DNA from: Candidatus Omnitrophota bacterium | GTDB taxonomy: Bacteria; Omnitrophota; Gorgyraeia; Gygaellales; Profunditerraquicolaceae | Direction of reading: 5' to 3' | NCBI GenBank assembly: GCA_028716965.1 | Contig: JAQUOV010000004.1 | Location: 8,377 to 72,376 of the forward strand | Length of the DNA: 64,000 nt | Shown here: piece by piece, positions 1-64,000 of the stretch | Numbering within the stretch: the stretch's first letter is position 1 | Layout of the letters: each line of letters starts with the position of its first letter | Translations under genes and position numbers: made by a program | Notes under the pieces: model-generated | Told to the model about the DNA's origin: nothing | The model's database searches: none | The model's input: only the letters and a program-made list of their open reading frames with translations

Positions 1-3
1 AAA

Positions 4-504
4 ATGCCTAGTGAAATATCTGTCGAAGTGATCGCTTCAAAGATTCTAATGATTCGCGGTAAAAGGGTTATGCTGGATAGAGATTTGGCTAACCTTTATG
101 AAGTTGATACAAGACAATTAACCCGCCAGGTAAGACGTAATATTGATAGATTCCCGGATGATTTTATGTTTCAGTTAACGAGGGAGGAACTCCAAAACTT
201 GATGTGCCAAATTGGCACATCAAGTTGGGGCGGTAATCGTAAGTTTCCTTATGTTTTTACTGAACAGGGTGTGGCTATGCTTTCGGGAGTGTTACGCAGC
301 AAGAGAGCCATACAGGTAAATATTCAAATTATGCGTGCTTTTATCCAATTAAAACGCTTGTTATTAGCTAACGTAGATCTTAGGCGTAAGATTGAAGGGA
401 TGGAGAAGAAATACGATAAGCAATTTGCAATCGTATTTCAGGCTATTAAACAGCTGTTAGAGTCGGCTCCGGTAAAAGAAAAAAGGATAACCGGTTTTCG
501 TTAG
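4..504 (+). CDS. ORF6N / KilA-N-like DNA-binding domain protein
   Basis: 166 aa; N-terminal pattern KILMIRGKRVMLDRDLANLYEVDTRQLTRQVRRNIDRFPDDFMFQLT is typical of ORF6N-domain proteins (often annotated as antirepressor/Rha-like). First gene of window, so upstream context is unknown. Confidence 0.6.
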   Translation: MPSEISVEVIASKILMIRGKRVMLDRDLANLYEVDTRQLTRQVRRNIDRFPDDFMFQLTREELQNLMCQIGTSSWGGNRKFPYVFTEQGVAMLSGVLRSKRAIQVNIQIMRAFIQLKRLLLANVDLRRKIEGMEKKYDKQFAIVFQAIKQLLESAPVKEKRITGFR

Positions 505-642
505 ATATAAAGACGTTTTATATAACCCACCCAGCCTCTTCGATTTACAAAACAATTCTTTGCAATCAAGAAAAAACAATTGTCTCATAACCTTAAGATA
601 TATAAATAGATATATAAAGCGTCTTTGAAACTTTGAAAATGT

Positions 643-670
643 TTGCCAAAAACAGTATTTCTGTTATAAT
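643..670 (+). promoter_or_regulatory. Candidate sigma70-type promoter for purB (TTGCCA, 16 nt, TGnTATAAT)
   Basis: TTGCCA at 643-648; extended -10 TGTTATAAT at 662-670. AAGGAG RBS at 692-697 precedes ATG 702. Sits in an AT-rich 200-bp leader. Confidence 0.4.
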
Positions 671-701
671 ATATTTCCCTAAAGATTAAGAAGGAGATGA
701 G

Positions 702-1994
702 ATGATTGAACGTTACAGCCTGCCGGAAATGAAAGCCATCTGGCAGGAGGAGTTTAAGTTTAAGACCATGCTGTTGATTGAGATACTGGCGCTTGAGGCC
801 TACTCTCAAAAAAAGATCGTCCCGCCGCAGGCAGTAGAACGCATCAAACAAAAAGCCAGGTTCAACCTTACCGAAATCCGCAGGATTGAAGAGAGGACAC
901 AACATGATGTTGTAGCTTTTGTCTCTAATGTAGCCCAATATATAGGAAAAGACGCCCAATATCTGCATATGGGCCTTACCTCTTCCGATATACTGGATAC
1001 TACCCTGGGGGTGCAGCTAAAATCCGCTTCCGATATATTGATTGAAGATTTAGAAAAGCTATTGCAGGTCCTGGCGAAAAAAGCCGGTGTTTATAAAGAT
1101 ATGGCCTGTATCGGACGCACGCACGGGGTGCATGCCGAGCCGACTACATTTGGCTTAAAGCTGGCGCTCTGGTTTGATGAAACATCCAGGAACCTGGCGC
1201 GTTTAAAGCAAGCCAAAGATGAAATTTGTGTAGGAAAGCTTTCCGGGGCCGTAGGCACATATTCCAATATTGAGCCGTTTGTAGAAAGTTATGTCTGCAG
1301 GAAGCTTGCCCTTAAGCCGGTGAACATCGCAACGCAGGTAATACAGAGGGATGTATACGCACAATATATAGCTACTCTTGCGGTTATCGGAGCTTCCCTG
1401 GAAAAATTCGCTACCGAAATCCGGCATTTGCAAAAGACAGAGGTCCTGGAAGCGGAAGAGCCTTTTGGCAAGGGCCAGAAGGGTTCAAGCGCCATGCCGC
1501 ATAAGCGCAACCCGGTGATCTGTGAACGTATCTGCGGGTTAGCGCGCCTGTTGCGCGCCAACGCCCAGGTAGCTTTAGAGAATGTCGCGCTCTGGCATGA
1601 AAGGGATATCAGCCATTCTTCGGTTGAGCGCGTGATCTTCCCGGATTCTACTTTGGCCCTGGATTATATGCTCAATAAGTTTATGGAGGTAGTCTCCGGG
1701 ATGAAGGTGTATCCGGAAAACATGCTTTCTAACCTGGCAAAGACGCGCGGACTGATCTTTTCGCAGCGGGTGTTGATTGCTTTAATGAATAAAGGCTTGT
1801 CCCGCACAAAGGCATACGATTTAGTGCAAAAAGCAGCTATGAAGACCTGGAGCGGAACAGGAAATTTTAAAGATAATCTTTTATCTATTCCGGAGGCAGC
1901 GAAATACTTAAGCGCCAAAGAACTGGATAAGATATTTGACCTGGATTATTATCTGCGTAACGTAAATAAGATTTTTAAGAAGGTCGGTTTATAG
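702..1994 (+). CDS. purB: Adenylosuccinate lyase
   Basis: 430 aa. Fumarate-lyase family signature GSSAMPHKRNP; N-terminus MIERYSLPEMKAIW is typical of PurB. Confidence 0.9.
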   Translation: MIERYSLPEMKAIWQEEFKFKTMLLIEILALEAYSQKKIVPPQAVERIKQKARFNLTEIRRIEERTQHDVVAFVSNVAQYIGKDAQYLHMGLTSSDILDTTLGVQLKSASDILIEDLEKLLQVLAKKAGVYKDMACIGRTHGVHAEPTTFGLKLALWFDETSRNLARLKQAKDEICVGKLSGAVGTYSNIEPFVESYVCRKLALKPVNIATQVIQRDVYAQYIATLAVIGASLEKFATEIRHLQKTEVLEAEEPFGKGQKGSSAMPHKRNPVICERICGLARLLRANAQVALENVALWHERDISHSSVERVIFPDSTLALDYMLNKFMEVVSGMKVYPENMLSNLAKTRGLIFSQRVLIALMNKGLSRTKAYDLVQKAAMKTWSGTGNFKDNLLSIPEAAKYLSAKELDKIFDLDYYLRNVNKIFKKVGL

Positions 1995-2032
1995 TATTTT
2001 TAATCCTTCCTTTTAAAGCCTCTTGGATAGAT

Positions 2033-4972
2033 ATGCAGTATAAAATAGAAGTAGTGGATAAACCCGGTATTTTTGACGCCATCGGCCAGGGTGTAAGGAA
2101 GGATATTCTTGACCTGGGGATAAACAGCGTTAAAGAGGTCAAGTTCATCCAGTGCTATATCCTCGAGGGTAATCTTACCGAAAACCAAGCCATTACAATC
2201 TGCCGGGAGCTTTTAACGGATAAAGTAGCGCAAGAGTACAGGATTGTATCTTCTTCCGGAAAAGCCCCTCTTAAAGCCAATCACCCGGCCTTATCGGATA
2301 GACCGGTGCGCGCCTCTGCGCTGCAGCATATAGTAGAAATCGCTTATAACCCGGGAGTGATGGACCCTGTAGAAGCATCGGTATTAAAAGGTATCCGCGA
2401 CCTGGGGATATTGGGAGCCGAATCAGTTAAGACCGCCAAAAAATATATTCTTTACGGAAAACTTTCCGCATCACAGCTAAAGACCATCTCGGAAAAACTT
2501 CTCTATAATAAGCTTATTCAGCATATAGTTGGCCCATCTCTGCCGCAGGGCGATATTAAGCATCAGCCCGGGTACTATTTTAATTTAGTTACAGTGGAGC
2601 TGCTTAAGGCTACAGACGCACGGCTTTTGGAGATAAGCAAGAAAGGCCAGCTCTTCCTGAATTTAGATGAGATGCGCCGGATCCGTGATTATTTCCGTAA
2701 GCAAAAACGCCAGCCCGTTGATTGCGAGCTGGAGACGATCGCCCAGACCTGGTCCGAACACTGTTACCATAAGACATTCCGCGGCAACATCGCCTATAAA
2801 GAAAGCAGGGCCGTTCCCGCCTTAGGGAACATGTCTATTAAAGGCTTGCTTAAGTCCACGATCATGAAGGCGACTAAAGAGTTGAATAAGAGCTGGTGTG
2901 TTTCTGTTTTTAAAGATAACGCCGGGGTGATCCGGTTTGATGAAAAAAACAATATCTGTTTTAAAGTTGAGACGCATAACCATCCGTCGGCCCTGGAGCC
3001 GTTCGGCGGGGCAAATACCGGTATCGGCGGGGTAATCCGCGACCCCATGGGCACGGGAATGGGCGCCAAACCGATCTTAAACAGCGATATATTTTGTTTT
3101 GCGCCGCCGGACCTGGAGTTTAATAAAGTGCCTGCCGGCTCTTTGCATCCGAAGCGGGTGATGAAGGGCGTAGTAAGCGGCGTGCGCGATTACGGCAACA
3201 AGATGGGGATCCCTACGGTAAACGGCGCGATATTGTTCCATAAGGATTTCGCAGGGAACCCGCTGGTATATTGCGGCACAGTGGGGATCATGCCCAAAGA
3301 TAAATCTTTTAAGAAAACCAATCCAGGCGACCTGGTGGTTGTTGTGGGCGGAGCAACCGGAAGGGACGGTATCCACGGAGCGACTTTTTCTTCCGGAGAG
3401 CTGACCCATGAATCCGAAACCATCTCAAGCGGCGCTGTGCAGATCGGCAATCCCATCCAGGAAAAAAAGATACTGGATACTATTTTGCAGGCCCGCGACA
3501 AAAACCTTTATAGCGCAATTACCGATTGCGGAGCAGGAGGCTTATCCAGCGCGGTAGGAGAGATGGGGGCGGAATTAGGGGCTAAAGTTTACCTGGACCG
3601 GGTGCCTTTAAAATACTCCGGACTCTCTTATATGGAGATATGGATATCCGAATCGCAGGAGAGGATGGTATTGTCCGTACCTTGCGGCAACATAGATAAG
3701 TTGATTGAGTTATTTGCCAGCGAAGATGTTGAGGCTACGGTAATCGGAGAGTTTACTAATACCAAAAGGCTTGAGCTTTATTACGAAGATAATCTGGTTT
3801 GTGATTTAGATATGCATTTCTTGCATGACGGCATACCGCAGGTTACCAAAAAAGCAGTATACACGCAGCCCAGGCACAAAGAGCCAAAAATACCTCTAAA
3901 GAAAAATCTTGCCGCCGACTTATTGAAACTGCTTGCGCATTACGATATCTGTTCCAAGGAGTGGATAATCCGGCAATATGACCATGAGGTGCAGGGCGGC
4001 TCGGTGATCAAGCCTTTGACAGGCATTGTCAACGACGGACCCTCTGACGCCAGTGTCACCAGGCCTTTGTTTGGTTGCCGCAAAGGAATAATCATTTCAA
4101 ACGGCATAAATTTCCGTTTTGGTTTTATTGACCCTTACTGGATGGCAGCATCCTGCATCGATGAAGCGTTGCGCCAGATTATTGCAGTGGGGGGGTCGCT
4201 TGAGGAGGTGGCGATACTGGATAATTTCTGCTGGGGCAACCCGGATAAACCCGACCGTTTAGGCAGCCTGGTGCGCGCTGCTTACGGCTGTTATGATGCC
4301 GCTAAAGCATACGGCGTGCCTTTTATCTCCGGCAAAGACAGCCTTTATAATGAATTCAGCGTGCACGGCAGGTCAACGGCTATTCCCGGCACGCTGCTTA
4401 TTTCGGCAATCAGCGTGATGAAAGACATAAATAAATCCGTATCCATGTACGCAAAAGAACCGGGCAATCTGGTCTATATAGCGGGAAAGACCCGCGATGA
4501 ATTAGGCGGCTCGCATTATTATGATTTATATAACGCCATCGGCAACCAGGTGCCTAAACTTAAGTACCGGGAGTCAAAAAGAACATTTACTGCTTTGAGC
4601 AAGGCGGCAGAAAAAGGCCTGGTTGAGTCCATGCATGATTGTTCTGACGGAGGGCTGGCAGTGGCGCTTTCCGAGATGGCTTTTAGCGGAGGCTTGGGCG
4701 CTGAAATATTCTTATCCGAAGCGCCTTATGAATCGTCAAACCCGAGAAATGACTTCCTGCTTTTTTCAGAGTCCAACTCCCGTTTTGTGGTAGAGGTAGA
4801 GAGGAAGAATAAAGAAAGGTTTGAGAAAATATTAAAGGGCGCGGATTTCGGGCTTGCAGGATGCTTAACAGGCGGCAATAATTTCAAGATATACGGCTTA
4901 GACGGCAAGCTTTGCGTGGATGCAGATACGCGTAGATTGAAAGAAAGCTGGCAAAAACCTTTAAGCTGGTAA
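2033..4972 (+). CDS. purL: Phosphoribosylformylglycinamidine synthase, PurS-PurL fusion
   Basis: 979 aa. N-terminal ~80 aa has a PurS-like fold (MQYKIEVVDKPGIFDAIGQ...). Remainder is small-type PurL (AIR-synthase-related domains, GGAANTGIGG-like motifs). The glutaminase subunit PurQ is encoded separately downstream. Confidence 0.9.
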   Translation: MQYKIEVVDKPGIFDAIGQGVRKDILDLGINSVKEVKFIQCYILEGNLTENQAITICRELLTDKVAQEYRIVSSSGKAPLKANHPALSDRPVRASALQHIVEIAYNPGVMDPVEASVLKGIRDLGILGAESVKTAKKYILYGKLSASQLKTISEKLLYNKLIQHIVGPSLPQGDIKHQPGYYFNLVTVELLKATDARLLEISKKGQLFLNLDEMRRIRDYFRKQKRQPVDCELETIAQTWSEHCYHKTFRGNIAYKESRAVPALGNMSIKGLLKSTIMKATKELNKSWCVSVFKDNAGVIRFDEKNNICFKVETHNHPSALEPFGGANTGIGGVIRDPMGTGMGAKPILNSDIFCFAPPDLEFNKVPAGSLHPKRVMKGVVSGVRDYGNKMGIPTVNGAILFHKDFAGNPLVYCGTVGIMPKDKSFKKTNPGDLVVVVGGATGRDGIHGATFSSGELTHESETISSGAVQIGNPIQEKKILDTILQARDKNLYSAITDCGAGGLSSAVGEMGAELGAKVYLDRVPLKYSGLSYMEIWISESQERMVLSVPCGNIDKLIELFASEDVEATVIGEFTNTKRLELYYEDNLVCDLDMHFLHDGIPQVTKKAVYTQPRHKEPKIPLKKNLAADLLKLLAHYDICSKEWIIRQYDHEVQGGSVIKPLTGIVNDGPSDASVTRPLFGCRKGIIISNGINFRFGFIDPYWMAASCIDEALRQIIAVGGSLEEVAILDNFCWGNPDKPDRLGSLVRAAYGCYDAAKAYGVPFISGKDSLYNEFSVHGRSTAIPGTLLISAISVMKDINKSVSMYAKEPGNLVYIAGKTRDELGGSHYYDLYNAIGNQVPKLKYRESKRTFTALSKAAEKGLVESMHDCSDGGLAVALSEMAFSGGLGAEIFLSEAPYESSNPRNDFLLFSESNSRFVVEVERKNKERFEKILKGADFGLAGCLTGGNNFKIYGLDGKLCVDADTRRLKESWQKPLSW

Positions 4973-4984
4973 GGGGGGTTTGAG

Positions 4985-5662
4985 ATGTCTAAAATAAAAT
5001 CGTGCGCTAAAAAAGATATGCTTGCCAGGGATGATTTTATCCAGGATGATACCTGGAGGATATTCCGTATTATGTCGGAGTTCGTGGACGGCTTTGAGAT
5101 ACTTTCCAGGGTAGGCAAGGCGGTTTCTATCTTCGGCTCGGCGCGCGCCAAACCCGAAAGCAGGCATTATAAGCACGCCGAGGAGATAGCTTATAATATC
5201 GCCAAGGCAGGCTACGCCGTAATTACCGGAAGCGGCCCGGGGCTGATGGAAGCTGCCAACAAAGGCGCCCGCAGGGCAGACGGTTATTCTATCGGATTAA
5301 ATATCCAGCTCCCCTGCGAACAGAAGCCGAACAGGTTCGTAGATACTGTTTTGAGCTTCCGTTATTTTTTCGTACGCAAGGTGATGTTTGTAAAATACGC
5401 CAAGGCTTTTGTAATCTTACCCGGAGGGTACGGCACGCTGGATGAGTTCTTTGAAGCAATTACACTTATTCAGACCAACAGGATAGCCAAATTTCCGGTG
5501 GTCCTTTTTGACAGCAAATATTGGAGGCCGTTATTGGATTGGTTGAAGTCCACGGTTTACAAACACGGCAATATAGACAAAGAGGATATGGAGTTGTTTG
5601 TTTTAGCCGATAACCCCAAAGAGGTGGTGCAGGCTATAAAAAGATTTTATGAAAAAGATTAA
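4985..5662 (+). CDS. LOG family protein (cytokinin riboside 5'-monophosphate phosphoribohydrolase-like / nucleotide nucleosidase)
   Basis: 225 aa. Motifs GSGPGLMEAANKGA and PGGYGTLDEFFE are characteristic of the TIGR00730/LOG family. Confidence 0.75.
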   Translation: MSKIKSCAKKDMLARDDFIQDDTWRIFRIMSEFVDGFEILSRVGKAVSIFGSARAKPESRHYKHAEEIAYNIAKAGYAVITGSGPGLMEAANKGARRADGYSIGLNIQLPCEQKPNRFVDTVLSFRYFFVRKVMFVKYAKAFVILPGGYGTLDEFFEAITLIQTNRIAKFPVVLFDSKYWRPLLDWLKSTVYKHGNIDKEDMELFVLADNPKEVVQAIKRFYEKD

Positions 5663-6428
5663 AGTTTGTATTTTAAGAAGCGCAGGCACTAATTGCGACA
5701 AGGAGACCGCAGCGGCATTTAAGATTGCCGGGGCAGAGCCGGAACTATTGCATATCAACAGCCTGGTAAGCCGCAAGCGCGTGCTTGGCGATTTCCATAT
5801 ACTGGCCCTTCCCGGAGGTTTTAGCTATGGCGACGATATTGCCTCGGGTAAAATATTTGCCAATGAGTTAAGGTTTAAGCTGGCGGATTCCCTGCGCCAG
5901 TTCATCGCCGAAGGAAAACTGATCATCGGTATCTGCAATGGTTTCCAGATTTTAGTTAAAAGCGGGCTTCTCCCGGGGTCTAAAGACCTAAAACAAGATA
6001 CCAGCCTGATCATCAATGACTCCGGTAAATTTGAAGCACGCTGGGTGTATCTTAAGCCGGGTGGAAAATGTGTATGGACAAAGGGCTTAAAGAAGGCCAT
6101 CTATCTTCCCGTAGCCCACGGGGAAGGAAAATTTGTCACGCAGGATAGATCTGTATTGAACCGGCTTAAAAAGAACAGGCAGGTTGTTTTTCAATATTGC
6201 GACGCAGAAGGCAGATTGTGCGCTTACCCGGGCAACCCGAACGGCTCAATAGAAAATATTGCCGGCATCACTGACCAGACAGGCAGGATCCTGGGTTTGA
6301 TGCCGCATCCGGAAAGGCATATCTACGCAGCAGCTCATCCGCGTAAATGGGGATTAAGATTTAACCGTGAAGGGGACGGCTTACAAATATTCAGAAATGG
6401 AGTGGAATATGTTAAAGAAAATCTGTGA
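5649..6428 (+). CDS. purQ: Phosphoribosylformylglycinamidine synthase, glutamine amidotransferase subunit
   Basis: 259 aa. Class I GATase with nucleophile in GICNGFQIL; N-terminus MKKIKVCILRSAGTNCD is typical of PurQ. Confidence 0.9.
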   Translation: MKKIKVCILRSAGTNCDKETAAAFKIAGAEPELLHINSLVSRKRVLGDFHILALPGGFSYGDDIASGKIFANELRFKLADSLRQFIAEGKLIIGICNGFQILVKSGLLPGSKDLKQDTSLIINDSGKFEARWVYLKPGGKCVWTKGLKKAIYLPVAHGEGKFVTQDRSVLNRLKKNRQVVFQYCDAEGRLCAYPGNPNGSIENIAGITDQTGRILGLMPHPERHIYAAAHPRKWGLRFNREGDGLQIFRNGVEYVKENL

Positions 6429-7884
6429 ATACAAGCGATGCCTGCCTGCCGACAGGCAGGAGCCAAAAGAGTATTGCGGGTTATTCGGGATAACTAATAA
6501 CAGGCAGGCAGTCTGGCTTACCTACCTTGGGCTTTTTGCCCAGCAGCACCGCGGCCAGGAGGCATGCGGGATCGTGGCGAATAACCAGGGGGTGCTTTCC
6601 ATCCATAAGAATATGGGGTTGGTCAGCGATGTATTCAGCGAGCAGGTGTTAAGCCGCCTGAAAGGGAATATAGCGGTGGGGCATGTGCGGTATTCTACTA
6701 CCGGCTCAAGCGTGTTAAAAAACTCCCAGCCGCTTTTGATTGACTACGCCAACGGCTCTATCTGTATCGCGCATAACGGCAACCTGGTGAATTCGCTTGA
6801 GCTGCGCCAGAAGCTTGAGAAAAGCGGTTCCATCTTTCAGACTACAACCGATTCGGAACTGGTCATCCATCTTATGGCGCGCAGCAATAAGCGCAGCCTG
6901 GAGGACAGCCTGGTTTATGCTTTAAAAAGGGTCAAAGGCGCCTATTCACTGGTATTGATGAACAGCAATTATTTAATCGGCGTAAGGGACCCGCACGGTT
7001 TCCGGCCGCTGGTTTTAGGGAAACTCGGCGCTTCATACTGCCTTGCTTCGGAGACTTGCGCTTTTGATTTGATCGGCGCTAAATTCGTGCGCGAGATTGA
7101 GCCCGGGGAGATAGTGCTGATTAATAACCAGGGTGATATAAAATCAATCAAGCCGAAAGAGCTGCTTGCCTGCCACCATTCGTTTTGTATCTTTGAGCAT
7201 GTTTATTTTTCCCGGCCGGATTCCAATGTCTTCGGCGAGACCGTGCATACTGTCCGGCGCAAGCTGGGCGCGCGATTAGCCAAAGAATACCCGGTAGAAG
7301 CTGATTTTGTGGTCCCGGTGCCGGACTCCGGGTTTTCAGCGGCCCTGGGCTATTCGCAGGAATCAGGTATCCCGTTGGAGATGGGGATCATCCGCAACCA
7401 TTATGTGGGCAGGACATTTATCCAGCCGGCGCAGGATTCCCGGGATATGGGGGTGCGGGTAAAGTTTAATATTTTAAAGGATATCCTTAAGGGCAAGCGC
7501 ATTATCGTAGTTGATGATTCTATTGTGCGCGGCACAACTTCAAAGATCCGCGTGCGCAACCTGCGTAAGGCCGGGGTAAAAGAGGTACATTTGAGGATCT
7601 CCTGCCCGGCGCACCGCTTTCCGTGTTTTTACGGGATTGATTTCCACCGCGCAAGCGAACTGATCGCAAATAAATACGATAGCCTGGAGAAGATCAGTAA
7701 ATATCTTGAGGTAGACAGCCTGGGATATTTAAGCTTAGAAGGGATGTTGGGCTGCCTTAAGCATCCTAAGGAAAGCTATTGCGCTTCATGCTGGACAGGA
7801 AAATACCCGTTAAGGCCGGAGAAGAGGCATAGTAAGTTTTCTTTAGAGAGAAGCTGCTGCGGACAGGGGGAGTTACAAGTATAA
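6409..7884 (+). CDS. purF: Amidophosphoribosyltransferase (propeptide-containing, Fe-S type)
   Basis: Ntn-hydrolase catalytic Cys in CGLFGI after a short propeptide. PRTase motif IIVVDDSIVRGTT. C-terminal Cys cluster (CASCWTGKYP) as in B. subtilis-type PurF. Start chosen at ATG 6409; the ORF is open from 6367. Confidence 0.88.
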   Translation: MLKKICEYKRCLPADRQEPKEYCGLFGITNNRQAVWLTYLGLFAQQHRGQEACGIVANNQGVLSIHKNMGLVSDVFSEQVLSRLKGNIAVGHVRYSTTGSSVLKNSQPLLIDYANGSICIAHNGNLVNSLELRQKLEKSGSIFQTTTDSELVIHLMARSNKRSLEDSLVYALKRVKGAYSLVLMNSNYLIGVRDPHGFRPLVLGKLGASYCLASETCAFDLIGAKFVREIEPGEIVLINNQGDIKSIKPKELLACHHSFCIFEHVYFSRPDSNVFGETVHTVRRKLGARLAKEYPVEADFVVPVPDSGFSAALGYSQESGIPLEMGIIRNHYVGRTFIQPAQDSRDMGVRVKFNILKDILKGKRIIVVDDSIVRGTTSKIRVRNLRKAGVKEVHLRISCPAHRFPCFYGIDFHRASELIANKYDSLEKISKYLEVDSLGYLSLEGMLGCLKHPKESYCASCWTGKYPLRPEKRHSKFSLERSCCGQGELQV

Positions 7885-7898
7885 AATAAGTATTTAGT

Positions 7899-7971
7899 GT
7901 TTTACGGGTCCTGTCGAGCCTTGTTTTCGCCGCACATTGCGGCTCAAATCAAGTCTCGCCACCCGTAAAAC
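7899..7971 (+). repeat. Family B 73-nt nested-hairpin repeat, copy 1 (purF-purM intercistronic)
   Basis: Outer stem GTTTTACGGGT/ACCCGTAAAAC, second stem CGAGCCTTG/CAAGTCTCG, inner hairpin GCCGCAcatTGCGGC. Second copy at 19476-19548. Confidence 0.7.
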
Positions 7972-8000
7972 TAATCAAGCATTTTATACAAAGGAGATAA

Positions 8001-9008
8001 GTGGTGGGGAAAATAACGTATAAGAAATCCGGAGTGGATATTGCCGGCGCCAATGTTTTTAAAAATAAGATAAAAAGTTTAGTCAGGAGATCCTTCCGCA
8101 AAGAGGTGCTTACGGATATCGGGGGTTTCGGCAGCTTCTTTAAATTACATAAGAATCAGTATAAAGACCCGGTGCTTGTCTCATCAAGCGACGGGGTGGG
8201 GACAAAACTGGTAATTGCAAAGCTGGTTAATAAGCATGATACAGTCGGAATTGATGCGGTGGCGATGAATGTTAACGACATCCTTTGCACCGGAGCCCAG
8301 CCGCTTTTCTTCCTGGATTATGTGGCTTTCAGCAAGGTCAAGGAGGATGTTTTAATTGATGTAGTAAGCGGAATAAATAAAGGTTGCATAGAGAGCGGTT
8401 GCTCGCTTATCGGAGGCGAGACCGCGCAGATGCCTGGGATGTATAAAGACGGTGAATACGATATCGCCGGTTTCTGCGTGGGGGTTGTAGAAAGGAATAA
8501 GATAATTAACGGCAAAAAGATTGAAGTTGGCGATAAGATAATCGGCATTGCCTCAAGCGGCCTGCATTCTAACGGCTATTCTTTGGTAAGAAAAGTTTTT
8601 AATCCCGCAGAACTAAAGAGAATGGGCGCGGAGCTGCTTAAACCTACGCGCATTTATGTTAAGCCTGTCTTAGAGATATTGCGCCAGTACGCAGAATCCG
8701 TCCATGGGGTAGCCCATATTACCGGAGGAGCATTTTACGATAAGATAAGCCGCGTATTGCCGAAAAATATTAACGCCCGTATAGAGAAGAATTCCTGGAT
8801 GCCACCCGAAATATTCCGCCTCATCCAGAGGAAAGGTAATATTGAAGATAAAGAGATGTATCATACCCTGAATATGGGCATTGGCCTGATTTTAGTTGTC
8901 AATGCGCAAGAAGCTTCAGCAATAATCAAGAAATTATCTGAATTGAAATTAAGGTCCTGGGTCATCGGCCAGGCAGTAAAGGGCAGGAGAAAGGTTGAGG
9001 TAGTATAG
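8001..9008 (+). CDS. purM: Phosphoribosylformylglycinamidine cyclo-ligase (AIR synthetase)
   Basis: 335 aa, GTG start after AAGGAG. PurM motifs GGFGSFF, SSSDGVGTKL, GGETAQMPG. Confidence 0.9.
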   Translation: MVGKITYKKSGVDIAGANVFKNKIKSLVRRSFRKEVLTDIGGFGSFFKLHKNQYKDPVLVSSSDGVGTKLVIAKLVNKHDTVGIDAVAMNVNDILCTGAQPLFFLDYVAFSKVKEDVLIDVVSGINKGCIESGCSLIGGETAQMPGMYKDGEYDIAGFCVGVVERNKIINGKKIEVGDKIIGIASSGLHSNGYSLVRKVFNPAELKRMGAELLKPTRIYVKPVLEILRQYAESVHGVAHITGGAFYDKISRVLPKNINARIEKNSWMPPEIFRLIQRKGNIEDKEMYHTLNMGIGLILVVNAQEASAIIKKLSELKLRSWVIGQAVKGRRKVEVV

Positions 9009-9023
9009 GGGGAGGCAATCAGG

Positions 9024-9491
9024 ATGGACGCTTATATAGAATTATTAAAAGAGTCTTATTATAAAGAGCGTAAAAAGCTTGAGGGGATGTGGATTTTTAA
9101 TCAAGAAGGGAAGCTAAGATTTCTGGCGGCAAGAAAAGAGATGCTGGATAAGGCTAAAGAGAACCTTTCCATATCACAAATGTTAGGCCGGCAGGATATT
9201 ACAGAAGATATTAAGGAAAATTTACTGCGCGACCGCAATAATGCAGAAAAAATAGAGGAATATTTGAAGAAGGCTATTGAGGGCGAGTTTTCGAATATTG
9301 AAAATGATGAAAAGGCGGAATTGAGGAACTCACAATATTCTTGCGATGATTACGCGGAATATGTATTGCAGATAGAGAAGGTAAATGCCCTGGAGGCGGA
9401 ATTAGAAAATAACCGTATGTTCTCTGATGCGGTTTATGAAGAGCAGAAAGCAATTGCCGAAGGTAAGAATAAAACAGGAGGTGGGGAATGA
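9024..9491 (+). CDS. Hypothetical coiled-coil protein
   Basis: 155 aa, charged and K/E-rich, no recognisable motif. Start overlaps the next gene, suggesting co-translation with the SPFH protein. Confidence 0.5.
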   Translation: MDAYIELLKESYYKERKKLEGMWIFNQEGKLRFLAARKEMLDKAKENLSISQMLGRQDITEDIKENLLRDRNNAEKIEEYLKKAIEGEFSNIENDEKAELRNSQYSCDDYAEYVLQIEKVNALEAELENNRMFSDAVYEEQKAIAEGKNKTGGGE

Positions 9492-10357
9492 ATATTTTAG
9501 GTATGGTAATTACGGCAGCAGTAGTAATATTCTTTATGGGTATCAGGATCGTGCGGCCTACACATAGAGGCTTAGTTGAAAGATTTGGCAAGTATAATCG
9601 CTTTGCTAACCCGGGATTTAACTGGGTATTTCCTATAATTGAAAATCTCTACCAGATTAATATCACTGAACAAATGGTGGATGCCGAGCCGCAGGAGATT
9701 ATCACTAATGACAACCTTAATGCCAAGGTTGACGCGCAGGTTTATTTTAAGGTAAAGGCAGATGAGGCGGATGTCAAGAACTGCCAGTACAGCGTCAATA
9801 ATTACCAGTGGCAGATCGTAAATTTAGCGCGCACCACATTAAGGAATATAATCGGTACTTTGACTTTAAAATCCGCCAACAGCGAAAGAGGCAAGATCAA
9901 CGCAGAGTTGCATAAAACGCTTTGCGAAGAGACTGCCAGCTGGGGCTTGGAGATTGTAAGGACCGAGTTAAAAGAGATTGACCCGCCCAAAGATGTGCAG
10001 GAGACGATGAATAAGGTTGTAAAAGCCGAGAATGAGAAGATCGCGGCAATTGATTATGCTACGGCAACTGAAACTGCTGCTGACGGTCAAAAAAGAGCAG
10101 AGATTAAAAAGGCCGAAGGTATCAAGCAGGCGCGCATATTAGAAGCTGAAGGCGAAGCCGCAGCGATAAAGTTAGTAAATGAAGCCGCAGAGCATTATTT
10201 TGTAGGTAATGCGCAGGTATTAAGAAAACTGGAAGCGGTTGAGAAGTCATTAGTAAATAACGCCAAGATTGTTATTCCGGCAAATACGGAGTTGGTGAAT
10301 GTGATTGGCGAAATGGCCGGCTTTTTACCGATTAAAAACAAAGAAGAAAAGAAATAG
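9488..10357 (+). CDS. SPFH/band-7 (stomatin/prohibitin-like) membrane protein
   Basis: 289 aa. N-terminal TM, then IVRPTHRGLVERFGKY...PGFNWVFPIIE typical of the SPFH domain, followed by an A/E-rich coiled-coil tail. Confidence 0.8.
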   Translation: MNILGMVITAAVVIFFMGIRIVRPTHRGLVERFGKYNRFANPGFNWVFPIIENLYQINITEQMVDAEPQEIITNDNLNAKVDAQVYFKVKADEADVKNCQYSVNNYQWQIVNLARTTLRNIIGTLTLKSANSERGKINAELHKTLCEETASWGLEIVRTELKEIDPPKDVQETMNKVVKAENEKIAAIDYATATETAADGQKRAEIKKAEGIKQARILEAEGEAAAIKLVNEAAEHYFVGNAQVLRKLEAVEKSLVNNAKIVIPANTELVNVIGEMAGFLPIKNKEEKK

Positions 10358-10393
10358 CTTTTGACATTTTACCTTTGGGTTGTTGTTTGCGTG

Positions 10394-10613
10394 CATTAAT
10401 GAATCTGTCGTTTTGCTCGCTCAGGTCGATTTTTTAACGCCAATGCTCTTTCGCATTTCGGTGGCTGCGGAACTTGCGGTATTTGCTCTTGCAAATACCG
10501 CTCAAGCATCCTCGCCATCCCCGTTTTGTCGCTTCGCTCCACGGGGATACCCGAAATGCTCAAGCTCCATTGGCTAAAATCGACATTCACTCGCAATAAC
10601 GCCAGATTCATTT
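10394..10613 (+). repeat. Family C MITE-like element, copy 1 (about 220 bp, about 45-bp imperfect TIRs)
   Basis: Head AATGAATCTGTCGTTTTGCTCGCTCAGGTCGATTTTTTAACGCCAATG is the inverted complement of tail CATTGGCTAAAATCGACATTCACTCGCAATAACGCCAGATTCATTT. Central hairpin TCCCCGT...ACGGGGA. About 85% identical to the copy at 36728-36944. Confidence 0.7.
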
Positions 10614-10624
10614 AGGCGTATTTA

Positions 10625-10705
10625 AGAGATAAGTTGTATTGTGCACATTTGCCGAAAATTTTCTAATGCGCGCTCCGCCAAAACCGCAAAACTTGATGAT
10701 TTTTA
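10625..10705 (+). repeat. Partial family D element (right-half fragment)
   Basis: GCACATTTGCCGAAAATTTTCTAATGCGC matches the D motif GCACACTTTTGCCGAAAATCTTCTAATTGTGCC seen in copies at about 29860-30085 and 54165-54395. Confidence 0.5.
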
Positions 10706-10750
10706 AAATCGCGCCTATAGATGTAATAAGAACAAATAAGAGGATTTATT

Positions 10751-11479
10751 ATGGATGATGGTCGTAAGTTTTTGAGATATATTGTTCCTGCTTTTGTTTA
10801 TTTTGTTGAAGTAATTTTATTTCTATCTTTATTTTTAGTTTTTAATCCTTCAATATGCACATTTAACTTATCAAACGATCTAATCAACGAAAATAATATT
10901 TTAGAAATCATTATTATGGGTTTTATTGTAAGTGGAGGATTAGGTGCTTTTTTTTGTCAAATATACCATGTAATCTATTCATTTCACGTAGTTGACCTTC
11001 GAAATTCCATAATAGATGCTATAGAAAAAGGATGTTTAAAAGTAATGGAGAGGGGCAAAGCTTTAGAAGCTAAGAACATAAAGAATTGTAACAAAAGAAT
11101 TTTCTTAATGATTGATACTGTTTTGTGGAGTCAGCGTAGTGAACTTAACAATAAAATTAAAGGAGCAAAAGATAGGACTCAAACATACCATGATCATTTG
11201 CATGGTATAGGTGGAGTAATTGTTGCTACTTTTTTTGCTTTTGTAAGTTGGTTCTTCATAATCGGATACATAGCAGAAGAAATGTGTCTATTCAATCTTG
11301 CGTATTGGTTTATTATTTGTTCCTGGGTTGTATTATTTATTATCTTCTTTCTTGGATACTTTAGAATAAGGGAACAACTAGAATTTCATCGCTATTCTAT
11401 TTTAATAGATGTTTTGAAAGATGATTTCTTTTGGAATAATAAGAAACCTGCGGAGGTAGATATTCCTTGGGTTAAGTAA
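10751..11479 (+). CDS. Hypothetical 4-TM membrane protein, compositionally foreign (about 30% GC)
   Basis: 242 aa, two hydrophobic helices at each end, central soluble region with HDHLHGIGG. Strongly AT-rich codon usage unlike all flanking genes. Lies directly after the C/D repeat pile-up. Confidence 0.55.
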   Translation: MDDGRKFLRYIVPAFVYFVEVILFLSLFLVFNPSICTFNLSNDLINENNILEIIIMGFIVSGGLGAFFCQIYHVIYSFHVVDLRNSIIDAIEKGCLKVMERGKALEAKNIKNCNKRIFLMIDTVLWSQRSELNNKIKGAKDRTQTYHDHLHGIGGVIVATFFAFVSWFFIIGYIAEEMCLFNLAYWFIICSWVVLFIIFFLGYFRIREQLEFHRYSILIDVLKDDFFWNNKKPAEVDIPWVK

Positions 11480-11722
11480 ATGAAAATAGAGGAGTAAATG
11501 GAGACAGAATGAGTAAATGGTTTCAAGATTATTTTAGCGGGTGAGTTGGTTTGATTTTGAGCAGGGCGTGGAGGCAAGGAGCGGGCACGGTTCCGTCATT
11601 TTAGTGTCAGAGAGCGACGCCAGCCGACTCGAGCGAAGTTTTGACACGCCGGGGCAAAACGAGCGTCCCTGCGAAAAACAAACCAAGCCAGGGCCCGCGC
11701 AAGGCAGGATTGAGGAGGGAAA

Positions 11723-12178
11723 ATGAGAAAAAGATTTATTTATCTTGGGTTAAGCGTTTTATGTTCTTTAGGTTTTCTGTTAAGTTATGCTGAAGCAGCG
11801 GACCAGGTGTCGGTAGAATTCAAGCTGGTTTGTGCAGGCTCAAGCCAGTCTGATTGCAGGAAAGCGGAAACGCCGAATAGATTTGAAGAACTTTATGTCA
11901 GCAAAACCCCATTTCTTTCAACAAAAGATATTGCGTCTGCAAAAATAACAGAGCAGGAGCCTAATATAGTGATTGATTTAAGATTTAATAAGGAAGCAAC
12001 GCAGAAATTTAACGAGATTACCTCTAAGAATGCGGGGAGAAGAATAGCCGTATTTCTTGATGGAAGCCTGCTTACTACTTCTAAGATTTATGATCCTGTT
12101 ACAACAGGAAAAATTACAATAACCACCAGCCTTACAAAAGAAAAAGCAAAGGCTTTAGTAGATTCTATTAACAAATAG
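11723..12178 (+). CDS. Hypothetical secreted protein (signal peptide)
   Basis: 151 aa. N-terminal signal peptide MRKRFIYLGLSVLCSLGFLLSYAEA; no confident family assignment. Confidence 0.5.
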   Translation: MRKRFIYLGLSVLCSLGFLLSYAEAADQVSVEFKLVCAGSSQSDCRKAETPNRFEELYVSKTPFLSTKDIASAKITEQEPNIVIDLRFNKEATQKFNEITSKNAGRRIAVFLDGSLLTTSKIYDPVTTGKITITTSLTKEKAKALVDSINK

Positions 12179-12193
12179 TTATGTTAAAATAAG

Positions 12194-12883
12194 ATGTTGA
12201 AGAAAATCTTGTGTGTTATAACATTAGTTTTATTTCCTTTGATGGCCTGGGCCGCGGAGTCTTGGGAGAAAAAAGGGGATTATTATTTTCTTGCCAAGAC
12301 CAGGGACAACTTTGCCTTGGAAGGCGCAGGCCCGAATATATTTGCCAGCAAATATTTGGCATACGGCGGAGTGGATTTCCTGGTGCGCGGGGAAAGCAGT
12401 TGGCAGGATTACGGAAGGCTTGATCTTGAAGGCAATAATATGTTCTCCCTGCCGATAAGGCCGGGGATGAAGGTGGAGGAGGTGCATTTTTTAGCAGGCG
12501 GCAATTACAGCAACAGCTATGAGCATGATGCGTCAATGCGCTTGTTCGGGGATAAATATTTTTACGCTACCCTTAGCGTTATCTTTGCATATGAAGACGG
12601 CACACATAATAACCTTTCCGTGCCGGTTTTCTGGGATTGGTTTGATATTGGAATCGGCGAATGGTCGAAGAACGGGGCAACCATTAAATCCTTAGGTGAA
12701 AACCCGGTGCGTCAAAAATGCAGCATGTTCCATATTATCTTTGTTAACCCCCGGCCGATGGAGCCGGTAAAGGATATCCTGGTTGCGGATAGCTGGATAG
12801 ATGACCGGCCTTTTTCAGATGTCTTTGCAGTAACAATTAAATCTTCTGATACACTGGATGCGGCAGCAAAAGGAGAGAAATAA
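12194..12883 (+). CDS. Hypothetical secreted protein (signal peptide)
   Basis: 229 aa. Signal peptide MLKKILCVITLVLFPLMAWAAES. Aromatic-rich mature region, no recognisable motif. Confidence 0.5.
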   Translation: MLKKILCVITLVLFPLMAWAAESWEKKGDYYFLAKTRDNFALEGAGPNIFASKYLAYGGVDFLVRGESSWQDYGRLDLEGNNMFSLPIRPGMKVEEVHFLAGGNYSNSYEHDASMRLFGDKYFYATLSVIFAYEDGTHNNLSVPVFWDWFDIGIGEWSKNGATIKSLGENPVRQKCSMFHIIFVNPRPMEPVKDILVADSWIDDRPFSDVFAVTIKSSDTLDAAAKGEK

Positions 12884-14172
12884 TGCGCATATTAGTGGTT
12901 GGTTCAGGCGGAAGAGAACATGCGTTGGCCTGGAAGATCGCTCAATCGCAAGCCGTGGATAAGATCTTTTGCGCTCCCGGTAACGGCGGTATTACGCACC
13001 TGGCAGAGTGCGTTGATATAAAGTCTGATGATATCTTTGGTTTGCTGGATTTTGCCAGAAAAGAAAAGATCGGCCTGACCGTGGTCGGTCCGGAGATACC
13101 TTTGGCTTTAGGTATCGTGGATGAGTTTATAAAAGCAGGGCTTAAGATATTCGGGCCGAATAAGAAAGCTGCTGCTCTTGAGGCAAGCAAGATTTTTAGC
13201 AAGCAGTTGATGGCAAAATACAATGTGCCTACCGCCGAGTTTAAGGTTTTTGATGACCCGGAAGAAGCGAAAAAATATATTGAGAAGAAGGGCGCGCCCT
13301 GCGTAGTCAAGGCTGACGGCCTGGCCGCCGGAAAAGGCGTGGTTGTGGCCAAAACCGTTAAGGAGGCAAAGGATGCGGTAAAAGCTATGATGCAGGACAA
13401 GGTCTTCGGCGATGCCGGCAAGAAAATAATCATTGAGGAGTGCCTTACCGGGCAGGAGGCCTCAATCATTGTGATCACGGATTCAAAACAGGTATTGGCA
13501 TTGGCTTCAGCACAGGACCACAAAAGTATTTTTGACAATGACCAGGGAGCAAACACCGGGGGCATGGGCGCTTATTCCCCCGCTTCCATTGTTACTCCTG
13601 GCATCCTGGTTGAGGTTATGGAAAAGATAATTTACCGCACTATTGACGGCTTGGCCAAAGAAGGCATAGATTATCGGGGAGTTTTGTATGCCGGAATAAT
13701 GCTGACTAAAGAAGGGCCGAAGACGCTTGAGTTTAATGTGCGTTTTGGCGATCCGGAGACAGAAGCAATACTGCCCAGGTTAAAATCGGATTTAGTGGAG
13801 GTAATGCTGGCGGCAACCGACGGAGAGTTGACCAAGGTAAAGAATTTATACTGGGATTCCCGCGCCTGTGTATGCGTGGTTTGCGCATCCGGAGGCTATC
13901 CGGGAAGTTATGCAAAAGATAAAGAGATCAAGGGGTTAAAGGAAGCGGAGAAATTAAAGGATATCGTGGTTTTTCACGCCGGGACTAAAAAAATGGGTGA
14001 TAAAATATTGACCAGCGGAGGCAGGGTCTTGGGGGTAACCGGATTAGGCACAACAATTGAGGATGCGATAGATAAAACATATAAAGCAGTGAGCAAGATC
14101 AGTTTTGAAGGCATGCACTATCGTACTGACATCGGGCATAAGGCAATAGGGCAGAAGGTAAGCCGCATATGA
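12883..14172 (+). CDS. purD: Phosphoribosylamine--glycine ligase
   Basis: 429 aa. N-terminus MRILVVGSGGREHALAWKIAQS is diagnostic of GAR synthetase; ATP-grasp fold. Confidence 0.9.
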   Translation: MRILVVGSGGREHALAWKIAQSQAVDKIFCAPGNGGITHLAECVDIKSDDIFGLLDFARKEKIGLTVVGPEIPLALGIVDEFIKAGLKIFGPNKKAAALEASKIFSKQLMAKYNVPTAEFKVFDDPEEAKKYIEKKGAPCVVKADGLAAGKGVVVAKTVKEAKDAVKAMMQDKVFGDAGKKIIIEECLTGQEASIIVITDSKQVLALASAQDHKSIFDNDQGANTGGMGAYSPASIVTPGILVEVMEKIIYRTIDGLAKEGIDYRGVLYAGIMLTKEGPKTLEFNVRFGDPETEAILPRLKSDLVEVMLAATDGELTKVKNLYWDSRACVCVVCASGGYPGSYAKDKEIKGLKEAEKLKDIVVFHAGTKKMGDKILTSGGRVLGVTGLGTTIEDAIDKTYKAVSKISFEGMHYRTDIGHKAIGQKVSRI

Positions 14173-14885
14173 GTTTAGAAAAGGAAAACCAGGCAGGCAA
14201 TTGGCCGGTTTTAGGAACAAAAGACATAGCCGGGGCTTATAAATTTTATGTTGAGAAGCTGGATTTTGTTCCCTGCGGGCAGTATGATAATGTTGCCGGC
14301 TTGGAGCAGGTGATTGTTAAACTGGATGGGTTTTTCCTTGTTCTTCGTAAATCGCAAGCAAGCGGCCCGCTTATCCAGGCAGAGCAAAAAATAGAAGGCA
14401 GGCAGGATCAGGACAGGGAGTTAGCGTTGTATATACCTGTGAGAGGTGTATTTGATTATTACAACGCGATAAAGAATAAAGGCGTAGATACGGTCACGGA
14501 AATCATAAAAGGGCCGGATGATTCGGATTTAAACTTTTTCAATCCGGATGAAGACGGTTTCTACCTCAAGGATGAAGACGGTAACCTTCTGGTTTTTTGG
14601 ACATATTATAGCGATCATTACAATCCCAGGTTTTGGGCTTGGGTTTGGGAACTTAAATTAACACCTGAAAGGATTATGCAGTTTAAGAAGCCGGCTAAGT
14701 TATCCGGAAAAGACAAAATCATTAATTGGGGATGTTTTATCGTTTTTTTCGCGGCTCTTATGGTTATCTTGGCTATTATAACAACTCATTACGCGGTATT
14801 TATAGCCGCGTCATTGGGTTTAGCGATTATAGGGGCTGTTATCAAATCTATTAATTGTTTTTGCCGTAAGCGTTATTCAAAATAG
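14169..14885 (+). CDS. Hypothetical protein, possible VOC/glyoxalase-like N-domain with C-terminal TM helices
   Basis: 238 aa. N-terminal region resembles the bleomycin-resistance/glyoxalase fold (weak). Two hydrophobic helices at the C-terminus. 4-nt overlap with purD. Confidence 0.45.
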   Translation: MSLEKENQAGNWPVLGTKDIAGAYKFYVEKLDFVPCGQYDNVAGLEQVIVKLDGFFLVLRKSQASGPLIQAEQKIEGRQDQDRELALYIPVRGVFDYYNAIKNKGVDTVTEIIKGPDDSDLNFFNPDEDGFYLKDEDGNLLVFWTYYSDHYNPRFWAWVWELKLTPERIMQFKKPAKLSGKDKIINWGCFIVFFAALMVILAIITTHYAVFIAASLGLAIIGAVIKSINCFCRKRYSK

Positions 14886-14921
14886 TATTTCGCCGGTTAA
14901 ATCTAAATATCAGGAGGAAAA

Positions 14922-15410
14922 ATGAAAAAAGCAGCGATAAGTATTATTATGGGCAGCCAATCCGACCTGGAGACGGTAAGCGAAGCAGTGGATGTCTTGA
15001 GGGAATTTAAGGCGGATTTTGAGGTGAGGATTTTATCTGCGCACCGCACTCCTAAAGAGGTTGCTCAATATGTAGAGGCGGCGCCGAAAAAAGGGACAAA
15101 GGTTTTTATCGCAGCAGCGGGGATGTCCGCGGCTTTAGCCGGGGTAGTGGCAGCGCATACCACATTGCCGGTTATCGGCATACCCATTGAAACAAAAAAC
15201 TTAAAAGGACTGGACTCTCTTTTATCAACCGTGCAGATGCCTGCCGGCATACCGGTTGCCTGTATGGCCATAGGAAAATCAGGGGCAAAGAATGCCGCGC
15301 TTTTTGCTTTGGAGATACTGGCAGTAAGCGACCATAAAATTACCACTAAGTTGCTTAATTACAAGAAACAGATGTGCCTTAAGATCAAGCAGGCGAAGAT
15401 CAGGTTATGA
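14922..15410 (+). CDS. purE: N5-carboxyaminoimidazole ribonucleotide mutase
   Basis: 162 aa. PurE motifs IIMGSQSD, SAHRTP, AAGMSAALAGVVAA. Confidence 0.9.
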   Translation: MKKAAISIIMGSQSDLETVSEAVDVLREFKADFEVRILSAHRTPKEVAQYVEAAPKKGTKVFIAAAGMSAALAGVVAAHTTLPVIGIPIETKNLKGLDSLLSTVQMPAGIPVACMAIGKSGAKNAALFALEILAVSDHKITTKLLNYKKQMCLKIKQAKIRL

Positions 15411-16468
15411 GTGCGACAAAAATAATAAAAATCAATCCGGTTTTGCCTGAAGAGGAGTATATCAGCCAGGCAGCTAAGGTTATTGCAGATGGCGGTCTGG
15501 TGGTTATCCCCACGGAGACTGTTTATGGTATTGCGGCCAATGCCTTGGATAAAAATACTTTGGATAAACTTTATGAGATTAAAAAGCGGTCAAAGGATAA
15601 GCCTTTTGCTTTGCTCATTGCGGATAAGATTAAGGTTGATGAACTTGCAAGCGATATACCGGTTGCTGCGTATAAATTAATGCATAAATTCTGGCCCGGG
15701 CCTTTGACAATTTTATTGAAGGCGCCAAGCGGCGGTAAGGTGGGGTTGCGTATGCCGGATGACCAGGTTGCTTTGAAGATTGTTGAGCGTTCAGCTGTTC
15801 CCGTAGCCTGTCCTTCGGCAAATATTTCGGGTTCTGCTGCCCCGGTTAACTTTGCAGAGGCGATTAAGGATATGAATGGCTTGGTAGAGCTGGCGCTTGA
15901 CGCCGGGGAAGCAAAAATAGGGATGGAATCCACTATTGTAGATTTAAGCGTTGAGCCGCTTAAAATAACAAGGAGCGGCTCAATAAAAGATGAAGAGATA
16001 AACGCGGTTGTAAAATCCAGGACCGTACTCTTTATCTGCACGGGAAACTCCTGCCGTTCGGTAATGGCCGAGGCGTATTTAAAAAAGCTCCTGGAAGAAC
16101 AGAAAAGGAGCGATGTGGAGGTGTTCTCCGCGGGGGTAATGATCCTTGCCGGGCTTGGCGCAAGCACAGAGACCAGGCAGGTATTGAAGAACGAAGGCAT
16201 GGATGTAAGTGCTCACCGTTCGCAAAGATTGACCAGGGAGATGGTGGACAGGTCCGATATCATACTGGTAATGGAGCCCATGCATGAGAAAAGGGTGCTT
16301 GAGCTTGCGCCGGAAGCAATGAACAGGCTTTTTTTATTGAAGGAATTTGCTAAAATGGATGATAATGATTTGGATATTGTTGACCCTATAGGAGGGTCGC
16401 TTGAGTTTTACGAGGATACTTTTCGCACAATTAAAGATGCCGTAGAAAGGATAAGTAAAATCATATGA
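15407..16468 (+). CDS. Threonylcarbamoyl-AMP synthase (TsaC/YrdC) fused to low-molecular-weight protein phosphatase (YwlE-like)
   Basis: N-terminal YrdC/Sua5 domain (VIPTETVYGIAANA). C-terminal LMW-PTP domain with P-loop CTGNSCRS and DP motif. Matches B. subtilis ywlC + ywlE fused into one ORF, followed by rpiB-glyA as in Bacillus. Confidence 0.85.
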   Translation: MSATKIIKINPVLPEEEYISQAAKVIADGGLVVIPTETVYGIAANALDKNTLDKLYEIKKRSKDKPFALLIADKIKVDELASDIPVAAYKLMHKFWPGPLTILLKAPSGGKVGLRMPDDQVALKIVERSAVPVACPSANISGSAAPVNFAEAIKDMNGLVELALDAGEAKIGMESTIVDLSVEPLKITRSGSIKDEEINAVVKSRTVLFICTGNSCRSVMAEAYLKKLLEEQKRSDVEVFSAGVMILAGLGASTETRQVLKNEGMDVSAHRSQRLTREMVDRSDIILVMEPMHEKRVLELAPEAMNRLFLLKEFAKMDDNDLDIVDPIGGSLEFYEDTFRTIKDAVERISKII

Positions 16469-16926
16469 GCGCGCTATTTATTGCTTCCGACCACGCAGGG
16501 TTTATTTTAAAAGAGAGGTTAAAAGAATACCTTAATAAAAATGGGCTTGCCATAAAAGACCTGGGCACATATTCAAAGGAGCGCTGCGATTATCCAGAAT
16601 ATGCCTATGGTTTGGCTAAGGCTGTTGCTTCAGGTAAGAATAACCGCGGGGTGCTTATTTGTAAAAGCGGTATAGGAAATTCTATCGTCGCCAACAAGGT
16701 CCCGGGAGTGCGCGCTGCGCTTTGCTATAACCTTAAGGCAGCAAAACTTAGCCGTCAGCATAATGATAGTAATGTTTTGGTGCTGGGTTCGGCTTTTGTC
16801 AGGACGGATTTAGCCAAGAGGATGGTTCCTGCTTGGTTAAACACGCAGTTCCTGGGAGGAAGGCATTTAAGAAGGGTAAAATTAATCAACAGCATTGAGA
16901 AAAAGATAAGGAGAGGCGCCAAGTGA
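16465..16926 (+). CDS. rpiB: Ribose-5-phosphate isomerase B
   Basis: 153 aa. RpiB/LacAB motifs [23 protein letters not shown]. Confidence 0.85.
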
Positions 16927-18170
16927 AACATTTAAAACAGATTGACCCGGAGATTTACGCAGCGATTAAGAAAGAGATGCAGCGCCAGGATGAGAACCTT
17001 GAGTTGATCGCCTCGGAGAACTTTGCTTCTTTGGGAGTGTTGGAGGCCCAGGGCTCTGTGTTGACCAATAAATATGCCGAGGGATATCCCGGCAGGCGCT
17101 GGTATGGCGGGTGTGAATATGTAGATACCGCAGAGAGCCTTGCTATTGAACGGGCCAAAGCAATATTCGGCGCAGAGCACGCCAATGTCCAGCCGCATTC
17201 AGGTTCGCAGGCGAATATGGCGGTGTATTTTGCGGCGATAAAACCGGGAGATACGGTCCTGGCTATGGATTTAGCTGCCGGAGGCCACCTCACCCACGGC
17301 CACCCGCATAATTTCTCCGGGATGTTTTATAAGATCGTCGGTTACGGCGTGGACAGGAAAAGCGAAACCCTGGATTATGATGCCATCCTTGAGCTTGCCA
17401 AAACACATAAGCCGAAGATGATACTGGCAGGCGCCTCGGCGTATCCAAGGACAATTGATTTTAAGAAGTTCCGCCAGATCGCTGACAGCGTCGGGGCGTA
17501 TCTATTCGTGGATATGGCGCATATCGCAGGGCTGGTCGCTGCCGGGGTTCATCCTTCTCCCGTACCTTACGCGGAGTTTGTTACCTCTACTACGCATAAG
17601 ACCTTGCGCGGCCCGCGCGGCGGGTTTATCCTTTGCAGGAAAGAGTTTGCCAAGAAAATAGACAGCCAGATCTTCCCCGGGATACAGGGGGGGCCGTTGA
17701 TGCATGTGGTTGCCGCCAAAGCCGTGGCATTTGCCGAGGCAATGACGCCGGAGTTTAAGCAATACCAGGCCCAGCTGGCTGAAAATGCCAGGGAGTTAGC
17801 AAAGGCTTTGGAGAAAAAAGGCTTTCGCATCGTATCCGGAGGCACGGATACGCATTTAATGCTCGTAGATCTGAATGCCAAAAATATTACCGGCTCCGAT
17901 GCTTCAAGGATTTTAGGGCAGGTAAATATTACGGTAAACAAGAACCTTATACCTTTTGATCAGAAGTCTCCGCTTGTAACAAGCGGTATCCGCCTGGGCA
18001 CGGCGGCAGTAAGCACGCGCAAGATGAAAGAGGCGCAGATGCAGAAGATCGCCGGTTTAATCAACGATGCGCTGGAAAACCAGGCCGATATGAATAAATT
18101 AACTGAAATCAAAAAGGAAACGATCGCTTTAGCCAGAAAGTTTCCGCTATATCCGGAGCTATTGAAATAA
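16923..18170 (+). CDS. glyA: Serine hydroxymethyltransferase
   Basis: 415 aa. PLP-site [19 protein letters not shown] and [10 protein letters not shown] motifs. Confidence 0.92.
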
Positions 18171-18251
18171 TATGAACCCCTCGCCTTCTGTAAATTTAAC
18201 TATTGAAGCCATGGGGTTTAATGAGCTGACTAAGGAAGAAGGTGCGGGATG
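18171..18251 (+). repeat. Family A junction element, copy A1 (short derivative of the GIY-YIG cassette)
   Basis: Left arm TATGAACCCCTCGCCTTCTGTAAATTTAAC, right arm GAAGGTGCGGGATGA. Contains in-frame micro-[29 protein letters not shown] whose TGA overlaps ATG 18249 of the downstream gene. Confidence 0.75.
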
Positions 18252-18710
18252 AAAAAGAGCAGAACTATACATAAGCGCCCTACGTGGGATGAATATTTCC
18301 TGGAGATGGCAGGCTTGGTTGCCAAAAGGTCAACCTGCCTGCGCCGCTCTGTTGGTGCGGTATTGGTAAGAGAAAAAAGAATTTTGGCTACCGGTTATAA
18401 CGGCGCTCCCAGCGGTTTGAAGCACTGTGTTGAAATCGGCTGTATACGCCAGCAGTTAAAGATACCTTCCGGAGAACGCCATGAATTATGCCGCGCCTTA
18501 CATGCAGAGCAGAACGCGCTTATCCAGGCCTGCCTGCACGGCATAAGCGTAAAAGGCGCAACTTTATATGCCACTAATCAGCCGTGCGTTATCTGCGCCA
18601 AGATGCTCATTAACGCCGGGATAAGGGAGATCGTAATTGCCGAAGGCTACCCGGACAAAATGGCGATGAGCTTCTTAAGGCAGGCAAAGATAAGAATAAG
18701 GAAAATATGA
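18249..18710 (+). CDS. Deoxycytidylate (dCMP) deaminase, ComEB-like
   Basis: 153 aa. CDA-fold zinc motifs HAEQNA and PCVICAKML; N-terminus KRPTWDEYF typical of dCMP deaminases. Stop TGA lies inside the left arm of element A2. Confidence 0.8.
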
Positions 18711-19011
18711 ACCCCGCACCTTCTTTAAATTCAATAATGTACCATGCGTATCTTCTTAAAAGTAAAAAGAATGATACTTTTTATATTGGATATACAAATA
18801 ATATTGAAAGAAGGTTAAAAGATCATAGCTCCGGGATAGTTGAATATGCAGGGAAATATGTGCCTTGGGAAATAGTGTATTATGAAAGCTCTATTTCCTT
18901 GGTTGATGCTAATCAAAGGGAGAGATCTCTTAAATCTTTTGGGAGGGCATATTCAGGTTTAAAACTTAGAATTAAAAATAGCTTGAATAAGAAAGAAGGT
19001 GCGGGGTGAAG
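18704..19011 (+). mobile_element. Family A full-length element: TIR-flanked YhbQ-like GIY-YIG cassette (putative autonomous copy)
   Basis: Left end ATATGAACCCCGCACCTTCTTTAAATTCAA and right end TTGAATAAGAAAGAAGGTGCGGGGTGAAG are inverted complements (16-bp perfect core ACCCCGCACCTTCTTT). The ends enclose a 100-codon GIY-YIG ORF. Confidence 0.75.
18707..19009 (+). CDS. GIY-YIG nuclease superfamily protein (UPF0213/YhbQ-like)
   Basis: 100 aa. [32 protein letters not shown] matches the GIY-(x10)-YIG plus conserved R/H catalytic region of YhbQ-like proteins. Conserved EGAG near the C-terminus as in E. coli YhbQ. ATG overlaps upstream TGA (ATGA); its TGA overlaps the nrdR GTG (GTGA). Confidence 0.8.
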
Positions 19012-19473
19012 TGTCCGTTTTGCGGATATAAAGAGGATAAGGTCGTGGACTCCCGCGCTACAGCCGAAGAATCGGCAGTCAGGCGCAGAAGGGAATGCCT
19101 GAAATGCGGCAAGCGTTTCACTACTTATGAGTATGTTGAAGAGGTCTCTTTGTTAGTGATCAAGAAAGACGGCCGCAGGGAGGCCTTTGACCGTAAAAAG
19201 ATCTTAGCCGGTATAATCCGCGCCTGCGAAAAGCGTCCGGTGAGCGTGGAAAAGATGGAAGGGGTAGTTGTCCAGGTTGAGCATGCCATCCAGAAGAAAA
19301 GTGACCGCGAGGTTTTGTCCAGCAGGATAGGGGAGCTGGTTATGGAGAAGCTTAAGCAGATTGATGATGTTGCTTATGTGCGCTTTGCCTCGGTCTATAG
19401 GCAGTTTAAGGACGTGGGGCAGTTTATGGTGGAGTTGAGGGATATTTTGGGCAAAGATAAGAAGAAGAAATAG
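19006..19473 (+). CDS. nrdR: Transcriptional repressor NrdR
   Basis: 155 aa. N-terminal zinc ribbon MKCPFCG...CLKCGKRFTTYE plus ATP-cone; GTG start supplied by the element A2 right arm. Confidence 0.9.
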   Translation: MKCPFCGYKEDKVVDSRATAEESAVRRRRECLKCGKRFTTYEYVEEVSLLVIKKDGRREAFDRKKILAGIIRACEKRPVSVEKMEGVVVQVEHAIQKKSDREVLSSRIGELVMEKLKQIDDVAYVRFASVYRQFKDVGQFMVELRDILGKDKKKK

Positions 19474-19475
19474 GC

Positions 19476-19548
19476 GGTTAGCGGGTCCTGGCGAGGCTTG
19501 TTTTCGCCGCGCACCGCGACTCAAATCAAGCCTCGCCACCCGCTAACT
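19476..19548 (+). repeat. Family B 73-nt nested-hairpin repeat, copy 2 (after nrdR)
   Basis: Outer stem GGTTAGCGGGT/ACCCGCTAAC, second stem GCGAGGCTTG/CAAGCCTCGC, inner CGCGcacCGCG. Same 73-nt length and architecture as 7899-7971, with compensatory substitutions. Confidence 0.7.
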
Positions 19549-19587
19549 ATATTTCTTGTCTTTCCCTAAAACATAGAGGAGCCGGTA

Positions 19588-20001
19588 ATGGTTGAGATGG
19601 AGTTGAATAAGATTGTAATTGACGAGAAACGGCATGACCAGTTGATTGTTTTGAAAGAAAAAGGCGGCACGCGGGTTTTGCCGATCGTCATCGGCCTAAA
19701 TGAGGCCTCGGCCATAAAATTAAAGATCAGCGGGTTCAACCCGCCGCGGCCCCTTACGCACGATTTAATTTATACGATGCTTAAGGATTTAAACGCGGAT
19801 GTGGAGAAGGTGATTATCGATAAGCTGGAAGATACCACCTTTCATGCCAAGATCTTTATTAAAACCGGCAGCGGAGATTCAAGGATCATTGATGCCCGCC
19901 CTTCGGATAGCGTGGCTTTGGCAGTGAGGTTCCATGCTCCGATTTTTGTAGAAGATGAGATCGTCAGGCAGTTTGAGTTGTTTGATAAAGATAAGCAGTA
20001 A
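19588..20001 (+). CDS. Bifunctional nuclease family protein (DUF151/BFN domain)
   Basis: 137 aa. LPIVIGLNEASAI...RPLTHDL pattern typical of the DUF151 family. Confidence 0.75.
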   Translation: MVEMELNKIVIDEKRHDQLIVLKEKGGTRVLPIVIGLNEASAIKLKISGFNPPRPLTHDLIYTMLKDLNADVEKVIIDKLEDTTFHAKIFIKTGSGDSRIIDARPSDSVALAVRFHAPIFVEDEIVRQFELFDKDKQ

Positions 20002-20028
20002 AATACCCCACCTTAAATCTTAACGCTT

Positions 20029-21477
20029 ATGGAGCTTGGATTTAACGAGAAAGATAAAAGTATTTTAAGGCCGGTTTATGATTTTGCCAAAACCAGGAAG
20101 GTAAAATTATACCTTGTGGGCGGGGCGCTGCGCGATTTAATCTTAAGACGCCGGAAGAGTAATCCGGATTTTGATTTTTGCCTGTGCCGCGGGGCGATAA
20201 ATTTCGGCCGTAAGTTAGCCGCGAAACTAAGGGCAGGATTTGTAGTCCTGGATGAGGAGCACGCTGCCTGCCGGCTGGTAAAGAAGATCGGCGATAAGGT
20301 TTATACTTTTGATTTTACGGATTTCCGCGCCAGGACCCTGGAAAAAGACCTTTTGCACCGGGATTTTACCATAAACTCCATGGCCGTGGAGTTTAAAGAT
20401 GTCTTTAGCGGAGAAGATTTAAGCACATTAATTATTGATCCTTATTCCGGCAGGCAGGATATTAAGCGCAAGATCATCCGTGCCTGCGGCAGCAACTCTT
20501 TCAAAGAAGACCCTTTGCGGATCCTGCGCGCTTTTAGCTTTAGCTGTATGCTGGATTTTGCCCTGGATAAAGAAACATTGCGCCTGGCAAAAAAAGATAA
20601 ACATTTGATCAGCGATGTATCAAGCGAGCGCATCCGGGAAGAGTTATTCAAGATCTTTGACAGCCTTACGGCCGGTGCTTCTTTAGCTGTGTTGGACAAG
20701 CTTAAGATTTTAGAGATTATTTTCCCCGAGATAAAGCCCATGCGCGGTATCGGCCAGGGGCCTTATCATCACCTGGACGTCTGGCAGCATACCCTGGAGA
20801 CCTTAAGCCAGTTTGAGTTATTATTGAGCTCCTTTAAACAGAACCCTGAAATAAGCAAGTATCTGGAAGAGGAGGTCGCCGGACAGCGCAAAAGGTCAAG
20901 CCTTTTGAAGCTGGCCTGTATTTTGCACGATGTAGGTAAGCCGAAAGCCTTGCGCAGGGAAAAGGGCAAGATTATCTTCCATGGCCATGAAAGAATAGGC
21001 CTGGGAATAACCCGTATGATTTCCCGCAGGCTGAAGTTATCCAATGACGAAACCCGCTCCCTGGAAAGGATTGTACTCTGGCATTTAAGGCCGGGATACC
21101 TGGCGGACTGCATTCGGCCGACTGAGCGGGCGATCTTCAGGTATTTTCGCGATACCGGGGATGATGCCCTGGCAGTGCTTTTGTTATCGCTGGCTGACCA
21201 GCGTGCTACCAAAGGCCCGCTGACCACAGCGCTTTCGCGCGTACGCCATGAGAAAACAACAAAGGCGTTAATTAAAAGGCTGTTAAAACAAAAAGACGAA
21301 AAGGAATTAACCCGCCTTTTAAACGGCAATGACCTGATGCGTAAATTCAAATTAATGCCTTCGCCGCTGATCGGCAAAGTGCTCGCGGGCCTGGAGGAGG
21401 CGCAGGCCATCGGCAGGATTAAGAATAAAGAGCAGGCTTTTAAACTGGCAGCTTCCATAATTAAACAAAAAAAATGA
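20029..21477 (+). CDS. cca: CCA tRNA nucleotidyltransferase / poly(A) polymerase family with HD domain
   Basis: 482 aa. Pol-beta NTase head motif LVGGALRDLIL. HD motif region ILHDVGKP...HGHE. Confidence 0.85.
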   Translation: MELGFNEKDKSILRPVYDFAKTRKVKLYLVGGALRDLILRRRKSNPDFDFCLCRGAINFGRKLAAKLRAGFVVLDEEHAACRLVKKIGDKVYTFDFTDFRARTLEKDLLHRDFTINSMAVEFKDVFSGEDLSTLIIDPYSGRQDIKRKIIRACGSNSFKEDPLRILRAFSFSCMLDFALDKETLRLAKKDKHLISDVSSERIREELFKIFDSLTAGASLAVLDKLKILEIIFPEIKPMRGIGQGPYHHLDVWQHTLETLSQFELLLSSFKQNPEISKYLEEEVAGQRKRSSLLKLACILHDVGKPKALRREKGKIIFHGHERIGLGITRMISRRLKLSNDETRSLERIVLWHLRPGYLADCIRPTERAIFRYFRDTGDDALAVLLLSLADQRATKGPLTTALSRVRHEKTTKALIKRLLKQKDEKELTRLLNGNDLMRKFKLMPSPLIGKVLAGLEEAQAIGRIKNKEQAFKLAASIIKQKK

Positions 21478-23969
21478 AGAAGTTCATCATAATCGCCTTA
21501 ATCCTGCTTCTGCTTGTTTTTGCGGGGGCCGTGTATCTGAACGCTTTTTTCCTCCCCGGAAAGATAAAATCCATCATTGTCTCCACTTTGGCCCAGAAAA
21601 CAGGCAAGAATGTTACTCTTAGGTCTGTAGAGTTTAATATATTCAAAGGGCTGGTGCTGCGCGACCTGTCCATCTCAGACAACCAGCAGGTAATTGTAAG
21701 CGCCCGCCAGGCAAACTGCGTTATTTTCATCTGGCCTGTCTTTAAAAAGAAGATTATTATCCCCAGTATAAGCCTTAAAAGCCCGTATATATTTTTGGAG
21801 CGCAGAAAGGACGGTTCTTTTAACCTCCAGGATATTTTTGCCTCTGGCCCTGCGCTTGTAAAGTTGCCTGAAGCAAAGGAATCTAAATCAGGGAACTCCC
21901 AATTCAGCGTATCGGTTTACAGGATAAATATATCTTCCGGAACTATTGTTTTCCAGGATGATACCCCGGCAGTTCAGTTCAAGAAAGAGATAAACAATAT
22001 CCAGCTTAGCGTTGGCCTTGCTCTGCCGGTAAGCGTAAAGTTTAATTTTAAAGGGGACCTCGTTAATAACTCCGCGCCTTCTGCCCCTGCCGCCGGCTCT
22101 GTTTATGCCTGGGGAGAATACAGGATTTTAGGCCGAAAGCTATCCGCTAATTTATCGGCCAATAACCTGCTGCCCGCTGATTTCAAGCCTTATTACGGTA
22201 ATCTTGGTTTGGATTTGCTTTCGGGTACAGTTGACGCGCAGGCAAAAATAAATCTTAGGGAACAGGTCTTGCATATTGAGACAACCGCCAAAGCTGCCAA
22301 GCTGATTTTTGCGAAGAATAAGGTCACTGCCAGTTTAAACCTGGGCCTGGAAACCAAGGTCAATTATAACCTGCAGTCTAAAAAGGTTTCTTTTGACGGT
22401 AATTGCGATATCCGGCAGGCCGATATAAGCGGTTTGGATTTCTTCGGGGAACTGAAAAATCTTTATGGAAAAATTTCTTTTAACGAGCGTTCTTTGGTGG
22501 CCCAGGGTTTAAAGGCGGAAGTTTTAGGTATCCCATTTGAGGTTAACCTGGGGATCAAAGATTTTAACACTTGGGCCTTGAATATAAGCACTAATTTGAG
22601 CTTAAGCTTTCTGCCGGAGATCGCAAAGGAGAAATTTAATTTTACAAATGTGAACTCCGCGCTGGGCAAGGCGGAGTTGTTTGTTAAACTGCATCCGGAC
22701 GGAAAAGGCGGCTGGGCAATACAAGGTAAAGTGGATATCGCAGAGGCAGGCCTGAAATTTTCCCGGCAGGACGTGCCGGTAGAGAATATTTTCGCCACCT
22801 TTGAATTCAGCCAGCAGGGATTCAGCTGGTCGGAGACAAGATTTAAATATCAGGGGGTGGATTACCAGAGCAGCGGTGAGCTGTCTGACTTCTCCGCGCC
22901 TAAGGTAAGGATGCAGTTGTCTTCGCGGAGTTTATCCGTGGCCACTGTTTTTGAGATTGTTGGTAAGAAGATCAAGATTACCCAGGCCAAAGGTAAATAC
23001 CTTAATTCCCAGTTTCTCATCAGCGGCGATATTGATAATTCCGATCCTGCCGCACCGCAGGTGGATGTTGACGGAAAAGTTAACCTGGACCTGGGGGATT
23101 TAAGCGCGGCATGGGAGAAGAAATATCCTGCCATAAAGAATATGCAGCCAAAAGGCCAGCTGGATGCGCAGTTTAATCTGAACGGGCGGGTCCATGATAT
23201 CAAGAGTTGTTCTATCCAGGCAAAATTGTCCAGCAATAACATTTCTTTGCATGGTTTAAGCGCAAGCCAGTTCATGCTGGATTACCTGCAAGAGCAGAAG
23301 ATAGCCAGGGTAACTTCAATAGGCGCCGTTTTTTACGACGGGACAATTAACGGCAGCGCATCGCTTAACCTTGATTCGGATAATTTGCCGTATCATATAG
23401 AGCTGGCGGCAGAGGGAGTAAGGCTTGAGAAGCTGAAGCAGGATACATCATCCAGGAATAAAAATATCTCCGGTGTTTTGCGCGGGGAAATTAAACTTAA
23501 CGGTTTCTCCGGGGATTTGAATAAACTTAGCGGCTCGGGTGATTTTTCCGTCAAAGAAGGCAGGCTCTGGGAGTTGAATTTACTCCAGGGAGTGGGAAAG
23601 CTGTTATTTGCCAAGGACCTGGCAAGTATTGAGCTTTCGGAATGCGCATGCGCATTCCTGGTAAAAAGCGGCTTTGCTTATACGGATAACCTGAAGCTAA
23701 AGGGAAATGTCGCCGAACTTGCCGGGCCATTCAAGATCGGTTTTAACGGTTCCCTTGACGCAGCTTTAGAGGTGGATATCTTAAGCGAGATGGTGCCTTT
23801 AAGCGGTACGTTAAAGGATATTACTACCGCATTTATGGGCAAGGTGGGTAAAATCGGCGTAATTAAATTAAGCGGCTCGCTAAGTGAACCAAAATATTCC
23901 TTCCGGCCGGCTGTAACCAATATTATTAAAGGCCTTACCGATGTTTTTTTTGGTAAGAAGCCCCAATAA
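21474..23969 (+). CDS. AsmA-family / DUF748-like large membrane-anchored periplasmic protein
   Basis: 831 aa. N-terminal TM anchor MKKFIIIALILLLLVFAGAVYL, then a long beta-rich repetitive region typical of AsmA/TamB-like outer-membrane biogenesis proteins. Confidence 0.65.
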   Translation: MKKFIIIALILLLLVFAGAVYLNAFFLPGKIKSIIVSTLAQKTGKNVTLRSVEFNIFKGLVLRDLSISDNQQVIVSARQANCVIFIWPVFKKKIIIPSISLKSPYIFLERRKDGSFNLQDIFASGPALVKLPEAKESKSGNSQFSVSVYRINISSGTIVFQDDTPAVQFKKEINNIQLSVGLALPVSVKFNFKGDLVNNSAPSAPAAGSVYAWGEYRILGRKLSANLSANNLLPADFKPYYGNLGLDLLSGTVDAQAKINLREQVLHIETTAKAAKLIFAKNKVTASLNLGLETKVNYNLQSKKVSFDGNCDIRQADISGLDFFGELKNLYGKISFNERSLVAQGLKAEVLGIPFEVNLGIKDFNTWALNISTNLSLSFLPEIAKEKFNFTNVNSALGKAELFVKLHPDGKGGWAIQGKVDIAEAGLKFSRQDVPVENIFATFEFSQQGFSWSETRFKYQGVDYQSSGELSDFSAPKVRMQLSSRSLSVATVFEIVGKKIKITQAKGKYLNSQFLISGDIDNSDPAAPQVDVDGKVNLDLGDLSAAWEKKYPAIKNMQPKGQLDAQFNLNGRVHDIKSCSIQAKLSSNNISLHGLSASQFMLDYLQEQKIARVTSIGAVFYDGTINGSASLNLDSDNLPYHIELAAEGVRLEKLKQDTSSRNKNISGVLRGEIKLNGFSGDLNKLSGSGDFSVKEGRLWELNLLQGVGKLLFAKDLASIELSECACAFLVKSGFAYTDNLKLKGNVAELAGPFKIGFNGSLDAALEVDILSEMVPLSGTLKDITTAFMGKVGKIGVIKLSGSLSEPKYSFRPAVTNIIKGLTDVFFGKKPQ

Positions 23970-24001
23970 TTAGAAAAGAGAGGGGTAGCATCCGGGTATA
24001 A

Positions 24002-24928
24002 ATGCAAGAGTCCAGGTTGATTTTATTCGCGTTGTTTATTGGCTTATTCAGCCAGGCCCATCTTTATGATGTATACGCAGAAGAATCCGGTGCTGCGGTA
24101 AAGTCCGTCTATCGCCAGAAGCTCGGACAGGTTATAGAGGTAAAAAAGGAGGAGCTTCCTTGTGAACTGGACAGCTATGTGCGTTATATGCCCTCACAAC
24201 AGGCCCGTGCCCAATCAGGTAAAGTAGCAGTTACGGATTCAGCCTCCGAATTCAGTTATGATGTCAAAATTTTCGGTAAATTGCCGGTGGAGCTGGCGGT
24301 TGGGTCAAGATATATAGGGATAAACAATACAACTGACATAAAGTTTCCGGCGCGCTTGACCCAGTTATCGGTAGGCGCTGAAACCGTCCTGCCGTTCTTT
24401 TTTAATAAGACTTATTTTGTCCTGGGGTTTGCCCCGTCGTTTTACAGTGATAATTGGAATCTTAATTCTTCCTCTTTCCGCATCCCGCAGCGTTACTTCC
24501 TTATTTATCAGCCGGACCAGAAATGGACTTTTATCTGCGGTGTGGGTGTGTATCCGGATTTTAAGGATGTGGTCATACCGATCCTGGGTTTTATCTATAA
24601 GCCTGACTCCAGGCTTACCTTTAATATTGTCCCCAATAAGCCGGAGATCACTTATGATCTAAGCGATAAATTAACCCTGTTTTTTGAAGGGGAAATATCG
24701 GAAGATGAGTTTGAGGTGGACAAGGATAACCTGAAAAATGTGGTGCTTGAATACAATGAAATGCATTTAGGCGCGGGGGTTAAATACCGGGTCAATAAAT
24801 ATATCCAAAGCTCAATCTCCGCCGGATGCGTATTCAACCGTTCCATTAAATACCGGCACGAGGAGCTGGGCAAGGCAGGAATTAAAAACGGCTTATATAC
24901 TGAATTGCGCCTGGATATATCAATATGA
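24002..24928 (+). CDS. Hypothetical secreted / outer-membrane-like protein
   Basis: 308 aa. Signal peptide. Alternating aromatic/hydrophobic pattern with a C-terminal aromatic residue, suggestive of a beta-barrel; no family assignment. Confidence 0.45.
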   Translation: MQESRLILFALFIGLFSQAHLYDVYAEESGAAVKSVYRQKLGQVIEVKKEELPCELDSYVRYMPSQQARAQSGKVAVTDSASEFSYDVKIFGKLPVELAVGSRYIGINNTTDIKFPARLTQLSVGAETVLPFFFNKTYFVLGFAPSFYSDNWNLNSSSFRIPQRYFLIYQPDQKWTFICGVGVYPDFKDVVIPILGFIYKPDSRLTFNIVPNKPEITYDLSDKLTLFFEGEISEDEFEVDKDNLKNVVLEYNEMHLGAGVKYRVNKYIQSSISAGCVFNRSIKYRHEELGKAGIKNGLYTELRLDISI

Positions 24929-25578
24929 GCGTAAATAAAATATTAAAGACTTTAAGATTAATTGAAGCTCAGGTCAAAGATTATATCATCCCTTCGGTTA
25001 CCCGGGTTTCTAAAAGCAAAGACCCTTACCGCGTCTTAATCTCCTGCCTGCTTTCGCTGCGCACAAAAGACAAAACTACGATTAATGCCAGCCAAAGATT
25101 GTTTAAGGTTGCGGACAGCCCGGAAAGTATGCTAAAATTAACTGTTGGAAAACTCCGGAGGTTGATCTACCCTGTAGGTTTTTACCGCAATAAAAGCAAG
25201 GTAATCTTAAGTTTAAGCAGGAGGTTAATTGAGGAATATTCCGGCAAGGTCCCGGGCTCATTGCATGCCCTTTTAGGGTTAAACGGCGTAGGCAGGAAAA
25301 CAGCTAACCTGGTTTTAGGTTTGGGTTTTGGTATCCCGGCAATCTGCGTGGATACGCATGTGCACAGGATATCAAACCGTCTGGGCTGGGTAAGCACAAA
25401 TAATCCTGAAGAGACAGAACTTGCCCTGCAAAAGATTATTCCCAGGGGGAAGTGGATCAAGTTAAATACCATCCTGGTAAGTTTCGGGCAGAATCTATGT
25501 TTTCCGGTTTCGCCATTTTGCAGCAGGTGCGATGTTTACGGGTTTTGTAAAAGAAGGGGCGTGGGTAAATCGCGTTAA
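24925..25578 (+). CDS. nth: Endonuclease III-like HhH-GPD base-excision glycosylase
   Basis: 217 aa. HhH motif LLGLNGVGRKTANLVL, catalytic region VDTHVHRI, C-terminal 4Fe-4S Cys cluster CxxxxxxCxxCxxxxxC. Confidence 0.8.
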   Translation: MSVNKILKTLRLIEAQVKDYIIPSVTRVSKSKDPYRVLISCLLSLRTKDKTTINASQRLFKVADSPESMLKLTVGKLRRLIYPVGFYRNKSKVILSLSRRLIEEYSGKVPGSLHALLGLNGVGRKTANLVLGLGFGIPAICVDTHVHRISNRLGWVSTNNPEETELALQKIIPRGKWIKLNTILVSFGQNLCFPVSPFCSRCDVYGFCKRRGVGKSR

Positions 25579-25584
25579 CCAAAA

Positions 25585-26319
25585 ATGAGGATGCGCTTGA
25601 TTAAAGAGGGCAGGCTTAGTAAATACAACCCGGTTGCTCTATTGCTGTTTTTCTTAAGTGTACCGGGTTTCATGCCCTGGGCAGCCGCAGACACCATTTA
25701 TTTAAAAAACGGCCGCAGCATTGAAGGGATAGTGAAGAAAGAAAATGCGGATGATATAGAGCTTGAAATCAGCTTTGGCTCAATGAAATTTCCCCAAAAG
25801 CAGATTGACCATATAGTCAGGTCTTCTCCCAGGGAGGCTGAGCTGATCAGGCAGGAGTGGGTTAAGGAAAAAATAAGAGCGCAGGAAAGGGCAAAAGAGG
25901 CGGAGTTAAGAAGGGAGTATGAGCCTAAGGAAGTAAGCGTGGATAAGCAGAGCGGGCATGTAAAGGTGACGACCACCTTGAATAATAAGGCCAAGGCCAA
26001 CCTTATCCTGGACACGGGGGCCTCCTTGGTAATATTATCAAGTAAAATAGCCAATAGCTTAGGGATAAAAGATGATGCCAATAGCCCCAGCGCAGTAGAT
26101 TTGATAATGGCAGACGGCCGCTCGGTTAGGGCAAGGATGGTCACTTTGGATTCTGTTAAGGTCCAGGATTCCGAGGTTAAGGATATTGAGGCGGCGATCA
26201 TGCCTGAAAAGGAGAGTGCCTCTATTCCCGAGGACGGCCTATTGGGTATGTCTTTTTTAAAGAAATTTAACTTTAAAATTGACCAGAAAAACGACAAATT
26301 GATATTGGAGAAATTGTAA
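25585..26319 (+). CDS. Retropepsin-like (clan AA) aspartic protease, secreted
   Basis: 244 aa. Signal peptide, coiled-coil linker, then [13 protein letters not shown] motif (DTG active site) of bacterial retropepsin-like proteases. Confidence 0.7.
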
Positions 26320-26320
26320 A

Positions 26321-26737
26321 ATGAAATCCTACACAGGCTACCTTTATTTTAATACTGCTAAAAAACAGGAGTTTATCAATATCACTGACCAGGTGGAAGA
26401 GGCCTTGCGTAAAAGCAAGATCAAAGAAGGGTTGTGTCTGGTTAACTCTATGCATATAACCGCAAGCGTTTTTATCAATGACGATGAAAGCGGGCTGCAT
26501 AAAGATTTCTCCGTCTGGCTTGAGAAGCTGGCGCCGTTTGGGAAAGACAAGTATCAGCATAATTTAACCGGCGAAGACAATGGGGACGCGCATTTGAAGC
26601 GTACGGTTATGGGCAGGGAGGTAGTGGCGGCGGTGACGGAGGGGAAACTGGATTTCGGGCCGTGGGAACAGATCTTTTACGGAGAGTTTGACGGGCAGAG
26701 GAAGAAGAGGGTGTTAATAAAAATAATAGGTGAATAA
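26321..26737 (+). CDS. YjbQ/UPF0047 family protein (secondary thiamine-phosphate synthase-like)
   Basis: 138 aa. ITDQVEEAL...[27 protein letters not shown] matches the YjbQ family. Confidence 0.8.
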
Positions 26738-26921
26738 TTTGCGGCTGCTTTGGTTTGTTTTCTGTATACTGGCCTCGGGGTCCTGCCGCCGAAGTCTCCC
26801 CATTCCTGCGGGCAAGTTTGTCCTCGGAACGGGGATGCCCCTCTTTGGCGTCACCCCTCGGCAGGCAATATGAATCAAGCACCTTTTATTTCTAATATTT
26901 TGATTAATACAGGAGGAATTT

Positions 26922-27851
26922 GTGAGGATAAAGAATACGGAGATTAAGGTTGTGCTGGGGGATATTACGGAGATAAGGGCGGATGCGATTGTGAATGCCG
27001 CTAACAACAAGCTGGTTATGGGCGGGGGAGTAGCCGGGGTAATTAAGAAAAAAGGCGGCAAGGTGATTGAAGAGGAGGCGCTTAAGAAGGGGCCGATAGG
27101 TATCGGAGAGGCGGTTGAGACTTCCGCCGGAGAGCTGGCGGCAAAATATGTGATTCATGCGGCGACCATGGGAATGGATTTTAAAACAGATGAAGTGATG
27201 ATCCGTAATGCCTGCAGGAGTTCCTTAAAGCTGGCCGAAGAATTGAAGATTGGTTCTGTTGTTTTTCCGGCTTTGGGGTGCGGCACAGGAGGCTTTCCGC
27301 TTTTGGCTTGCGCAAAGATTATGGCGCAGGAAGTGCTAAGACACCTGCGGGAAGAAAATACCTGTTTAGATGAGATTGTTTTCTGCCTTTATACTCAAGA
27401 TGCGTTTACGGTTTTTAATAAAGGCGTTTTAGGGTATTTGGAATACGTGACTACAAAGTTATCCTCGGGCCCGTTTGTGACGGTAGATGCGATTATTGAA
27501 TTGCCCGAGGGGATTGTAATTATCCAGCGCAGCAACCCGCCGTTTGGCTGGGCGCTTCCGGGAGGGTTTGTGGATTACGGCGAAAGCCTGGAGCAGGCGG
27601 TAAAAAGAGAGGCTAAAGAAGAAACAAACCTGGATTTAATTAACATCAAGCAATTCCGCACTTATTCAAATCCCAAGCGCGACCCAAGATTCCACACTAT
27701 CGGTACGGTATTCATTGCTAAAGCAAAAGGTAGGCCTAAGGCAGGGGATGACGCGGCAGGTTTAAAAATTATCAAACCTGCCGAGATAGAGAAGCTTGAT
27801 TTTGCTTTTGACCACAAAGACATCCTTCATGATTACCTCAAAACAAAATAG
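26922..27851 (+). CDS. Macro domain (ADP-ribose/O-acetyl-ADP-ribose binding) fused to Nudix hydrolase
   Basis: 309 aa, GTG start after GGAGGA. N-terminal macro motifs [21 protein letters not shown] and HAATMG. C-terminal Nudix box [29 protein letters not shown]. Confidence 0.8.
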
Positions 27852-27923
27852 GGACGTTTCTTGACCCAATCGGAGAAGTGTCCCCATAGGGGACACTTCT
27901 CCCTTTAGCTTGAGAAACGTCCC
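27851..27923. terminator. Family E 73-nt palindromic hairpin between convergent genes (likely bidirectional terminator), copy 1
   Basis: GGGACGTTTCTTGACCCAATCGGAGAAGTGTCCCC pairs with GGGGACACTTCTCCCTTTAGCTTGAGAAACGTCCC. Located between the Macro-Nudix stop (27851) and the helicase stop (27929). Confidence 0.6.
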
Positions 27924-27928
27924 TAATA

Positions 27929-29809
27929 TTAACCTTCGCGGAGTTGTTTTTCGGCGTCAACAATATCGCGGTTTATTACGCGGATAGTTTCTTTTATTTT
28001 GTCTTTAAGCAGGTAAGAGGCAATCGGCGCCTGCGAGATCTCCCTTAAAACCTGCACGCTCATCCTGAAATAACGCACTACCTCGCCTTCGTCGCAATCA
28101 GTCATCTGCAGGGTTTTACCGAAGTTTGTCCCGCGCAGCCATGCCTCCATGCTGGAACAGAGATGAAAATAGGGCAGCTTACTGAAGGGGTAGATCTTAT
28201 AGCGGCGCTCCTTGTCTTTTAATCTGTCATATGTTTCTTCGCAGGTACGTTTGAGCGCGCGGCTGGATTTAGATATACTTGACGGCATGCGCTGATTTTT
28301 GCGCGGCTCAAAAACAACCGCGGAAGCCACTACGCCTAATTCAAATTCATCCAGCTGCTCAAGTATATTTTGGTCATATAATTCCGCCAGGACCAATTCA
28401 TATCCGTAAATAGTTTTAGCGAACCTTCCTTTTTCGGAAAGTTTCCCTTCATGGATGTAACCCAATTCTTTGAGCAGCCTTAGTTTTGCGTCCAGCAGGT
28501 TTAATGCCTGTTTTTGCTCATTCTTGCGCGACTGATAATAATGCAAAGAGAGGGGGTAGATTTTAAATAAATCCTCCTGGTATTTTTCGTAAAGGTTAAG
28601 AATAGTGGCATAAGAGGTGTTCAGCTGGCTCTTTACCTCTTCGGGCTTGCCGAAGATTATCCTGCTGACCTCTTCAAAATTTATCCTCTGCGGGTTAACC
28701 CGCGTGTAAACAAACCCTTCTTTATCTATCCCGCGCCTTCCGGCCCTGCCGGCCATCTGATAAAAGTCGCGCGTTTTCAGGTTGCGCACGTAAGTGCCGT
28801 AAAATTTACGCAGGCCGTCAAACATTACCGAGCGGCTGGGCATATTGATCCCCAGGGCAAAGGTTTCGGTAGTAAAAATAACTTTGAGCAGGCGGCTGGT
28901 AAAAAGCCGCTCGATTACCTCCTTTAAGGTAGGCAGCATCCCGGCATGATGATAGGCAATGCCGCGCTGTACCAGGGGATAGAGGATCTGCGCCGACTGT
29001 TCATGTTTTAAATTAAACCGTTCAAGCAGGTCTTCGTACATCTGGGTGATCGCGCGGGATTCTTTGGCGTCCAGGAATTTAAATCCGTATAAATCCTGGG
29101 CTAATTCCTCCGCGCGTTTGCGGCTGAAGACAAAATATATCGCCGGCAGCCCGTCGTTTGTACGCAGGTAGTCGATCAGTGAATTCAACCTGTTGGGTTT
29201 AGCGGAGCGCAGGCGTTTAAGGCGCTCAATTTTATCCACGATTTCATTCTGGCACTGGAAAAGGAAATGCAGCGGCACCGGCCGGTTTTCTTCAATGACT
29301 ACTTTTATGGCTTTATCGTGGATAGATTCGATCCAGCTGGCGAATTGTTTGATATTGGGGATGGTCGCGGATAACCCCAGCAGGTTCATCTGTTTAGGCA
29401 GGAAGATCAATGATTCCTCCCAGACCGTGCCGCGTTCGGGGTTATCAATGTAATGGATCTCGTCAAAGATGATCCAGGAGTATTTATCAAGGCTCTCTGG
29501 CTCATCCAGTATTTTGTTGCGGAAGATCTCGGTAGTCATGATCAGTACCGGGGCCTGGGGATTAATGGAAACGTCGCCGGTAAGGATGCCGATATTGTCC
29601 TGGAACTGGGCCTGGAAGTCGCGGAACTTCTGGTTGGAGAGAGCTTTAATCGGCGCGGTATAAATTACCCCCAGGTTATTGCGGATAGAGTTACTGATAA
29701 TGTACTCGGCAATCGCTGTTTTACCCGCCCCTGTAGGAGCAGAGACAATTACGGAGTGGCCCTGGTTGATATGGTCAATGGCTTCCTGCTGGAACCGGTC
29801 GTAAATCAT
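27929..29809 (-). CDS. Ski2-like DEXH-box helicase (DEIH)
   Basis: 626 aa. Walker A APTGAGKT, DEIH box, SAT motif, QMAGRAGRRG motif VI; overall Ski2/Hel308-like core. The only confident minus-strand gene in the window. Confidence 0.8.
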   Translation of the reverse strand: MIYDRFQQEAIDHINQGHSVIVSAPTGAGKTAIAEYIISNSIRNNLGVIYTAPIKALSNQKFRDFQAQFQDNIGILTGDVSINPQAPVLIMTTEIFRNKILDEPESLDKYSWIIFDEIHYIDNPERGTVWEESLIFLPKQMNLLGLSATIPNIKQFASWIESIHDKAIKVVIEENRPVPLHFLFQCQNEIVDKIERLKRLRSAKPNRLNSLIDYLRTNDGLPAIYFVFSRKRAEELAQDLYGFKFLDAKESRAITQMYEDLLERFNLKHEQSAQILYPLVQRGIAYHHAGMLPTLKEVIERLFTSRLLKVIFTTETFALGINMPSRSVMFDGLRKFYGTYVRNLKTRDFYQMAGRAGRRGIDKEGFVYTRVNPQRINFEEVSRIIFGKPEEVKSQLNTSYATILNLYEKYQEDLFKIYPLSLHYYQSRKNEQKQALNLLDAKLRLLKELGYIHEGKLSEKGRFAKTIYGYELVLAELYDQNILEQLDEFELGVVASAVVFEPRKNQRMPSSISKSSRALKRTCEETYDRLKDKERRYKIYPFSKLPYFHLCSSMEAWLRGTNFGKTLQMTDCDEGEVVRYFRMSVQVLREISQAPIASYLLKDKIKETIRVINRDIVDAEKQLREG

Positions 29810-29859
29810 GATTTCTATTATAAGCCAAAAAGCCGCAACCGCAATATAATAATCTCAAT

Positions 29860-30085
29860 TATTCGCTTTCCGTCTTTCGCTTCGGCACGAAGATTTTCGC
29901 TGTGTGCTTCGGTTTACGTCTCGTTTCGGCAGCGCAGGTTCCTTACGCAATAAGGCATTGCCTGCACTCGCCGTAAAGCCTTGCACACTTTTGCCGAAAA
30001 TCTTCTCATTGTGCCTCCAGCAAAAGACGGAAATCTCATGGCGAGAAACAAGCCAAGGCAGCTCCGATAGCTAAAATCATTGATT
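29860..30085 (+). repeat. Family D MITE-like long-hairpin element, copy 1
   Basis: TTCCGTCTTTCGCTTCGGCACGAAGATTTTCGCTGTGTGC ... GCACACTTTTGCCGAAAATCTTCTCATTGTGCC ... CAAAAGACGGAA; arms are imperfect inverted complements. Homologous to 54165-54395. Confidence 0.65.
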
Positions 30086-30113
30086 TATCTTATAATAATA
30101 ATATAATAAAAAT

Positions 30114-30671
30114 ATGGGATATGAGGCAGCGCTTGATAAAGCGTGGAAGGATTTATTTAATCTTAACCCTAATCCTGCCAAGAATTTATTAGTTAAGTTC
30201 CTGGCGGATGAATATAGCGTAGATACGCAGGAAAGAAAGATTTTTTCTTCTTCCTGCAATGTACAGGCGAAGGATTTTGTCAGTATTCTGCTCTTGCATT
30301 ATCTGGCGCAAAAATTAAGAGGTTTGCCTGCGTTAAGCGGCCGCTGGCTTACCTTTAGGGAGTTTTCCGGTGTGGAGGGTTATTATGAGGCTTTCCACAG
30401 GCGTTGTATAGGGCCGGTAATCCGCAAATATGGCAAGAATACGGATGCCTTAAAAGATGTATTATCCAGATTGCCGGCGAAGCTTTCGCAGGGAGGGGAT
30501 ATCAGCCTGGTTATAGAGGCCTTTGCAGGCGTACCGGTACTGGTAAAATTATGGAAGCAGGACCCCGAGTTCGGGCCTGACGCAAATATGTATTTTGATG
30601 CGAGCATAAAGAGTATTTTTTGTACCGAAGATATCGTGGTATTGGCCCAGATAGTTGCTTCCCAGTTATGA
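30114..30671 (+). CDS. Hypothetical protein (possible DUF3786-like)
   Basis: 185 aa, no signal peptide, weak resemblance to DUF3786 proteins. 4-nt overlap with the downstream thermonuclease. Confidence 0.45.
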   Translation: MGYEAALDKAWKDLFNLNPNPAKNLLVKFLADEYSVDTQERKIFSSSCNVQAKDFVSILLLHYLAQKLRGLPALSGRWLTFREFSGVEGYYEAFHRRCIGPVIRKYGKNTDALKDVLSRLPAKLSQGGDISLVIEAFAGVPVLVKLWKQDPEFGPDANMYFDASIKSIFCTEDIVVLAQIVASQL

Positions 30672-31249
30672 GGAAAACTAAATCCCGGCAGAAGAAAATA
30701 ATTCTTTCGTTTCTCTTAGGGCTGTTGGCCTTAACGGGGTATTTTTTCGGCGATAATTTAGGGCTGCCTTTTAAGCATAAGGAAGGTTTCCGGGGGTATG
30801 TTTCCTCCGGCGATAATGACGATTATGGGAATCCCCTGGTAACAAGAGTTGTTGATGGGGATACCTTGAAGTTGGAAAACGGCAAATTCCTGCGTTTGTT
30901 GGGGATTGATACGCCGGAGATGCATGAGTCAGCCAAGCTTTTTCGCGATGCCAGGCGTACCGGGCAGAAGGCTGAAGAGATCAAGAAGCTTGGCAGGCAG
31001 TCTTATGAATTCACTAAGCAACTGGCGCAGGGTAAGCGCGTAAGGCTGGAGTTTGATAAGGAAAGATACGATAAGTATGGAAGAATCCTGGCCTATGTTT
31101 ATTTGCCCGACGGAAGGTTGCTGAATGCCTTGATTGTTGAGGAGGGGTATGCCTCGTTGATGAATTACCCTCCGAATGTAAAATATGCGGATTTATTCTC
31201 AAGGCTGTACCGCCAGGCGCGTGAAAATAAGCGCGGGCTCTGGAGATAA
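30668..31249 (+). CDS. Thermonuclease (staphylococcal nuclease-like), membrane-anchored/secreted
   Basis: Start ATG 30668 (MRKTKSRQKKIILSFLLGLLALTGYF signal/anchor). SNase motifs VTRVVDGDTLKL, LRLLGIDTPE, YGRILAYVYL. Confidence 0.8.
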   Translation: MRKTKSRQKKIILSFLLGLLALTGYFFGDNLGLPFKHKEGFRGYVSSGDNDDYGNPLVTRVVDGDTLKLENGKFLRLLGIDTPEMHESAKLFRDARRTGQKAEEIKKLGRQSYEFTKQLAQGKRVRLEFDKERYDKYGRILAYVYLPDGRLLNALIVEEGYASLMNYPPNVKYADLFSRLYRQARENKRGLWR

Positions 31250-31276
31250 ACGGATAAATAATTTAAGGAGGAATAT

Positions 31277-32323
31277 ATGTTGAGATATTTGACCGCAGGC
31301 GAATCACACGGAAAAGCAATTGTGGCTATCCTGGAAGGGTTTCCCGCAGGCCTTAAAGTGGATGTAAACAGGATGAATAAGGAATTAAAGCGCAGGCAGT
31401 GCGGGTTTGGCAGGGGTAAGCGCATGCAAATAGAAAACGACCGGGTGGAAATAACCTCCGGCCTTAAGAATAATATTACTCTCGGCAGCCCGGTTACCTT
31501 ATTCATCAAGAATAAGGACACCAGCATTGAAAAACTGCATAAGGTTATTGCTGCCCGGCCCGGCCATGCGGATTTAGCCGGATTATTGAAATATGGTTTT
31601 ACGGATATAAGAGAGGTATTGGAACGCGCCTCGGCGCGCAGCACGGCAGGCACCGTCGGCTTAGGGGCACTATGCAAAAAATTCCTGGATGAGTTTGGCA
31701 TAACTATTACCAGCAGGGTTTTGTCGATAGGCGGCGAATCTACCTCTAAGGGGATAATTGCAAAAATAACCGAAGCGATTAAAAATAAAGATACAGTAGG
31801 CGGCGTTTTTGAGGTAGTCGCCAAAAAAGTCCCCGTCGGCCTGGGTAGTTATGTGCAGGCTGACCGCAGGCTGGACAGCCGCTTGGCAGGCTCAGTCATC
31901 TCTATCCCGGGAGTCAAATCTTTTGAGGTTGGGCTGGGTTTAGGTTATGCCGTCAGCTTCGGTTCAGAGGTGCACGATGCGATTTATTATAATAAGAACA
32001 AAGGGTATTCCAGAAGGACCAATAATGCCGGAGGCATTGAAGGCGGGGTATCTAACGGCCAGGATATAGTGTTGCGCGCCTGTATGAAGCCGATAGCGAC
32101 ACTGATGAACCCGCTGGATTCGGTAAATATATCTACTAAGAAACCCGCCAAGGCAGCCACCGAGCGTTCGGATACCTGCGTGGTGGAATCCGCCGGCGTG
32201 GTGGCCGAGGCAGCATGCGCGCTTGTCTTGGCCGATGCCTTTCTTGAAAAATTCGGCTCGGATTCATTGGCTGATATTAAAAAAAATTATGCTAATTACA
32301 GGAACAGGATAGCACATGCCTAA
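31277..32323 (+). CDS. aroC: Chorismate synthase
   Basis: 348 aa. N-terminal MLRYLTAGESHGKA and GRSSARET-like SARSTAG motifs. Confidence 0.9.
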   Translation: MLRYLTAGESHGKAIVAILEGFPAGLKVDVNRMNKELKRRQCGFGRGKRMQIENDRVEITSGLKNNITLGSPVTLFIKNKDTSIEKLHKVIAARPGHADLAGLLKYGFTDIREVLERASARSTAGTVGLGALCKKFLDEFGITITSRVLSIGGESTSKGIIAKITEAIKNKDTVGGVFEVVAKKVPVGLGSYVQADRRLDSRLAGSVISIPGVKSFEVGLGLGYAVSFGSEVHDAIYYNKNKGYSRRTNNAGGIEGGVSNGQDIVLRACMKPIATLMNPLDSVNISTKKPAKAATERSDTCVVESAGVVAEAACALVLADAFLEKFGSDSLADIKKNYANYRNRIAHA

Positions 32324-32603
32324 TCTCAGTTACCATAATATAAAAATTGCAAAATCCGAACACACTAAAGAAGTAGTCGTAGAAGGGGAGGTGAGCAACC
32401 ATACTGAAAAGTCTTATGCTACGGTTGCGGTACGGGTTGTGCTTTTTATCAAGAATATAACTGTGGCCAATATGGTGTTTACGATTAACGGCCTGCCTGC
32501 GGGGGGCACCAGGCCATTTAAAAAGACCATTGATGACCTGGAGTATGAGCAGGTAGGCAAGGATATCAACCGTTACGATATCTATACCGAAAGCGCATTT
32601 TGA
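32316..32603 (+). CDS. Hypothetical small protein
   Basis: 95 aa, overlaps the aroC stop by 8 nt; no motif recognised. Confidence 0.4.
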   Translation: MPNLSYHNIKIAKSEHTKEVVVEGEVSNHTEKSYATVAVRVVLFIKNITVANMVFTINGLPAGGTRPFKKTIDDLEYEQVGKDINRYDIYTESAF

Positions 32604-32674
32604 TTTTTTAAAGAATATTTCAAGTTAGATAGTTTCCCCTTTTTCGTCTATTGCCGCAGAAAGGGGTGATCAAG

Positions 32675-32926
32675 ATGGAAAAGGCAATAAGCGTCAGCCG
32701 TGTCTGCAGGTTAGACAGTGATTCAAAACTTAAGGCTTTTGTTGATGTTTCAATCTCAGGAGTAGTGGTCAAAGGCTTTAGCGTAGTAAATGGCAGTAAA
32801 GGGTTATTCGTGAGTATGCCGCGTCATCAAGGCAAGGATGGGAAATGGTATAACACGGTTTATCCTTCTACCAAGGAGTTGAAACAGCAGTTAAGCGAAG
32901 CGGTATTAGAAGCGTATAACAGTTAG
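32675..32926 (+). CDS. spoVG: SpoVG family protein
   Basis: ATG 32675 after an AAGGGG RBS (the ORF is open from TTG 32651). Pattern KAFVDVSISGVVVKGFSVVNGSKGLFVSMPRHQGKDGKWYNTVYP matches SpoVG. Confidence 0.75.
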   Translation: MEKAISVSRVCRLDSDSKLKAFVDVSISGVVVKGFSVVNGSKGLFVSMPRHQGKDGKWYNTVYPSTKELKQQLSEAVLEAYNS

Positions 32927-32934
32927 TTAACTAA

Positions 32935-33025
32935 CGGATGGTCCTTAAGCCAAGGGAAAAGTGTCCTTTGTAGAGGAAGTTATCCACTACGGGGACACTT
33001 CTCCGATTGGCTCAAGAAACGTCCC
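32935..33025 (+). repeat. Family E hairpin, degenerate copy 2 (after spoVG)
   Basis: Right half GGGGACACTTCTCCGATTGGCTCAAGAAACGTCCC (32991-33025) is the inverted complement of the E1 left arm. Left partner CCAAGGGAAAAGTGTCC is degenerate. Confidence 0.5.
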
Positions 33026-33035
33026 TGCTTAAAAG

Positions 33036-33653
33036 ATGAATATTTATTTAGTGGGGTTTATGGGTACCGGAAAAACCTCTGTCGGCTGCCAGTTGGCTAA
33101 GGAAAAGGGGTTGAATTTCGTGGATTTGGATGAGCTTATTGAATTGAAAGAACAACGCAGGATTGTGGATATTTTCTGCAGGGAAGGCGAGGCATATTTC
33201 CGTAAAATCGAGAAAAGGGTTTTAAGAGATGTTTCAACCCAAAAGGACTTTGTAGTTGCCTGCGGCGGCGGAGTTGTTTTAGACAAAGACAATATCAAGC
33301 TGATGAAAAAAACAGGTACGATGATTTGCCTTAGCGCCAGCCCCGAAGAAATACTCAAGAGGACCTCCGCAAATAAAGACCGGCCGCTTTTGAATGTAGA
33401 TAAACCCAAGAAACGCATAGAGCTTTTATTAAAGATGCGCGCGCCTTATTATATGCAGGCCGATAAGATAATTGACACATCGCGCTTTTCGGTTAAGCAG
33501 GTGGCCGGGAAGATATCTAAAATGCTTGCCAGTAAGGGGCGGAGCCTCTCCTCCGGGTCAAAGCCCGGGGTTGCCAAAAGCGGAATATTTGAGCGGCCAA
33601 AAATCCATCCTTGCACTAAAGGGCGGGGTTCCCGGCCGCGAAAGCATGAATGA
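33036..33653 (+). CDS. aroK: Shikimate kinase with low-complexity C-terminal extension
   Basis: P-loop GFMGTGKTSVG at the N-terminus. About 170-aa kinase core plus a 35-aa basic tail that overlaps the dprA start. Confidence 0.8.
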   Translation: MNIYLVGFMGTGKTSVGCQLAKEKGLNFVDLDELIELKEQRRIVDIFCREGEAYFRKIEKRVLRDVSTQKDFVVACGGGVVLDKDNIKLMKKTGTMICLSASPEEILKRTSANKDRPLLNVDKPKKRIELLLKMRAPYYMQADKIIDTSRFSVKQVAGKISKMLASKGRSLSSGSKPGVAKSGIFERPKIHPCTKGRGSRPRKHE

Positions 33654-34731
33654 TTTTGAGTCTTTGGTAAGCCTGAACCTTATCCCGCAGATAGGCAGCG
33701 TATGCCTGGAGCGCCTGCTCGGATATTTTAATAAACCCCAGGATATATTCAAAGCCAGCCGGAAGAGCCTGGAAGGGGCCGTAGGCGCAAAGATCAGCGA
33801 GCGTATAGTTGCATTTGATACCAGGAATTTAGATAATGACTTAGGGCAGGCTAAAAAAGCGGGAGTGGAGATTGTCACGCTCTTTGACGCAGGTTACCCG
33901 CAGAGCTTAAAACAGATACCGGGTTTGCCGATTGTGCTTTATGTTTCAGGCAGGATAACCGAGGCAGATAATTTAAGCCTGGGCATTGTCGGTTCACGCC
34001 GCGCCTCGTTTTACGGCTTAAGCAGCGCGGAGAGGTTTGCTGCGGAGCTGGCTTCAAATAACCTGACCGTTGTTTCGGGTATGGCCAGGGGCGTGGATAC
34101 TTATGCCCATCGCGGAGCATTAAAAGTACGCGGCCGCACGATCGCGGTAATGGGCAGCGGTTTTAATCATATTTATCCTCCTGAAAACCGGGGGCTTGCC
34201 GCAGAGATAGCAGAAAGCGGCGCGGTGATTTCAGAGTTTCCAATGGATGCAAAGCCCCTGGCGCAGAATTTCCCCCGGCGCAACCGCCTGATCAGCGGCT
34301 TGAGTTTAGGTGTCTTGGTTACCGAAGCAGCCAGGAACAGCGGGGCGTTAATTACCGTAGATTTTGCTTTGGAGCAAGGAAGAGAGGTTTTTGCTTTGCC
34401 GGGCAGGATTGATTCCTGCGGGTCAATGGGGACTAATGAGATGCTTAAACAGGGCGCAAAGCTGGTTACCTCCAGCCAGGATATCCTTGAGGAGCTGGGT
34501 TTGGATCCTTCCCGTAATGGGGACCAATCTGCGCCGGCGGAAAAAGAAAATATTTTATGTGCAAAAGAAGAAGATATGCTTTATAATTGCATAAACCGCA
34601 AGGCCGTCGCAATCGATGATTTGATAGAAAAAACATCCTTAGAAAGCGGCAAAGTTTCAGAGCTGATTTTGAAGTTACAATTTAAGAAGTTGATCAGGGA
34701 GTTACCGGGTAAACAATTTATAAGGAGCTAA
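33646..34731 (+). CDS. dprA: DNA processing protein A (SMF/DprA)
   Basis: Start ATG 33646 (MNDFESL...). Rossmann-like DprA core GIVGSRRAS...VVSGMARGVDTYAHRGAL...ALPGRIDS plus a C-terminal winged-helix-like region. Confidence 0.85.
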   Translation: MNDFESLVSLNLIPQIGSVCLERLLGYFNKPQDIFKASRKSLEGAVGAKISERIVAFDTRNLDNDLGQAKKAGVEIVTLFDAGYPQSLKQIPGLPIVLYVSGRITEADNLSLGIVGSRRASFYGLSSAERFAAELASNNLTVVSGMARGVDTYAHRGALKVRGRTIAVMGSGFNHIYPPENRGLAAEIAESGAVISEFPMDAKPLAQNFPRRNRLISGLSLGVLVTEAARNSGALITVDFALEQGREVFALPGRIDSCGSMGTNEMLKQGAKLVTSSQDILEELGLDPSRNGDQSAPAEKENILCAKEEDMLYNCINRKAVAIDDLIEKTSLESGKVSELILKLQFKKLIRELPGKQFIRS

Positions 34732-36732
34732 ATGTCTAAAAATCTGGTTATCGTAGAGTCGCCTACCAAGGCTAAAACCATAAGCAAGATCCTGGGCCAG
34801 GATTTTAGCGTGGTTTCCTCCATGGGGCATATTATTGACCTGCCGCAGAAAGAATTGGGCGTAGATGTAGATAATAATTTCAAGCCGGAATATGTGATTA
34901 TCCCGGCCAGAAAGAAATTGTTGACCCAGCTTAGAAAAGAGGCCAAGTCAAAAGAGAAGATATATGTGGCAACCGACCCTGACCGGGAGGGTGAGGCAAT
35001 CGGCTGGCAGATAAAAGAAAAGGTCTTTAAGGGCAAGGATGTCCTGCGGGTAAGTTTTCATGAGATTACCCCGCATGCGGTAGGGGAGGCCTTTAAATCC
35101 GCACGTGAGTTTGACGCCAATATGATTGAGGCCCAGGTCGGCCGCAGGGTGCTGGACCGTATCGTCGGATATTTCTTGAGCCCTTTACTTTGGAAAAAAC
35201 TTGCCCGCGGTTTAAGCGCAGGGCGCGTGCAATCCGTAGCCTTAAGGCTGATCGTGGAACGGGAACGCCAGATCCAGGCCTTTACCGCCAGCGAATATTG
35301 GGAGATTATCGCGGAGTTATTTAAGCCTAAGGTCTTCGGGGAGAGTAGTTTTTGCGCTAAACTTGAAAAGATAGACGGTGAAAAAGCGCAGATTAAGACC
35401 CAGGATGAAGCGCAAGCGATCGTAGAGCAGCTTAAGGAAAAAGAGTTTAAGGTCCTGGAGGTTAAGCAAACAGAAAAGAAACGCTATGCCCCGGCTCCAT
35501 TTATCACCAGCACTATGCAGCAGGAGGCCTTTAATAAGCTTAAGTTTAATGCCTCCAAAACCATGATGGTGGCGCAGCAGCTTTACGAGGGTATTGATAT
35601 CGGCGGGGATAACCCCCTGGGCTTGATTACTTATATGCGTACGGATTCTCCGAATACCGCTCCGGAGGCAGTTGCCGAAGTGCGTGAGCATATCGGCAGG
35701 GTCTTCGGCAAGGATTTTGTCCCGGAGAAACCGAATTTTTTCAAGGCTAAAAAATCAGCGCAGCAGGCGCATGAAGCGATCCGGCCAAGCTATGTTTCGC
35801 GTTCTCCGGAAAGCATGAAAGATTTCTTAAGCCACGACCAGTTTCGTTTATATGAGCTCATTTATAACCGTTTCCTGGCCAGCCAGATGAAACCCGCTGA
35901 ATTCCTGGCTACTTCGGTAGATATCTGCGCGGATAAATATTTGTTTGCGGCTAACGGAAGCCATTTGCTTTTTGAGGGGTTCCTGGCTGCTTACAACAGG
36001 ACCGAAGAGGAGGAAAAGGATGACGAGGAGGAGAAAGAAAAAAACAAGAATGTGGTCCCTCCTTTAGAACAAGGAGAGGTTCTCGGTCTGACTAAGCTTG
36101 TGCCCTCCCAACATTTTACCAAGCCGCCTCCGAGGTTTTCGGACAGCTCTTTAGTCAAGGCCCTGGAAGAGGACGGGATCGGCCGGCCTTCAACCTACGC
36201 GCCGATTATTTACACGCTCATTCTGCGCGATTATGTGCGCAGGATTAAAGGCTATCTTAACCCCACGGAGCTTGGTTTCAAGGTCAGCGATATGCTGGTA
36301 GAATATTTCCCGAAGATTATAGATGTCAAGTTTACCGCGCTTATGGAGGATGAGCTGGATGAGATTGAAGAAGGCAGGCTTAAGCGCGTGGAGGTATTAA
36401 AAGAATTCTACGCCCCTTTTAAAGAGAGCCTGGATTTTGCCCAGGCGAATATAAAGAAGGAGGTTATTACTACCGATCAGATTTGCGATAAATGCGGCAA
36501 GCCTTTTATCATAAAGTGGGGCCGGCGCGGTAAATTCCTGAGTTGTTCGGGTTTTCCCTCCTGCAAGAATTCCAGGTCTATTACTTCCGGTGTCAAATGC
36601 CCGGAAGAAAATTGCGGCGGGGAATTGATCGAGCGCAGGTCAAAGCGCGGTTTTTTCTATGGTTGTTCAAACTTTCCGAAATGCACCTTTACCTCGCGTA
36701 CGTTGCCGCAGGATAAGGAAGATACGCAATGA
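34732..36732 (+). CDS. topA: DNA topoisomerase I
   Basis: 666 aa. TOPRIM N-terminus MSKNLVIVESPTKAKTISKILG, active-site Tyr region, C-terminal Cys4 zinc ribbons (CDKCGKP, CPEENCGG). Confidence 0.92.
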   Translation: MSKNLVIVESPTKAKTISKILGQDFSVVSSMGHIIDLPQKELGVDVDNNFKPEYVIIPARKKLLTQLRKEAKSKEKIYVATDPDREGEAIGWQIKEKVFKGKDVLRVSFHEITPHAVGEAFKSAREFDANMIEAQVGRRVLDRIVGYFLSPLLWKKLARGLSAGRVQSVALRLIVERERQIQAFTASEYWEIIAELFKPKVFGESSFCAKLEKIDGEKAQIKTQDEAQAIVEQLKEKEFKVLEVKQTEKKRYAPAPFITSTMQQEAFNKLKFNASKTMMVAQQLYEGIDIGGDNPLGLITYMRTDSPNTAPEAVAEVREHIGRVFGKDFVPEKPNFFKAKKSAQQAHEAIRPSYVSRSPESMKDFLSHDQFRLYELIYNRFLASQMKPAEFLATSVDICADKYLFAANGSHLLFEGFLAAYNRTEEEEKDDEEEKEKNKNVVPPLEQGEVLGLTKLVPSQHFTKPPPRFSDSSLVKALEEDGIGRPSTYAPIIYTLILRDYVRRIKGYLNPTELGFKVSDMLVEYFPKIIDVKFTALMEDELDEIEEGRLKRVEVLKEFYAPFKESLDFAQANIKKEVITTDQICDKCGKPFIIKWGRRGKFLSCSGFPSCKNSRSITSGVKCPEENCGGELIERRSKRGFFYGCSNFPKCTFTSRTLPQDKEDTQ

Positions 36733-36944
36733 ACCTTGTAAATTTCTCGCTCAAGCCGATTTTTTAACGCCAATGTTCTTTCATATTCCGGCGGTTGCAG
36801 AACTTACGGTATTTGCTCTGGCAAATACCACTCAAACAGCTTCGCCGTCCCCGTTTTGTCGCTTCGCTCCACGGGGATTCCCGGAATACTGAAAGCTCCA
36901 TTGGCTAAAATCGACATTCGCTCGAAATTTACCAGGTTCATTTT
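36728..36944 (+). repeat. Family C MITE-like element, copy 2 (inserted at the topA stop codon)
   Basis: Head AATGAACCTTGTAAATTTCTCGCTCAAGCCGATTTTTTAACGCCAATG and tail CATTGGCTAAAATCGACATTCGCTCGAAATTTACCAGGTTCATTT are inverted complements. The topA TGA lies inside the terminal AATGAACC. Confidence 0.7.
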
Positions 36945-36970
36945 ACGAGACCGGAAAACGAATAAAATAT

Positions 36971-37840
36971 ATGGAAAAATATATTGAGAAGTTTATCCGT
37001 TACCTGGAGATAGAAAAGAATTATTCCGGGCACACTGTGCTTAACTACAGGTTGGACCTTGAGGATTTCGGCAGGTTCCTTGCCGGCACGGAATTAGAAA
37101 AGATAGACTATCTTTCGCTTAGGAAATACCTGGGGGTCTTAAAAGAAAAGAATTTAGGCAACCAGAGTATCGGCCGCCGGCTTTCTGCCCTGCGCAGTTT
37201 TTTCAGGTTTCTCTGCCGTGAAGGGTATCTTAAAACAAACCCTATCCTTATGCTTTCCAGCCCCAAACTGGATAAACACCTGCCTTCTTTTATGACGGAG
37301 GATGAGGTGAGCAAACTTATTGAGTCAGCTTTTGCCAGGGGTGAAGCCGACATCCTGGGTTTACGCGACCGGGCGGTCCTGGAGGCATTTTACTCAAGCG
37401 GCCTGCGTATTTCGGAGCTGGTGGGTTTGAATTTAGACGATATTGATTTTATCGGCGGCATCTTAAAAATAAGAGGGAAGGGAAAGAAGGAAAGGGTGGT
37501 GCCGGTCGGGGAAGCGGCGCTGATGGCGATTAAGAAATACCTGGATAGGAGAAAAAAGCAATCCTCCGCCGTATTCTTAAACAGAAATTCCCGGCGGATT
37601 ACTACGCGCGGCGTACGTTATATACTGGTAAAATACCTGCGCCTGGCCGGGACAAAGCCGGGGGTTTCCGCGCATACCTTCAGGCATTCCTTTGCCACCC
37701 ATCTTTTAAACCGCGGGGCAGACCTGCGCACGGTGCAGGAACTCCTGGGGCATGCGAACCTTTCTACGACCCAGATTTATACGCATCTGACAACTGAAAA
37801 GCTAAAGAGTGTTTATGATAAGGCACACCCGCACGCATAG
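36971..37840 (+). CDS. xerC: Tyrosine recombinase XerC/XerD
   Basis: 289 aa. N-terminal SAM-like domain, catalytic R...HxxR...Y (HTFRHSFATHLL, LGHANLSTTQIYTH). Confidence 0.85.
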   Translation: MEKYIEKFIRYLEIEKNYSGHTVLNYRLDLEDFGRFLAGTELEKIDYLSLRKYLGVLKEKNLGNQSIGRRLSALRSFFRFLCREGYLKTNPILMLSSPKLDKHLPSFMTEDEVSKLIESAFARGEADILGLRDRAVLEAFYSSGLRISELVGLNLDDIDFIGGILKIRGKGKKERVVPVGEAALMAIKKYLDRRKKQSSAVFLNRNSRRITTRGVRYILVKYLRLAGTKPGVSAHTFRHSFATHLLNRGADLRTVQELLGHANLSTTQIYTHLTTEKLKSVYDKAHPHA

Positions 37841-37885
37841 GAAAGCAGCATATAGCAGGTAGCATATGGAATTTAGGGAAAAACT

Positions 37886-39157
37886 ATGTTTATATTGTAT
37901 GATTTTATATTTTTAATCTTCGCGCTACTTTACCTGCCGGTATATTTATTCAAAGGCAAGTTTCATCGCGGTTTCTTAAGGCGGCTGGGGTTTTTGCCCG
38001 ACGGTTTAGAGTTGGACAGGCCTATCTGGATCCATGCGGTAAGCGTAGGGGAGGCTGTCTCAATAAAAGGGCTGGCCGGCGGGTTAAGAAAGGCATATCC
38101 CGGCAAGAAGTTAGTCATCTCTACCGTCACTGCCACAGGCAATAAGATTGCCGCGGGATTAACTGTTGAAGGCGACCTCTTGACCTATCTTCCTTTGGAT
38201 TTTAGCTTTATCGTAAGAAAAGTAATAAAGAAGGTCAACCCTTGTTTGTTTATCATCGCGGAAACGGAGATCTGGCCGAATTTAATCACCTGCCTGCATA
38301 AACAGAAGATCCCGGTATTTACGGTTAACGGCCGGATATCGGACGGCTCTTATTCCGGATACCGCGCGGTAAGATTTTTGATCGGGCCGATCTTACGCAA
38401 GATCAGGCAGTTCTGCGTGCAATCGGATGTTGATGCAGCGCGGTTAAGAAGCCTGGGCGTAGATGGAGAGAATATCCAGGTTACCGGGAACGTAAAATTT
38501 GACATTGATCTTGAGACTGCCGCAGGTTTTGATGCGCAGGCGTTCCGGCAGAAACTCTGGCTGGGTTTAGATGAGAAATTATGGGTCTGCGGCAGCACGC
38601 ATCCGCATGAAGAAGAATTGATTATTGAGGCCTACAAAAAGATTCTGCCTGCTTTTCCCAAGTTGAAACTTCTTCTTGCGCCGAGGCATCCTGAGCGCAG
38701 CGGCGATGTAGGCAGATTAGTTTCGGAAAATCATTTTATGCCGGTATTCATCTCAAGTATATCCGGTGCATGCCCTACCTGCATAAATAGCCCCGTCTTT
38801 ATCCTTGATCTGATGGGGGAGCTGCCGGATTATTATTCCGCCGCGGATATTGTTTTTGTCGGCGGCAGCCTGGTTAAGACAGGTGGACACAATATCCTTG
38901 AGCCGTCCAGCCTGAAGAAGCCGGTATTCTTCGGCCCGTATATGTTTAATTTCCGGGATATCAGCCGCCTGTTCGTAGAAAATAAAGCCGGTATTATGGT
39001 AGGTGATGCCGATGATCTGGTAATCAAGATGAAAGAGGTATTAGGCAGCAGCCTGCTGGCTAAACAGCTGGGCGGGCGTGCGTATGATTTGATTGCCAGT
39101 AACAGGGGCGCAACCGGAAGAAATATTGGGGTGATCAGGCGGTTTGTGCCGGGATAA
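37886..39157 (+). CDS. waaA: 3-deoxy-D-manno-octulosonic acid (Kdo) transferase
   Basis: 423 aa. N-terminal membrane anchor, IWIHAVSVGE motif, GT-B fold typical of KdtA/WaaA. Confidence 0.85.
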   Translation: MFILYDFIFLIFALLYLPVYLFKGKFHRGFLRRLGFLPDGLELDRPIWIHAVSVGEAVSIKGLAGGLRKAYPGKKLVISTVTATGNKIAAGLTVEGDLLTYLPLDFSFIVRKVIKKVNPCLFIIAETEIWPNLITCLHKQKIPVFTVNGRISDGSYSGYRAVRFLIGPILRKIRQFCVQSDVDAARLRSLGVDGENIQVTGNVKFDIDLETAAGFDAQAFRQKLWLGLDEKLWVCGSTHPHEEELIIEAYKKILPAFPKLKLLLAPRHPERSGDVGRLVSENHFMPVFISSISGACPTCINSPVFILDLMGELPDYYSAADIVFVGGSLVKTGGHNILEPSSLKKPVFFGPYMFNFRDISRLFVENKAGIMVGDADDLVIKMKEVLGSSLLAKQLGGRAYDLIASNRGATGRNIGVIRRFVPG

Positions 39158-39169
39158 AAAGGAGATAAA

Positions 39170-39640
39170 ATGCCGGAGGATATTTATTTGACCCAGGAAG
39201 GTTATGAGAAGTTAGTTAACGAGCTGGAGTATTTAAAGACAGTTAAACGCCGGCAGCTTTCTAAGGCGGTAGGGGATGCCCGCTCGCACGGAGATATCAG
39301 CGAGAATGCCGAGTATGACGCGGCAAAAGATGCCCAGGGGCATAATGAAAAACATATCGCGGAGCTGGAAGAAAAACTTTCGCGGGTGCGCATACTGGAT
39401 AAAGATATGCCCCGGGACCAGGTCCTTATCGGGGCAAAAGTAAAACTGGTTGATCTGGACACAGAAGAGGAGATGGAGTATACGCTGGTTTCAGAGCTTG
39501 AGGCCGACTATAATCAAAATAAGATTTCTGTCACCTCTCCGGTGGGAGAGGGTTTGTTGGGGCATAAGGAGAATGAGACAGTAGAGATAAAGGTCCCGGC
39601 AGGCCTCTTGAAATATAAAATAATCAAGATATCGCGTTAG
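39170..39640 (+). CDS. greA: Transcription elongation factor GreA
   Basis: 156 aa. N-terminal coiled-coil with DxSENAEYDAAK and C-terminal FKBP-like domain. Confidence 0.9.
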   Translation: MPEDIYLTQEGYEKLVNELEYLKTVKRRQLSKAVGDARSHGDISENAEYDAAKDAQGHNEKHIAELEEKLSRVRILDKDMPRDQVLIGAKVKLVDLDTEEEMEYTLVSELEADYNQNKISVTSPVGEGLLGHKENETVEIKVPAGLLKYKIIKISR

Positions 39641-39646
39641 GTGCTT

Positions 39647-40084
39647 ATGGAAAAGTTTATGCGGGAGGCAATTAGGGAGGCCAGGAAAAGCCTTATTGAA
39701 GAGGGTATCCCCATCGGGGCGGTACTGGTAAAGGATGGCGTAATTATTGCCAGGGGCCATAACAGGCGCATACAAAAGAATTCCGCGATCCTGCACGCGG
39801 AGATGGATTGCCTGGAGAATGCCGGCAGATTAAAAAGCGCAGATTACAAAAAATGCGTTATTTATTCCACGCTTTCGCCCTGCGATATGTGCATGGGGGC
39901 AATACTGCTTTATAAAATACCTAAGGTGGTAATCGGCGAAAATAAAACTTTCAAAGGGCCTGAGAGTTACGCCAGAAAAAGAGGGGTAAAGATTATCAAC
40001 CTGGATTCTGCGGATTGCAAAGATTTGATGCGGCAGTTTATCAAAAACCGCCCTAAATTATGGGATGAAGATATAGGAGAATAG
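39647..40084 (+). CDS. CDA-fold nucleoside deaminase, yeast Fcy1-like cytosine deaminase type
   Basis: Motifs HAEMDCLEN and TLSPCDMCMGAIL. C-terminal KDLMRQFIKNRPKLWDEDIGE closely parallels the Fcy1 C-terminal helix. Confidence 0.75.
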   Translation: MEKFMREAIREARKSLIEEGIPIGAVLVKDGVIIARGHNRRIQKNSAILHAEMDCLENAGRLKSADYKKCVIYSTLSPCDMCMGAILLYKIPKVVIGENKTFKGPESYARKRGVKIINLDSADCKDLMRQFIKNRPKLWDEDIGE

Positions 40085-40087
40085 CCT

Positions 40088-40261
40088 GTGGCAATTGAAA
40101 AGATCGGGCATCTGAAAGTCCAGATTTTTAAGATTAAGAACCGCCGGGGGTATGCGGCTGTCTGCTTTGACCATCTTACGGAAGGCAAGTCGGCGCAGGA
40201 GGCTTATGCGCGCATGGTCAAGGCCTTGCGCCGCAGCAGCAATATCGAGAAAGGCTTTTAA
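40088..40261 (+). CDS. Possible small protein (57 aa, GTG start), hypothetical
   Basis: Open frame VAIEKIGHLKVQIFKIKNRRGYAAVCFDHLTEGKSAQEAYARMVKALRRSSNIEKGF in the gap between two + strand genes. Not in the provided ORF track (below 60 aa). Confidence 0.3.
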   Translation: MAIEKIGHLKVQIFKIKNRRGYAAVCFDHLTEGKSAQEAYARMVKALRRSSNIEKGF

Positions 40262-40269
40262 TAAGAGCA

Positions 40270-40695
40270 ATGTTTAAACCTAAGAAACAATGTTTGAACT
40301 GTATGGCCAGGACCAGGTGCAGGGATACCGCTGTTTCCTGGCTGTTCCTCTTTATAGGGATAATGGCGACGATCTCCATAAGGGTGATAAACCTTGTTTT
40401 ATCATTTGGGCCATTCTGGCCGAAGTTTTTCTGGTATTTAGGCGTAGCAGGGTTCTTTTTGTATTTTCTTTATAAATTCAGGCAGGACAAGGTATTGCGC
40501 CGGGAACTGGAAAAATACCAGATCCATAATAAGATTTCAAATACCCAGGTTTTAGATAGCCAGGACAGGGAATTTTTGCGCACCATGCTCTGCCGCCTGC
40601 GTTCAAACAAAGATGCCATAAATTATTTTTTCATTTTCAGCAGTTCAGCTATTGTGATGGTCCTGGCGCTTTATCAGGATTTTATCAGAAGATAA
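40270..40695 (+). CDS. Hypothetical membrane protein
   Basis: 141 aa, three predicted TM helices, N-terminal Cys-rich segment CLNCMARTRC. Confidence 0.45.
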   Translation: MFKPKKQCLNCMARTRCRDTAVSWLFLFIGIMATISIRVINLVLSFGPFWPKFFWYLGVAGFFLYFLYKFRQDKVLRRELEKYQIHNKISNTQVLDSQDREFLRTMLCRLRSNKDAINYFFIFSSSAIVMVLALYQDFIRR

Positions 40696-40699
40696 AGAA

Positions 40700-41614
40700 A
40701 TGAAGATCAAATATTGGGTTTTGCTTTCGCGCGCCCCGTTCTTAAGCGTGGTTATCCTGCCGTTTGTTTTGGGCACGCTGCTGGCGCAGCGCCTTACGGG
40801 AAAATTTAACCCGGCAATCTTCTTCTTAGGATTATCAGGTGCTATACTTATACAATTATCCGCCCACTATAGCGGAGAGGTTTATGATCTAAAAGAAGAC
40901 CGCCTGGCCGGGGCTTTAGGCAAAAGCCAGTTTAGCGGCGGCAGCCAGGTACTGGTGGATAATTTAATCCCCGGGGGAAAAGTAAAGGCTTTAATATATG
41001 CGGTTATTGCGCTGGCCCTGGCAATAGGGGCGATCCTGCAGTTTTATTTTAAAACCGGGGGATCTACTCTCCTCTTGGGCATTTCAGGGATGATCTGCGC
41101 TTTATTCTATTCTAAGCCTCCGTTGCGCTGGGTAAGCCGTGGTTTAGGCGAGATTTTAATTGCCTATAGCTTCGGCCTTTTAGCCGTAAATACCGCATTC
41201 TATATCCAGGTTTCCAGGTTTGATATTTCAGCTCTTTTCATATCCCTGCCTATTGCTTTTTCCGTGGCAAATATAATATTGATTAATGAATACCCGCATT
41301 ACCGGGCGGATAAAGAGGCAGGCAAAGAGAATCTATTGGTGCGCATAGGAAAAGAAAAAGGGGCTTTTCTTTATACATTGCTTGTTGTCTGCGCGGGGGC
41401 AGCTTTTTGCCTGGCTTTGACCAAGTCCCTGCCTATGGAGAGCGCCTTATTTTATTTCCCGGTATTAATTACTGCCGTGATCCTGGCATATTTAATGCTT
41501 AGAGGCGCATATGAAAATAGGCTCTTGCTTGAAAGAATGTGCGCGATGACTATCCTGGTTAATTTAGGGACTTGTTTTTCTTGTATATTGGGGTTATTGA
41601 TAAGCAAGGCATGA
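40700..41614 (+). CDS. UbiA-family prenyltransferase (MenA-like)
   Basis: 304 aa polytopic membrane protein. UbiA-type Asp-rich region (YDLKEDRLAG) and NEYPHYRADKEAGK second motif. Confidence 0.75.
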   Translation: MKIKYWVLLSRAPFLSVVILPFVLGTLLAQRLTGKFNPAIFFLGLSGAILIQLSAHYSGEVYDLKEDRLAGALGKSQFSGGSQVLVDNLIPGGKVKALIYAVIALALAIGAILQFYFKTGGSTLLLGISGMICALFYSKPPLRWVSRGLGEILIAYSFGLLAVNTAFYIQVSRFDISALFISLPIAFSVANIILINEYPHYRADKEAGKENLLVRIGKEKGAFLYTLLVVCAGAAFCLALTKSLPMESALFYFPVLITAVILAYLMLRGAYENRLLLERMCAMTILVNLGTCFSCILGLLISKA

Positions 41615-41997
41615 TGAAGATCACCGGTTTCAGGTTAATTATACTTATTTTGCCGCTTGCTTTATTCACCATGGCTTTCGCAGAAGGAGATTTTTCCCGC
41701 GAATTCAAAATTATACGCCTCCCCCAGGGGAAGAGCATGACCATAGATTTGAAGTCTAATCCCGCAACCGGATACAGCTGGCGCTTAGCCGCAATATCGG
41801 ATAAAGGCGTGCTTGAGTTTCTGAAAAAAGAGTTTTTCCCGGCCGAAGAAAAACTTTTAGGCGCGGGGGGCGTAGAAAAGTGGAGTTTTAAGACGCTTAA
41901 AAGCGGCAAGGCAACTGTTGTTTTTGAATATGCGCGCGAATGGGAAAAGGATGCGCCGCCGGCGAAGAAAGAGGAGTTTAGTATTTTTGTAAAATGA
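41611..41997 (+). CDS. Chagasin-family protease inhibitor I42, secreted
   Basis: Signal peptide MMKITGFRLIILILPLALFTMAFA; chagasin loop motif NPATGYSW. Confidence 0.7.
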   Translation: MMKITGFRLIILILPLALFTMAFAEGDFSREFKIIRLPQGKSMTIDLKSNPATGYSWRLAAISDKGVLEFLKKEFFPAEEKLLGAGGVEKWSFKTLKSGKATVVFEYAREWEKDAPPAKKEEFSIFVK

Positions 41998-42041
41998 AGC
42001 CTGCGGGCTAATGTCCGGGTTAACTTTCGGGGCAGGTTAAT

Positions 42042-42518
42042 ATGAAAACTAATGATAAAAAATTTATGCGCCTGGCGATCGAAAAGGCCAGGGATGGCAT
42101 AAGCAAAGGCCAGACGCCGTTTGGCGCCTGTATCGTAAAAGGGAACAAGGTCATCTCTTGTTGTCATAACCTTGTTTGGAAAAATACCGATATTACCGGC
42201 CATGCCGAAATAACGGCAATCCGCCAGGCCTGCAAAAAGCTTAAAAAAGTTGACCTCTCCGGTTGTGTTATCTATTCCACATGCGAGCCTTGCCCGATGT
42301 GTTTTGCGGCATGCCATTGGGCAAGGGTCAGAAGGGTTGTTTTCGGCTGCGCGATTAAAGATGCGAAGGGTTATGGTTTTAATGAATTGCAGGTTTCTAA
42401 CCGGCAATTAAAACTTCTGGCAAAAAGCAAGGTCAGGATCACCGCGGGAGTATTACTGGAGGAGAATATCGGGCTTTTTAATCTCTGGAAGGCGCAGGCA
42501 AAGCCCAGGGCTTATTAA
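42042..42518 (+). CDS. CDA-fold deaminase (tRNA adenosine deaminase TadA / guanine deaminase type)
   Basis: 158 aa. HAEITAIRQA and CEPCPMCFAACHWARVRRVVFG zinc-binding motifs. Confidence 0.75.
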   Translation: MKTNDKKFMRLAIEKARDGISKGQTPFGACIVKGNKVISCCHNLVWKNTDITGHAEITAIRQACKKLKKVDLSGCVIYSTCEPCPMCFAACHWARVRRVVFGCAIKDAKGYGFNELQVSNRQLKLLAKSKVRITAGVLLEENIGLFNLWKAQAKPRAY

Positions 42519-42572
42519 CGAAGATTGTAATATATTCCCGGGCGTGTTAATATAGAGAAAGTGAGGGGATAA

Positions 42573-42956
42573 ATGTATAAGGTGGAGGTTGTGCATAAAC
42601 AGGACCTGGCCTTCAGTGTAAAGTCAGGCGAAAGCGAATTCTTGGTGGATGCAAAAGGCAATGGGTTGACCCCTTTGCATGCGCTGCTGGCCGGTTTAGG
42701 CAGTTGTGTCGGAGTTTATATCCGCAAATATGCCGAAGGCTCAAAGTTGAACCTGGAAAATTTCGAGGTTAATGTTTCTGCGGAGCTTTCTAAGGAATCT
42801 CCTTTGTCTTTCAGGCAGATCAGTGTGGGGATAGATTTAAAATCCTCTCTGGCCGATGAACGCAGGCAGAAGGCGCTGCTTGAGTTTATCAAAAACTGCC
42901 CCGTGCATAATACTTTGAAGATAAACCCGCTTATTGAATTTAAATTGATATGTTAG
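42573..42956 (+). CDS. OsmC/Ohr family peroxiredoxin-like protein
   Basis: 127 aa. LAGLGSCVG motif with the conserved Cys pair (second in CPVHNTL). Confidence 0.75.
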   Translation: MYKVEVVHKQDLAFSVKSGESEFLVDAKGNGLTPLHALLAGLGSCVGVYIRKYAEGSKLNLENFEVNVSAELSKESPLSFRQISVGIDLKSSLADERRQKALLEFIKNCPVHNTLKINPLIEFKLIC

Positions 42957-43672
42957 AGATAAAGATAAGGCAGAATAGCAATATCATTATCCTGGATTTA
43001 TCCGGCCGTGTAGATGCCAATTCCGCAAAACTGGTGGAGATAGTCGGCCAGTGCCTGCGTGAAGGGTATGCGGATATCCTCTGTAATTTAGAGGAGGTGG
43101 AGAGTATTGATTATATCGGTATCTCGGTGCTGGTTATCGCCTATAAAGAGGTGGTTAATAACCGCGGGAGAATGAAATTCATGAATATCCCCATACATCT
43201 CAGGGGGGTGTTTACGGTTTCCGGAATGGATAGGGCCATTGAGATTTACGCTACGGAAGAGTCGGCATTGAATAGTTTTAAGGAAGATAAGGTGATTGAA
43301 GGCATCAAGAAGATGCAGCTTCGCCGCAGGTTCAAGCGCCTGCCCATTGATTTAAAAATAGAGTTAAAATCTAAAACCTCCGGTCAGCCAAGCTGCCTTA
43401 AGGTTGATATATTAAATTTAAGCGCCGTAGGCGCCTTTATATTCGGTTGCGATAAGTTCAAGCTCGGCGACGAATTAATACTTAACATGAAACTGGCGCC
43501 CAGAGAGGAAGAGCTTGTGCTTGACGCATCCGTAGTATGGATCCCGGATAAAGAGGTCCAGCCGCACGAGTATCCGGGTATCGGCGTAGAGTTCCGTAAC
43601 CTCTCTGCCGAAACTCAGCAAAAGCTGATTGATTTCATCGAACGTAACCTTTCCTTTATGTCCTCTGATTGA
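42950..43672 (+). CDS. STAS domain (anti-sigma-antagonist-like) fused to PilZ domain
   Basis: N-terminal STAS pattern IIILDLSGRVDANSA...VESIDYIGISVLV. C-terminal RRFKRLPID...DxSxxG-like segment (DILNLSAVGAFIF) typical of PilZ c-di-GMP receptors. Confidence 0.6.
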   Translation: MLEIKIRQNSNIIILDLSGRVDANSAKLVEIVGQCLREGYADILCNLEEVESIDYIGISVLVIAYKEVVNNRGRMKFMNIPIHLRGVFTVSGMDRAIEIYATEESALNSFKEDKVIEGIKKMQLRRRFKRLPIDLKIELKSKTSGQPSCLKVDILNLSAVGAFIFGCDKFKLGDELILNMKLAPREEELVLDASVVWIPDKEVQPHEYPGIGVEFRNLSAETQQKLIDFIERNLSFMSSD

Positions 43673-43682
43673 TTATTGATAT

Positions 43683-44339
43683 ATGAAAAAGCTGAAAATA
43701 AGGCCGCGGGCAATTATTTTTGACATGGACGGGGTAATTGTTGATTCCATGCCTTATCACTTTATCGCCTGGTATGAGGCTTTAAGGCCATGGGGGGTGC
43801 GGGTAAGCTGTTTTGAGGTTTACATGCAGGAAGGGGAGCGTTGGGAAGCTACCCTTAAGGGGCTGCTAAGGCGCGCAAAGATCAAACCGACCAAGAAAAT
43901 CTTAAAGGCAATATTCAGCCTGCGCCAGAAGGTATTCAGGCGTTATTTCAAGCGTTATATCTTTCATGGCGCTTATGAATTATTGGTTGCATTAAAAAAA
44001 CAGGGTTTCAGGCTGGGATTAGTTACGGGAAGCCCGCTCAACGAGATAAAAAGTATCCTGCCTGTTAAGCTGCGCAGGGTTTTTAACGCCGTAGTAGCCG
44101 GCAACCAGGTTAAAAAAGGTAAGCCTCATCCTGAACCTTATCTTAAGGCAGCCGGATTATTGGGGCTTGAACCGGGAACCTGTTTGGTTGTAGAGAACGC
44201 TCCCCTCGGTATAGCTTCAGCTAAACAGGCAGGGATGCCGTGTATAGCTGTTTCCACCAGCCTGCCTAAAGAGTATTTGTCCGGTGCGGATATAGTTGTC
44301 AGCCAACTCGCTCAGATCTCCAGTTACATCCCGCTTTAA
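43683..44339 (+). CDS. HAD-superfamily hydrolase (beta-phosphoglucomutase-like subfamily IA)
   Basis: Motif I IIFDMDGVIVDS, motif II LVTGS, motif IV region with conserved D. Confidence 0.75.
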   Translation: MKKLKIRPRAIIFDMDGVIVDSMPYHFIAWYEALRPWGVRVSCFEVYMQEGERWEATLKGLLRRAKIKPTKKILKAIFSLRQKVFRRYFKRYIFHGAYELLVALKKQGFRLGLVTGSPLNEIKSILPVKLRRVFNAVVAGNQVKKGKPHPEPYLKAAGLLGLEPGTCLVVENAPLGIASAKQAGMPCIAVSTSLPKEYLSGADIVVSQLAQISSYIPL

Positions 44340-44454
44340 TTACATATCTTATTGGTATTCTTGCGTTTTAATCTTTGAAACCATTTGCTTGGATACGCCT
44401 TATGTGATAATATACTTTTTTAAAGAACCCTTATTCGGAGAGAGGAGCAGGAGT

Positions 44455-44727
44455 ATGGATTGGAAGATTTTCTTGGCTACTTTTGGCGCAGTATTCTTTG
44501 CGGAATTAGCGGATAAGACCCAGTTGGTGGGTATCGGCATGGCAGCTAAGACCGGTAAGCCCGTTTCTGTCTGGTTAGGTTCAGTATCGGCCTATGTTAT
44601 TGTCACGTTGATCTCGGTTTTCCTGGGATCTGTTTTAGCCAAATTTATCCGGCCCGAGCTGGTGCGTTATATAGGCGCATCCCTGTTTATTATTATCGGG
44701 TTTTTGATGCTTTTTAAGGCAATTTAA
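44455..44727 (+). CDS. UPF0016 (Gdt1/TMEM165-like) cation transporter half-unit
   Basis: Start ATG 44455 after GGAGCAGGAG. Signature ELADKTQL (E-x-G/A-D-K-T); three TM helices (single-repeat form). Confidence 0.65.
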   Translation: MDWKIFLATFGAVFFAELADKTQLVGIGMAAKTGKPVSVWLGSVSAYVIVTLISVFLGSVLAKFIRPELVRYIGASLFIIIGFLMLFKAI

Positions 44728-44735
44728 TATTCATT

Positions 44736-45797
44736 ATGTCTTTATCAAGAGATTATTTGTATGATTTAGTTACCTGTAAGGCAAAAGGGCCGTTGGCGGC
44801 GCTTTTAAGAGGTTTGTTGTTTTTATTTTCCTTGCTTTATGGGCTGGCTGTGGTTATCCTGGCGGGTTTTTATAAGCTGCGTCCGGCGCATGTTAGTTGC
44901 AAAGTAATCAGCGTAGGCAATATTACTTTGGGCGGCACAGGGAAGACTGCCCTTGTGGAATATTTGGCGGCTAAGTTAAGCAGGAAAGGGATCAAAGTGG
45001 CGGTGCTCACCCGGGGATATAAAAGAAACGTAAAGCTCCCGGGGATGCAGGGCATGGGTGATGAGCCGCAGATGCTGCAAAAGAAACTTCCGCAGGTACC
45101 AGTGGTTGTAGATAAGGACAGGTTGAGGGCGGCAGGTCAGGCAATCAAAGATTATGCCGCCGATGCCCTGATCCTGGACGACGGTATGCAGCAGTGGAGG
45201 ATATTCAAAGATTTGGAGTTTATAACGATTGATGCCGGGAATCCTTTTGGCAATTATCGCTTGCTTCCGGCAGGTTTTTTACGCCAGCCGCTGGGTGCAT
45301 TAAGGCATTCAGAGATATTTGTTTTGACCCAGGTTAACCCCGGGCAGGATACAACAGCCCTTACGGAGAGGTTAAAGCAGATTAATCCCCGCGCCTTGAT
45401 TGCGGAATCAAGACATAAGCCCGAGGGCTTTAGCAAGCTGGGCAGCCCGGGTGAAATTTTAAGCGTGGACAGCTTTAAGGGTGTATCTGCGGTAGTCTTC
45501 TCGGGGATTGGCAGCCCACAGGCGTTTGAAGATACGGTCCGCTGGCTGGGAATTGGTGTAGCCCGGGCTTTAAGGTTTGCCGATCATCATGATTATACGG
45601 AGACGGATTTAGAAGGCATTATCGGATGCGCAAAAAAAATGTGTTTGGATACGATTATTACAACTGAAAAGGATGCCGTAAAGATCGCCAGGCTTAAATT
45701 TGGCCGCTCGCGCATATTTTCTTTGAACATCAAACTGGTTATAACTAAAAATGAAGCAGAATTTGATCGCCGATTACTTAAGCTGTTTTCTCTTTAG
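44736..45797 (+). CDS. lpxK: Tetraacyldisaccharide 4'-kinase
   Basis: 353 aa. N-terminal TM and P-loop VGNITLGGTGKT typical of LpxK. Confidence 0.85.
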   Translation: MSLSRDYLYDLVTCKAKGPLAALLRGLLFLFSLLYGLAVVILAGFYKLRPAHVSCKVISVGNITLGGTGKTALVEYLAAKLSRKGIKVAVLTRGYKRNVKLPGMQGMGDEPQMLQKKLPQVPVVVDKDRLRAAGQAIKDYAADALILDDGMQQWRIFKDLEFITIDAGNPFGNYRLLPAGFLRQPLGALRHSEIFVLTQVNPGQDTTALTERLKQINPRALIAESRHKPEGFSKLGSPGEILSVDSFKGVSAVVFSGIGSPQAFEDTVRWLGIGVARALRFADHHDYTETDLEGIIGCAKKMCLDTIITTEKDAVKIARLKFGRSRIFSLNIKLVITKNEAEFDRRLLKLFSL

Positions 45798-47715
45798 GGC
45801 CGCAAGCCTCCTTACTTCTTTTCTGCCTTTAAATGTGAGCCTGTTTTTTGGCAGGAGGCTGGGGGACCTTATTTATTTCTTTGATGCCCGGCACCGCGGG
45901 ATCGCCTGCGCCAATATCAGGAGGGCCATAGTAATGAATAATGACTTCCTGCAGGCCCGCAAGATAACACGCAGGGCTTATCAGTCTTTTGGCCAGAACC
46001 TTATAGAGATTTCTTTTATCCCGCGCATAAATAAAAAATATCTTGATAAATTCATCCATATTGAAAACAGGCAGTATATTGATGAAGCCTTTAAAAGGGG
46101 CAAAGGGGTAATCTTTCTGGCTGCCCATGAAGGTAATTGGGAGCTTTCTAATATTATCTGTGCCAACCTGGGTTTTTCGTTTATCCTGTTTGTCCGCGAC
46201 CAGGGTTTCGTGCGGCTAAACGCCCTGCTTAATTCTTACCGGCTTAAGCAGGGCGCAAAGATTATCCATAAAAAAACCGGGCTGCGCCAGTTGATTGATG
46301 TGCTTGAAAGCAACCAATCCATAGGCATGACCGTTGACCAGGGGGGCAAGCACGGAGAGGTAGTGAATTTCTTTGGCAAATCCGCCTCGATGTCTACCGG
46401 TGCGGTGAAGCTGGCCCTGAAACATGACTGTTCCATAATCCCTGTTTTTTATACGCGCATAAAAGGGCCTCATACTAAAGTTATCCTGGATCAGGTTTAT
46501 ACGGTAAGCAAAAGCGGGGACCTGCAAAGGGACCTGCGCGATAACCTGGAGAGGCTGGTCAATATTTACGAGAAATATATCCGGCAATACCCCCACGAGT
46601 ATCTCTGGACTTATAAAATTTGGAAGTATGGCAAAGAAAAAGATATCCTCATTCTTTCCGACGGTAAGGCCGGGCACCTGCGCCAGTCTGAAAGCGTAGC
46701 TAAGTTAGCCAGCCGGAAATCAGCTGCCCGGGGGGTAAAGACTACTTTGTCTATTTGCGAAGTGAAATTCCGCACCAGCCTGCGCAGGTTTATATTCAGC
46801 CGGATGGTTGTACTATGCGGCAGGCATCAATACCATCTCTGCCTGCGTTATCTGCGCTATGCGCTGGAGGCAGCAAGCTGGCAGAGTTTGATCGGTTTCA
46901 AGCCCGATATTGTTATTTCCGCAGGGGGTAAATTGAGCGGGGTAAATTATATGCTGGCTAAAATAAACCAGGCTAAATCAATTGTCCTGATGCGTCCGGC
47001 AGCCCTAAACCCAAAGGGATTTGACCTGGCAATTATTCCCGAACACGATATGCCGCAGGGCCGTGGTTTGGCTTTCAGGAAAAATATAGTACTAACCGAA
47101 GGGGCGCTTAATTTGGTGGATGCGGATTATCTAAGAGAAAGGTCAGAGAGGCTGCAGCAGTCAGGTTTTTTGAAAGGGCCTTTGTTGAAACCCTGTATCG
47201 GAGTTTTGATCGGCGGCAATAGCAGGAAGTTTTCAATTACCCGGCAGGCGATAATAGAACTGGCAGGTCAAATCAAGGGGGCTGCTGAAAAGCTTGATGC
47301 GGATATCCTCTTATCCACCTCGCGCCGTACGCCGCCTGAAATAGAACAGCTGCTTAAAAATGAATTTGAAGCTTATCCGCGCTGCAGGCTTTTAATTATT
47401 GCCAATGAAAGAAATCATCCTGATGCCGTAGGCGGCATACTGGGGTTAAGCAGGGTAATTGTCAGTTCGCCGGAGAGCATCTCCATGATCTCCGAAGCGG
47501 TGGCGGCAGAAAGATATGTTATCGTATTTATGGCCTCCGGCCTTAGTATGAAGCATCGGCGTTTCTTGAAAAGTTTTCAGGACAAGAGGTATATATATAT
47601 AAAACAGGCTGGAGAGTTGTTTAGCTCCATTGAAGAGATATGGCAAAACCGTCCTGAGCTTAACTTTTCTGCGGATAACTCAAGGGTAAGCGCAGCTTTA
47701 GATAAAATACTATGA
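45751..47715 (+). CDS. Lipid A late acyltransferase (LpxL/HtrB family) fused to ELM1/DUF1022-like domain
   Basis: N-terminal half has the HX4D acyltransferase motif (AAHEGNWELS) and EYLWTYKIWKY motif of LpxL. C-terminal ~330 aa resembles the mitochondrial-fission ELM1 / DUF1022 glycosyltransferase-like family. Annotated start overlaps lpxK by 47 nt, so the true start may be later. Confidence 0.7.
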   Translation: MKQNLIADYLSCFLFRAASLLTSFLPLNVSLFFGRRLGDLIYFFDARHRGIACANIRRAIVMNNDFLQARKITRRAYQSFGQNLIEISFIPRINKKYLDKFIHIENRQYIDEAFKRGKGVIFLAAHEGNWELSNIICANLGFSFILFVRDQGFVRLNALLNSYRLKQGAKIIHKKTGLRQLIDVLESNQSIGMTVDQGGKHGEVVNFFGKSASMSTGAVKLALKHDCSIIPVFYTRIKGPHTKVILDQVYTVSKSGDLQRDLRDNLERLVNIYEKYIRQYPHEYLWTYKIWKYGKEKDILILSDGKAGHLRQSESVAKLASRKSAARGVKTTLSICEVKFRTSLRRFIFSRMVVLCGRHQYHLCLRYLRYALEAASWQSLIGFKPDIVISAGGKLSGVNYMLAKINQAKSIVLMRPAALNPKGFDLAIIPEHDMPQGRGLAFRKNIVLTEGALNLVDADYLRERSERLQQSGFLKGPLLKPCIGVLIGGNSRKFSITRQAIIELAGQIKGAAEKLDADILLSTSRRTPPEIEQLLKNEFEAYPRCRLLIIANERNHPDAVGGILGLSRVIVSSPESISMISEAVAAERYVIVFMASGLSMKHRRFLKSFQDKRYIYIKQAGELFSSIEEIWQNRPELNFSADNSRVSAALDKIL

Positions 47716-47794
47716 ACCTCGCACCTTCTAAGTATCCGACTATTAAAGGTATGAGGTTGAATGGATTTATTAAAGAGGAAGGTGCGGGGTGAAG
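47711..47794 (+). repeat. Family A junction element, copy A3
   Basis: TATGAACCTCGCACCTTCT ... GAGGAAGGTGCGGGGTGAAG. In-frame micro-ORF MNLAPSKYPTIKGMRLNGFIKEEGAG. Supplies the TGA stop of the upstream gene and the GTG start of the downstream gene. Confidence 0.75.
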
Positions 47795-49882
47795 ATACTG
47801 CAGATATTACCGGAGCTTAATGTGGGGGGAGTTGAGACCGGGACCCTGGATTTATCTAAATACCTTGTGCGCCTTGGGCATAAGGTAGTAGTGGTTTCTG
47901 CCGGCGGAAAACTGGTGGAAGAACTTCAGGCATGCGGCGCCAGGCATTACACTCTGGCAGTGCATAAGAAATCAATCTTTTCTATATTTAAATTGGTCCC
48001 AGTATTGGCGCAGATCATTAAACAGGAAGAGATTGATATCGTGCATGCCCGTTCGCGCGTACCGGCATGGATTGCTTATTTTGCCTGCCGCAGGACGCGG
48101 GCCGTATTTGTAACTACCTGCCACGGTTATTATAAAAAACATTTTTTCAGCCTGGTAATGGGCTGGGCCAAGAGGGTGATTGTTTTAAGCAATGTGATCG
48201 CCCGGCACATGATTGATGATTTCGCAGTGCCGCATGAGCGCATCAGGCTTATCCCGCGCAGCGTGGATTTAGAGAGGTTTAAATACCTTGACCCCAAGCT
48301 GAAAAGAAAAGATGAATTTAACGTGGGGATCATCGGCAGGATTACTCCTTTAAAAGGCCACTTGCATTTTATTAAAGCTATGGCGCGCATCTCCAGGATC
48401 GTCCCCCGTTTAAAGATCTGGATAGTCGGCGATGCCCCGGCGTCAAAAGAGGCGTATAAGGAAGAGGTGCAGGTGTTGGTGCGCCGGCTCGGGCTCTGGC
48501 ATTGCACAGAATTTTTGGGCACGCAGCGGGATATCCCGGGGATATTGGCGCATTTAGACCTTGTAGTTCTGGCTACTACAACCCATGAAGCATTCGGCAG
48601 GGTGATCGTTGAGGCCCAGGCTTCCGGCGTGCCGGTAGTAGCTACCAAAGTAGGCGGGGTAATCGATATTATTGAGGATGGGAAAAACGGGCTGTTAGTG
48701 CCTCCTGCCGACCACAAAAGTATGGCGGATGCCGTATTACGTATTTTTGAAGATACGCAGTTAGCTCAGAACCTGGCTGAAAATGCCTATATAAAGATTA
48801 AAGAAAAGTATACCGTAGAGTTGATGGTTAAAAATACCCTGGATGTTTACCGTGAAGCATTAAGCAATTTTAAGCTCCTGATAATCAAATTCAGTTCCCT
48901 GGGGGATATAATCCTATCCACGGCGGCATTAAGGGCAATATGGCAGAAGTTTTCCAAAAGCAATTACAAGATAAGTTTCCTGACCGGGGAGGAATCAAAA
49001 GAGGTGCTCTTAAGGAGCCCTTACATTGACGAGCTTTTGGTATGCGACCTGAAGAATAACGATAAAGGGCTAAAAGGTCTATGGGGTATCGGCAGTGTAT
49101 TAAGAAAAAAGCATTTTGATATGGTCATCGACCTGCAGAATAACCGGGCCAGCCATATACTTTCTTATTTAAGCGGCTGTATTAATTGCTACGGTTATGA
49201 CAACGGGAAGTTTTCCTTTTTGCTCCAGCACCGCATTAAAGACGAGAAGCCTCCTATTGACCCGGTAACGCACCAGTTCAGGATATTGAAGATGCTTGGT
49301 ATTGACCTTTTGGATAATGCGCTTGAGCTCTGGCCTTCTTCCGAAGACGTAAAACATATAGAGGAGCTTTTGAATGCCCAATGGTTAAGCCAGGCGCAGA
49401 AAATAGTAGGTATTAATATCAGCGCTTCCAAGAGATGGAGTACTAAGCTTTGGCCGCACCAGTACCTGGTGCGGCTTTGCGAGGAGCTGGGTATGCGCGA
49501 TATCCGCGTGGTAATCACCGGCACGGCCCAGGATTTAGGTGATGCAGAGCTGCTCGTAAACTCTCTTAAGGGCGCAAAGGTTATTAATGCCTGCGGGAAA
49601 ACCACTGTTAATGAGCTGGCGGTTTTAATTAAAAAATGCCATGTATTTATTTCAGCTGATTCTTCCCCTTTGCATATAGCATCGGCGGTGGGGACACCTT
49701 TTATCGCGCTCTTTGGCCCGACTGACGCCAGGCGGCATCTGCCTCCCGGCAAGGACCGCATTGTGATGAATAAGGATTTAAACTGCAGTCCTTGTTATAA
49801 AACTAAGTGCCGCTCTATGCGCTGTATGAAAGGTATTGCTCCGGATGAGGTGCTATCGGCGGTGGAAAAGTTGCTCAGATGA
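47789..49882 (+). CDS. Glycosyltransferase family 4 fused to family 9 (heptosyltransferase-like) domain
   Basis: N-terminal GT4 (MKILQILPELNVGGVETGTLDL...; EAFGRVIVEAQASGVPVVAT). C-terminal GT9 (LLIIKFSSLGDIILSTAALRAI ... SADSSPLHIASAVGTP). Confidence 0.75.
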   Translation: MKILQILPELNVGGVETGTLDLSKYLVRLGHKVVVVSAGGKLVEELQACGARHYTLAVHKKSIFSIFKLVPVLAQIIKQEEIDIVHARSRVPAWIAYFACRRTRAVFVTTCHGYYKKHFFSLVMGWAKRVIVLSNVIARHMIDDFAVPHERIRLIPRSVDLERFKYLDPKLKRKDEFNVGIIGRITPLKGHLHFIKAMARISRIVPRLKIWIVGDAPASKEAYKEEVQVLVRRLGLWHCTEFLGTQRDIPGILAHLDLVVLATTTHEAFGRVIVEAQASGVPVVATKVGGVIDIIEDGKNGLLVPPADHKSMADAVLRIFEDTQLAQNLAENAYIKIKEKYTVELMVKNTLDVYREALSNFKLLIIKFSSLGDIILSTAALRAIWQKFSKSNYKISFLTGEESKEVLLRSPYIDELLVCDLKNNDKGLKGLWGIGSVLRKKHFDMVIDLQNNRASHILSYLSGCINCYGYDNGKFSFLLQHRIKDEKPPIDPVTHQFRILKMLGIDLLDNALELWPSSEDVKHIEELLNAQWLSQAQKIVGINISASKRWSTKLWPHQYLVRLCEELGMRDIRVVITGTAQDLGDAELLVNSLKGAKVINACGKTTVNELAVLIKKCHVFISADSSPLHIASAVGTPFIALFGPTDARRHLPPGKDRIVMNKDLNCSPCYKTKCRSMRCMKGIAPDEVLSAVEKLLR

Positions 49883-49958
49883 ACCCCGTATCTTCTCTAT
49901 TTAACTATTGAAGCCCATACGGGTTAAAGAATTGGTTAAGAATGAAGGTGCGATGAAT
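49878..49958 (+). repeat. Family A junction element, copy A4 (degenerate)
   Basis: GATGAACCCCGTATCTTCTCTATTTAACTATTGAAGCC ... AAGAATGAAGGTGCGATGAAT. Frame broken by an internal stop; right arm runs in-frame into the ATG of the downstream GT4 gene. Confidence 0.65.
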
Positions 49959-51053
49959 ATATTATTTATAGCTAATCATCTTAATATAGGCGGCATATCC
50001 AGTTACCTGTATGCCTTGGCAGGCGGGTTAAGGGAGGATGGGCATAATGTTTATGTTGCTTCCAGCTCCGGCGAGCTTTTGGAAGACTTTGCGTCAGCGG
50101 GTATAAAACATATAACAATTCCGATAAGCACGAAAAAAGAGGTTAGCCCGAAAATTATAATTAGCTTCTTAAAACTCAAAAAAGAGATCAAAAGATATAA
50201 TATTGATTTGCTGCATTCAAACAGCCGGACTACCCAGGTTTTAGGAAGCCTGTTGAGCCGTTATACGGGGAAGCCACATATCTTTACCTGCCACGGTTTT
50301 TTTAAGCCGAGATTCTCGCGCAGGCTTTTTCCCTGCTGGGGCAAGGCCATGATCGCAATAAGCCGAGAGGTAAAGGAGCATTTGATCTCTGATTTCAAGC
50401 TGGATAATGAGAGGATAAACGTAATCAATAATGGCATAGACCTGCAAAGATTTGGCGATTTCTCCGCCCGGCAAAAACTAAGGGAGGGTTTAGGCATAGG
50501 AAACATTCTTTTGGTCGGTATTGTTGCCCGTTTATCCGATGTCAAAGGGCATACCTACCTGCTTAAAGCTATGCGGTCCGTTATAAAGAGTTTCCCTTTG
50601 GTTAAGCTGCTTATCGTAGGCGAAGGGAAAATGAGGGATATACTGGTAAAGGAAACCGAAGATTTAGGTATTAAAGATAATGTTTTATTTTTGCCGCAAG
50701 CAGGAGGCAGGGAAAATGTGCTTGCGGCAATGGATGTTTTTGTCATGCCGTCATTGCAGGAAGGATTAGGTCTGGCACTTATGGAGGCGATGGCACAGGG
50801 GTTGGCAGTTGTGGGCTCGGCAGTAGGGGGAATAAAGAGTTTGATTAAAGACGGTTATAACGGGCTGCTGGTTGAGCCAGCTTGCCCCGAAGCTTTGGCG
50901 CAGGCAATCATGCGCCTGCTTGGCGATGAGCGGATGCGCAATGTTTTAGGCTCCAACGCGCGCAGGTTCATCACCGATAATTTCTCAAAGAAGAAAATGG
51001 TTGATGCGACAGAAAAGGTCTACGAAAAATGTTTAGAGAAAACGGGTAATTAA
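49953..51053 (+). CDS. Glycosyltransferase family 4
   Basis: Start ATG 49953 (MNILFIANHLNIGG...); the ORF is open from 49908 through the repeat arm. GT4 EX7E region (EGLGLALMEAMAQGLAVVGS). Confidence 0.75.
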   Translation: MNILFIANHLNIGGISSYLYALAGGLREDGHNVYVASSSGELLEDFASAGIKHITIPISTKKEVSPKIIISFLKLKKEIKRYNIDLLHSNSRTTQVLGSLLSRYTGKPHIFTCHGFFKPRFSRRLFPCWGKAMIAISREVKEHLISDFKLDNERINVINNGIDLQRFGDFSARQKLREGLGIGNILLVGIVARLSDVKGHTYLLKAMRSVIKSFPLVKLLIVGEGKMRDILVKETEDLGIKDNVLFLPQAGGRENVLAAMDVFVMPSLQEGLGLALMEAMAQGLAVVGSAVGGIKSLIKDGYNGLLVEPACPEALAQAIMRLLGDERMRNVLGSNARRFITDNFSKKKMVDATEKVYEKCLEKTGN

Positions 51054-51081
51054 TGTTTATTCTCCGGGGGTATAAGCGTAA

Positions 51082-52119
51082 ATGAGCAAGGTTAAGCAGG
51101 CAGAACGTATCCTTATTTTTAATGTTAACTGGCTGGGGGATGTTTTGTTTTCTACCGCCACCATCAGGAATGTGCGCAGGAATTACCCCGAAAGCTATAT
51201 CGCCTGCGTGATCCCCAGCCGTTGTTACCCGATATTAAAAGGCAATCCGCATCTAGATGAAGTGATTATCTTTGATGAAAAAGACAGGCATAAGGGGATG
51301 CTTGCCAAGCTCAATTTTATCAGGCTGCTGAAGAGCAAGAAATTTGATACTGTATTCCTGTTGCACCGTTCATTCAGCCGGGCTCTCATTTGCCGATTGG
51401 CCGGCATAGGGCAGAGGATCGGCTATCATACCAAAAAACGTTCTTTCCTCCTTACCCGCAGGATTGTTATGCCGAAACAGGATTCCCTACACCGCATAGA
51501 TTTTTACCTGAATGTTATTGAAAAGGCGGGGCTGCGCGTAGAAGACAGGTACCTGGATTTTTCTTTTACCCCCGAAGAAGAAAAATATGTGGATGATTTT
51601 TTAAGCCGGAACTCTGTGCATCAAGATGATCTCCTGGTTGTGCTTAACCCCGGGGGAAATTGGATCCCCAAGCGTTGGCCCAGGGATTATTGGGCGCTCC
51701 TGGCGGATAAATTAATCAGCGAAATAAAAGCGAAAGTGGTCATCACCGGCAGCATCTCTGATTTGCCATTGGTTAACCAGATAAAAGAAAAAATGAGAGA
51801 GAAGCCTTTAGTCTCCTGCGGAGTTTTTAATATAAAACACCTGGGTGCGCTGGCCAGGAGGGCGGATATGTTTATTACCGCCGATACCGGCCCGATGCAT
51901 ATCGCCAATGCCGTGGGGGCTAAAAAGGTGATAGCGATTTTCGGGCCGACGGCCAAAGAGATTACCGGCCCCTATCCGGATACGAATGTGGTTATTTTAC
52001 AGAAAGATACCGGCTGCCTGATACCGTGTTATAGGGTAAATTGCCGGAATAACCGTTGCATGAAAGCGGTTACTCCCGATGATGTCTTGGCGCAAATCAG
52101 GAAGATCAGGAAGAGATGA
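51082..52119 (+). CDS. Glycosyltransferase family 9 (ADP-heptose:LPS heptosyltransferase, WaaF/WaaC-like)
   Basis: ILIFNVNWLGDVLFSTATIRNV and TADTGPMHIANAVGAK motifs of GT9. Confidence 0.8.
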   Translation: MSKVKQAERILIFNVNWLGDVLFSTATIRNVRRNYPESYIACVIPSRCYPILKGNPHLDEVIIFDEKDRHKGMLAKLNFIRLLKSKKFDTVFLLHRSFSRALICRLAGIGQRIGYHTKKRSFLLTRRIVMPKQDSLHRIDFYLNVIEKAGLRVEDRYLDFSFTPEEEKYVDDFLSRNSVHQDDLLVVLNPGGNWIPKRWPRDYWALLADKLISEIKAKVVITGSISDLPLVNQIKEKMREKPLVSCGVFNIKHLGALARRADMFITADTGPMHIANAVGAKKVIAIFGPTAKEITGPYPDTNVVILQKDTGCLIPCYRVNCRNNRCMKAVTPDDVLAQIRKIRKR

Positions 52120-54131
52120 AGATACTTTTCGTGACTTTAAGCAATATAGGCGACTGCATTTTGACCCTTCCGGTTTTAGATGCCTTGCGCAACGAATACC
52201 CTCAGGCCCTGATCAGCTGTCTTGTGCCTGAACGGCCTAAGGAAATTTTCATCAACAATCCCGCCGTAGAAAAGATAATCGTTTTTGATAAGCGTTCCAG
52301 CCTGGCGGATAAGATAAAATTGTTCCTTTCTCTGAGCAGGGAAAGGTTTGATATAGTCATTGATTTACGAAACAGCTTTTTCGGGGCCTTCCTGCCGGCT
52401 AAAAAAAGGAGTTCGCCGCTGCGCTTCATTCCGGGCAAGTTCAGGCATATGAAAGATAAGCATCTGTTCTGGGCGGGTTTTGCCGGTTATCCTATGAGGG
52501 ATAAAAAACAGCAATCTTTGGTTATTGCCCCCGAAGATGTTGCTTATATTGAGAAGATTTTGAATAGCCGCGGGCTGACTGACAGCGCTAAATTGATCGT
52601 GGTTTCTCCCGGAGCAAGGAGCCAGGTCAAACGCTGGGATAAGCATAATTTCAGCCTGCTTTGCAGTCGGCTTATAAAAGAAGGCTGGGATATCGCCCTG
52701 GCAGGGGATAAGAGCGATGAGCCTGTATGTGAATATGTTTTTCATGCGGCTCCGGAAAAAATACTCAATCTTTGTTCTAAAACTTCAATCAGCCAACTGG
52801 CTGCCTTGTTAAAAAAATCACGCCTTCTTGTTACTAACGACAGCGCGGTAATGCATTTGGCCAGCTATTTAAATGTCCCGGTTGCTTCAATATTCGGGCC
52901 TACTGATGAAAACAAATACGGTCCCTGGTCGCAGAAGAAACTAATTATAAAAAAAGACATCTTCTGCCGGCCGTGCGAAAAAGCCCAGTGCCGTTTTGCT
53001 ACTCTGGCATGTTTATCTTGCCTGAAGGTTGATGATGTGCTTGGGCAGATAAAGGGTTTGCTTAAGGGTGCGGAAAATCCGGATACCGGCAATACCCGCC
53101 AAAGCTATAGGCGTATCCTGGTTGTGCGCACTGACCGCATAGGCGATGTGCTGTTGTCTACGCCGGTAATTAAAGCTTTAAGGGATAAGTATCCCCAGGC
53201 TTACATTTCCATGATCGTGGCCCCTTATGCGCGGGATATTGTGGAGGGCAACCCGTATCTGGATGAAATTATAATTTATGATAAGGATAACAAACATAAA
53301 GGTTGGCTGCATTCACTTAAATTTGCCCGCAAATTAAGAAAAAAGAGATTTGATTTAGCGGTGATATTACATCCTACCAACCGCATGCATCTGCTGCTTT
53401 TTCTTACCGGGATCCCCAAGCGGTTAGGTTATAAACGCAAATTTGGTTTTTTGAATAATCCGGCAAAAGCCCATCTAAAACAGGAAGGCCTAAAGCATGA
53501 ATCAGAATATAACCTGGATTTAGTGCGCGATTTAGGCATAAGCGGCAATCCGCAGGACCTCTTCATGCCTGTAAGGCAGGAATCAGAGCAGTGGGTCAAT
53601 GATTTATTCTCCGGGTGCGGGATCAAAGAGGCGGATAAATTGCTGGCGATTAATCCCGGCGCAAGCTGTCCCTCAAAGATCTGGCCGGCGGCTAACTTTG
53701 CGCAGGTTGCCGAAATATTAGCCAGGCGGCATAGTTTTAAAATCCTGATTGTCTCCGGGCCCAAGGATACTTTGCTTGCAAACATGATCGCTAATAAAAT
53801 CGGTGAGCAGGCGGTAAACCTGTCCGGCAAGACCTCGGTAAGCCACCTGGCCAGTGTCCTTAAAAGGTGCGTTTTATTTATTTCTAATGATTCCGGGCCG
53901 GTTCATATTGCGTCAAGTTTAGGGGTGCCGGTTGTTTCTATTTTTGGGCGTAACCAGCCCGGGCTTAGCCCGCGGCGCTGGGGGCCGTTAGGCAGGAAGG
54001 ATAAATACCTGCATAAAGACGTAGGCTGCATCCAATGCCTGGCGCATAACTGTAAAAAGGAGTTTGCCTGCCTTAAGGCAATCAGCGTTGAGGATGTGCT
54101 TGCTGCCGTCGAATCCATACTCAAAGGTTAA
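52116..54131 (+). CDS. Tandem double glycosyltransferase family 9 (two heptosyltransferase domains in one ORF)
   Basis: First GT9 domain MKILFVTLSNIGDCILTLPVLDAL ... NDSAVMHLASYLNVP. Second RRILVVRTDRIGDVLLSTPVIKAL ... NDSGPVHIASSLGVP. Confidence 0.75.
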   Translation: MKILFVTLSNIGDCILTLPVLDALRNEYPQALISCLVPERPKEIFINNPAVEKIIVFDKRSSLADKIKLFLSLSRERFDIVIDLRNSFFGAFLPAKKRSSPLRFIPGKFRHMKDKHLFWAGFAGYPMRDKKQQSLVIAPEDVAYIEKILNSRGLTDSAKLIVVSPGARSQVKRWDKHNFSLLCSRLIKEGWDIALAGDKSDEPVCEYVFHAAPEKILNLCSKTSISQLAALLKKSRLLVTNDSAVMHLASYLNVPVASIFGPTDENKYGPWSQKKLIIKKDIFCRPCEKAQCRFATLACLSCLKVDDVLGQIKGLLKGAENPDTGNTRQSYRRILVVRTDRIGDVLLSTPVIKALRDKYPQAYISMIVAPYARDIVEGNPYLDEIIIYDKDNKHKGWLHSLKFARKLRKKRFDLAVILHPTNRMHLLLFLTGIPKRLGYKRKFGFLNNPAKAHLKQEGLKHESEYNLDLVRDLGISGNPQDLFMPVRQESEQWVNDLFSGCGIKEADKLLAINPGASCPSKIWPAANFAQVAEILARRHSFKILIVSGPKDTLLANMIANKIGEQAVNLSGKTSVSHLASVLKRCVLFISNDSGPVHIASSLGVPVVSIFGRNQPGLSPRRWGPLGRKDKYLHKDVGCIQCLAHNCKKEFACLKAISVEDVLAAVESILKG

Positions 54132-54164
54132 TTGATATTTTGTTCTTCGAGATATTGTTCGCAT

Positions 54165-54395
54165 GCGAAAATTTCGCCGTGCGCTAAGCTTTCCGTCTTT
54201 TGTTTCGGCACGAAGATTTTCGCCGTGTGCTTTAAGTTTACGTCTCGCTGCGGCTGCAGTATACTTACGCTGGTAAGATTCTGCCTTCGCTCGACGTAAT
54301 TCCTCGCACACTTTTGCCGAAAATCTTCTAATTGTGCCTTAAGCAAAAGCCGTAAATCTTAGCGAGAGGCAAGTCTCGGCAAACCCGCTAAATTG
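54165..54395 (+). repeat. Family D MITE-like long-hairpin element, copy 2
   Basis: CGCTAAGCTTTCCGTCTTTTGTTTCGGCACGAAGATTTTCGCCGTGTGC ... GCACACTTTTGCCGAAAATCTTCTAATTGTGCC ... CAAAAGCCGTAAATCTTAGCG. Homologous to 29860-30085. Confidence 0.65.
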
Positions 54396-54426
54396 AATAA
54401 ATATCCATTTGCTTTGGGATTAAATT

Positions 54427-55374
54427 GTGCTAAAATCATTGTCTATGATTGATCCAAAGAAGGTAAAAAGGTATTCTATCAAAACACGCTTCAGTAAGGT
54501 GAATGAGAAGGATTTTGCACTTAAGCCGGCTAAACTTAAGAGCTTCCGCGCCTTCTTAGATTCCTTGCCGGATATCCTTAAAGCCAGGGATTTGCGCGCC
54601 CTTTCTGCGGATGTCGCCTCGGCAGCCAGGAAGAAGAAGGCGGTGATTTTGATGGCCGGCGCGCACGTGATTAAGTGCGGGCTTAACCCGGTGTTAATAG
54701 AGCTGATGAGAAAGAAGGTAATCAGCTGTATCTGCCTTAACGGCGCCGGGATCATCCATGATTTTGAGATTGCCTTTCAGGGCAAAACATCCGAAGACGT
54801 TGCCGAAAACCTTAAAAACGGCAGTTTCGGCATGGGCAAGGAAACCGCGGATTTTATTAATCAGGCGGTTAAAGACGGGGTGAGCGAAGGCTTAGGCCTG
54901 GGCAGTTCCGTGGGAAAGATGATCTCCGATGAGAAATTGGCGTATAAGGATTTGAGCCTGCTTTATAACGCTTATAAATATAATCTGCCGGTATGCGTTT
55001 TCGTGGGGATCGGTACGGATATCATCCATCAGCATCCTTCATTTGACGCCGGTTTAACCGCCGAAGGCTCGTTGCGCGATTTCCACACTCTCGTCGAGAA
55101 GATAAGCTCGTTAAACAAAGGGGGAGTGGTTTTAAATTTTGGTTCAGCGGTGCTTTTACCCGAAGTATTCTTAAAAGCGCTTAACCTGGCGCGAAACCTC
55201 GGGAATAAAGTCAAGGATTTTACTACCGCCAACTTTGATATGATTTATCATTACCGGCCGGCGCAGAATGTGGTGAACCGTCCTACTCATTCAGGAGGCA
55301 GGGGCTATTACATTATCGGCCATCACGAGATAATGCTGCCGCTTTTAGCGCAGGCGGTCATCGAAAAAATATGA
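54427..55374 (+). CDS. Deoxyhypusine synthase-like family protein
   Basis: 315 aa. Segments CLNGAGIIHDFE, PVCVFVGIGTDIIHQ and GGVVLNFGSAV parallel the DHS/homospermidine-synthase fold motifs. Embedded within the LPS gene block. Confidence 0.5.
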   Translation: MLKSLSMIDPKKVKRYSIKTRFSKVNEKDFALKPAKLKSFRAFLDSLPDILKARDLRALSADVASAARKKKAVILMAGAHVIKCGLNPVLIELMRKKVISCICLNGAGIIHDFEIAFQGKTSEDVAENLKNGSFGMGKETADFINQAVKDGVSEGLGLGSSVGKMISDEKLAYKDLSLLYNAYKYNLPVCVFVGIGTDIIHQHPSFDAGLTAEGSLRDFHTLVEKISSLNKGGVVLNFGSAVLLPEVFLKALNLARNLGNKVKDFTTANFDMIYHYRPAQNVVNRPTHSGGRGYYIIGHHEIMLPLLAQAVIEKI

Positions 55375-55453
55375 ACCCCGCACCTTTTTTAATTTAGTTA
55401 TTATAAGGTGCAGGGGTTAGAATTCATGAATAAAGAGAAGGTGCGGGGTGAAG
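55370..55453 (+). repeat. Family A junction element, copy A5 (degenerate)
   Basis: TATGAACCCCGCACCTTTTTTAATT ... AAGGTGCAGGGG ... AATAAAGAGAAGGTGCGGGGTGAAG. Micro-ORF broken (MNPAPFLI stop); 1-nt deletion in the right arm. Confidence 0.7.
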
Positions 55454-56464
55454 AACCTAAAAAAGATAATCGCAAAGTTCAATCAGGCAAAGATCTTAGT
55501 TGCCGGCGATCTGATTCTTGATCAGCATATTTGGGGCAATGTTGAAAGAATCTCTCCGGAGGCGCCTGTACCGATTGTCCGCGCCAATAGAAGGAATTAT
55601 GTCCCCGGAGGCGCAGCCAATGTCGCTAACAATATTAGCGCTTTCGGCGCCAAAGTCAGCCTATGCGGGGTATTGGGTGACAGCAAAGACCCGGCTACAG
55701 AAAAGTTTCAGCTTGAGGCTAAGAAACTGGGCATTGATACTAAAGGTGTATTTTTTGAAGAGGGCAGGAAAACAACCCTCAAGACCAGGATTATTGCCGG
55801 CCATCAGCAGGTAGTAAGAGTTGATTGGGAAGATGTGCATAATGTCTCCAGGCATATAAAAGATAAGCTTATTAAATACCTTGTTGATAATATAAGAAAA
55901 TTTGACGCTGTTATTATTGAGGATTATGGAAAGGGGCTTCTTGACCGGCAATTGACGAGGCATATTATTAAAACAGCCAGAGATTTTAAGAAGATAGTAA
56001 CCGTTGATCCGAAAGAGAATAATTTTGATTGCTATAAGCAGGCTACCTGTATTACCCCTAACCGAAAAGAAACCCAGAACGCCATTAGGTATCTTAAGAT
56101 GAATGACCGGGGGAATTTGTTCAGGATTTACAAAGAGGACCTGCTTATGGACGGTGATATTATAAAAGCGGGAGAGGAAATATTGGAGTATTTGCAATTA
56201 GAGAGCCTTTTGATTACGCTTGGCGAAGGCGGCATGTGGCTTTTTGAGAAGGGGCAGAATAAACCTATTCCGACCGTAGCACAGGAGGTTTTTGATGTAT
56301 CAGGCGCAGGGGATACGGTAATCAGCAGTTTTACCCTGGCGCTTTGTGCCGGCGCTTCAAAACTGGAGGCTGCGCATATCGCTAATTTCGCCGCAGGAAT
56401 TGTAGTGGGTAAATTGGGTACTGCTGTAACAAATTGCCGGGAACTTTTAGAGAGGATTAAATAA
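55448..56464 (+). CDS. hldE: D-glycero-beta-D-manno-heptose-7-phosphate kinase (HldE/RfaE domain I, PfkB family)
   Basis: GTG start within the repeat arm. KILVAGDLILDQHIWGNVERISPEAPVP N-terminus and GAGD motif (DVSGAGDT) of RfaE kinase domain. Confidence 0.8.
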   Translation: MKNLKKIIAKFNQAKILVAGDLILDQHIWGNVERISPEAPVPIVRANRRNYVPGGAANVANNISAFGAKVSLCGVLGDSKDPATEKFQLEAKKLGIDTKGVFFEEGRKTTLKTRIIAGHQQVVRVDWEDVHNVSRHIKDKLIKYLVDNIRKFDAVIIEDYGKGLLDRQLTRHIIKTARDFKKIVTVDPKENNFDCYKQATCITPNRKETQNAIRYLKMNDRGNLFRIYKEDLLMDGDIIKAGEEILEYLQLESLLITLGEGGMWLFEKGQNKPIPTVAQEVFDVSGAGDTVISSFTLALCAGASKLEAAHIANFAAGIVVGKLGTAVTNCRELLERIK

Positions 56465-56465
56465 A

Positions 56466-57206
56466 ATGGATGTAATCGCAGTTATACCGGCCAGGTATTC
56501 ATCTACCAGGTTTAAAGCCAAAGTGCTGGCTGATATCATGGGTAAGCCCATGTTGCAGCATGTATGGGAACGGGCTAAGGCAAGCCGCATATTGGATGAT
56601 TTGATTATTGCCTGTGATGATGAGATAATCCGCAAGGCAGCTGTGAAGTTCGGGGCTAAAACCGTGATGACCTCAAAAGAGCATACCTGCGGCACTGACA
56701 GGATAAGCGAGGTGGTCAACCCCCTGGATGTAAAGGTTGTTATAAATATACAAGGGGATGAACCGTTGATCCATCCGATGATGATCGATAATGTCGCGCG
56801 GGCATTATTAGAAGACAGCTCATTGAGCATGGCGACGATTATGAAGAGGATTGAAGACCCCGCGCAGGTTGCCGATCCGAACGTGGTAAAGGTAGTGGTG
56901 GACAAGAACGGCCTTGCCTTGTATTTCTCGCGTGCCCCTATTCCTTATCTGGCAGAGAACGCAGAGGTAAAAGATGCACTTTATTACAAACATATCGGGC
57001 TTTACGGTTATACCAAGGATTTCCTTTTTACTTATAAAAACCTGCCTGTTTCCAATCTTGAGAAGGCCGAGAAACTGGAGCAGCTGCGCGTATTGGCGGA
57101 AGGATTTAAAATTAAAGTGATCGAGACTAAATTTGATACCATAAGCGTGGATACTCCGGAGGACCTGGAGAAGGTGAAAGAATTATTGCAAAAGGGGATA
57201 AGCTGA
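56466..57206 (+). CDS. kdsB: 3-deoxy-manno-octulosonate cytidylyltransferase (CMP-Kdo synthetase)
   Basis: N-terminus MDVIAVIPARYSSTRFKAK and IQGDEPLI motif. Confidence 0.9.
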   Translation: MDVIAVIPARYSSTRFKAKVLADIMGKPMLQHVWERAKASRILDDLIIACDDEIIRKAAVKFGAKTVMTSKEHTCGTDRISEVVNPLDVKVVINIQGDEPLIHPMMIDNVARALLEDSSLSMATIMKRIEDPAQVADPNVVKVVVDKNGLALYFSRAPIPYLAENAEVKDALYYKHIGLYGYTKDFLFTYKNLPVSNLEKAEKLEQLRVLAEGFKIKVIETKFDTISVDTPEDLEKVKELLQKGIS

Positions 57207-58018
57207 TGCATGAGGTTAGCGCGGGGAATATAAAATTCGGGGCCGGCAATCCGCTCGTGCTTATTGCCGGGCCTTGTGTTATTGAGTCGGAAAGCTCATG
57301 CCTTAAGGCTGCCGGAAGGATTAAGGCGATCGTTTCTTCCTGCGGGGTCCCGTTTGTTTTTAAATCCAGCTTTGATAAGGCCAACCGGCTTTCCGGAGAT
57401 TCTTACCGCGGCCCGGGCCTAAGCAAGGGTTTGGTTATTTTGAAAAAAGTAAAGCAGCAGTTAAAGGTCCCTGTTTTAAGCGATGTGCACTGCGCAAAGG
57501 ATATGCCTGCGGCCGCTGAAGTGCTGGATATTATCCAGATACCGGCTTTTTTGTGCCGTCAGACGGATATTGTATTGGCAGCCGCAAAAACCGGCAAGGT
57601 GGTCAATATAAAGAAAGGCCAGTTCCTTGCGCCCTGGGATATTTTACCCATCATCAAAAAGGTGGAATCCGCCGGGAATAAGAAGATATTGATTACGGAA
57701 AGAGGGGTAAGTTTTGGTTATAATAACCTGGTTACGGATTACCGCAGCCTTTCGATTATGCGTAATTTCGGGTATCCGGTAATTTACGATGCTACCCACA
57801 GCGTGCAGCTTCCCGGCGGGAAAGGCACCTGTTCAGGCGGGCAAAGCGAATTTGTTGCGGGGTTATCCAGGGCAGCCGTAGCTTTCGGCTGCGACGGGCT
57901 GTTCCTTGAGGTGCATGTTGACCCTAAAAGCGCGCCTTGCGACGGAGCGAACATGATTAATTTCAGCAAGCTGGAAGCCTTATTGAAACAAATCAGAAAG
58001 ATCGAGAGAGCATTATGA
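57206..58018 (+). CDS. kdsA: 2-dehydro-3-deoxyphosphooctonate aldolase (Kdo-8-P synthase)
   Basis: LIAGPCVIES, DATHSVQLPGG and KGTCSGGQSEF motifs of KdsA. Confidence 0.9.
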   Translation: MHEVSAGNIKFGAGNPLVLIAGPCVIESESSCLKAAGRIKAIVSSCGVPFVFKSSFDKANRLSGDSYRGPGLSKGLVILKKVKQQLKVPVLSDVHCAKDMPAAAEVLDIIQIPAFLCRQTDIVLAAAKTGKVVNIKKGQFLAPWDILPIIKKVESAGNKKILITERGVSFGYNNLVTDYRSLSIMRNFGYPVIYDATHSVQLPGGKGTCSGGQSEFVAGLSRAAVAFGCDGLFLEVHVDPKSAPCDGANMINFSKLEALLKQIRKIERAL

Positions 58019-58160
58019 ACCCCCGCACCTTCTGTAAATTCAAGTATCAGGAGAATACGGCTTAATGATTTAAATAAGAATGAAGGTTCCGGGATAAGTT
58101 GGTTTGAGGTTAAGATTTAAGATTTGAATGAATTCATAGGAGGAAGGTGCTGGGTGAAGA
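58014..58160 (+). repeat. Family A junction element, copy A6 (with duplicated right arm)
   Basis: TATGAACCCCCGCACCTTCTGTAAATTCAAG ... AATAAGAATGAAGGTTCCGGGATAAG ... GGAGGAAGGTGCTGGGTGAAG. Extra C breaks the micro-ORF frame. Confidence 0.7.
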
Positions 58161-59122
58161 TAAACGTGATTAAACGGGCAAAAGAGGTCCTGGATATTGA
58201 GGCGCAAGCAATCAGGCTGCTTAAGGGCCGTCTGGATAAGGGGTTTGTTAAGGCAGTGGAATTAATCCTTAAGAATAAAGGCCGGGTCGTAGTCAGCGGT
58301 ATGGGCAAGACCGGCATTATCGCGCAAAAACTTTCCGCCACCCTTGCTTCTACCGGCACGCCCAGTTTGTTTATGCATACGGCAGAAGCCATTCACGGAG
58401 ACCTGGGAAAGGTTACCGATGATGATGTAGTGGTCATTCTTTCCAACAGCGGCTCGACGGAGGAGATGAAACAACTGCTGCCTTTGCTTAAAAAAATAGG
58501 CTCGCCGATTATTTCGCTCACCGGAAATTTAAAATCAGTGCTTGCCAGGCACAGTGATGTGGTCCTGGATGTTTCAGTTGAAAAAGAGGCCTGTCCGTTA
58601 GGATTGGCGCCTACGGCTTCCACTACCGCTACTTTGGCGATGGCGGATGCTTTGGCAGTGTGTCTTTTGGAGTTAAAAGGGTTTAAGGAAAAAGATTTTG
58701 CTTTTTTCCATCCCGGAGGGGCTTTAGGCAGGCGCCTGCTTTTAAAGGTTGAGGATATTATGCGCCGGGCGCATGGCAACGCCGTGGTGGATGAGCATAA
58801 AAAAGTTTCACAGGTCTTATGCGCGATTACCCGCGCCCGGGCAGGTTCGGCAACAGTCGTGGATAAACGCGGTAAATTAAAAGGCATTTTTACCGACGGA
58901 GACTTGCGCCGGCACCTGGAGAGCGATAAGGATTTGACTAATCGTGCGGTCAAAGAGGTAATGACCAGGAACCCTACCGTTGTCAATAAGGATATGCTGG
59001 CCGCAGAGGCAATGCGCATATTACAGGCTAAGAAAATAGATGAGGTGCCCGTAGTAGACAAGTTTATGCGTCCGGTGGGTTTGTTAGATGTGCAGGACCT
59101 GCTTAAGGCAGGCCTGGTTTAA
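58154..59122 (+). CDS. kdsD: Arabinose-5-phosphate isomerase (SIS + tandem CBS), KdsD/GutQ type
   Basis: Start taken as GTG 58154 (MKINVIKRAKE...) by analogy with the other junction elements; an in-frame ATG at 58124 is also possible. SIS motif VVVSGMGKTGIIAQK, tandem CBS domains at the C-terminus. Confidence 0.8.
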   Translation: MKINVIKRAKEVLDIEAQAIRLLKGRLDKGFVKAVELILKNKGRVVVSGMGKTGIIAQKLSATLASTGTPSLFMHTAEAIHGDLGKVTDDDVVVILSNSGSTEEMKQLLPLLKKIGSPIISLTGNLKSVLARHSDVVLDVSVEKEACPLGLAPTASTTATLAMADALAVCLLELKGFKEKDFAFFHPGGALGRRLLLKVEDIMRRAHGNAVVDEHKKVSQVLCAITRARAGSATVVDKRGKLKGIFTDGDLRRHLESDKDLTNRAVKEVMTRNPTVVNKDMLAAEAMRILQAKKIDEVPVVDKFMRPVGLLDVQDLLKAGLV

Positions 59123-59124
59123 CC

Positions 59125-59667
59125 ATGCTTGATAAAATAACAAAAAAAGAGTTGAAGAGGCGCCTGGGGAAGATCAGGCTGCTTTTGCTGGATGTCGACG
59201 GCGTCTTGACCGACGGCAGGATAATCTACGATTCGCAGGGTGGTGAGCTTAAATTTTTTGATGTGCACGACGGCCTGGGGGTTTTCGTTTTGCGTAAAGC
59301 AGGGATCCCTACGATTTTGATTACCGCCAAAGGCTCCAGGGCCATTTTGCCGCGCGCCAGAGATATGGGGGTGGCCGAAGTCTTCTCCGATATCTTTCCT
59401 AAGACCGCGGTGCTGGGAAAGATTATCAGGAGATACAAAGTTTCGGTAGATGAGATTTGTTTTGTGGGGGATGACCTGGTGGACCTTTCGCTGATGCGTG
59501 AAGTGGGCTTACCGGTAGCAGTAGGTAATGCTTCCGGCGAAATAAAGGAAGCTGCGCTTTATGTAACCACCCATACGGGCGGCCGCGGCGCCGTCAGGGA
59601 GGTAGCCGAAATGATCATTAAATCGCAGGGCAAGTGGAAAGATATCTTAAAATTTTATGGCGTTTAG
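59125..59667 (+). CDS. kdsC: 3-deoxy-D-manno-octulosonate 8-phosphate phosphatase
   Basis: HAD motif LLLLDVDGVLTDG; GDDLVDL motif. Confidence 0.85.
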   Translation: MLDKITKKELKRRLGKIRLLLLDVDGVLTDGRIIYDSQGGELKFFDVHDGLGVFVLRKAGIPTILITAKGSRAILPRARDMGVAEVFSDIFPKTAVLGKIIRRYKVSVDEICFVGDDLVDLSLMREVGLPVAVGNASGEIKEAALYVTTHTGGRGAVREVAEMIIKSQGKWKDILKFYGV

Positions 59668-60553
59668 GAAGTTCGTATTCTTAACCTTAGCCTTTATATT
59701 CTTTTCCGGGAGTTCTTTCGCGGTTGAAACCGATAAGGCAATAAACGAAGATAAAGATTCCGGCCAGCAGATCGGTGATTTCTCTCTCTCCGGGTACGGA
59801 GAGAAGGGGAAGAAGGCCTGGGACTTAGCCGGAAAATCAGCGGATATATATAATGAAGTAGTCAAACTTAAAGAGGTAGTGGGCAACCATTACGCGGATA
59901 AAGATGAGATTAACCTTACCGCCGATAACGGGGATTTCAACAAGAGCAGCGGGGTGGTGCATTTAGAAAATAATGTGGTAATCACCACTTCTAACGGCGC
60001 AAAACTCACTACTGATTCCCTGGATTGGGACCGCAAGCAGCAGATAGTCAGCACATTGGATAAAATCAGCCTCAAGCGCCCGGATATGAACCTTACCGGA
60101 GAAGGCGCGATAGGCCAGACCGCCCTTAAACAGATGTCCCTGGAAAAAAATGTGCGCCTGGATATTGAGCCTTTAGATAAACAGAAGGGGAAGAAAAATA
60201 AGATCATCATTATCTGTGACGGCCCCCTGGAGGTGAATTACGAAAAAAATATTGCCATATTTAATAATAATGTTAAAGTAGAAACGCCGGATTTGACCAT
60301 GTATAGCGATAAGATGCGGGTTTATTTTACTCCCAAACAGGAAGGCTTAAAGAAGGATGCCGATCCTGCGGGGATGTCCAGTTCCATCAATAAAATTATT
60401 GCCCAGGGGAATGTGCGTATATTACGCGGCGAAAATACTTCTTTCAGCCAGGAGGCTGTCTATACCGCCCTGGATAAAAGGATAGTTTTGACCGGCAGGC
60501 CGCAGATAGAGATTTATCAGACGGAGAATTTGAATGCAGCTTTTGGAAACTAA
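59657..60553 (+). CDS. LPS export periplasmic protein, LptC/LptA (OstA-like) family
   Basis: Signal/anchor MAFRKFVFLTLAFIFFSGSSFA. Repeated beta-jellyroll OstA-like segments (VHLENNVVITTSNGAKLTTDSLDWD; AIFNNNVKVETPDLTMYSDKMRVYF). Directly upstream of lptB. Confidence 0.6.
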   Translation: MAFRKFVFLTLAFIFFSGSSFAVETDKAINEDKDSGQQIGDFSLSGYGEKGKKAWDLAGKSADIYNEVVKLKEVVGNHYADKDEINLTADNGDFNKSSGVVHLENNVVITTSNGAKLTTDSLDWDRKQQIVSTLDKISLKRPDMNLTGEGAIGQTALKQMSLEKNVRLDIEPLDKQKGKKNKIIIICDGPLEVNYEKNIAIFNNNVKVETPDLTMYSDKMRVYFTPKQEGLKKDADPAGMSSSINKIIAQGNVRILRGENTSFSQEAVYTALDKRIVLTGRPQIEIYQTENLNAAFGN

Positions 60554-61256
60554 AGGTTTAGCCAAGTCTTACGACGGCCGGACGGTAGTCAACGGAGTGG
60601 ATATTACGGTCAAGCGGGGAGAGATCGTCGGTTTATTGGGGCCTAACGGCGCGGGAAAGACCACGACTTTTTACATGATCGTAGGCATTGTCCCGCCGAA
60701 GTGCGGTACGATTGTTTTTGACAACCATGAAATTACGAACCTGCCGATCCATGAACGCGCGCGTTTCGGTATCGGTTATCTTTCCCAGGAGGCTTCCATA
60801 TTCCGGAAGCTGACGGTTGCGGAAAACATAAATGCGATCCTGGAAACACTTCCCCTCAGCCGTTCGCAGAGGAAGCGCAGGCTGGTTTCCCTGCTGGAAG
60901 AATTGAATATCGCGCATTTGGCTAAAAACAAGGCATACACCTTAAGCGGAGGGGAAAGGAGGCGCCTTGAGATTACCCGCGCGCTTGTGACCAACCCTTC
61001 TTTTATACTTTTGGATGAACCTTTTTCCGGCATTGACCCTATAGTAGTAAACGAGGCCCAGGAGATTATCAAGGAACTGAAGGCAAAGGGGCTGGGGATT
61101 TTATTAACCGATCATAATGTGCGCGAGACCCTGGCTATAACTGACCGGGCATATTTGATCGCCGACGGCTCTATTCTCATTTCAGGCACGGCGCATGAGT
61201 TGATTAACCATCCGCGCGCGCGCCAGGTTTACCTGGGGGAGAAGTTTAGAATGTGA
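60534..61256 (+). CDS. lptB: LPS export ABC transporter ATP-binding protein
   Basis: Walker A GPNGAGKTT, signature LSGGERRRLEI, Walker B ILLDEPFSGID. Confidence 0.9.
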   Translation: MQLLETKGLAKSYDGRTVVNGVDITVKRGEIVGLLGPNGAGKTTTFYMIVGIVPPKCGTIVFDNHEITNLPIHERARFGIGYLSQEASIFRKLTVAENINAILETLPLSRSQRKRRLVSLLEELNIAHLAKNKAYTLSGGERRRLEITRALVTNPSFILLDEPFSGIDPIVVNEAQEIIKELKAKGLGILLTDHNVRETLAITDRAYLIADGSILISGTAHELINHPRARQVYLGEKFRM

Positions 61257-61260
61257 GTGA

Positions 61261-61304
61261 GGCCACGACTTAGCGAGCGGTAAGCGAAGCTAAGTCGTTT
61301 GGCC
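61261..61304 (+). terminator. Stem-loop after lptB (possible terminator/processing hairpin; no U-tract)
   Basis: GGCCACGACTTAGC gagcggtaagcgaa GCTAAGTCGTTTGGCC; 14-bp stem with one bulge. Confidence 0.35.
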
Positions 61305-61322
61305 GAACTCATACCCGCGAAT

Positions 61323-61352
61323 GCGTGAAAATTTTAGTTAAAATTTTCACGC
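61323..61352 (+). promoter_or_regulatory. Perfect 14-bp-arm palindrome upstream of tig-clpP (candidate operator)
   Basis: GCGTGAAAATTTTA GT TAAAATTTTCACGC. Arms are exact reverse complements; located about 55 nt upstream of the tig ATG. Confidence 0.4.
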
Positions 61353-61405
61353 AGAATCTGAGCGGGTATATTGTATTAATAAAGAAAAAATACGAAAGGA
61401 TTCAA

Positions 61406-62284
61406 ATGAAAACTGAAGTAAAGAAATTAGATAGCACTAAATATGAGTTAAATGTAGCGGTAAGCGGTGAACTGGTCAAGAATAAATTTGATCTGGTCTT
61501 CTCCCAGGTGGCAAAAGAAGCAAAGGTGCCGGGCTTCCGGCCGGGTAAAGCTCCGCGTGATGTTTTAGAAAAACATTATTCTTCTTCTATCCGCCAGCAG
61601 GTCTTAAAGGAGCTTGTCCCGGATGTGTATAATCAGGCGGTTACGGCGGAAAAACTTGACGTGATCGAACTGCCGCAGATAAGCGATGTGAAGCTGGACA
61701 ATAATAACCTTTCTTTTAAGGCGGTAGTTGAGGTAACTCCGGAGATTGCGATTAAGGATTATAAGAAGCAAAAGATAAATTACAAGATAGTATCGGTAAG
61801 CGCCGATGAAGTCAAGAAGCAGATTGATTCCGTTAAGCAGTCGCGCAAAGCGGAAGTTTTAGACGATAAATTCTGCCGCTCTTTGGGTTATCCCAGCCTG
61901 GCGGAGTTCGAGAAGGCAGTGGAAAGGCAGATTTTTATTTCCAAGGAAAACCAAGAGCGCCAGCGCATTGAGAATGAATTCATCGCTGACCTCTTGAAGG
62001 GTTTAGAATTTAAACTGCCGGAAAGCCTGGTCGCCCGGCAGACAGAGGATATGCTGCGTCAGGCAAAATTGGATTTGGCGATGAAGGGTATCCCGCGGGA
62101 TAAGATCGAGGAGCAGGAGAAGATGATCCTGGAAGGGATAGAGCCGCAGGCTAAAAAACAGGTTAAGGTTTATCTGGTTTTAGCCCAGATTGCCAAGAAA
62201 GAGGGTATTGCCGTAGATGACCACATGCCGGCTAAGGTAATGGAGTTTTTGTTAAGCCATGCGGATTGGCAGGAAACTAATTAA
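61406..62284 (+). CDS. tig: Trigger factor, short form lacking the central PPIase (FKBP) domain
   Basis: Start ATG 61406 after AAAGGA. N-terminal ribosome-binding domain with GFRPGKAP signature. C-terminal arm domain follows directly, giving 292 aa versus about 430 in canonical TF. Confidence 0.8.
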
Positions 62285-62297
62285 AGCGGAGGATACT

Positions 62298-62903
62298 ATG
62301 GAGACAAAAATGCAGACACTGGTTCCGATGGTAATTGAACAAACCGCCAGAGGCTATGAACGCGCTTACGATATTTATTCACGCCTTTTAAAAGACCGCA
62401 TTGTTTTTATCGGCACGCCCATTGATGATTATGTGGCCAACCTGGTGATTGCCCAGATGCTTTTTTTGCAGATGGAAGAGAAGGATAAGGACATTAATAT
62501 ATATATCAATTCGCCCGGAGGTTCGGTTACCGCCGGCCTGGCGATATATGATACCATGCAGTTCATAAAATGCGACGTGGCAACCTATTGCGTGGGCCAG
62601 GCAGCCAGCATGGGAGCGATCCTGTTGGCGGCAGGGACCCGGGGGAAACGTTTTGTTCTTCCTAATTCGCGCATAATGATCCATCAGCCCTGGGGCGGGG
62701 TGCAGGGGGCGGCAGCCGATATATCCATCCAGGCCAAGGAGATCTTAAAGTTGCGCGATAAAATTAATGAGATCCTGGCGCAGCATACCTCCCAGCCGCT
62801 GGACAAGATACAAAAGGATACGGACAGGGATTATTTCATGTCCGCTCAAGAGGCAAAGGATTACGGGATAATTGATGAAGTAGTATTAAACAACAAGAAA
62901 TAA
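62298..62903 (+). CDS. clpP: ATP-dependent Clp protease proteolytic subunit
   Basis: Start ATG 62298 after GGAGGA. Catalytic Ser in GQAASMGA, His in MIHQP; INSPGGSV motif. Confidence 0.92.
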
Positions 62904-62918
62904 AAAAGGGGAATGAAA

Positions 62919-64000
62919 GATGAGAAAAAATTATTTGCTAACACCGGGTCCGACTCCGCTGCCGCCTGAAGTATGCCAGGCTTTGGGTAAACCGATTATC
63001 CATCACCGTACACCGCAGTTTCAGGCAATACTTAAAGAGGCCGGCGAAGGGTTAAAATATGTGTTTCAGACACAGTCGGATGTCTTTATCCTTACCTCAT
63101 CCGGTACAGGCGCGATGGAGGCAGCGGTAGCGAACCTGCTTTCAGCGCAGGAGATTGCGATTACCGTCGAAGGCGGTAAGTTTGGAGAACGCTGGACAGA
63201 GTTATGCAAAAGTTACGGCGTGCAGGCAGAGGTAATTAAGGTTGAATGGGGCAAGGCAGTGGACCCCGCAGAGATCGAGAAGCGCCTTAAGAATAATCCG
63301 GATATAAAAGCCGTTTTTACCACGCTTTGCGAAACATCTACCGGAGTGGTCAGCGATATTGAGGCAATCGGCAAGGTTGTGGCTAAATATAATGCGGTCC
63401 TGGTCGTGGATGCGATCAGCGGCCTGGGAGCTATTGATTTAAAAACCGATGCCTGGGGTGTTGATGTCTGCGTTTCAGGTTCACAAAAAGGTTTTATGCT
63501 TCCCCCCGGACTTGCCTTTATATCCGTAAGCAAGAAGGCGTGGGATTTGATCGCCGTTTCCAAAAGCCCAAGGTTTTATTTTGATTTAAAGGCAGCTAAA
63601 AAAGCAATTCAAAGCGTAGATACCCCTTTTACTCCGGCGATCTCGCTGGTTATCGCTTTAGTAGAGGTGTTAAAAATTATGAAACAGGACGGCCTGGATA
63701 ATATATTCAAGCGCCATAGGATTATGGCCGACGCTACCAAGGCTGCCATGAAGGCATTAGGCCTGGAGCTGTTTGCGCCCAGCGCTTCTTCAGACGTAGT
63801 CACCGCGGTAAAAGTCCCTGCCGGTGTTGAAGGGGAGAAACTGGTTAAAACCATGCGCGATGTTTACGGGGTAACTATCGCCGGCGGCCAGGCGGAGTTA
63901 AAAGGAAAGGTCTTCAGGTTTGCCCATATGGGGTTTATTGAAGAGTTTGATATTATCGCCGGTATCGCCTGCCTGGAGAAGGTTTTGAAAGAGGCGGGGT
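62919..64000 (+). CDS. Class V aminotransferase (serine-pyruvate / alanine-glyoxylate aminotransferase family), 3' end beyond the window
   Basis: Open frame from ATG 62919 with no stop before 64000 (not in the ORF track because it is unterminated). N-terminus LLTPGPTPLPPEV and PLP-lysine region VSGSQKGFMLPPGLAF typical of AGXT/SPT-type enzymes. Confidence 0.8.

Follow-up and report, generated by a model that had tools for sequence, protein, structure and literature searches.

What are the repeats that occupy six gene junctions within one stretch of an Omnitrophota genome, and how do the operons that carry them remain intact? We scrutinized this 64-kb stretch (64,000 nucleotides, hereafter the window) together with metagenomic matches to its repeats. 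The six repeats are likely copies of a mobile inverted-repeat element that duplicates its target and whose insertion rebuilds the stop and start codons of the genes on either side.

One long and five short copies (Table 1) share a 13-nt inverted-repeat core, ACCCCGCACCTTC / GAAGGTGCGGGGT, which is present in every window copy, the two arms being mutual reverse complements. Six copies bearing both arms had been proposed in a sequence-only reading of this DNA, and all were recovered to within 1 to 3 nt, with arm counts far above chance: the window search gave seven matches to the left arm at no more than three mismatches (0.06 expected) and six to the right arm (0.14 expected). A repeat finder placed the window copies in families D1, D3, D4, D6, and D10. 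In alignment A3 the resemblance to the long copy takes in ~31 nt of its 5' end and ~50 nt of its 3' end, more than a generic ribosome-binding region would account for, and compensatory variants of the 13-bp core occur in L005 and L006. Profile-based names for the flanking genes agreed with those given earlier, namely SHMT, dCMP deaminase, NrdR, LpxL-ELM1, GT4-GT9, and GT4, as well as the GSU2086/deoxyhypusine-synthase-like protein, the RfaE domain I kinase, KdsA, and KdsD.

The long form (~295 bp) consists of two terminal inverted repeats flanking one nuclease gene, with no room for another; its repeats, whose outer ends read CCCCGCACCTTC...GAAGGTGCGGGG, form 13 bp of perfect pairing and, with imperfections, pair across ~29 bp. 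In the short form (element proper, 70 to 75 bp) the two ends of the GIY-YIG element remain but the nuclease core is gone, and the coding content is a 26-residue mini-ORF or a broken frame, without a transposase. Cores lie 49, 49, 48, and 49 nt apart in four short copies, 110 nt apart in the copy at 58016, and 271 nt apart in the long copy. Copy 5, between kdsA and kdsD, is a composite, in which a complete first element (58020-58094), with its right repeat (58082-58094) decayed and its duplication decayed to TAAG (58095-58098), is followed by the 3' part alone of a second (58099-58154); the orthologous junction in L081 holds one ordinary element with a 50-nt loop. Copy 3 has a shortened right repeat (GAAGGTGCG-A) and two C-to-T changes in its left repeat that still pair as G.U, while copy 2 has an orthologous element at the matching junction in L074. 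Because the window short copies are only 61 to 73% alike, and hence old, and orthologous copies persist across species, they do not point to recent movement in this genome.

Table 1. Positions of the elements, rebuilt starts, and associated genes in the window
Feature	Position	Strand	Remarks
Short copy 1, glyA / dCMP deaminase gene	18173..18253	+	TGAA 18173-18176 and 18250-18253; element proper 18177-18249
Short copy 1, new start	ATG 18249	+	Element's last base plus TG of right TGAA
Short copy 1, mini-ORF, in frame	18172-18252	+	MNPSPS...KEEGAG, then stop
Long copy, dCMP deaminase gene / nrdR	18708..19010	+	TGAA 18708-18711 and 19007-19010; element proper 18712-19006
GIY-YIG nuclease ORF, 100 residues	18707..19009	+	Pfam PF01541, E 3.4e-12
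nrdR	19006..19473	+	GTG start from element's last G plus TG of duplicated TGAA
Short copy 2, LpxL-ELM1 / GT4-GT9	47713..47793	+	TGAA 47713-47716 and 47790-47793
Short copy 2, signals			Left TGA is upstream gene's stop; new GTG 47789; open 26-residue mini-ORF
Short copy 3, GT4-GT9 / GT4	49880..49957	+	TGAA 49880-49883 and 49954-49957; new start ATG 49953
Short copy 4, GSU2086-family gene / RfaE-type heptose kinase gene	55372..55452	+	TGAA 55372-55375 and 55449-55452; new GTG 55448
Composite copy 5, kdsA / kdsD	58016..58158	+	Outer TGAA 58016-58019 (left) and 58155-58158 (right); new GTG 58154
Unoccupied target site, GTGAA start of glyA	16923..16927	+	Overlaps stop of upstream gene (16465-16926)
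glyA	16923-18170	+	Stop TAA 18168-18170, 2 nt before ATGA

A direct TGAA duplication flanks all six window copies. Among 122 short copies (the metagenome matches listed plus the window), identical direct 4-mers stood just outside the repeats in 58, compared with a mean of 8.4 and a maximum of 18 when partners were shuffled, and reverse-complementary flanks were found in only 4 to 5 of the 122 listed; about half of the listed metagenomic copies are without a perfect duplication. Across this wider short-copy family the duplicated 4-mer reads TNNA, and the terminal pair of the repeats covaries (C-G in 73, T-A in 35). Filled and empty versions of the same site were also recovered. At glyA|dCMP deaminase the window carries an element, whereas L004 and L099 are empty and each show one TGAA. 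Upstream of glyA it is L099 that carries an element, flanked by TGAA, and the window and L004 that are empty, each showing a single GTGAA. Each empty site has one TGAA precisely where the filled site reads TGAA-element-TGAA, and the expectation that empty junctions would be simple ATGA/GTGA overlaps held upstream of glyA, where the window and L004 read AAGTGAAAC. The L099 element itself contains a nested, reverse-oriented short copy with a TTCA duplication, and L095, L114, and L128 have additional copies in nested or tandem arrangement. In the wider family, 24 short-copy pairs have loops at least 80% identical within unrelated flanks, each with its own duplications.

Short copies are thus dispersed, with five in 64 kb and, in a metagenome scan, at least 120 stretches; that the element family reaches well beyond this genome had been overlooked in the sequence-only reading. 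The short form combines short length without a transposase, terminal inverted repeats, target duplication, and dispersal, and its ends recur in a longer element that encodes a GIY-YIG protein. Together with the filled and empty sites, the nesting, and the near-identical copies in unrelated flanks, these features uphold the earlier description of the short copies as MITE-like and support the view that they behave as a non-autonomous derivative of the long form. As a separate observation, the same repeats occur in intergenic DNA and within RNA genes of other phyla, and in candidate-phyla-radiation bacteria family copies are found at tRNA 5' ends and as helix extensions inside RNase P RNA and 16S rRNA genes.

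The position of the elements relative to the reading frames explains how they can be carried. Although the window's two strands hold 569 TGAA sites, each of the six insertions lies at a gene start. Insertion duplicates 4 bp of target (TNNA in the wider family, TGAA in the window lineage), and the insertions that survive interrupt a start codon at N|TGAA (ATG-AAx or GTG-AAx), in most cases one that overlaps the stop of the gene before it (ATGA or GTGA). The left TGAA then retains the upstream stop, and the element's last base (G or A) followed by the TG of the right TGAA supplies a new downstream GTG or ATG. The old start codon now opens a frame running into the element (MNPAPS...), which in the long copy is the nuclease. 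The junction pattern arises because insertion falls at N|TGAA within the start codon: the stop and start codons at the junctions are formed by the duplicated target TGAA and the last base of the element, not by arm content, a point missed earlier. The right repeat also places AGGTG, a match to the Shine-Dalgarno sequence, 4 nt upstream of the new start. Since insertion rebuilds the upstream stop, the downstream start, and the ribosome-binding site, operons survive it.

The coding sequences agree with these assignments. When elements are read TGAA-forward, a long ORF ends at the left in 8 of 17 and starts at the right in 10 of 17, compared with 0 of 17 for both in the reverse reading. It had been proposed that the TGA of the left arm is in every case the stop of the upstream gene; this applies to four of the five short copies and to the long copy, the exception being glyA, which ends at its own TAA. 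Downstream starts inside the right arm, by comparison, were corroborated, as the NrdR model (NCBIfam TIGR00244) aligns over positions 1 to 146 from GTG 19006, orthologues of dCMP deaminase, GT4-GT9, and KdsD share the first residue, and Pfam domain positions in the GT4 product favour the ATG at 49953. The starts of the ORF list at TTG 49908 and TTG 58124 both lie inside elements and were rejected as true starts. Beyond the window, elements occupy the junctions rplP|rpmC, infA|rpmJ, and lysS|lolC-like.

The only ORF of the long copy matches GIY-YIG and T5orf172 in Pfam and had no match among NCBIfam models. It starts at the captured host ATG, runs through the left repeat (MNPAPS), and closes with EGAG, encoded by the right repeat, where the duplicated TGA supplies the stop; homologues as distant as 46% identity retain these arm-encoded MNPAPS and EGAG termini. 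Profile matches in the PDB were to UPF0213 (1zg2, 5.9e-11), 1ywl (1.9e-9), and SLX1 (1.4e-5). The AF2 model (pLDDT 85) has a confident GIY-YIG fold with low-confidence coil at its tails (1-10 and 94-100), and its best Foldseek matches were 1zg2 and Slx1, the latter at 28 to 34% identity with an rmsd of ~2 A over ~73 residues. No separate DNA-binding domain follows the core, only a single helix (65-93) and 7 tail residues. dN/dS in the core is 0.10 to 0.28, with synonymous sites near saturation, while the arms stay identical; judged from these sequences, the nuclease gene is under purifying selection. The window protein deviates at two near-invariant residues (N41S and T48A), and broken long copies occur in L001, L003, and L006. 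GIY-YIG genes of Parcubacteria and Saccharibacteria are bracketed by inverted repeats of 12 to 22 bp beginning CCCC-N-CAC, and such ends accompany the GIY-YIG clade in Omnitrophota, Parcubacteria, and Saccharibacteria at 41 to 49% protein identity. We judge it about an even proposition that the nuclease is the mobilising enzyme of the elements; it would then mobilise long and short copies alike, perhaps by cutting the hairpin or cruciform that the repeats can form.

Transcribed copies may also act at the RNA level. Four short copies form hairpins with z between -2.8 and -3.95, among them copy 1 (-24.2 kcal/mol, z -2.8), copy 2 (-26.2 kcal/mol, z -3.3), and copy 4 (-28.6 kcal/mol, z -3.95). The arms close a long-range stem in the long copy, and the whole of composite copy 5 folds no better than its shuffles (z -0.34). 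G.U-compatible changes are in weak excess (9 vs 3), as RNA function predicts. The in-frame mini-ORF is open in 8 of 24 short copies, with ~2 to 3 expected by a rough, uncomputed estimate of chance, and is interrupted by stops in three of the five window short copies. An mRNA hairpin of -22 to -29 kcal/mol would hide the Shine-Dalgarno sequence and start, and would open when a ribosome either terminates on the upstream gene, at the stem's foot, or translates the mini-ORF; the downstream gene would thereby stay translationally coupled. We propose only tentatively that the hairpin serves such coupling. No Rfam family matched at gathering score in the whole window, nor at E up to 1 in 18100-19100.

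Other origins for the window copies differ in how well they accommodate these data. The short copies may never have moved as short elements, each being a long GIY-YIG element deleted of its core in place, which we consider unlikely but worth weighing. In L187-L190 the rplP|rpmC junction bears the long form, and in L106 and L126 the short form (a pattern that fits re-insertion equally), all ten A3-aligned short copies are oriented like the long copy relative to the downstream gene, and the excess of open mini-ORFs and the age and divergence of the window copies point the same way. Independent deletions are nevertheless disfavoured because short copies of many genomes share one architecture (48- to 50-nt loops and identical retained ends), and the 24 pairs with loops at least 80% identical in unrelated, separately duplicated flanks, together with the short copy nested within another in L099, also speak against decay in place. 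Less probable still is a MITE family driven by an unrelated transposase encoded elsewhere, with the GIY-YIG gene as a passenger or a colonising selfish nuclease. GIY-YIG enzymes are, to our knowledge, hydrolytic nucleases with no known strand-transfer activity; we know of no GIY-YIG transposase, and literature searches for one found none. The nuclease is also small (~90 residues) and without a separate DNA-binding domain, and some DDE transposases yield a 4-bp duplication next to repeats starting with C-runs, as here. Against this, CCCC-N-CAC ends track the GIY-YIG clade in Omnitrophota, Parcubacteria, and Saccharibacteria, the long element has space for this gene alone, the gene is under purifying selection, and the nearest structural relatives of the nuclease cut branched and hairpin DNA.

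Two further explanations are far more remote. The long copy could be a free-standing homing endonuclease gene, like T4 seg or mob, that spreads through break repair only to the corresponding site of related genomes, with the short copies as its decayed relics. Its GIY-YIG domain, weak matches to phage homing-endonuclease families, its location between genes, and the occupancy of the dCMP deaminase|nrdR junction by elements in three genomes (L001, L004, and the window) would fit, but homing does not feature terminal inverted repeats or target duplication, the elements occupy many unrelated junctions and non-coding sites, the filled and empty sites and the like copies in unrelated flanks already point to insertion without shared flanking homology, and the nuclease lacks a DNA-binding domain and is closer in fold to SLX1/UPF0213 than to I-TevI (Foldseek E-value 0.36); we regard this as very improbable. 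Scarcely credible, finally, is an origin of the hairpins as non-mobile regulatory RNA of the host (translational couplers or attenuators, for example) that arose where it stands, at operon junctions. Target duplication, empty orthologous sites in relatives, nested and reverse-oriented copies, occurrences of the repeats between genes and within RNA genes in other phyla, and the lack of an Rfam match contradict it, even though stable hairpins bury the Shine-Dalgarno sequence and start, placement in the window is strictly at junctions, arms are more conserved than loops between orthologous copies, and G.U-compatible changes are slightly in excess. A secondary host role of the hairpin is possible and belongs to the explanation that we favour.

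The mobile element that we favour has consequences beyond this locus. Rebuilding of the stop, start, and ribosome-binding site shows how a selfish element can settle in tightly coupled essential operons, with lipopolysaccharide synthesis, nrdR, and ribosomal proteins as the examples here. Annotation of uncultivated phyla is affected too: many downstream genes begin at a GTG within the repeat, where ORF callers misplace starts, and copies of the family account for some of the unexplained insertions that radiation bacteria have in rRNA, RNase P RNA, and tRNA regions. As a natural and portable structure, the hairpin lends itself to testing translational coupling. Were the nuclease to mobilise the elements, it would be a new enzyme class among prokaryotic transposases, and ~295 bp would rank among the smallest autonomous mobile elements. 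It is conceivable, although we lean slightly against it, that the family forms a hitherto unclassified kind of prokaryotic DNA transposon, widespread across both Omnitrophota and candidate-phyla-radiation bacteria, whose sole protein is a ~90-residue SLX1-like GIY-YIG nuclease acting on its own hairpin-forming repeats, and whose ends evolved to rebuild interrupted 5' ends (start codon and Shine-Dalgarno sequence in Omnitrophota operons, tRNA 5' ends in radiation bacteria). Such rebuilding, with helix extensions in RNA genes, would let the element live in essential transcription units.

No description of such an element was found in Rfam, the plasmid collection, or the literature searched, and comparison with known systems indicates where it differs. 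A classical insertion sequence was rejected, as the only ORF is GIY-YIG (PF01541)/T5orf172, with no DDE, HUH, serine, or tyrosine transposase. Integron attC sites were likewise set aside, because flanking 4-mers are direct in 57 cases and inverted in 4 (non-palindromic) and copies are scattered between housekeeping genes. The UPF0213 (YhbQ/COG2827) proteins and the structure-specific endonuclease SLX1 are nearest to the nuclease in sequence and fold, but are described as cellular repair or uncharacterised enzymes and are not known as mobile or bracketed by inverted repeats. I-TevI and the T4 Seg homing endonucleases share the GIY-YIG catalytic domain and are selfish genes between host genes; unlike this nuclease, which at 100 residues in all has no C-terminal DNA-binding domain and for that reason was not assigned to them, they have a long DNA-binding domain and one cognate site, and spread by break repair without inverted repeats or duplication. 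In REP/REPIN systems with RAYT genes, one small nuclease-type gene likewise lies between short palindromes that are scattered as hairpin-forming derivatives, but the RAYT product is an HUH tyrosine transposase related to IS200/IS605, and REPINs are without target duplication; the GIY-YIG protein and the 4-bp duplication of the present family excluded this assignment. Rickettsia palindromic elements are short mobile palindromes tolerated in expressed genes with frame or structure preserved; no enzyme encoded by them is known, and they enter coding sequence in frame, in contrast to insertion at a start codon with signals rebuilt. Among bacterial MITEs, the Correia elements of Neisseria are also short and non-coding, with terminal inverted repeats, a short target duplication, and many copies that are co-transcribed with their neighbours, may form mRNA hairpins, and have a longer relative with the same ends. 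In contrast to the Correia case, the only product of the longer partner here is a small GIY-YIG nuclease in place of a DDE transposase, 4 bp of TNNA (TGAA in the window) are duplicated, and insertion is within the start codon, with duplication and last base together restoring stop and start.

Both arms proved common to all six copies in the window, as the sequence-only reading had held: the left arm (ATGAACCCCGCACCTTCT) turned up 7 times with up to 3 mismatches allowed, where 0.06 would be expected, and the right arm (GAAGGTGCGGGGTGAAG) 6 times, where 0.14 would be; a repeat finder grouped the same places. The two arms are mutual reverse complements, and in four of the five short copies the 13-nt cores lie 48 to 49 nt apart. 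The fifth, at 58016, is a composite: one complete element, its right end decayed, is joined downstream by the 3' portion of another. In a MAFFT alignment with the long copy (A3), approximately 31 nt of each short copy matched its 5' end and approximately 50 nt its 3' end, hence the similarity extends well past the ribosome-binding site and is not confined to a generic version of that region. Internal orientation was taken from this collinear alignment; comparing each loop with a reference loop by score had little power to discriminate. A loop motif, TTGAAGCCATGGGGTT, considered as a second right arm that would make an RNA switch, was rejected: it aligned equally with the long copy's coding sequence at the 3' end, and a convincing internal arm was seen only in the copy at 55371.

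Coordinates of the GIY-YIG elements and the nuclease gene (L-numbers denote related loci from other genomes and metagenomes)
Feature	Sequence	Position	Strand	Remarks
Long copy	Window	18708-19010		271 nt separating arms
GIY-YIG ORF	Window	18707-19009		100 residues; GIY-YIG domain match
Short copy	Window	18173-18253
Short copy	Window	47713-47793
Short copy	Window	49880-49957
Short copy	Window	55372-55452
Short copy	Window	58016-58158
Element adjoining tRNA gene	L007	9976-10279		Candidate-phyla-radiation contig
Element adjoining tRNA gene	L010	9976-10275		Candidate-phyla-radiation contig
Element adjoining tRNA gene	L024	9985-10260		Candidate-phyla-radiation contig
Element adjoining tRNA gene	L130	9293-9906		Candidate-phyla-radiation contig
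Element in RNase P RNA gene	L011	1471-1781		Overlaps 5' part; RF00010, ~173 bits
Element in RNase P RNA gene	L014	1931-2247		Overlaps 5' part; RF00010, ~173 bits
Element in 16S rRNA gene	L158	8133-8369	minus	CCCCGCACCTTTTTG repeats; gene 6757-8646

All six window copies were flanked by TGAA on each side. Among the matches listed, 58 of 122 short copies carried the same 4-mer, directly repeated, on either side of Y-CCCGCACC...GGTGCGGG-R, most commonly TTTA (16), TGAA (11), TTCA (11), TAAA (8), and TTGA (7); when left flanks were paired with random right flanks, such matches averaged 8.4 and never exceeded 18. Reverse-complementary flank pairs numbered only 4 to 5 among these 122 listed copies. 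An attC-like site, suggested by AAC...GTT beside the arms, was rejected because the flanks are direct repeats. Comparison of orthologous junctions revealed that sites filled in one genome are empty, with a single TGAA, in others. At glyA|dCMP deaminase, the filled window site reads AATA TGAA [element] TGAA AAAG and the empty sites GATAA TGAA GAAAA (L004) and GAAA TGAA TAAAC (L099). Upstream of glyA, it is L099 that is filled (GAAAG TGAA [element] TGAA GCACTT), with the window (CCAAG TGAA ACATTT) and L004 (CAAAG TGAA ACATTT) empty. The L099 element itself contains a second short copy, reversed and with its own TTCA duplication, and nested or tandem copies were also found in L095, L114, and L128. 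Across the family as a whole, the matches listed included 24 pairs of short copies with at least 80% loop identity within unrelated flanks, one of them (L113 and L130) 98% identical. The duplication, the filled and empty sites, and the nested and dispersed copies are jointly the marks of a transposable element whose short form itself spreads, in agreement with the earlier description of these copies as MITE-like. Deletion at their present sites may nevertheless account for some of the window's short copies.

The gene names originally assigned at the junctions were upheld by Pfam and NCBIfam, and the GTG or ATG at the right arm is the real start of the downstream gene: the NrdR model covers residues 1-146 counted from the GTG at 19006, and orthologs of the dCMP deaminase, GT4-GT9, and KdsD start at the corresponding residue. 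The TGA beside the left arm is the upstream stop in five of six copies, the exception being glyA, which ends 2 nt earlier at a TAA (18168-18170). Four nucleotides ahead of the new start stands AGGTG, supplied by the right repeat. Elsewhere in the window, genes are preceded by AGGAG or GGAGG, hence a standard anti-Shine-Dalgarno is expected. TGAA occurs 569 times over both strands of the window, yet each of the six insertions is at a gene start, a placement that requires either that insertions elsewhere were strongly purged or that the element prefers such targets. Among the listed matches flanked by TGAA, a long ORF ended at the left in 8 of 17 copies and started at the right in 10 of 17 when read forward; in the reverse reading, neither occurred (0 of 17 each). 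Junctions occupied by short copies include rplP|rpmC, infA|rpmJ, and lysS|lolC-like, the first of which also hosts a long copy.

These features are explained by insertion at an empty target of the form N|TGAA, in which AAx follows a start codon that often overlaps the preceding stop as ATGA or GTGA. The left TGAA preserves the upstream stop; the former start, which keeps its Shine-Dalgarno upstream, opens a frame (ATG AAC CCC GCA CCT TC..) into the element; and the last base of the element plus the right TGAA generates a new GTG AAx, or ATG AAx when the terminal pair is T-A. Stop and start are therefore a by-product of the duplication; the sequence-only reading was, glyA aside, right about their position at the arms and wrong in assigning them to the arm sequence.

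The protein encoded by the long copy is identical to one on record from a Candidatus Omnitrophica MAG. Its first six residues (MNPAPS) and last four (EGAG) are the translated arms and were kept in 26 homologs, down to 46% identity, among which the linker following MNPAPS was variable. An AlphaFold model was confident for residues 11-93, comprising the GIY-YIG core and one long helix, and of low confidence for both tails. Between intact copies, 58-87% of synonymous sites in the core had changed and dN/dS was 0.10-0.28, yet the window copy and those of L002 and L187 had identical arms; selection thus acts on the protein as protein and on the arms as nucleic acid. Among solved structures, the nearest were UPF0213 proteins and SLX1, a structure-specific endonuclease, with I-TevI a far weaker match. 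At positions 41 and 48 the window protein carries S and A, whereas N and T (HNSG, YT) are found in at least 90% of homologs, and frameshifts or truncations affect the long copies of L001, L003, and L006; many copies may be inactive, and the family may be largely so in these genomes. Two homologous proteins, P0042 and P0039, have an additional LNPAP...GAG stretch within the C-terminal tail, with the look of a short element that landed in the right end of a long one and is read through in translation.

We infer that the nuclease moves the element, because gene and repeat ends are linked across phyla, the element has no room for another gene, and the protein is under purifying selection and akin to SLX1, which cuts hairpins and junctions. 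No DNA joining by GIY-YIG enzymes is known. The movement could involve a pathway of the host or a transposase not seen here.

At the RNA level, the arms pair in all short copies (folding -22 to -29 kcal/mol), with z of -2.8 to -3.95 in four of them, and the long copy is closed by its arms; the composite copy folds no better than shuffles. Since the predicted stem buries the Shine-Dalgarno and start, with the upstream stop at its foot, a ribosome terminating upstream, or translating the mini-ORF, should open the stem and would thereby permit downstream initiation. The modeled hairpin would thus keep the coupling formerly given by the ATGA overlap. The in-frame mini-ORF was open in 8 of 24 short copies. 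Among copies taken irrespective of perfect arms, sense-strand changes keeping G.U pairing numbered 9 versus 3 for the opposite, too few to decide on RNA-level selection, and this test was dropped. Together, the G.U excess and open mini-ORFs lean weakly toward an RNA or coupling role.

A scan of one genome per species, with a query built from nine close sequences, returned 65 loci. Copies with window-type arms occurred on six Omnitrophota-type contigs, two of them binned as Planctomycetota, and on one Parcubacteria contig. In all Omnitrophota cases, the TGA adjoining the left arm coincides with the end of the upstream ORF or follows it closely, and the downstream ORF begins at the right-end GTG or ATG; compensatory changes across both arms were observed in L005 and L006. 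Distant GIY-YIG genes in Saccharibacteria and other Patescibacteria were flanked by 12-22 bp inverted repeats beginning (G/A)CCCC(T/G)CAC. Requiring both arms 30-60 nt apart, a metagenome scan recovered at least 120 stretches, and most of those listed had ...CCTTT/AAAGG... arms and were located outside gene junctions. A single left-arm match on a viral contig was dismissed as chance, lacking a right arm and lying in an unrelated GC-rich ORF.

Related elements were also found in RNA genes. Those adjoining tRNA genes have repeats of the type GCCCCTCAC..., the final 4 nt of the right repeat (GGGC) being the first 4 nt of the tRNA, and the following 5 nt (CAGTA, CGTTA, CCGTA, CGGTA) recur left of the element, nearly so in L010, so that repeat end and duplication appear to rebuild the tRNA 5' end. 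In L130, one tRNA (9570-9641) has such an element on each side. In both RNase P RNA genes, the right repeat ...GGTGCGGGG continues directly into AGGAAAGTCCGGGC, which we take to be the conserved P4 strand, in which case the element is probably an extension of the P3 hairpin. The 16S gene of L158 measures 1890 nt versus 1533 in the model and the 23S gene of L130 4184 versus 2925; some rRNA insertions in uncultivated bacteria may belong to this family.

Other repeats were noticed alongside these elements. An 81-nt intergenic repeat (window 7885-7965 and 19462-19542, 80% identity) lies directly 3' of a stop codon at both sites, one being that of nrdR, and includes a palindrome rich in GC (CGAGGCTTG...CAAGCCTCG); a terminator or a further family of repeats may be represented here. 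A second intergenic family (10398-10683, 36728-36928, 29865-30045, and 54188-54368; approximately 180-290 nt, pairwise 83-94% identical, segments partly shared) has long internal palindromes (GCTTTCCGTCTTT...AAAGACGGAAA) and no Rfam match, and one copy lies directly 5' of a GSU2086-family gene within the lipopolysaccharide cluster. The ribosomal-protein operon hosting the L187 long copy has unusually long gaps between its genes (840-1100, 1700-1825, and 4115-4265), with AT-rich or palindromic sequence (CCCGACGTATCGTCGGG, for instance, occurs twice) that bears no relation to the GIY-YIG arms; inserts of other types seem to colonize this operon too.

The element returned no match in a plasmid collection and none in Rfam, whether at the gathering score or with E relaxed to 1, and no prior description was found there or in the literature, coverage of which was incomplete and leaves novelty unproven. 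To our knowledge, the long element, with a GIY-YIG nuclease as its sole protein, matches no known insertion-sequence family, and there is a substantial chance that the family represents a new transposon class. The short copies in the window satisfy the structural definition of MITEs. Homing endonucleases, unlike the long element, lack repeats and duplication and have a DNA-binding domain. Nearest in layout are REP/RAYT systems, which differ in their enzyme and have no target duplication.

Follow-up and report, generated by a model that had tools for sequence, protein, structure and literature searches.

Copies of the element in the window

The stretch of DNA analysed here (the window, 64 kb) carries seven copies of one mobile-element family, a high density. 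The family is bounded by terminal inverted repeats of 12–14 bp (CCCCGCACCTTC / GAAGGTGCGGGG), flanked by duplicated TGAA. With at most 2 mismatches, the 12-mer GAAGGTGCGGGG matched 20 times in the window compared with 5.6 ± 2.4 times in shuffles, 0 of which reached 20. Copy A2 (18707–19009, + strand, 303 nt) is a full-length element consisting of a single ORF for a 100-aa single-domain GIY-YIG nuclease (Pfam PF01541, E 3e-12). Its left and right repeats (18712–18723 and 18995–19006) are both perfect and its TGAA copies lie at 18708–18711 and 19007–19010. The A2 ATG overlaps the stop of the dCMP deaminase gene (ATGA), and nrdR begins at a GTG (19006) that overlaps the A2 TGA, a start supported by the fit of NrdR to its Pfam zinc-ribbon profile from residue 1.

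Two short copies of 81 nt on the + strand, A1 (18172–18252) and A3 (47712–47792), carry intact 26-codon micro-ORFs. The original prediction had recognised both. For A3 its translation, MNLAPSKYPTIKGMRLNGFIKEEGAG followed by a stop, was confirmed exactly; for A1 the intact ORF stands, but the coordinates given (18177–18251) are off by 5 nt and a start at 18177 runs into stops. A1 lies between glyA (stop TAA 18168–18170) and the dCMP deaminase gene, with TGAA at 18173–18176 and 18250–18253, a left repeat decayed to CCCCTCGCCTTC (18177–18188) and a right repeat at 18238–18249. The last base of this right repeat has changed from G to A and, with the following TG, forms the ATG start of the dCMP deaminase gene (18249). 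The orthologous junction is empty in genomes L124 and L178 and filled in L192. The repeats of A3 lie at 47717–47728 and 47778–47789. Its ATG overlaps the TGA (47713–47715) that ends the lipid-A acyltransferase/ELM1-like gene upstream, and its TGA overlaps the GTG start (47789) of a GT4-GT9 glycosyltransferase gene, so the predicted overlap of the terminal TGA with the downstream start holds for A1 and A3 alike.

The reading frames of A4, A5 and A6, all on the + strand, are broken, as had been proposed. A4 (49879–49956, 78 nt) has a length in frame and a stop at codon 11; pairing between its left repeat, CCCCGTATCTTC, and the right repeat persists via G-T/G-U wobbles (fold −22.3 kcal/mol, z −3.4), and its shortened right end provides the ATG start (49953) of the next glycosyltransferase gene. 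A5 (55371–55451, 81 nt), between a deoxyhypusine-synthase-like gene (stop 55372–55374) and a PfkB kinase gene (GTG 55448), has near-perfect terminal repeats, three internal stops and an internal third arm, AAGGTGCAGGGG, at 55405–55416; the copy folds at −28.6 kcal/mol (z −4.3). A6 (58015–58157) is a composite copy downstream of kdsA (stop 58016–58018): its left end (58020–58032) has an extra C, its first right end (58082–58093) is degenerate with ATAA behind it, and a further right end (58143–58154), with TGAA behind it, probably supplies the GTG start (58154) of the downstream gene. Fold z scores of the copies range from −2.7 to −4.3, and the terminal stem of 14 bp (about −25 kcal/mol) is the only conserved structure. 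The 2/5 in-frame copies in the window are by themselves statistically weightless.

Short copies are internally deleted derivatives of the full-length element

The autonomous form (303 bp) has the Ssn-type nuclease gene as its sole gene, and its repeats fall within the first and last codons (MNPAPS... and ...EGAG before the stop). A1 and A3 share both termini with the A2 protein, which starts MNPAPSLN and ends NKKEGAG, as first reported. What had been overlooked is that, of these "N- and C-termini", one is the reverse complement of the other, which makes them terminal inverted repeats, each flanked by TGAA. The short copies (78–96 nt) retain about 40 nt from either end of the GIY-YIG gene but not the nuclease core, and so are derived by internal deletion, in agreement with the proposed in-frame deletion origin. 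The accompanying idea of a decaying coupled ORF was right about deletion and is favoured by the frame test it named (below), but this is not simply local decay: the copies are dispersed and transposed, with inverted repeats and a TGAA duplication. We conclude that they are non-autonomous MITE/REPIN-like derivatives of an IS-like element.

Insertion at start codons

Among the matches listed, flanks were paired as TGAA/TGAA (140), TGAG/TGAG (8), TCAA/TCAA (21) or TAAA/TAAA (16), and mismatched pairs were few. For an empty-site comparison, constructs from which the element and one TGAA had been removed were aligned to orthologous junctions of other genomes. They aligned straight through at L198/L079, L223/L203, L174/L156 and L230/L180, with a single ATGAA in all. 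Two nested insertions were found in the conserved ...AGT TTG AAT... of full-length elements, and their excision in silico restored the family C-terminus.

An ORF of at least 60 codons starts exactly at the right-end GTG/ATG in 113 of the 128 copies listed, compared with 5% of random TGAA sites. TGAA follows an A in 109 of these 128 copies, a G in 17 and a T in 2, in agreement with start-codon usage. Among the matches listed, start-codon placement was absent in the relatives flanked by TAAA (0/23) and TCAA (0/19). In 125 of the 128 copies listed the interior has one and the same orientation with respect to the non-palindromic target, although the flipped orientation would be open nearly as often (44/79 among copies listed). 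Judged from sequence, these data show insertion at TGAA with its duplication, the surviving copies lying almost exclusively at the ATGAA of host start codons and in one orientation.

The left TGAA preserves the native ATG, which often overlaps the upstream stop (TGA), while the last G of the right repeat and the right TGAA together give GTGA, a new host-gene start that overlaps the stop of the element. Because insertion duplicates TGAA within ATGAA, the native ATG now opens the element ORF and GTGA serves the host gene. Full-length copies in four other genomes show the same geometry of overlaps. The suggestion that selection maintains the stop/start overlap is therefore not supported: GTGA is generated by the insertion itself, and the overlap is not an ancestral feature that selection has preserved.

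Reading frame and openness of the short copies

We collected 128 unique short copies (60–102 nt) from Omnitrophota genomes and metagenomes; both scans demanded perfect repeat cores, so that the sample is tilted to well-preserved copies. The frame-conservation test that had been called for was positive: 79/128 listed copies have a length divisible by 3, where the neutral expectation of 1/3 gives ~43 (binomial p 5e-11). With one copy per cluster at 30% interior distance, 42/70 of the listed copies were in frame (p 4e-6); under the coarsest clustering this was 14/28 clusters (p 0.05), the copies not being phylogenetically independent. Lengths among the copies listed form a 3-nt ladder (78:8, 81:32, 84:16, 87:5, 90:5, 96:6) with sparse in-between lengths. 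No internal stop occurred in 55 of the 79 in-frame copies listed, against 12.8 ± 3.2 in shuffles, and their other two frames were open in 7 and 5. Openness was more frequent with an abutting upstream gene (44/79) than without one (6/25; Fisher p 0.006, copies listed).

The peptide itself, as far as the sequences tell, is not constrained. Third-codon-position periodicity was absent from the micro-ORFs of the copies listed (p 0.24 and 0.22), and their pN/pS was 0.70, compared with 0.91 and 1.04 in shifted frames. The micro-ORFs could be incidental to structural REP/MITE-like palindromes, their ATG and TGA belonging to the target duplication and their open frame being inherited from the ends of the parental ORF, with translation unselected. 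Such an origin would suit the conservation of the terminal stem as the only structure, the lack of periodicity and the 73 of 128 listed copies that are not intact, and the modal 81-nt class (32 listed copies) could derive from one successful master copy. However, despite strong divergence of the interiors (pS 0.51; 61–73% identity among window copies), far more in-frame copies are stop-free than expected; the length ladder differs from a neutral spectrum, which we take to be dominated by single-base indels; and openness is tied to the abutting upstream gene. We regard an incidental origin as possible but unlikely. From the in-frame and open excess and its dependence on the upstream gene, frame and openness appear to be under selection, consistent with a translational relay.

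A probable translational relay and the possible role of the nuclease

The reading that we consider probable is that of a start-codon-inserting GIY-YIG mobile element whose short copies are kept open by translational relay. The terminal stem would hide the new GTG start and the AAGG directly upstream of it. Ribosomes arriving from the upstream gene or from the native start would read across the element and open the stem as they go; on terminating at GTGA, they would begin anew on the host gene. Open-frame insertions would then be less harmful and persist, which would yield an in-frame, stop-free excess without peptide conservation. The relay cannot be essential everywhere, because 57% of the listed copies, including 3/5 in the window, are not intact, yet the downstream genes look intact. 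The frame of most out-of-frame copies ends at a conserved TGAATAA, ~23 nt short of the host start, where coupling might still be possible. Much of the stem may also be melted by a ribosome that terminates on the upstream gene, with the micro-ORF left untranslated. A micro-ORF driven by the native start predicts equal openness for first genes of operons; contrary to the model, openness was lower there.

Terminal inverted repeats together with a target duplication of 4 bp are the hallmark of DDE transposition. No strand joining is known for GIY-YIG enzymes, which hydrolyse DNA, and the transposase may therefore be a protein other than the nuclease. The repeats could instead be moved by an unlinked transposase of the conventional DDE type, with the GIY-YIG gene as cargo or as a domesticated host gene between two of them. 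In L124 the dcd|nrdR junction contains the GIY-YIG gene too (65% aa identity, pN/pS 0.34). This full-length copy has been inherited vertically and is under purifying selection, as would suit a domesticated gene and an active element alike, and close relatives are without the repeat-encoded tails. In the loci sampled, however, the GIY-YIG gene (295–370 bp class) is the only coding unit between matching repeats and no IS-like unit of 0.7–3 kb was seen. The repeat-encoded ends are invariant among nuclease homologues down to 47% identity, and the fixed orientation also speaks against an unlinked enzyme. Chenal et al. (Nat Commun 2025, PMC11893778) demonstrated that Ssn-family GIY-YIG nucleases bind and cleave the NTS/SRM hairpin repeats on either side of their genes. 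If Neisseria SsnA/NTS is a guide, the repeat hairpin is the probable substrate of the Omnitrophota nuclease, and we find an unlinked DDE enzyme rather improbable.

A domesticated host function like that of Neisseria SsnA/NTS, in ssDNA restriction or modulation of recombination, seems less probable still. In that case the repeats would serve as marks of gene starts, and the target of the nuclease would be ssDNA, either incoming or replicating; it would not move the repeats. Homology to the gonococcal SsnA orthologue, vertical conservation at one locus, the seven copies in 64 kb and the modulation of transformation by NTS/SsnA (Chenal et al., PMC11893778) all agree with such a role. It leaves unexplained the in-frame and open bias, as well as the target duplications, orthologous empty sites and nested insertions, which require insertion events; it is compatible with a mobile-element origin and not exclusive of it. 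Functional peptides of 25–31 residues, such as an antidote or shortened regulator akin to the termini of the nuclease, are very improbable despite a recurrent consensus across genomes (MNPAPS.YS.IK...) and above-chance openness, since conservation is limited to the repeat-encoded ends and nearby DNA common to the parent gene, a third-position excess is missing from interior codons, their pN/pS lies near that of shifted-frame controls, lengths vary, and the corresponding residues (1–10 and 94–100 of the nuclease) are unstructured tails outside the GIY-YIG fold in the AF2 model.

Comparison with known systems

The Ssn/NTS system is among those nearest to the start-codon-inserting element. The A2 protein, structurally closer to SLX1 and UPF0213 than to I-TevI, matches a 94-aa gonococcal GIY-YIG ORF in NTS/dRS3 repeats (31% identity, BLASTP E 1e-12, hhalign probability 98.3%). 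Both systems have a single-domain GIY-YIG protein of about 94–100 aa whose gene is bracketed by an inverted G+C-rich palindromic motif dispersed in many copies, and the motifs are similar in flavour (GTCAtt-CCCGCG...CGCGGG-aaTC in Ssn; (G)TCAA/ATGAA-CCCCGCACC...GGTGCGGGG-TCAA/TGAA in Omnitrophota). NTS-ssnA-NTS resembles an insertion sequence according to its own authors, who also drew the analogy of Ssn with REPIN-RAYT; Omnitrophota and Patescibacteria are not mentioned in their paper (PMC11893778). Whereas an NTS is a self-contained hairpin of 20–30 nt, each Omnitrophota arm makes up one half of a single long hairpin, with the entire element (49–280 nt) as its loop, and the published SRM search pattern gave 0 matches in the window vs 9 in 2.65 kb of gonococcal DNA. 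Unlike in Ssn/NTS, the arms sit within the nuclease ORF, insertion is demonstrated by target duplication and empty sites, and copies lie at start codons with frames kept open.

REPIN-RAYT systems combine REP sequences with a domesticated Y1 transposase of IS200/IS605 type. Here too one vertically inherited nuclease gene between cognate palindromic repeats is accompanied by short non-autonomous copies, with long-term persistence and purifying selection on the nuclease. The enzyme classes differ (GIY-YIG vs HUH Y1), the IS200/IS605 family is without the target duplication that the Omnitrophota element makes at TGAA, and REPINs are extragenic and not organised as ORFs, whereas Omnitrophota copies form ORFs.

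Correia elements of Neisseria are bacterial MITEs. With these the short copies share a size below 300 bp, multiple copies, terminal inverted repeats, target-site duplication, an origin by internal deletion from a larger element with a gene, and folding of the transcript into a long stem. Unlike in MITEs, the coding partner is a 100-aa GIY-YIG nuclease and not a recognised transposase, and insertion is orientation-specific at the non-palindromic TGAA, with survivors at start codons that are rebuilt. Free-standing GIY-YIG homing genes of phages (T4 Seg, I-TevI family) are likewise selfish GIY-YIG genes between co-directional genes, but they carry DNA-binding domains, have neither terminal inverted repeats nor MITE derivatives, and reach a single allelic site by homing. 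Rickettsia palindromic elements are in-frame mobile repeats inside protein-coding genes, translated as part of the host protein. In both families surviving copies preserve the reading frame and are thus tolerated in coding DNA, the Omnitrophota element differing in that it forms a separate ORF between two genes, with stop/start overlaps on both sides.

The element and its short copies in the window

The full-length element, A2, consists of a single ORF at 18707–19009 on the + strand, with 100 codons, a GIY-YIG match (PF01541, E 3e-12), MNPAPSLN at its start and NKKEGAG at its end. The arms, or terminal inverted repeats, CCCCGCACCTTC and GAAGGTGCGGGG, are reverse complements with TGAA on the outer side of each, and in A2 they are perfect 12-mers at 18712–18723 and 18995–19006. 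Shuffles contain the 12-mer arm, with up to two mismatches, 5.6 ± 2.4 times; the window contains it 20 times. The arms are spaced 48–49 nt apart in 5/5 short copies, and about 20–25 nt inward of each arm can still be aligned to the ends of the full-length gene. All seven window copies lie on the + strand and are flanked by co-directional genes.

The original prediction held that two short copies keep an intact in-frame micro-ORF with the termini of the GIY-YIG protein. For A3 (47712–47792, + strand) this was borne out to the nucleotide, the copy translating to MNLAPSKYPTIKGMRLNGFIKEEGAG followed by a stop. A1 does contain an intact ORF, of 26 codons, but it lies at 18172–18252 (+ strand), 5 nt from the predicted position; a start at 18177 runs into stops. 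The shared termini are indeed those of the ORF at 18707–19009, and the TGA of each micro-ORF overlaps the downstream start as claimed, namely that of a dCMP deaminase gene for A1 (ATG 18249) and of a glycosyltransferase gene for A3 (GTG 47789). The other three short copies, A4 (49879–49956), A5 (55371–55451) and A6 (58015–58157), all on the + strand, are broken, as had also been stated. Upon folding, 4/5 short copies form a long terminal stem (−22 to −29 kcal/mol, z −2.7 to −4.3), and the decayed A6 reaches −16.5 kcal/mol (z −0.8).

Composite forms were also seen. A6 at 58082–58157 and a locus from another genome (L003:2429–2693) belong to a group in which right ends are duplicated or units are joined in tandem or nested, and the three-unit composite of L003 still forms one open frame of 90 codons. 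An internal third arm followed by (N)TGAATAA, for example AAGGTGCAGGGG at 55405–55416, is present in many short copies and looks like a smaller hairpin unit joined to a solo right end.

The window holds further repeats. Two intergenic families of about 90–200 nt (10398–10597 with 36728–36928; 29865–30045 with 54188–54368; also 10639–10683) are 83–94% identical, have the motif TTGCACACTTTTGCCGAAAATCTTCTAATTGTGCC in common, lie upstream of genes, have no Rfam match and are unrelated to the GIY-YIG element. An 81-nt repeat follows directly behind two genes, nrdR among them, at 7885–7965 and 19462–19542 (80% identical). Within it is the 11-bp G+C-rich inverted repeat GGCGAGGCTTG...CAAGCCTCGCC, and it may represent a terminator-like module or one more family of palindromic repeats. 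A 36-nt intergenic repeat, GGGGACACTTCTCC...AGAAACGTCCCT, occurs at 27889–27924 and 32991–33026 with 86% identity.

Insertion with target-site duplication

We sampled other genomes in two scans, both of which demanded perfect repeat cores; all counts are among the matches listed. The scan of species-representative genomes with AACCCCGCACC-N45-75-GGTGCGGGGT gave at least 120 loci, and the matches listed came from Omnitrophota, many Patescibacteria, Planctomycetota, Nitrospirota, Thermodesulfovibrionia, Methylococcaceae and others. The scan of metagenomes with CCCCGCACCTTC-N35-65-GAAGGTGCGGGG gave at least 120 further loci. Short copies measured 60–106 nt, and more than 128 unique copies were among the matches listed; the copies used in the statistics are not fully independent. 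Their ends align with the full-length element, and nuclease coding capacity is absent.

The two flanks of a copy vary together: among the matches listed, identical pairs were TGAA/TGAA in 140 cases, TCAA/TCAA in 21, TAAA/TAAA in 16 and TGAG/TGAG in 8, with few mismatched pairs. Empty-site constructs, made of the left flank, NTGAA and the right flank, were searched against all sampled loci, and many aligned through the junction of an orthologous locus in another genome. A single ATGAA stood at the start codon of the empty orthologue in four locus pairs (L198/L079, at 84% identity, L223/L203, L174/L156 and L230/L180), and ATGAG at the empty junction in three (L143/L186, L035/L183 and L178/window position 16465). 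The A1 site, at a glyA/dcd junction, is empty in L124 and L178 and is filled in L192, where the copy is 1 nt shorter.

Insertion can also be followed within the element itself. In two homologues (L255 and L256) a short copy bordered by TGAA and TTGAA is nested in a full-length element, within the conserved ...AGT TTG AAT... close to the right end; removal of the nested copy together with one TTGAA (L255) or TGAA (L256) brings back the family C-terminus, in one case NSLNMVKGAG followed by a stop. The arms themselves comprise a 12-bp perfect core, extended to a 14-bp stem in an alignment of 20 copies. At the level of sequence comparison, flank co-variation, empty sites and nested insertions show the copies to be insertions with target-site duplication. 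A tblastn survey of orthologous synteny with ten flanking proteins against the first 120 loci gave nothing useful, and exact-protein look-ups of NrdR (with V or M first) and of the window GIY-YIG protein, made for strain-level presence or absence, returned no record.

Placement at start codons

The insertions fall at gene starts. In 113 of 128 unique TGAA-flanked copies among the matches listed, an ORF of at least 60 codons opens exactly at the last repeat base plus TG; TGAA sites picked at random from these loci have such an ORF in only 5% of cases. The codon thus formed is GTG in 122/128 and ATG in 6/128. Upstream, an ORF of at least 60 codons ends at the ATGA in 48 copies and up to 10 nt before it in another 40, together 88/128 among the matches listed. 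Ahead of the left TGAA stands A in 109 of these 128 copies, G in 17 and T in 2, which is the spectrum of start codons.

Taken directly from the sequence, the left TGAA keeps the host's native ATG, often over the upstream stop, and this ATG now opens the element's ORF; the last G of the right arm and the right TGAA form GTGA, a new host start over the element's stop. The same arrangement, with the nuclease stop overlapping the next start, is present in full-length elements between gcvPA and gcvPB (L121), dcd and nrdR (L124–127), HAD and epimerase genes (L128) and RND adaptor and AcrB genes (L131). Begun at GTG 19006, the window NrdR matches the Pfam zinc-ribbon profile from residue 1, so this element-made GTG is the real nrdR start. 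Many of the 25–30-codon ORFs of Omnitrophota genomes, and many of their GTG starts, would derive from the element.

A variant outer end was noted in the full-length element at L255:856–1218, where the outermost repeat pair is altered on both sides, T...A for C...G, with pairing intact. The change also turns the new start of the host gene from GTG to ATG; A1 and A4 likewise have ATG there.

Relatives flanked by TAAA or TCAA, mostly in Patescibacteria, were placed at start codons in 0/23 and 0/19 cases, and stop- or start-codon targeting of the same kind is rejected for these relatives. In Patescibacteria and other phyla (among L001–L120, for example loci L023, L049, L087 and L094), AACCCCGCACC...GGTGCGGGGT ends surround elements of 65–95 nt that are long near-perfect hairpins with TCAA or TAAA flanks, away from gene starts; no coding partner was found for them within 8-kb blocks around the loci.

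Short copies keep their frame and stay open more often than expected

An excess of frame-preserving variants had been predicted for a larger set of copies, and it was found. Among the 128 copies in the matches listed, the span from NTG to TGA leaves residues 0, 1 and 2 modulo 3 in 79, 19 and 30 cases (binomial p 5e-11), and span lengths form a ladder in 3-nt steps (78 nt in 8 copies, 81 in 32, 84 in 16, 87 in 5, 90 in 5 and 96 in 6), lengths between being sparser. With one copy retained per interior cluster at 10, 20, 30 or 40% distance, 73/120, 61/104, 42/70 and 14/28 were in frame (p 7e-10, 1e-7, 4e-6 and 0.05, respectively).

The frames are also open. The interior is stop-free in 55 of the 79 in-frame copies among the matches listed, against a shuffle expectation of 12.8 ± 3.2 (maximum 26 in 2000 shuffles); read in either of the remaining frames, 7 and 5 are stop-free. 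Fully open copies thus make up 55/128. Out-of-frame copies stop within the element in 44/49 cases, often at a conserved TGAATAA 23 nt before the end. Intactness depends on context: among the matches listed, 44/79 copies with an abutting upstream gene were intact vs. 6/25 without one (Fisher p 0.006), and, with one copy per cluster, 33/63 vs. 5/23 (p 0.014).

The peptide itself is unconstrained. Over the three codon positions, interior entropy is 1.21/1.15/1.27 (permutation p 0.24; p 0.22 for the 84-nt class), and pN/pS in the micro-ORFs is 0.70 vs. 0.91 and 1.04 in shifted frames. Given the missing codon periodicity and a pN/pS near the shifted-frame controls, a functional peptide is rejected as very unlikely. 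What is preserved is translatability, not a protein.

We conclude that frame preservation is real and that translational coupling is a plausible cause, as originally proposed. The accompanying view of decay from a coupled ORF has to be revised: the short copies arose by transposition and are MITE-like derivatives of an Ssn-like GIY-YIG element whose target is the start codon, and the stop/start overlap is made by the insertion itself.

A terminal stem and a possible translational relay

For 20 copies of the 81-nt class, RNAalifold recovered a 14-bp terminal stem (columns 5–18 with 66–79, −24.9 kcal/mol) as the sole conserved element, with one compensatory pair, C-G to U-A, and no conserved internal RNA structure beyond it. 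Within the stem lie all but one base of the new GTG (columns 78–79) and the AAGG just before it; a Shine-Dalgarno can be recognised for about half of the ordinary genes of the window, AAGG being among the weaker ones. No Rfam match was obtained anywhere in the window at the gathering threshold and E ≤ 0.01, which excludes a described ribozyme or riboswitch.

These features suggest how translation might be relayed. Whenever no ribosome transits, the new initiation region of the host gene would be locked in the hairpin. A ribosome starting on the native ATG, or re-initiating on it once the upstream gene is finished, would read the open micro-ORF, melting the stem on the way, terminate on GTGA and then restart on the host gene. 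Such a relay would select for frame and openness without selecting for sequence, and the influence of an upstream gene agrees with it. Ribosomes that terminate on this upstream gene may already open much of the stem unaided. The relay does not predict that broken copies are tolerated at the first genes of operons, and a limit on it is set by the window, where 3/5 short copies are broken and their downstream genes are apparently intact. A built-in translational hand-over appears to be under selection, even in copies without a protein.

Our tentative proposal, which we regard as possible but somewhat short of probable, is an undescribed class of bacterial transposable element whose sole protein is an Ssn-type GIY-YIG nuclease of about 100 aa and whose miniatures are kept open by the translational relay. 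The element would land on a host start codon, take that start and any upstream coupling for its own ORF, and hand the ribosome back through a self-made GTGA overlap; protein-less miniatures would be kept open by selection, transit being needed to melt the hairpin that buries the host start. Introns and inteins splice at the RNA or protein level. If the proposal is true, this element would avoid harm by being spliced out at the level of translation, with operon coupling preserved, and would make uncultivated bacteria a natural setting in which to study termination-reinitiation and hairpin-controlled initiation.

The nuclease and the movement of the repeats

The window nuclease is 100% identical to an annotated protein of a Candidatus Omnitrophica metagenome-assembled genome. 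The Pfam GIY-YIG domain spans residues 11–77 of 100, and an additional DNA-binding domain is absent; the AF2 model (pLDDT 84) has one GIY-YIG fold at residues 12–93, the repeat-encoded residues 1–10 and 94–100 forming low-confidence tails. In an alignment of 29 homologues, some with only 47% overall identity, the N-terminal MNPAP and C-terminal GAG vary little or not at all, matching the catalytic residues in conservation, as expected if the ends are DNA-level repeats. The nearest solved structures are UPF0213 BH0048 and SLX1 nuclease domains, with I-TevI and UvrC much weaker. Matches to BH0048/EF2693/SLX1-type relatives are themselves weak (phmmer E 3e-4 and 5e-3; Foldseek E ~1e-3, TM 0.46–0.60), and the model suggests the same fold branch as UPF0213/SLX1. 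NCBIfam gave sub-threshold matches only, a group I intron endonuclease model reaching 16.6 bits vs. a cut-off of 56. One homologue, P0052 (179 aa), has two tandem GIY-YIG domains in one ORF and may be a fusion of two adjacent elements.

In all sampled loci the sole coding unit between matching repeats is the GIY-YIG class of 295–370 bp. A simple account would make this protein a transposase that moves the repeats. GIY-YIG enzymes, however, hydrolyse DNA rather than join it, and the full-length copy between dcd and nrdR is orthologous in two genomes, at 65% aa identity and pN/pS 0.34 (neighbours 72–92% and 0.07–0.23), which, by analogy with REPIN-RAYT, looks like long-term vertical maintenance. 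For these two reasons we regard only cutting at the repeats, and not joining, as a likely role of the nuclease. A conventional insertion sequence with the same ends is rejected for the sampled loci, since repeat pairs 140–3500 nt apart with matching flanks in them were the GIY-YIG class or two neighbouring short copies. A free-standing homing endonuclease of the Seg/I-TevI type is ruled out by the missing extra domain, the many unrelated junctions and the poor structural match to I-TevI (E 0.4).

The orientation of the interior relative to the non-palindromic TGAA is fixed in 125/128 copies among the matches listed. ORF selection cannot explain this bias, because 44/79 copies would stay open if flipped; it points to a strand- or orientation-specific mechanism. 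At L237:4729–4980, a 252-nt element with the same ends carries the small palindromes CCACGGATTTTAATCCGTGG and CCACGGACTTTAGTCCGTGG in place of the nuclease gene, so the ends can bear other cargo.

Relation to Ssn systems and MITEs

Ssn proteins are single-domain GIY-YIG nucleases of about 94 aa that cut ssDNA beside hairpin repeats (NTS/SRM); these repeats bracket the ssn genes themselves, and hundreds of dispersed copies exist (Chenal et al. 2025, PMC11893778). In a gonococcal chromosome we found a 94-aa GIY-YIG ORF, with one inverted NTS on either side, among 16 dRS3/NTS repeats in 2.65 kb. The window nuclease is 31% identical to it (BLASTP E 1e-12), a stronger match than that to UPF0213 BH0048 (24 bits, E 3e-4), and the family profile aligns to it with an hhalign probability of 98.3%. 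The SsnA orthologue came from NZ_CP119140.1 (2.17 Mb), one of at least two Neisseria gonorrhoeae 'plasmid' records that are chromosome-sized (~2.17 Mb), barely annotated and look misfiled.

The layout is also alike. A nuclease gene lies between inverted, multicopy hairpin-forming repeats in the window (with A1 and A3–A6 as further copies) and in L121, L124 and L131; at L128 the right repeat beside the nuclease gene is degenerate. The motif outline, GTCAtt-CCCGCG in Neisseria, resembles GTCAA/ATGAA-CCCCGCACC here. The published SRM pattern HGTCWYN(0-2)YYVSBRHN(0-5)WNVSBRGN(0-2)RNCYNB matched 9 times in the 2.65-kb gonococcal locus but 0 times in the 64-kb window, since the arms of the window copies have the entire element between them: they lie 49–280 nt apart, whereas the pattern allows 0–5 nt. 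With the same repeat core also present in Patescibacteria, Planctomycetota, Nitrospirota and other phyla, the family reaches far beyond what the SRM pattern detects. In a Nitrospira relative (L033) the ORF lies just inside the repeats, whose flanks both read TATA, and close Phycisphaerae relatives are without the EGAG tail; repeats within the ORF are therefore derived in this Omnitrophota lineage.

In the literature searched, no paper was found that combines 'GIY-YIG' with transposase, transposon, insertion sequence or mobile element, nor with 'Omnitrophica', and we found no description of repeats embedded in the nuclease ORF or of a built-in translational hand-over. Otherwise the element is akin to known kinds, the Ssn/repeat systems and MITEs. 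It resembles MITEs in its terminal inverted repeats, verified target-site duplication, small size, multicopy state and ends common with a coding element, and differs in that the sole gene of that element is a GIY-YIG nuclease, with no recognised transposase. NTS-ssnA-NTS has been likened to an insertion sequence and compared with IS200/IS605 and REP/RAYT, the mobility of repeat-nuclease-repeat units being left open (PMC11893778). The present comparison shows that repeats of this kind do insert, and so bears on that question for the Ssn systems.

Follow-up and report, generated by a model that had tools for sequence, protein, structure and literature searches.

The two strands of the stem in front of the dCMP deaminase gene are probably the inverted ends of a small mobile element of Omnitrophota. 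Masking of the ribosome-binding site in the mRNA would be a side effect of these ends, and the coupling between the host genes would be approximately preserved. The stem had originally been predicted to be a coupling or attenuation device that is built into the host operon. The element family underlying it is the more interesting result.

The inverted repeat and its copies in the window

The stretch of DNA that was analyzed has a length of 64,000 nt and is called the window in the following. An inverted repeat was present at the place where it had been predicted, and the focal copy, E1, spans positions 18172-18252. The region reads ...TAA T ATGAA CCCCTCGCCTTCT ... AGAAGGTGCGGGA TGAA AAAG.... 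Compared with the consensus arm, the left arm CCCCTCGCCTTCT (18177-18189) carries three differences. The right arm AGAAGGTGCGGGA (18237-18249) contains the Shine-Dalgarno (SD)-like AGGTG. The consensus arms, CCCCGCACCTTCT and AGAAGGTGCGGGG, are exact within the window solely in a 303-nt copy (18712-18724 and 18994-19006). Thus the arm sequences of the original prediction are those of the family consensus, but only the 303-nt neighbour carries them exactly and the focal copy does not. Likewise, the inverted repeat behind the predicted stem of 12-13 bp was recovered, but E1 is a decayed copy whose stem has 11 pairs (3 + 8, one G-U included).

The host start codon at E1 begins with the last base of the right arm (A of the ATG, 18249), and in other copies this base is the G of the host GTG. 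A flanking A-U pair extends the stem to the second base of the host start codon. The right strand had been thought to end 0-2 nt before the start; instead, the arm overlaps the start codon by one base. The SD-like element expected in this strand was found, although its best match is AGGTG, 4 nt 5' of the start, and not the GAAGGTG that had been quoted. The micro-ORF 18172-18252 is open and encodes 26 aa, and its own TGA overlaps the host ATG.

Searching the window for AGAAGGTGCGGGG with up to two mismatches gave 15 matches against 1.83 expected, and 15 matches were reached by 0 of 100 shuffles. Repeat finding revealed 89-nt units at 18165, 47705, 55364 and 58009 and end fragments at 18702 and 18977. 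In all, six copies with the common layout ATGAA-arm...arm-TGAA are present in the window, five of them short and one full-length. Their features are as follows.

18172-18252, + strand: E1, an 81-nt non-autonomous element that is at the same time the micro-ORF, between glyA (stop TAA 18168-18170) and the dCMP deaminase gene
18173-18176, + strand: left TGAA target copy of E1, which together with A18172 makes the hijacked host ATG
18177-18189, + strand: left arm of E1, CCCCTCGCCTTCT, codons 2-6 of the micro-ORF
18205-18219, + strand: inner segment R' of E1, GAAGCCATGGGGTTT, an alternative partner of the left arm (duplex of left arm and internal segment -13.8 kcal/mol, z -2.3)
18237-18249, + strand: right arm of E1, AGAAGGTGCGGGA, with AGGTG inside and the A of the host ATG as last base
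18249-18710, + strand: host dCMP deaminase gene (dcd), whose ATG (18249-18251) overlaps the micro-ORF TGA (18250-18252)
18250-18253, + strand: right TGAA copy of E1, target duplication
18707-19009, + strand: E2L, full-length 303-nt element encoding a 100-aa GIY-YIG nuclease, with perfect arms at 18712-18724 and 18994-19006
18708-18711 and 19007-19010, + strand: TGAA copies of E2L; nrdR start GTG at 19006
47712-47792, + strand: E3, an 81-nt copy between an lpxL/ELM1-domain gene and a glycosyltransferase gene
47717-47729 and 47777-47789, + strand: arms of E3; host GTG at 47789
49879-49955, + strand: E6, a decayed copy with the left arm CCCCGTATCTTCT at 49884-49896; host ATG at 49953
49943-49953, + strand: right arm of E6, shortened to TGAAGGTGCGA
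55371-55451, + strand: E4, an 81-nt copy with arms at 55376-55388 and 55436-55448; host GTG at 55448
55403-55415, + strand: strong inner R' of E4; the E4 micro-ORF is closed by TAG
58015-58157, + strand: E5, a composite or tandem decayed copy of 143 nt; host GTG at 58154
58020-58033 and 58142-58154, + strand: left arm and distal right arm of E5

The neighbours of E2L are genes for SHMT, dCMP deaminase and NrdR, as judged by Pfam matches. The alignment of the NrdR zinc ribbon begins at residue 1, and therefore the GTG at 19006 is the true nrdR start. The focal copy E1 is old and decayed. A candidate right-arm relic at 42556-42568 comes without a left arm and is therefore not established.

Element family, target site and arms

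GTDB genomes and metagenomes were each scanned with a 17-mer of the arm, and the matches listed were mostly from Omnitrophota. Taken together, the GTDB genomes and metagenomes contain at least 153 distinct oriented copies in at least 125 loci, almost all of them in Omnitrophota. The full element has approximately 290-303 nt, and its sole ORF encodes a GIY-YIG nuclease of about 100 aa that is of the UPF0213/SLX1 type. The E2L protein (MNPAPS...EGAG*) matched Pfam PF01541 (GIY-YIG) with an E value of 3e-12. The first and last codons of the nuclease are the arms themselves. Its closest solved relatives are UPF0213 BH0048 (E 2e-11) and SLX1, and the best structure matches were 1zg2, 1ywl and SLX1. 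SLX1 is a structure-specific nuclease. The element protein is a bare catalytic domain of 100 aa without a DNA-binding domain. A protein identical to the E2L nuclease is annotated in a Candidatus Omnitrophica MAG, and the MNPAPS and EGAG termini are kept in 48 homologues with identities down to 47%. The wider protein family of the nuclease is very large and includes several related clusters with arm-encoded termini in one frame or another. As the sole ORF of the full element, the nuclease is the putative mobilizing enzyme; we know of no GIY-YIG nuclease that acts as a transposase.

Copies of 120-150 nt keep differing pieces of the GIY-YIG ORF. The 81-nt class matches both ends of this ORF; in E1, about 35 nt of the 5' end are joined to about 45 nt of the 3' end. 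Based on these intermediates and on the match to the ORF ends, the short copies are internal-deletion derivatives. The family therewith shows what is typical of MITEs, namely inverted ends, a target duplication with empty sites, dispersed copies and short copies without coding capacity. Long copies with identical ends and intermediate deletions exist as well, and their only ORF is the GIY-YIG ORF, which is not a recognised transposase.

A conserved peptide as the reason for the micro-ORF was ruled out, because conservation in the 81-nt class lacked codon periodicity (the first, second and third codon positions had entropies of 1.05, 1.00 and 1.13). A phage origin was ruled out as well, since viral contigs gave only three single-arm matches, which is chance level. 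Scanning the whole window against Rfam 15 at gathering thresholds gave 0 matches.

The insertion point of the elements is the NTGAA of a host start codon; they are oriented in sense and flanked on either side by a copy of the duplicated TGAA. Among the matches listed, 126 of 153 copies have a long ORF that begins exactly at the NTG overlapping the terminal TGA. In 64 of these listed copies the upstream ORF ends at the TGA of the left ATGAA, and in most of the remaining ones it stops 3-20 nt 5' of the element. The other 27 copies among the matches listed are mostly nested or tandem insertions, several of them into the internal ATGAATAA of another copy, and the rest of these exceptions are a few contig ends or are unexplained.

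Orthologous junctions were compared by tblastn between loci. Empty junctions corresponded to the occupied ones minus the element and one TGAA, as seen in the occupied/empty pairs L048/L171, L105/L224, L050/L182, L130/L210 and window E1/L147. For example, L048 reads ...TAA A-TGAA-[element]-TGAA-TATTCC and the empty L171 reads ...TAG ATGAATATCCC. The glyA-dcd junction that holds E1 is empty in L147, and the junction orthologous to that of E5 is empty in L210. At the E2L junction, L147 has a copy of 303 nt, L012 one of 85 nt and L146 a gap of 121 nt. Since orthologous junctions are empty, the copies are insertions at a start-codon NTGAA with duplication of TGAA. Judged by internal orientation, 81 copies were in sense, two apparently reversed and 52 ambiguous. 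In the window, six of six insertions are at a start-codon NTGAA, despite about 30 intergenic NTGAA sites that are not start codons. A search upstream of the insertions gave no target motif other than NTGAA and A-richness. At several junctions, the element is present in many diverged genomes, with arms that are still near-perfect. Such junctions may reflect ancient insertion followed by decay in situ, or repeated re-invasion. In the first case, the near-perfect arms would mean that they were under selection in place.

Arms of 13-14 bp were found in all copies. Left arms pair better with their own right arms (12.30) than with permuted partners (11.80 +/- 0.05, P<0.0002), and compensatory changes occur at arm positions 1, 4, 7, 9, 11 and 12. 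Thus, the arms co-vary and complementarity is kept across subfamilies. RNAalifold detected no covariation in the 81-nt class, where the arms are nearly invariant; covariation is seen only across subfamilies. A diverged full element has the arms TCCCGCCCCTCCT and AGGAGGGGCGGGA, keeps the TGAA flanks and carries a better SD, AAGGAGG, in its right arm. Different arm variants coexist in one locus, as in a tandem pair in L044. In addition, a conserved subterminal inverted pair was observed at fixed offsets. In 61 of 135 copies, ATTCA is located 5 nt inside the left arm, and TGAAT starts 10 nt before the right arm in 47 of 135, with TGAA anywhere in that 16-nt stretch in 73. This pair is the target sequence, ATTCA being complementary to the target TGAAT.

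Non-consensus arm pairs comprised 45 G-U against 20 A-C when position 1 was excluded (p=0.003), and 34 against 16 when distinct arm pairs were counted once; in this bias, as in the frame statistics and shuffle tests given below, the copies are not phylogenetically independent. Internal positions had no comparable excess of C>T over G>A. The G-U excess points to pairing on the sense strand, either as RNA or as single-stranded DNA, with a modest effect of about 2:1. An extra constraint on the right arm (SD, start) or a hairpin in single-stranded DNA of the sense strand may confound the bias.

Solo arms were also found. In Omnitrophota context, about 13 solo right arms were seen versus one or two solo left arms, and in L120 and L098 the right arm alone is kept in front of a gene. 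What the host retains in these relics is the ribosome-binding site and not the hairpin.

Predicted masking and translation through the element

When the junctions were folded and compared with shuffled controls, all five short ones had the terminal stem in their minimum-free-energy structure. The energies were -24.2 kcal/mol for E1 (z -2.3), -26.2 kcal/mol for E3 (z -2.7), -28.6 kcal/mol for E4 (z -3.9) and -23.7 kcal/mol for E6 (z -2.4). The composite E5 was indistinguishable from shuffles (z -0.1). RNAalifold on 21 copies of 81 nt gave a terminal stem of 14 pairs with -23.85 kcal/mol.

Masking was measured as the predicted cost of opening positions -18 to +6 around the host start, which is a thermodynamic prediction. 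For 106 short copies this cost was 17.2 +/- 5.9 kcal/mol in the full context, 7.8 +/- 3.3 kcal/mol with the left arm held single-stranded and 6.4 +/- 2.9 kcal/mol at the reconstructed empty site. Native genes in the window had a predicted cost of 7.9 +/- 4.5 kcal/mol. In this model, arm pairing in intact copies was shown to add about 10 kcal/mol to the opening of the host ribosome-binding site, and keeping the left arm single-stranded was shown to return the cost to the native level. The copies in the window are decayed, and lower values were predicted for them, namely 6.9 kcal/mol for E1, 9.8 for E4, 10.6 for E5, 12.5 for E3 and 13.4 for E6; the nrdR site of the full-length E2L had 20.5 kcal/mol. 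By this estimate, the focal E1 now masks the ribosome-binding site no more than native genes do. Sequestration of SD and start codon, as originally predicted, therefore applies to intact copies (17.2 versus 6.4 kcal/mol, both predicted), and it is weak at E1.

The inner segment R' is a predicted decoy that competes for the left arm and lowers net masking. The duplex of left arm and R' had -12.1 kcal/mol, compared with -6.8 for shuffled sequences and -25.8 for the duplex of left arm (L) and right arm (R). R' is transcribed ahead of the right arm.

The ribosome-binding site on the hairpin strand serves the host gene and not the nuclease, most elements are without an upstream SD of their own, and the arms are equally conserved in copies that lack the nuclease. 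In view of these results, it is improbable that the main reason for the stem's evolution was to limit how much of its own nuclease the element translates, with the stem being vestigial in short copies. This holds even though the left arm covers positions +6 to +18 of the nuclease ORF (counted from the first ATG base as +1), inside the ribosome footprint, and the L:R stem of the full copy, with its cost of 20.5 kcal/mol at the nrdR site, has no R' competitor. Hairpins that sequester the ribosome-binding site, as described for T4 I-TevI, I-TevII, I-TevIII, segB and Aeh1 mobE, would also fit such a role (PMC2988022). The Aeh1 mobE gene overlaps the upstream stop codon as well (PMC2988022).

The ORF of the element starts at the host's own ATG, and in about half of the copies this ATG overlaps the TGA of the upstream gene. 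The right arm rebuilds the host initiation site with AGGTG, a 4-nt spacer and a GTG that overlaps the TGA stop of the element; native genes in the window use AAGGAG/GGAGG. Codons 2-6 of the element's ORF are formed by the left arm, and the ATG of this ORF overlaps the upstream stop or directly adjoins it. Among the matches listed, the ORF at the hijacked ATG has at least six codons in 152 of 153 copies. Because the left arm is inside this ORF, ribosomes coming from upstream must open the stem. Melting of the hairpin by translation, as had been proposed, is thus physically sound, and in the model occupation of the left arm cancels the predicted cost (17.2 to 7.8 kcal/mol). An SD upstream of the element's ATG was found in only 25% of the copies, and most micro-ORFs must therefore be entered from the upstream gene by coupling.

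A micro-ORF running through the stem was also part of the original prediction. It is open in E1, but among the matches listed only 55 of 153 copies have a micro-ORF whose end coincides exactly with the host start. Also among the matches listed, the end is within 30 nt of the host start in 87 of the 152 copies with a stop on record, and 80 of 153 micro-ORFs are in frame. Of the 22 copies in the 81-nt class, 17 had an open micro-ORF, versus 10.7 +/- 1.7 in column shuffles. The enrichment of in-frame and open micro-ORFs is mild evidence that translation through the element matters. If anything is selected in the 81-nt class, it is the act of translation and not the peptide. At apparently intact genes, 50 of 90 perfect-stem copies have a micro-ORF stop more than 16 nt before the host start, and a strong stem was not associated with a micro-ORF that reaches the right arm (odds ratio 0.9, p=0.83). 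Thus, read-through is not required.

Terminators and promoters were also searched for. The right arm continues into GAAG or GAAA, without a U-run after the stem. On the + strand between 16500 and 19800, which holds E1 and E2L, no terminator-like site was found at the elements. A transcription attenuator or intrinsic terminator was excluded on account of both results. No promoter-like site was detected on the + strand between 17422 and 19800, and therefore no independent promoter is indicated for dcd or nrdR.

We consider it very unlikely that the hairpin is an adaptive device of the host operon, by which the downstream gene depends on upstream translation through coupling or attenuation. The strong predicted masking, which is lifted when the left arm is occupied, would suit such a device, and the geometry is that of the RNA-unfolding model of coupling. 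Even so, the opening cost at the focal copy is 6.9 kcal/mol against 7.9 +/- 4.5 kcal/mol for native genes, the inner decoy R' lowers masking, and there is no terminator after the stem. The 81-nt class is enriched in open micro-ORFs, but in over half of the perfect-stem copies (the 50 of 90 given above) the micro-ORF stops early. The surplus of G-U pairs over A-C mismatches and the junctions that are occupied in many diverged genomes with near-perfect arms also speak for a function in the host, whereas the relics, including those in L120 and L098, keep the right arm only. Finally, more than 150 junctions that are unrelated to each other share these arms, with a duplicated target and with orthologous sites that are empty. 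On these grounds, the host device of the original prediction is not supported.

A role of the inverted repeat in the DNA only, as a hairpin or cruciform substrate or as a symmetric binding site, has more in its favour and is still unlikely. The mRNA stem would be irrelevant here, with ribosome traffic and co-transcriptional L:R' folding blocking the L:R pairing. The nuclease belongs to the structure-specific SLX1/UPF0213 clade and is without a DNA-binding domain, arm complementarity co-varies, and arm variants coexist in one locus (tandem pair in L044). The fixed orientation is unexplained by translation, as the reversed 81-nt consensus, translated by hand, is also without a stop. Furthermore, R' is transcribed before the right arm, and stem quality and reach of the micro-ORF are unassociated. 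On the other side, in-frame and open micro-ORFs are enriched although the peptide is without codon-periodic conservation, G-U pairs on the sense strand exceed A-C mismatches, and a penalty of about 10 kcal/mol, as predicted, could not be disregarded without help from ribosomes.

In the explanation that we prefer, a mobile element whose inverted ends mask the ribosome-binding site only as a side effect, the inverted repeat would serve mobility at the DNA level. Probably a hairpin or cruciform is cut by a structure-specific nuclease at its TGAA-flanked base, and a non-palindromic overhang of 4 nt would account for the fixed orientation. The mRNA hairpin would be a by-product of the inverted ends. 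Ribosomes that terminate or re-initiate at the AUGA junction would read the micro-ORF, cross the left arm and unmask the right arm, and the element may be tolerated because of this unmasking. The hairpin is probably neutralised in three ways, by ribosomes over the left arm, by the R' decoy and by the GUGA stop-start overlap, which would permit re-initiation. Such an arrangement agrees with models in which coupling works by RNA unfolding and by re-initiation (PMC12548453), and T4 homing endonuclease genes have similar hairpins and overlaps (PMC2988022). As a net effect, the original translational coupling of the operon would be about preserved and not newly created.

Relation to known systems and significance

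The components are of known kinds, namely inverted-repeat elements, a GIY-YIG nuclease and RNA-unfolding coupling. Their combination appears to be new, with start-codon targeting, a portable ribosome-binding site and a nuclease-only element of 0.3 kb. IS200/IS605 elements use an HUH (Y1) transposase and have neither a target duplication nor terminal inverted repeats. Similar to these, the Omnitrophota element is very small, has hairpin-forming ends and inserts in a strict orientation beside a target of 4-5 nt. The subterminal ATTCA, complementary to the target TGAAT, recalls guide-target pairing. In contrast to IS200/IS605, no HUH protein is present in the element. REP/RAYT elements (REPIN) were rejected as an identity for the family, because it has no HUH Y1 transposase but only the GIY-YIG ORF and is positioned at start codons, not after genes.

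Correia elements of Neisseria and ERIC of enterobacteria are short non-autonomous MITEs with inverted ends and a target duplication, which are co-transcribed and form mRNA hairpins. They derive from DDE transposon families and insert at TA or similar intergenic sites in either orientation without rebuilding a start site. The Omnitrophota element differs from both by its GIY-YIG parent, by insertion at start codons in sense only and by the SD and start codon that it carries.

The free-standing GIY-YIG/HNH homing endonuclease genes of T4-like phages (seg, mob) share several features with the element. There, too, a small gene for a nuclease is inserted between host genes, the overlap of its start with the preceding stop codon suggests translational coupling, RNA hairpins involve the ribosome-binding site, and one site cycles through intact, degenerate and absent states (PMC2988022). 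The phage genes differ in that each of them homes to a single long and specific site, terminal inverted repeats and a target duplication are absent, and their enzymes carry DNA-binding domains. The Omnitrophota element has a target of about 5 nt (NTGAA), many loci per genome (six in 64 kb), inverted ends of 13-14 bp and a TGAA duplication, and the masked ribosome-binding site is that of the host gene. A GIY-YIG gene between dcd and nrdR resembles a homing gene; a single long cognate site was not found, the copies being located at many unrelated junctions.

Coupling by RNA unfolding has been described for MS2 coat-lysis, f1 genes VII-IX and rpmI-rplT (reviewed in PMC12548453). As in these cases, the downstream ribosome-binding site is paired with a stretch of the upstream translated ORF, and stop and start overlap as AUGA or GUGA (PMC12548453). 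In MS2, f1 and rpmI-rplT, the pairing arose in place and within a single operon each, whereas in Omnitrophota it comes as a portable cassette at many junctions, with coupling predicted. In the searchable literature we found neither a description of the element family nor a mobile-element role, inverted ends or a start-codon location for UPF0213 (YhbQ-like)/SLX1 proteins.

With somewhat less than even confidence, we propose that the family represents a new class of autonomous elements of about 0.3 kb, with a bare GIY-YIG nuclease of the SLX1/UPF0213 type as sole protein. Such elements would integrate directionally at start codons (NTGAA) with a 4-bp duplication and form a translation-neutral cassette, in which the mRNA stem ties translation of the host gene to that of the element. 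As the route of integration, we propose that the inverted ends form a hairpin that is cut structure-specifically at its base. The host initiation site would be taken over for the ORF of the element, and the host gene would receive a substitute SD and a GUG by way of overlapping stop and start codons.

For annotation, the family accounts for many calls of 'GIY-YIG nuclease family protein' and for 26-aa intergenic ORFs, and the true starts of genes downstream of elements become fixed. If the proposal is true, GIY-YIG nucleases would have to be counted among the enzymes behind transposon-like spread in bacteria. Specialization of a mobile element on start codons would be possible, with a replacement ribosome-binding site and preserved coupling as its means of survival, and the 81-nt cassette would be a natural, reusable and portable module for coupling-dependent translation. 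Many ribosome-binding sites and GTG starts of Omnitrophota would then be of mobile-element origin, and a sizeable fraction of Omnitrophota genes, with about one third of the NTGAA starts in the window, would use start sites that were supplied by an element.

Nested repeats in, and tandem copies of, GIY-YIG-type elements

GIY-YIG-type elements in turn serve as targets of other small repeats. A distinct small palindrome, GGGGACGGTTCTCTTAAAAAAAGAGAACCGTCCCC, was found nested repeatedly within them, and a separate insert of ~150 nt (GATAGGGCGTCACAAAAGTGCCGCCC...) was common to loci L114 and L142 from other genomes. Tandem elements were also observed. Both neighbours in such an arrangement have one single TGAA in common, which is what insertion of one copy into another's duplicated target would produce. 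Within one tandem pair, the two elements carry different arm variants.

Nested palindrome: L025 4965-5165; L061 (two copies); L101; also L164 and L165
Tandem elements: L044 7434-7613; L006 5191-5366; L133 6906-7074; L170

The elements carry a conserved subterminal pair, with ATTCA located 5 nt inward of the left arm and a TGAAT that starts 10 nt before the right arm (for example window 18728-18733 and 18982-18987). The insertion target is identical to the subterminal TGAAT, and nested copies insert at this site. This TGAAT may act as a guide or as a target mimic.

Further repeat families in the window

An 81-nt palindromic repeat, unrelated to the GIY-YIG-type elements, is present in two copies with 80% identity. 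The repeat folds into a long, imperfect hairpin, GTTAGCGGGTCCTGGCGAGGCTTG...CAAGCCTCGCCACCCGCTAAC. Because both copies lie just past a gene end, the repeat looks REP-like or terminator-like.

7885-7965: 81-nt repeat, directly 3' of gene 6367-7884
19462-19542: 81-nt repeat, directly 3' of nrdR

Two additional intergenic families of ~200 nt (83-94% identity) and ~180 nt (83-93%) were detected, and members of the latter have the core TTGCACACTTTTGCCGAAAATCTTCT in common. Moreover, a gene block is bracketed by a 37-nt near-perfect palindrome, TAGGGACGTTTCTTGACCCAATCGGAGAAGTGTCCCC and its complement, and a 44-nt inverted partner 5.1 kb away. This pair may represent the ends of another element.

10398-10597 and 36728-36928; also 29865-30045, 54188-54368 and 10639-10683: repeats of the ~200-nt and ~180-nt families
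27849-27925: 37-nt palindrome
32983-33026: 44-nt inverted partner

Possible decay and shared junctions

Two right-arm-like sequences could be solo right-arm relics, that is, decayed copies retaining only this arm. No accompanying left arm was detected, which leaves both as candidates.

42556-42568: AGAAAGTGAGGGG, 4 nt upstream of the ATG at 42573
25552-25564: AGAAGGGGCGTGG, at the end of ORF 24925-25578

The full-length copy at 18707-19009 may be partly degenerate. Residue 41 of its GIY-YIG protein is Ser, whereas Asn occupies this position in more than 90% of homologues, and the surrounding motif reads DHSSG instead of EHNSG.

We compared the dcd|nrdR and lpxL|glycosyltransferase junctions in the window and at loci L147, L012, L146, L114, L123, L013, L180 and L177. 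GIY-YIG-type copies are present at these junctions in many diverged genomes, with lengths of 303, 289, 132, 96, 85, 81 and 79 nt. This shared occupancy may reflect either an ancient insertion followed by decay in situ, or repeated re-invasion of the same junctions.
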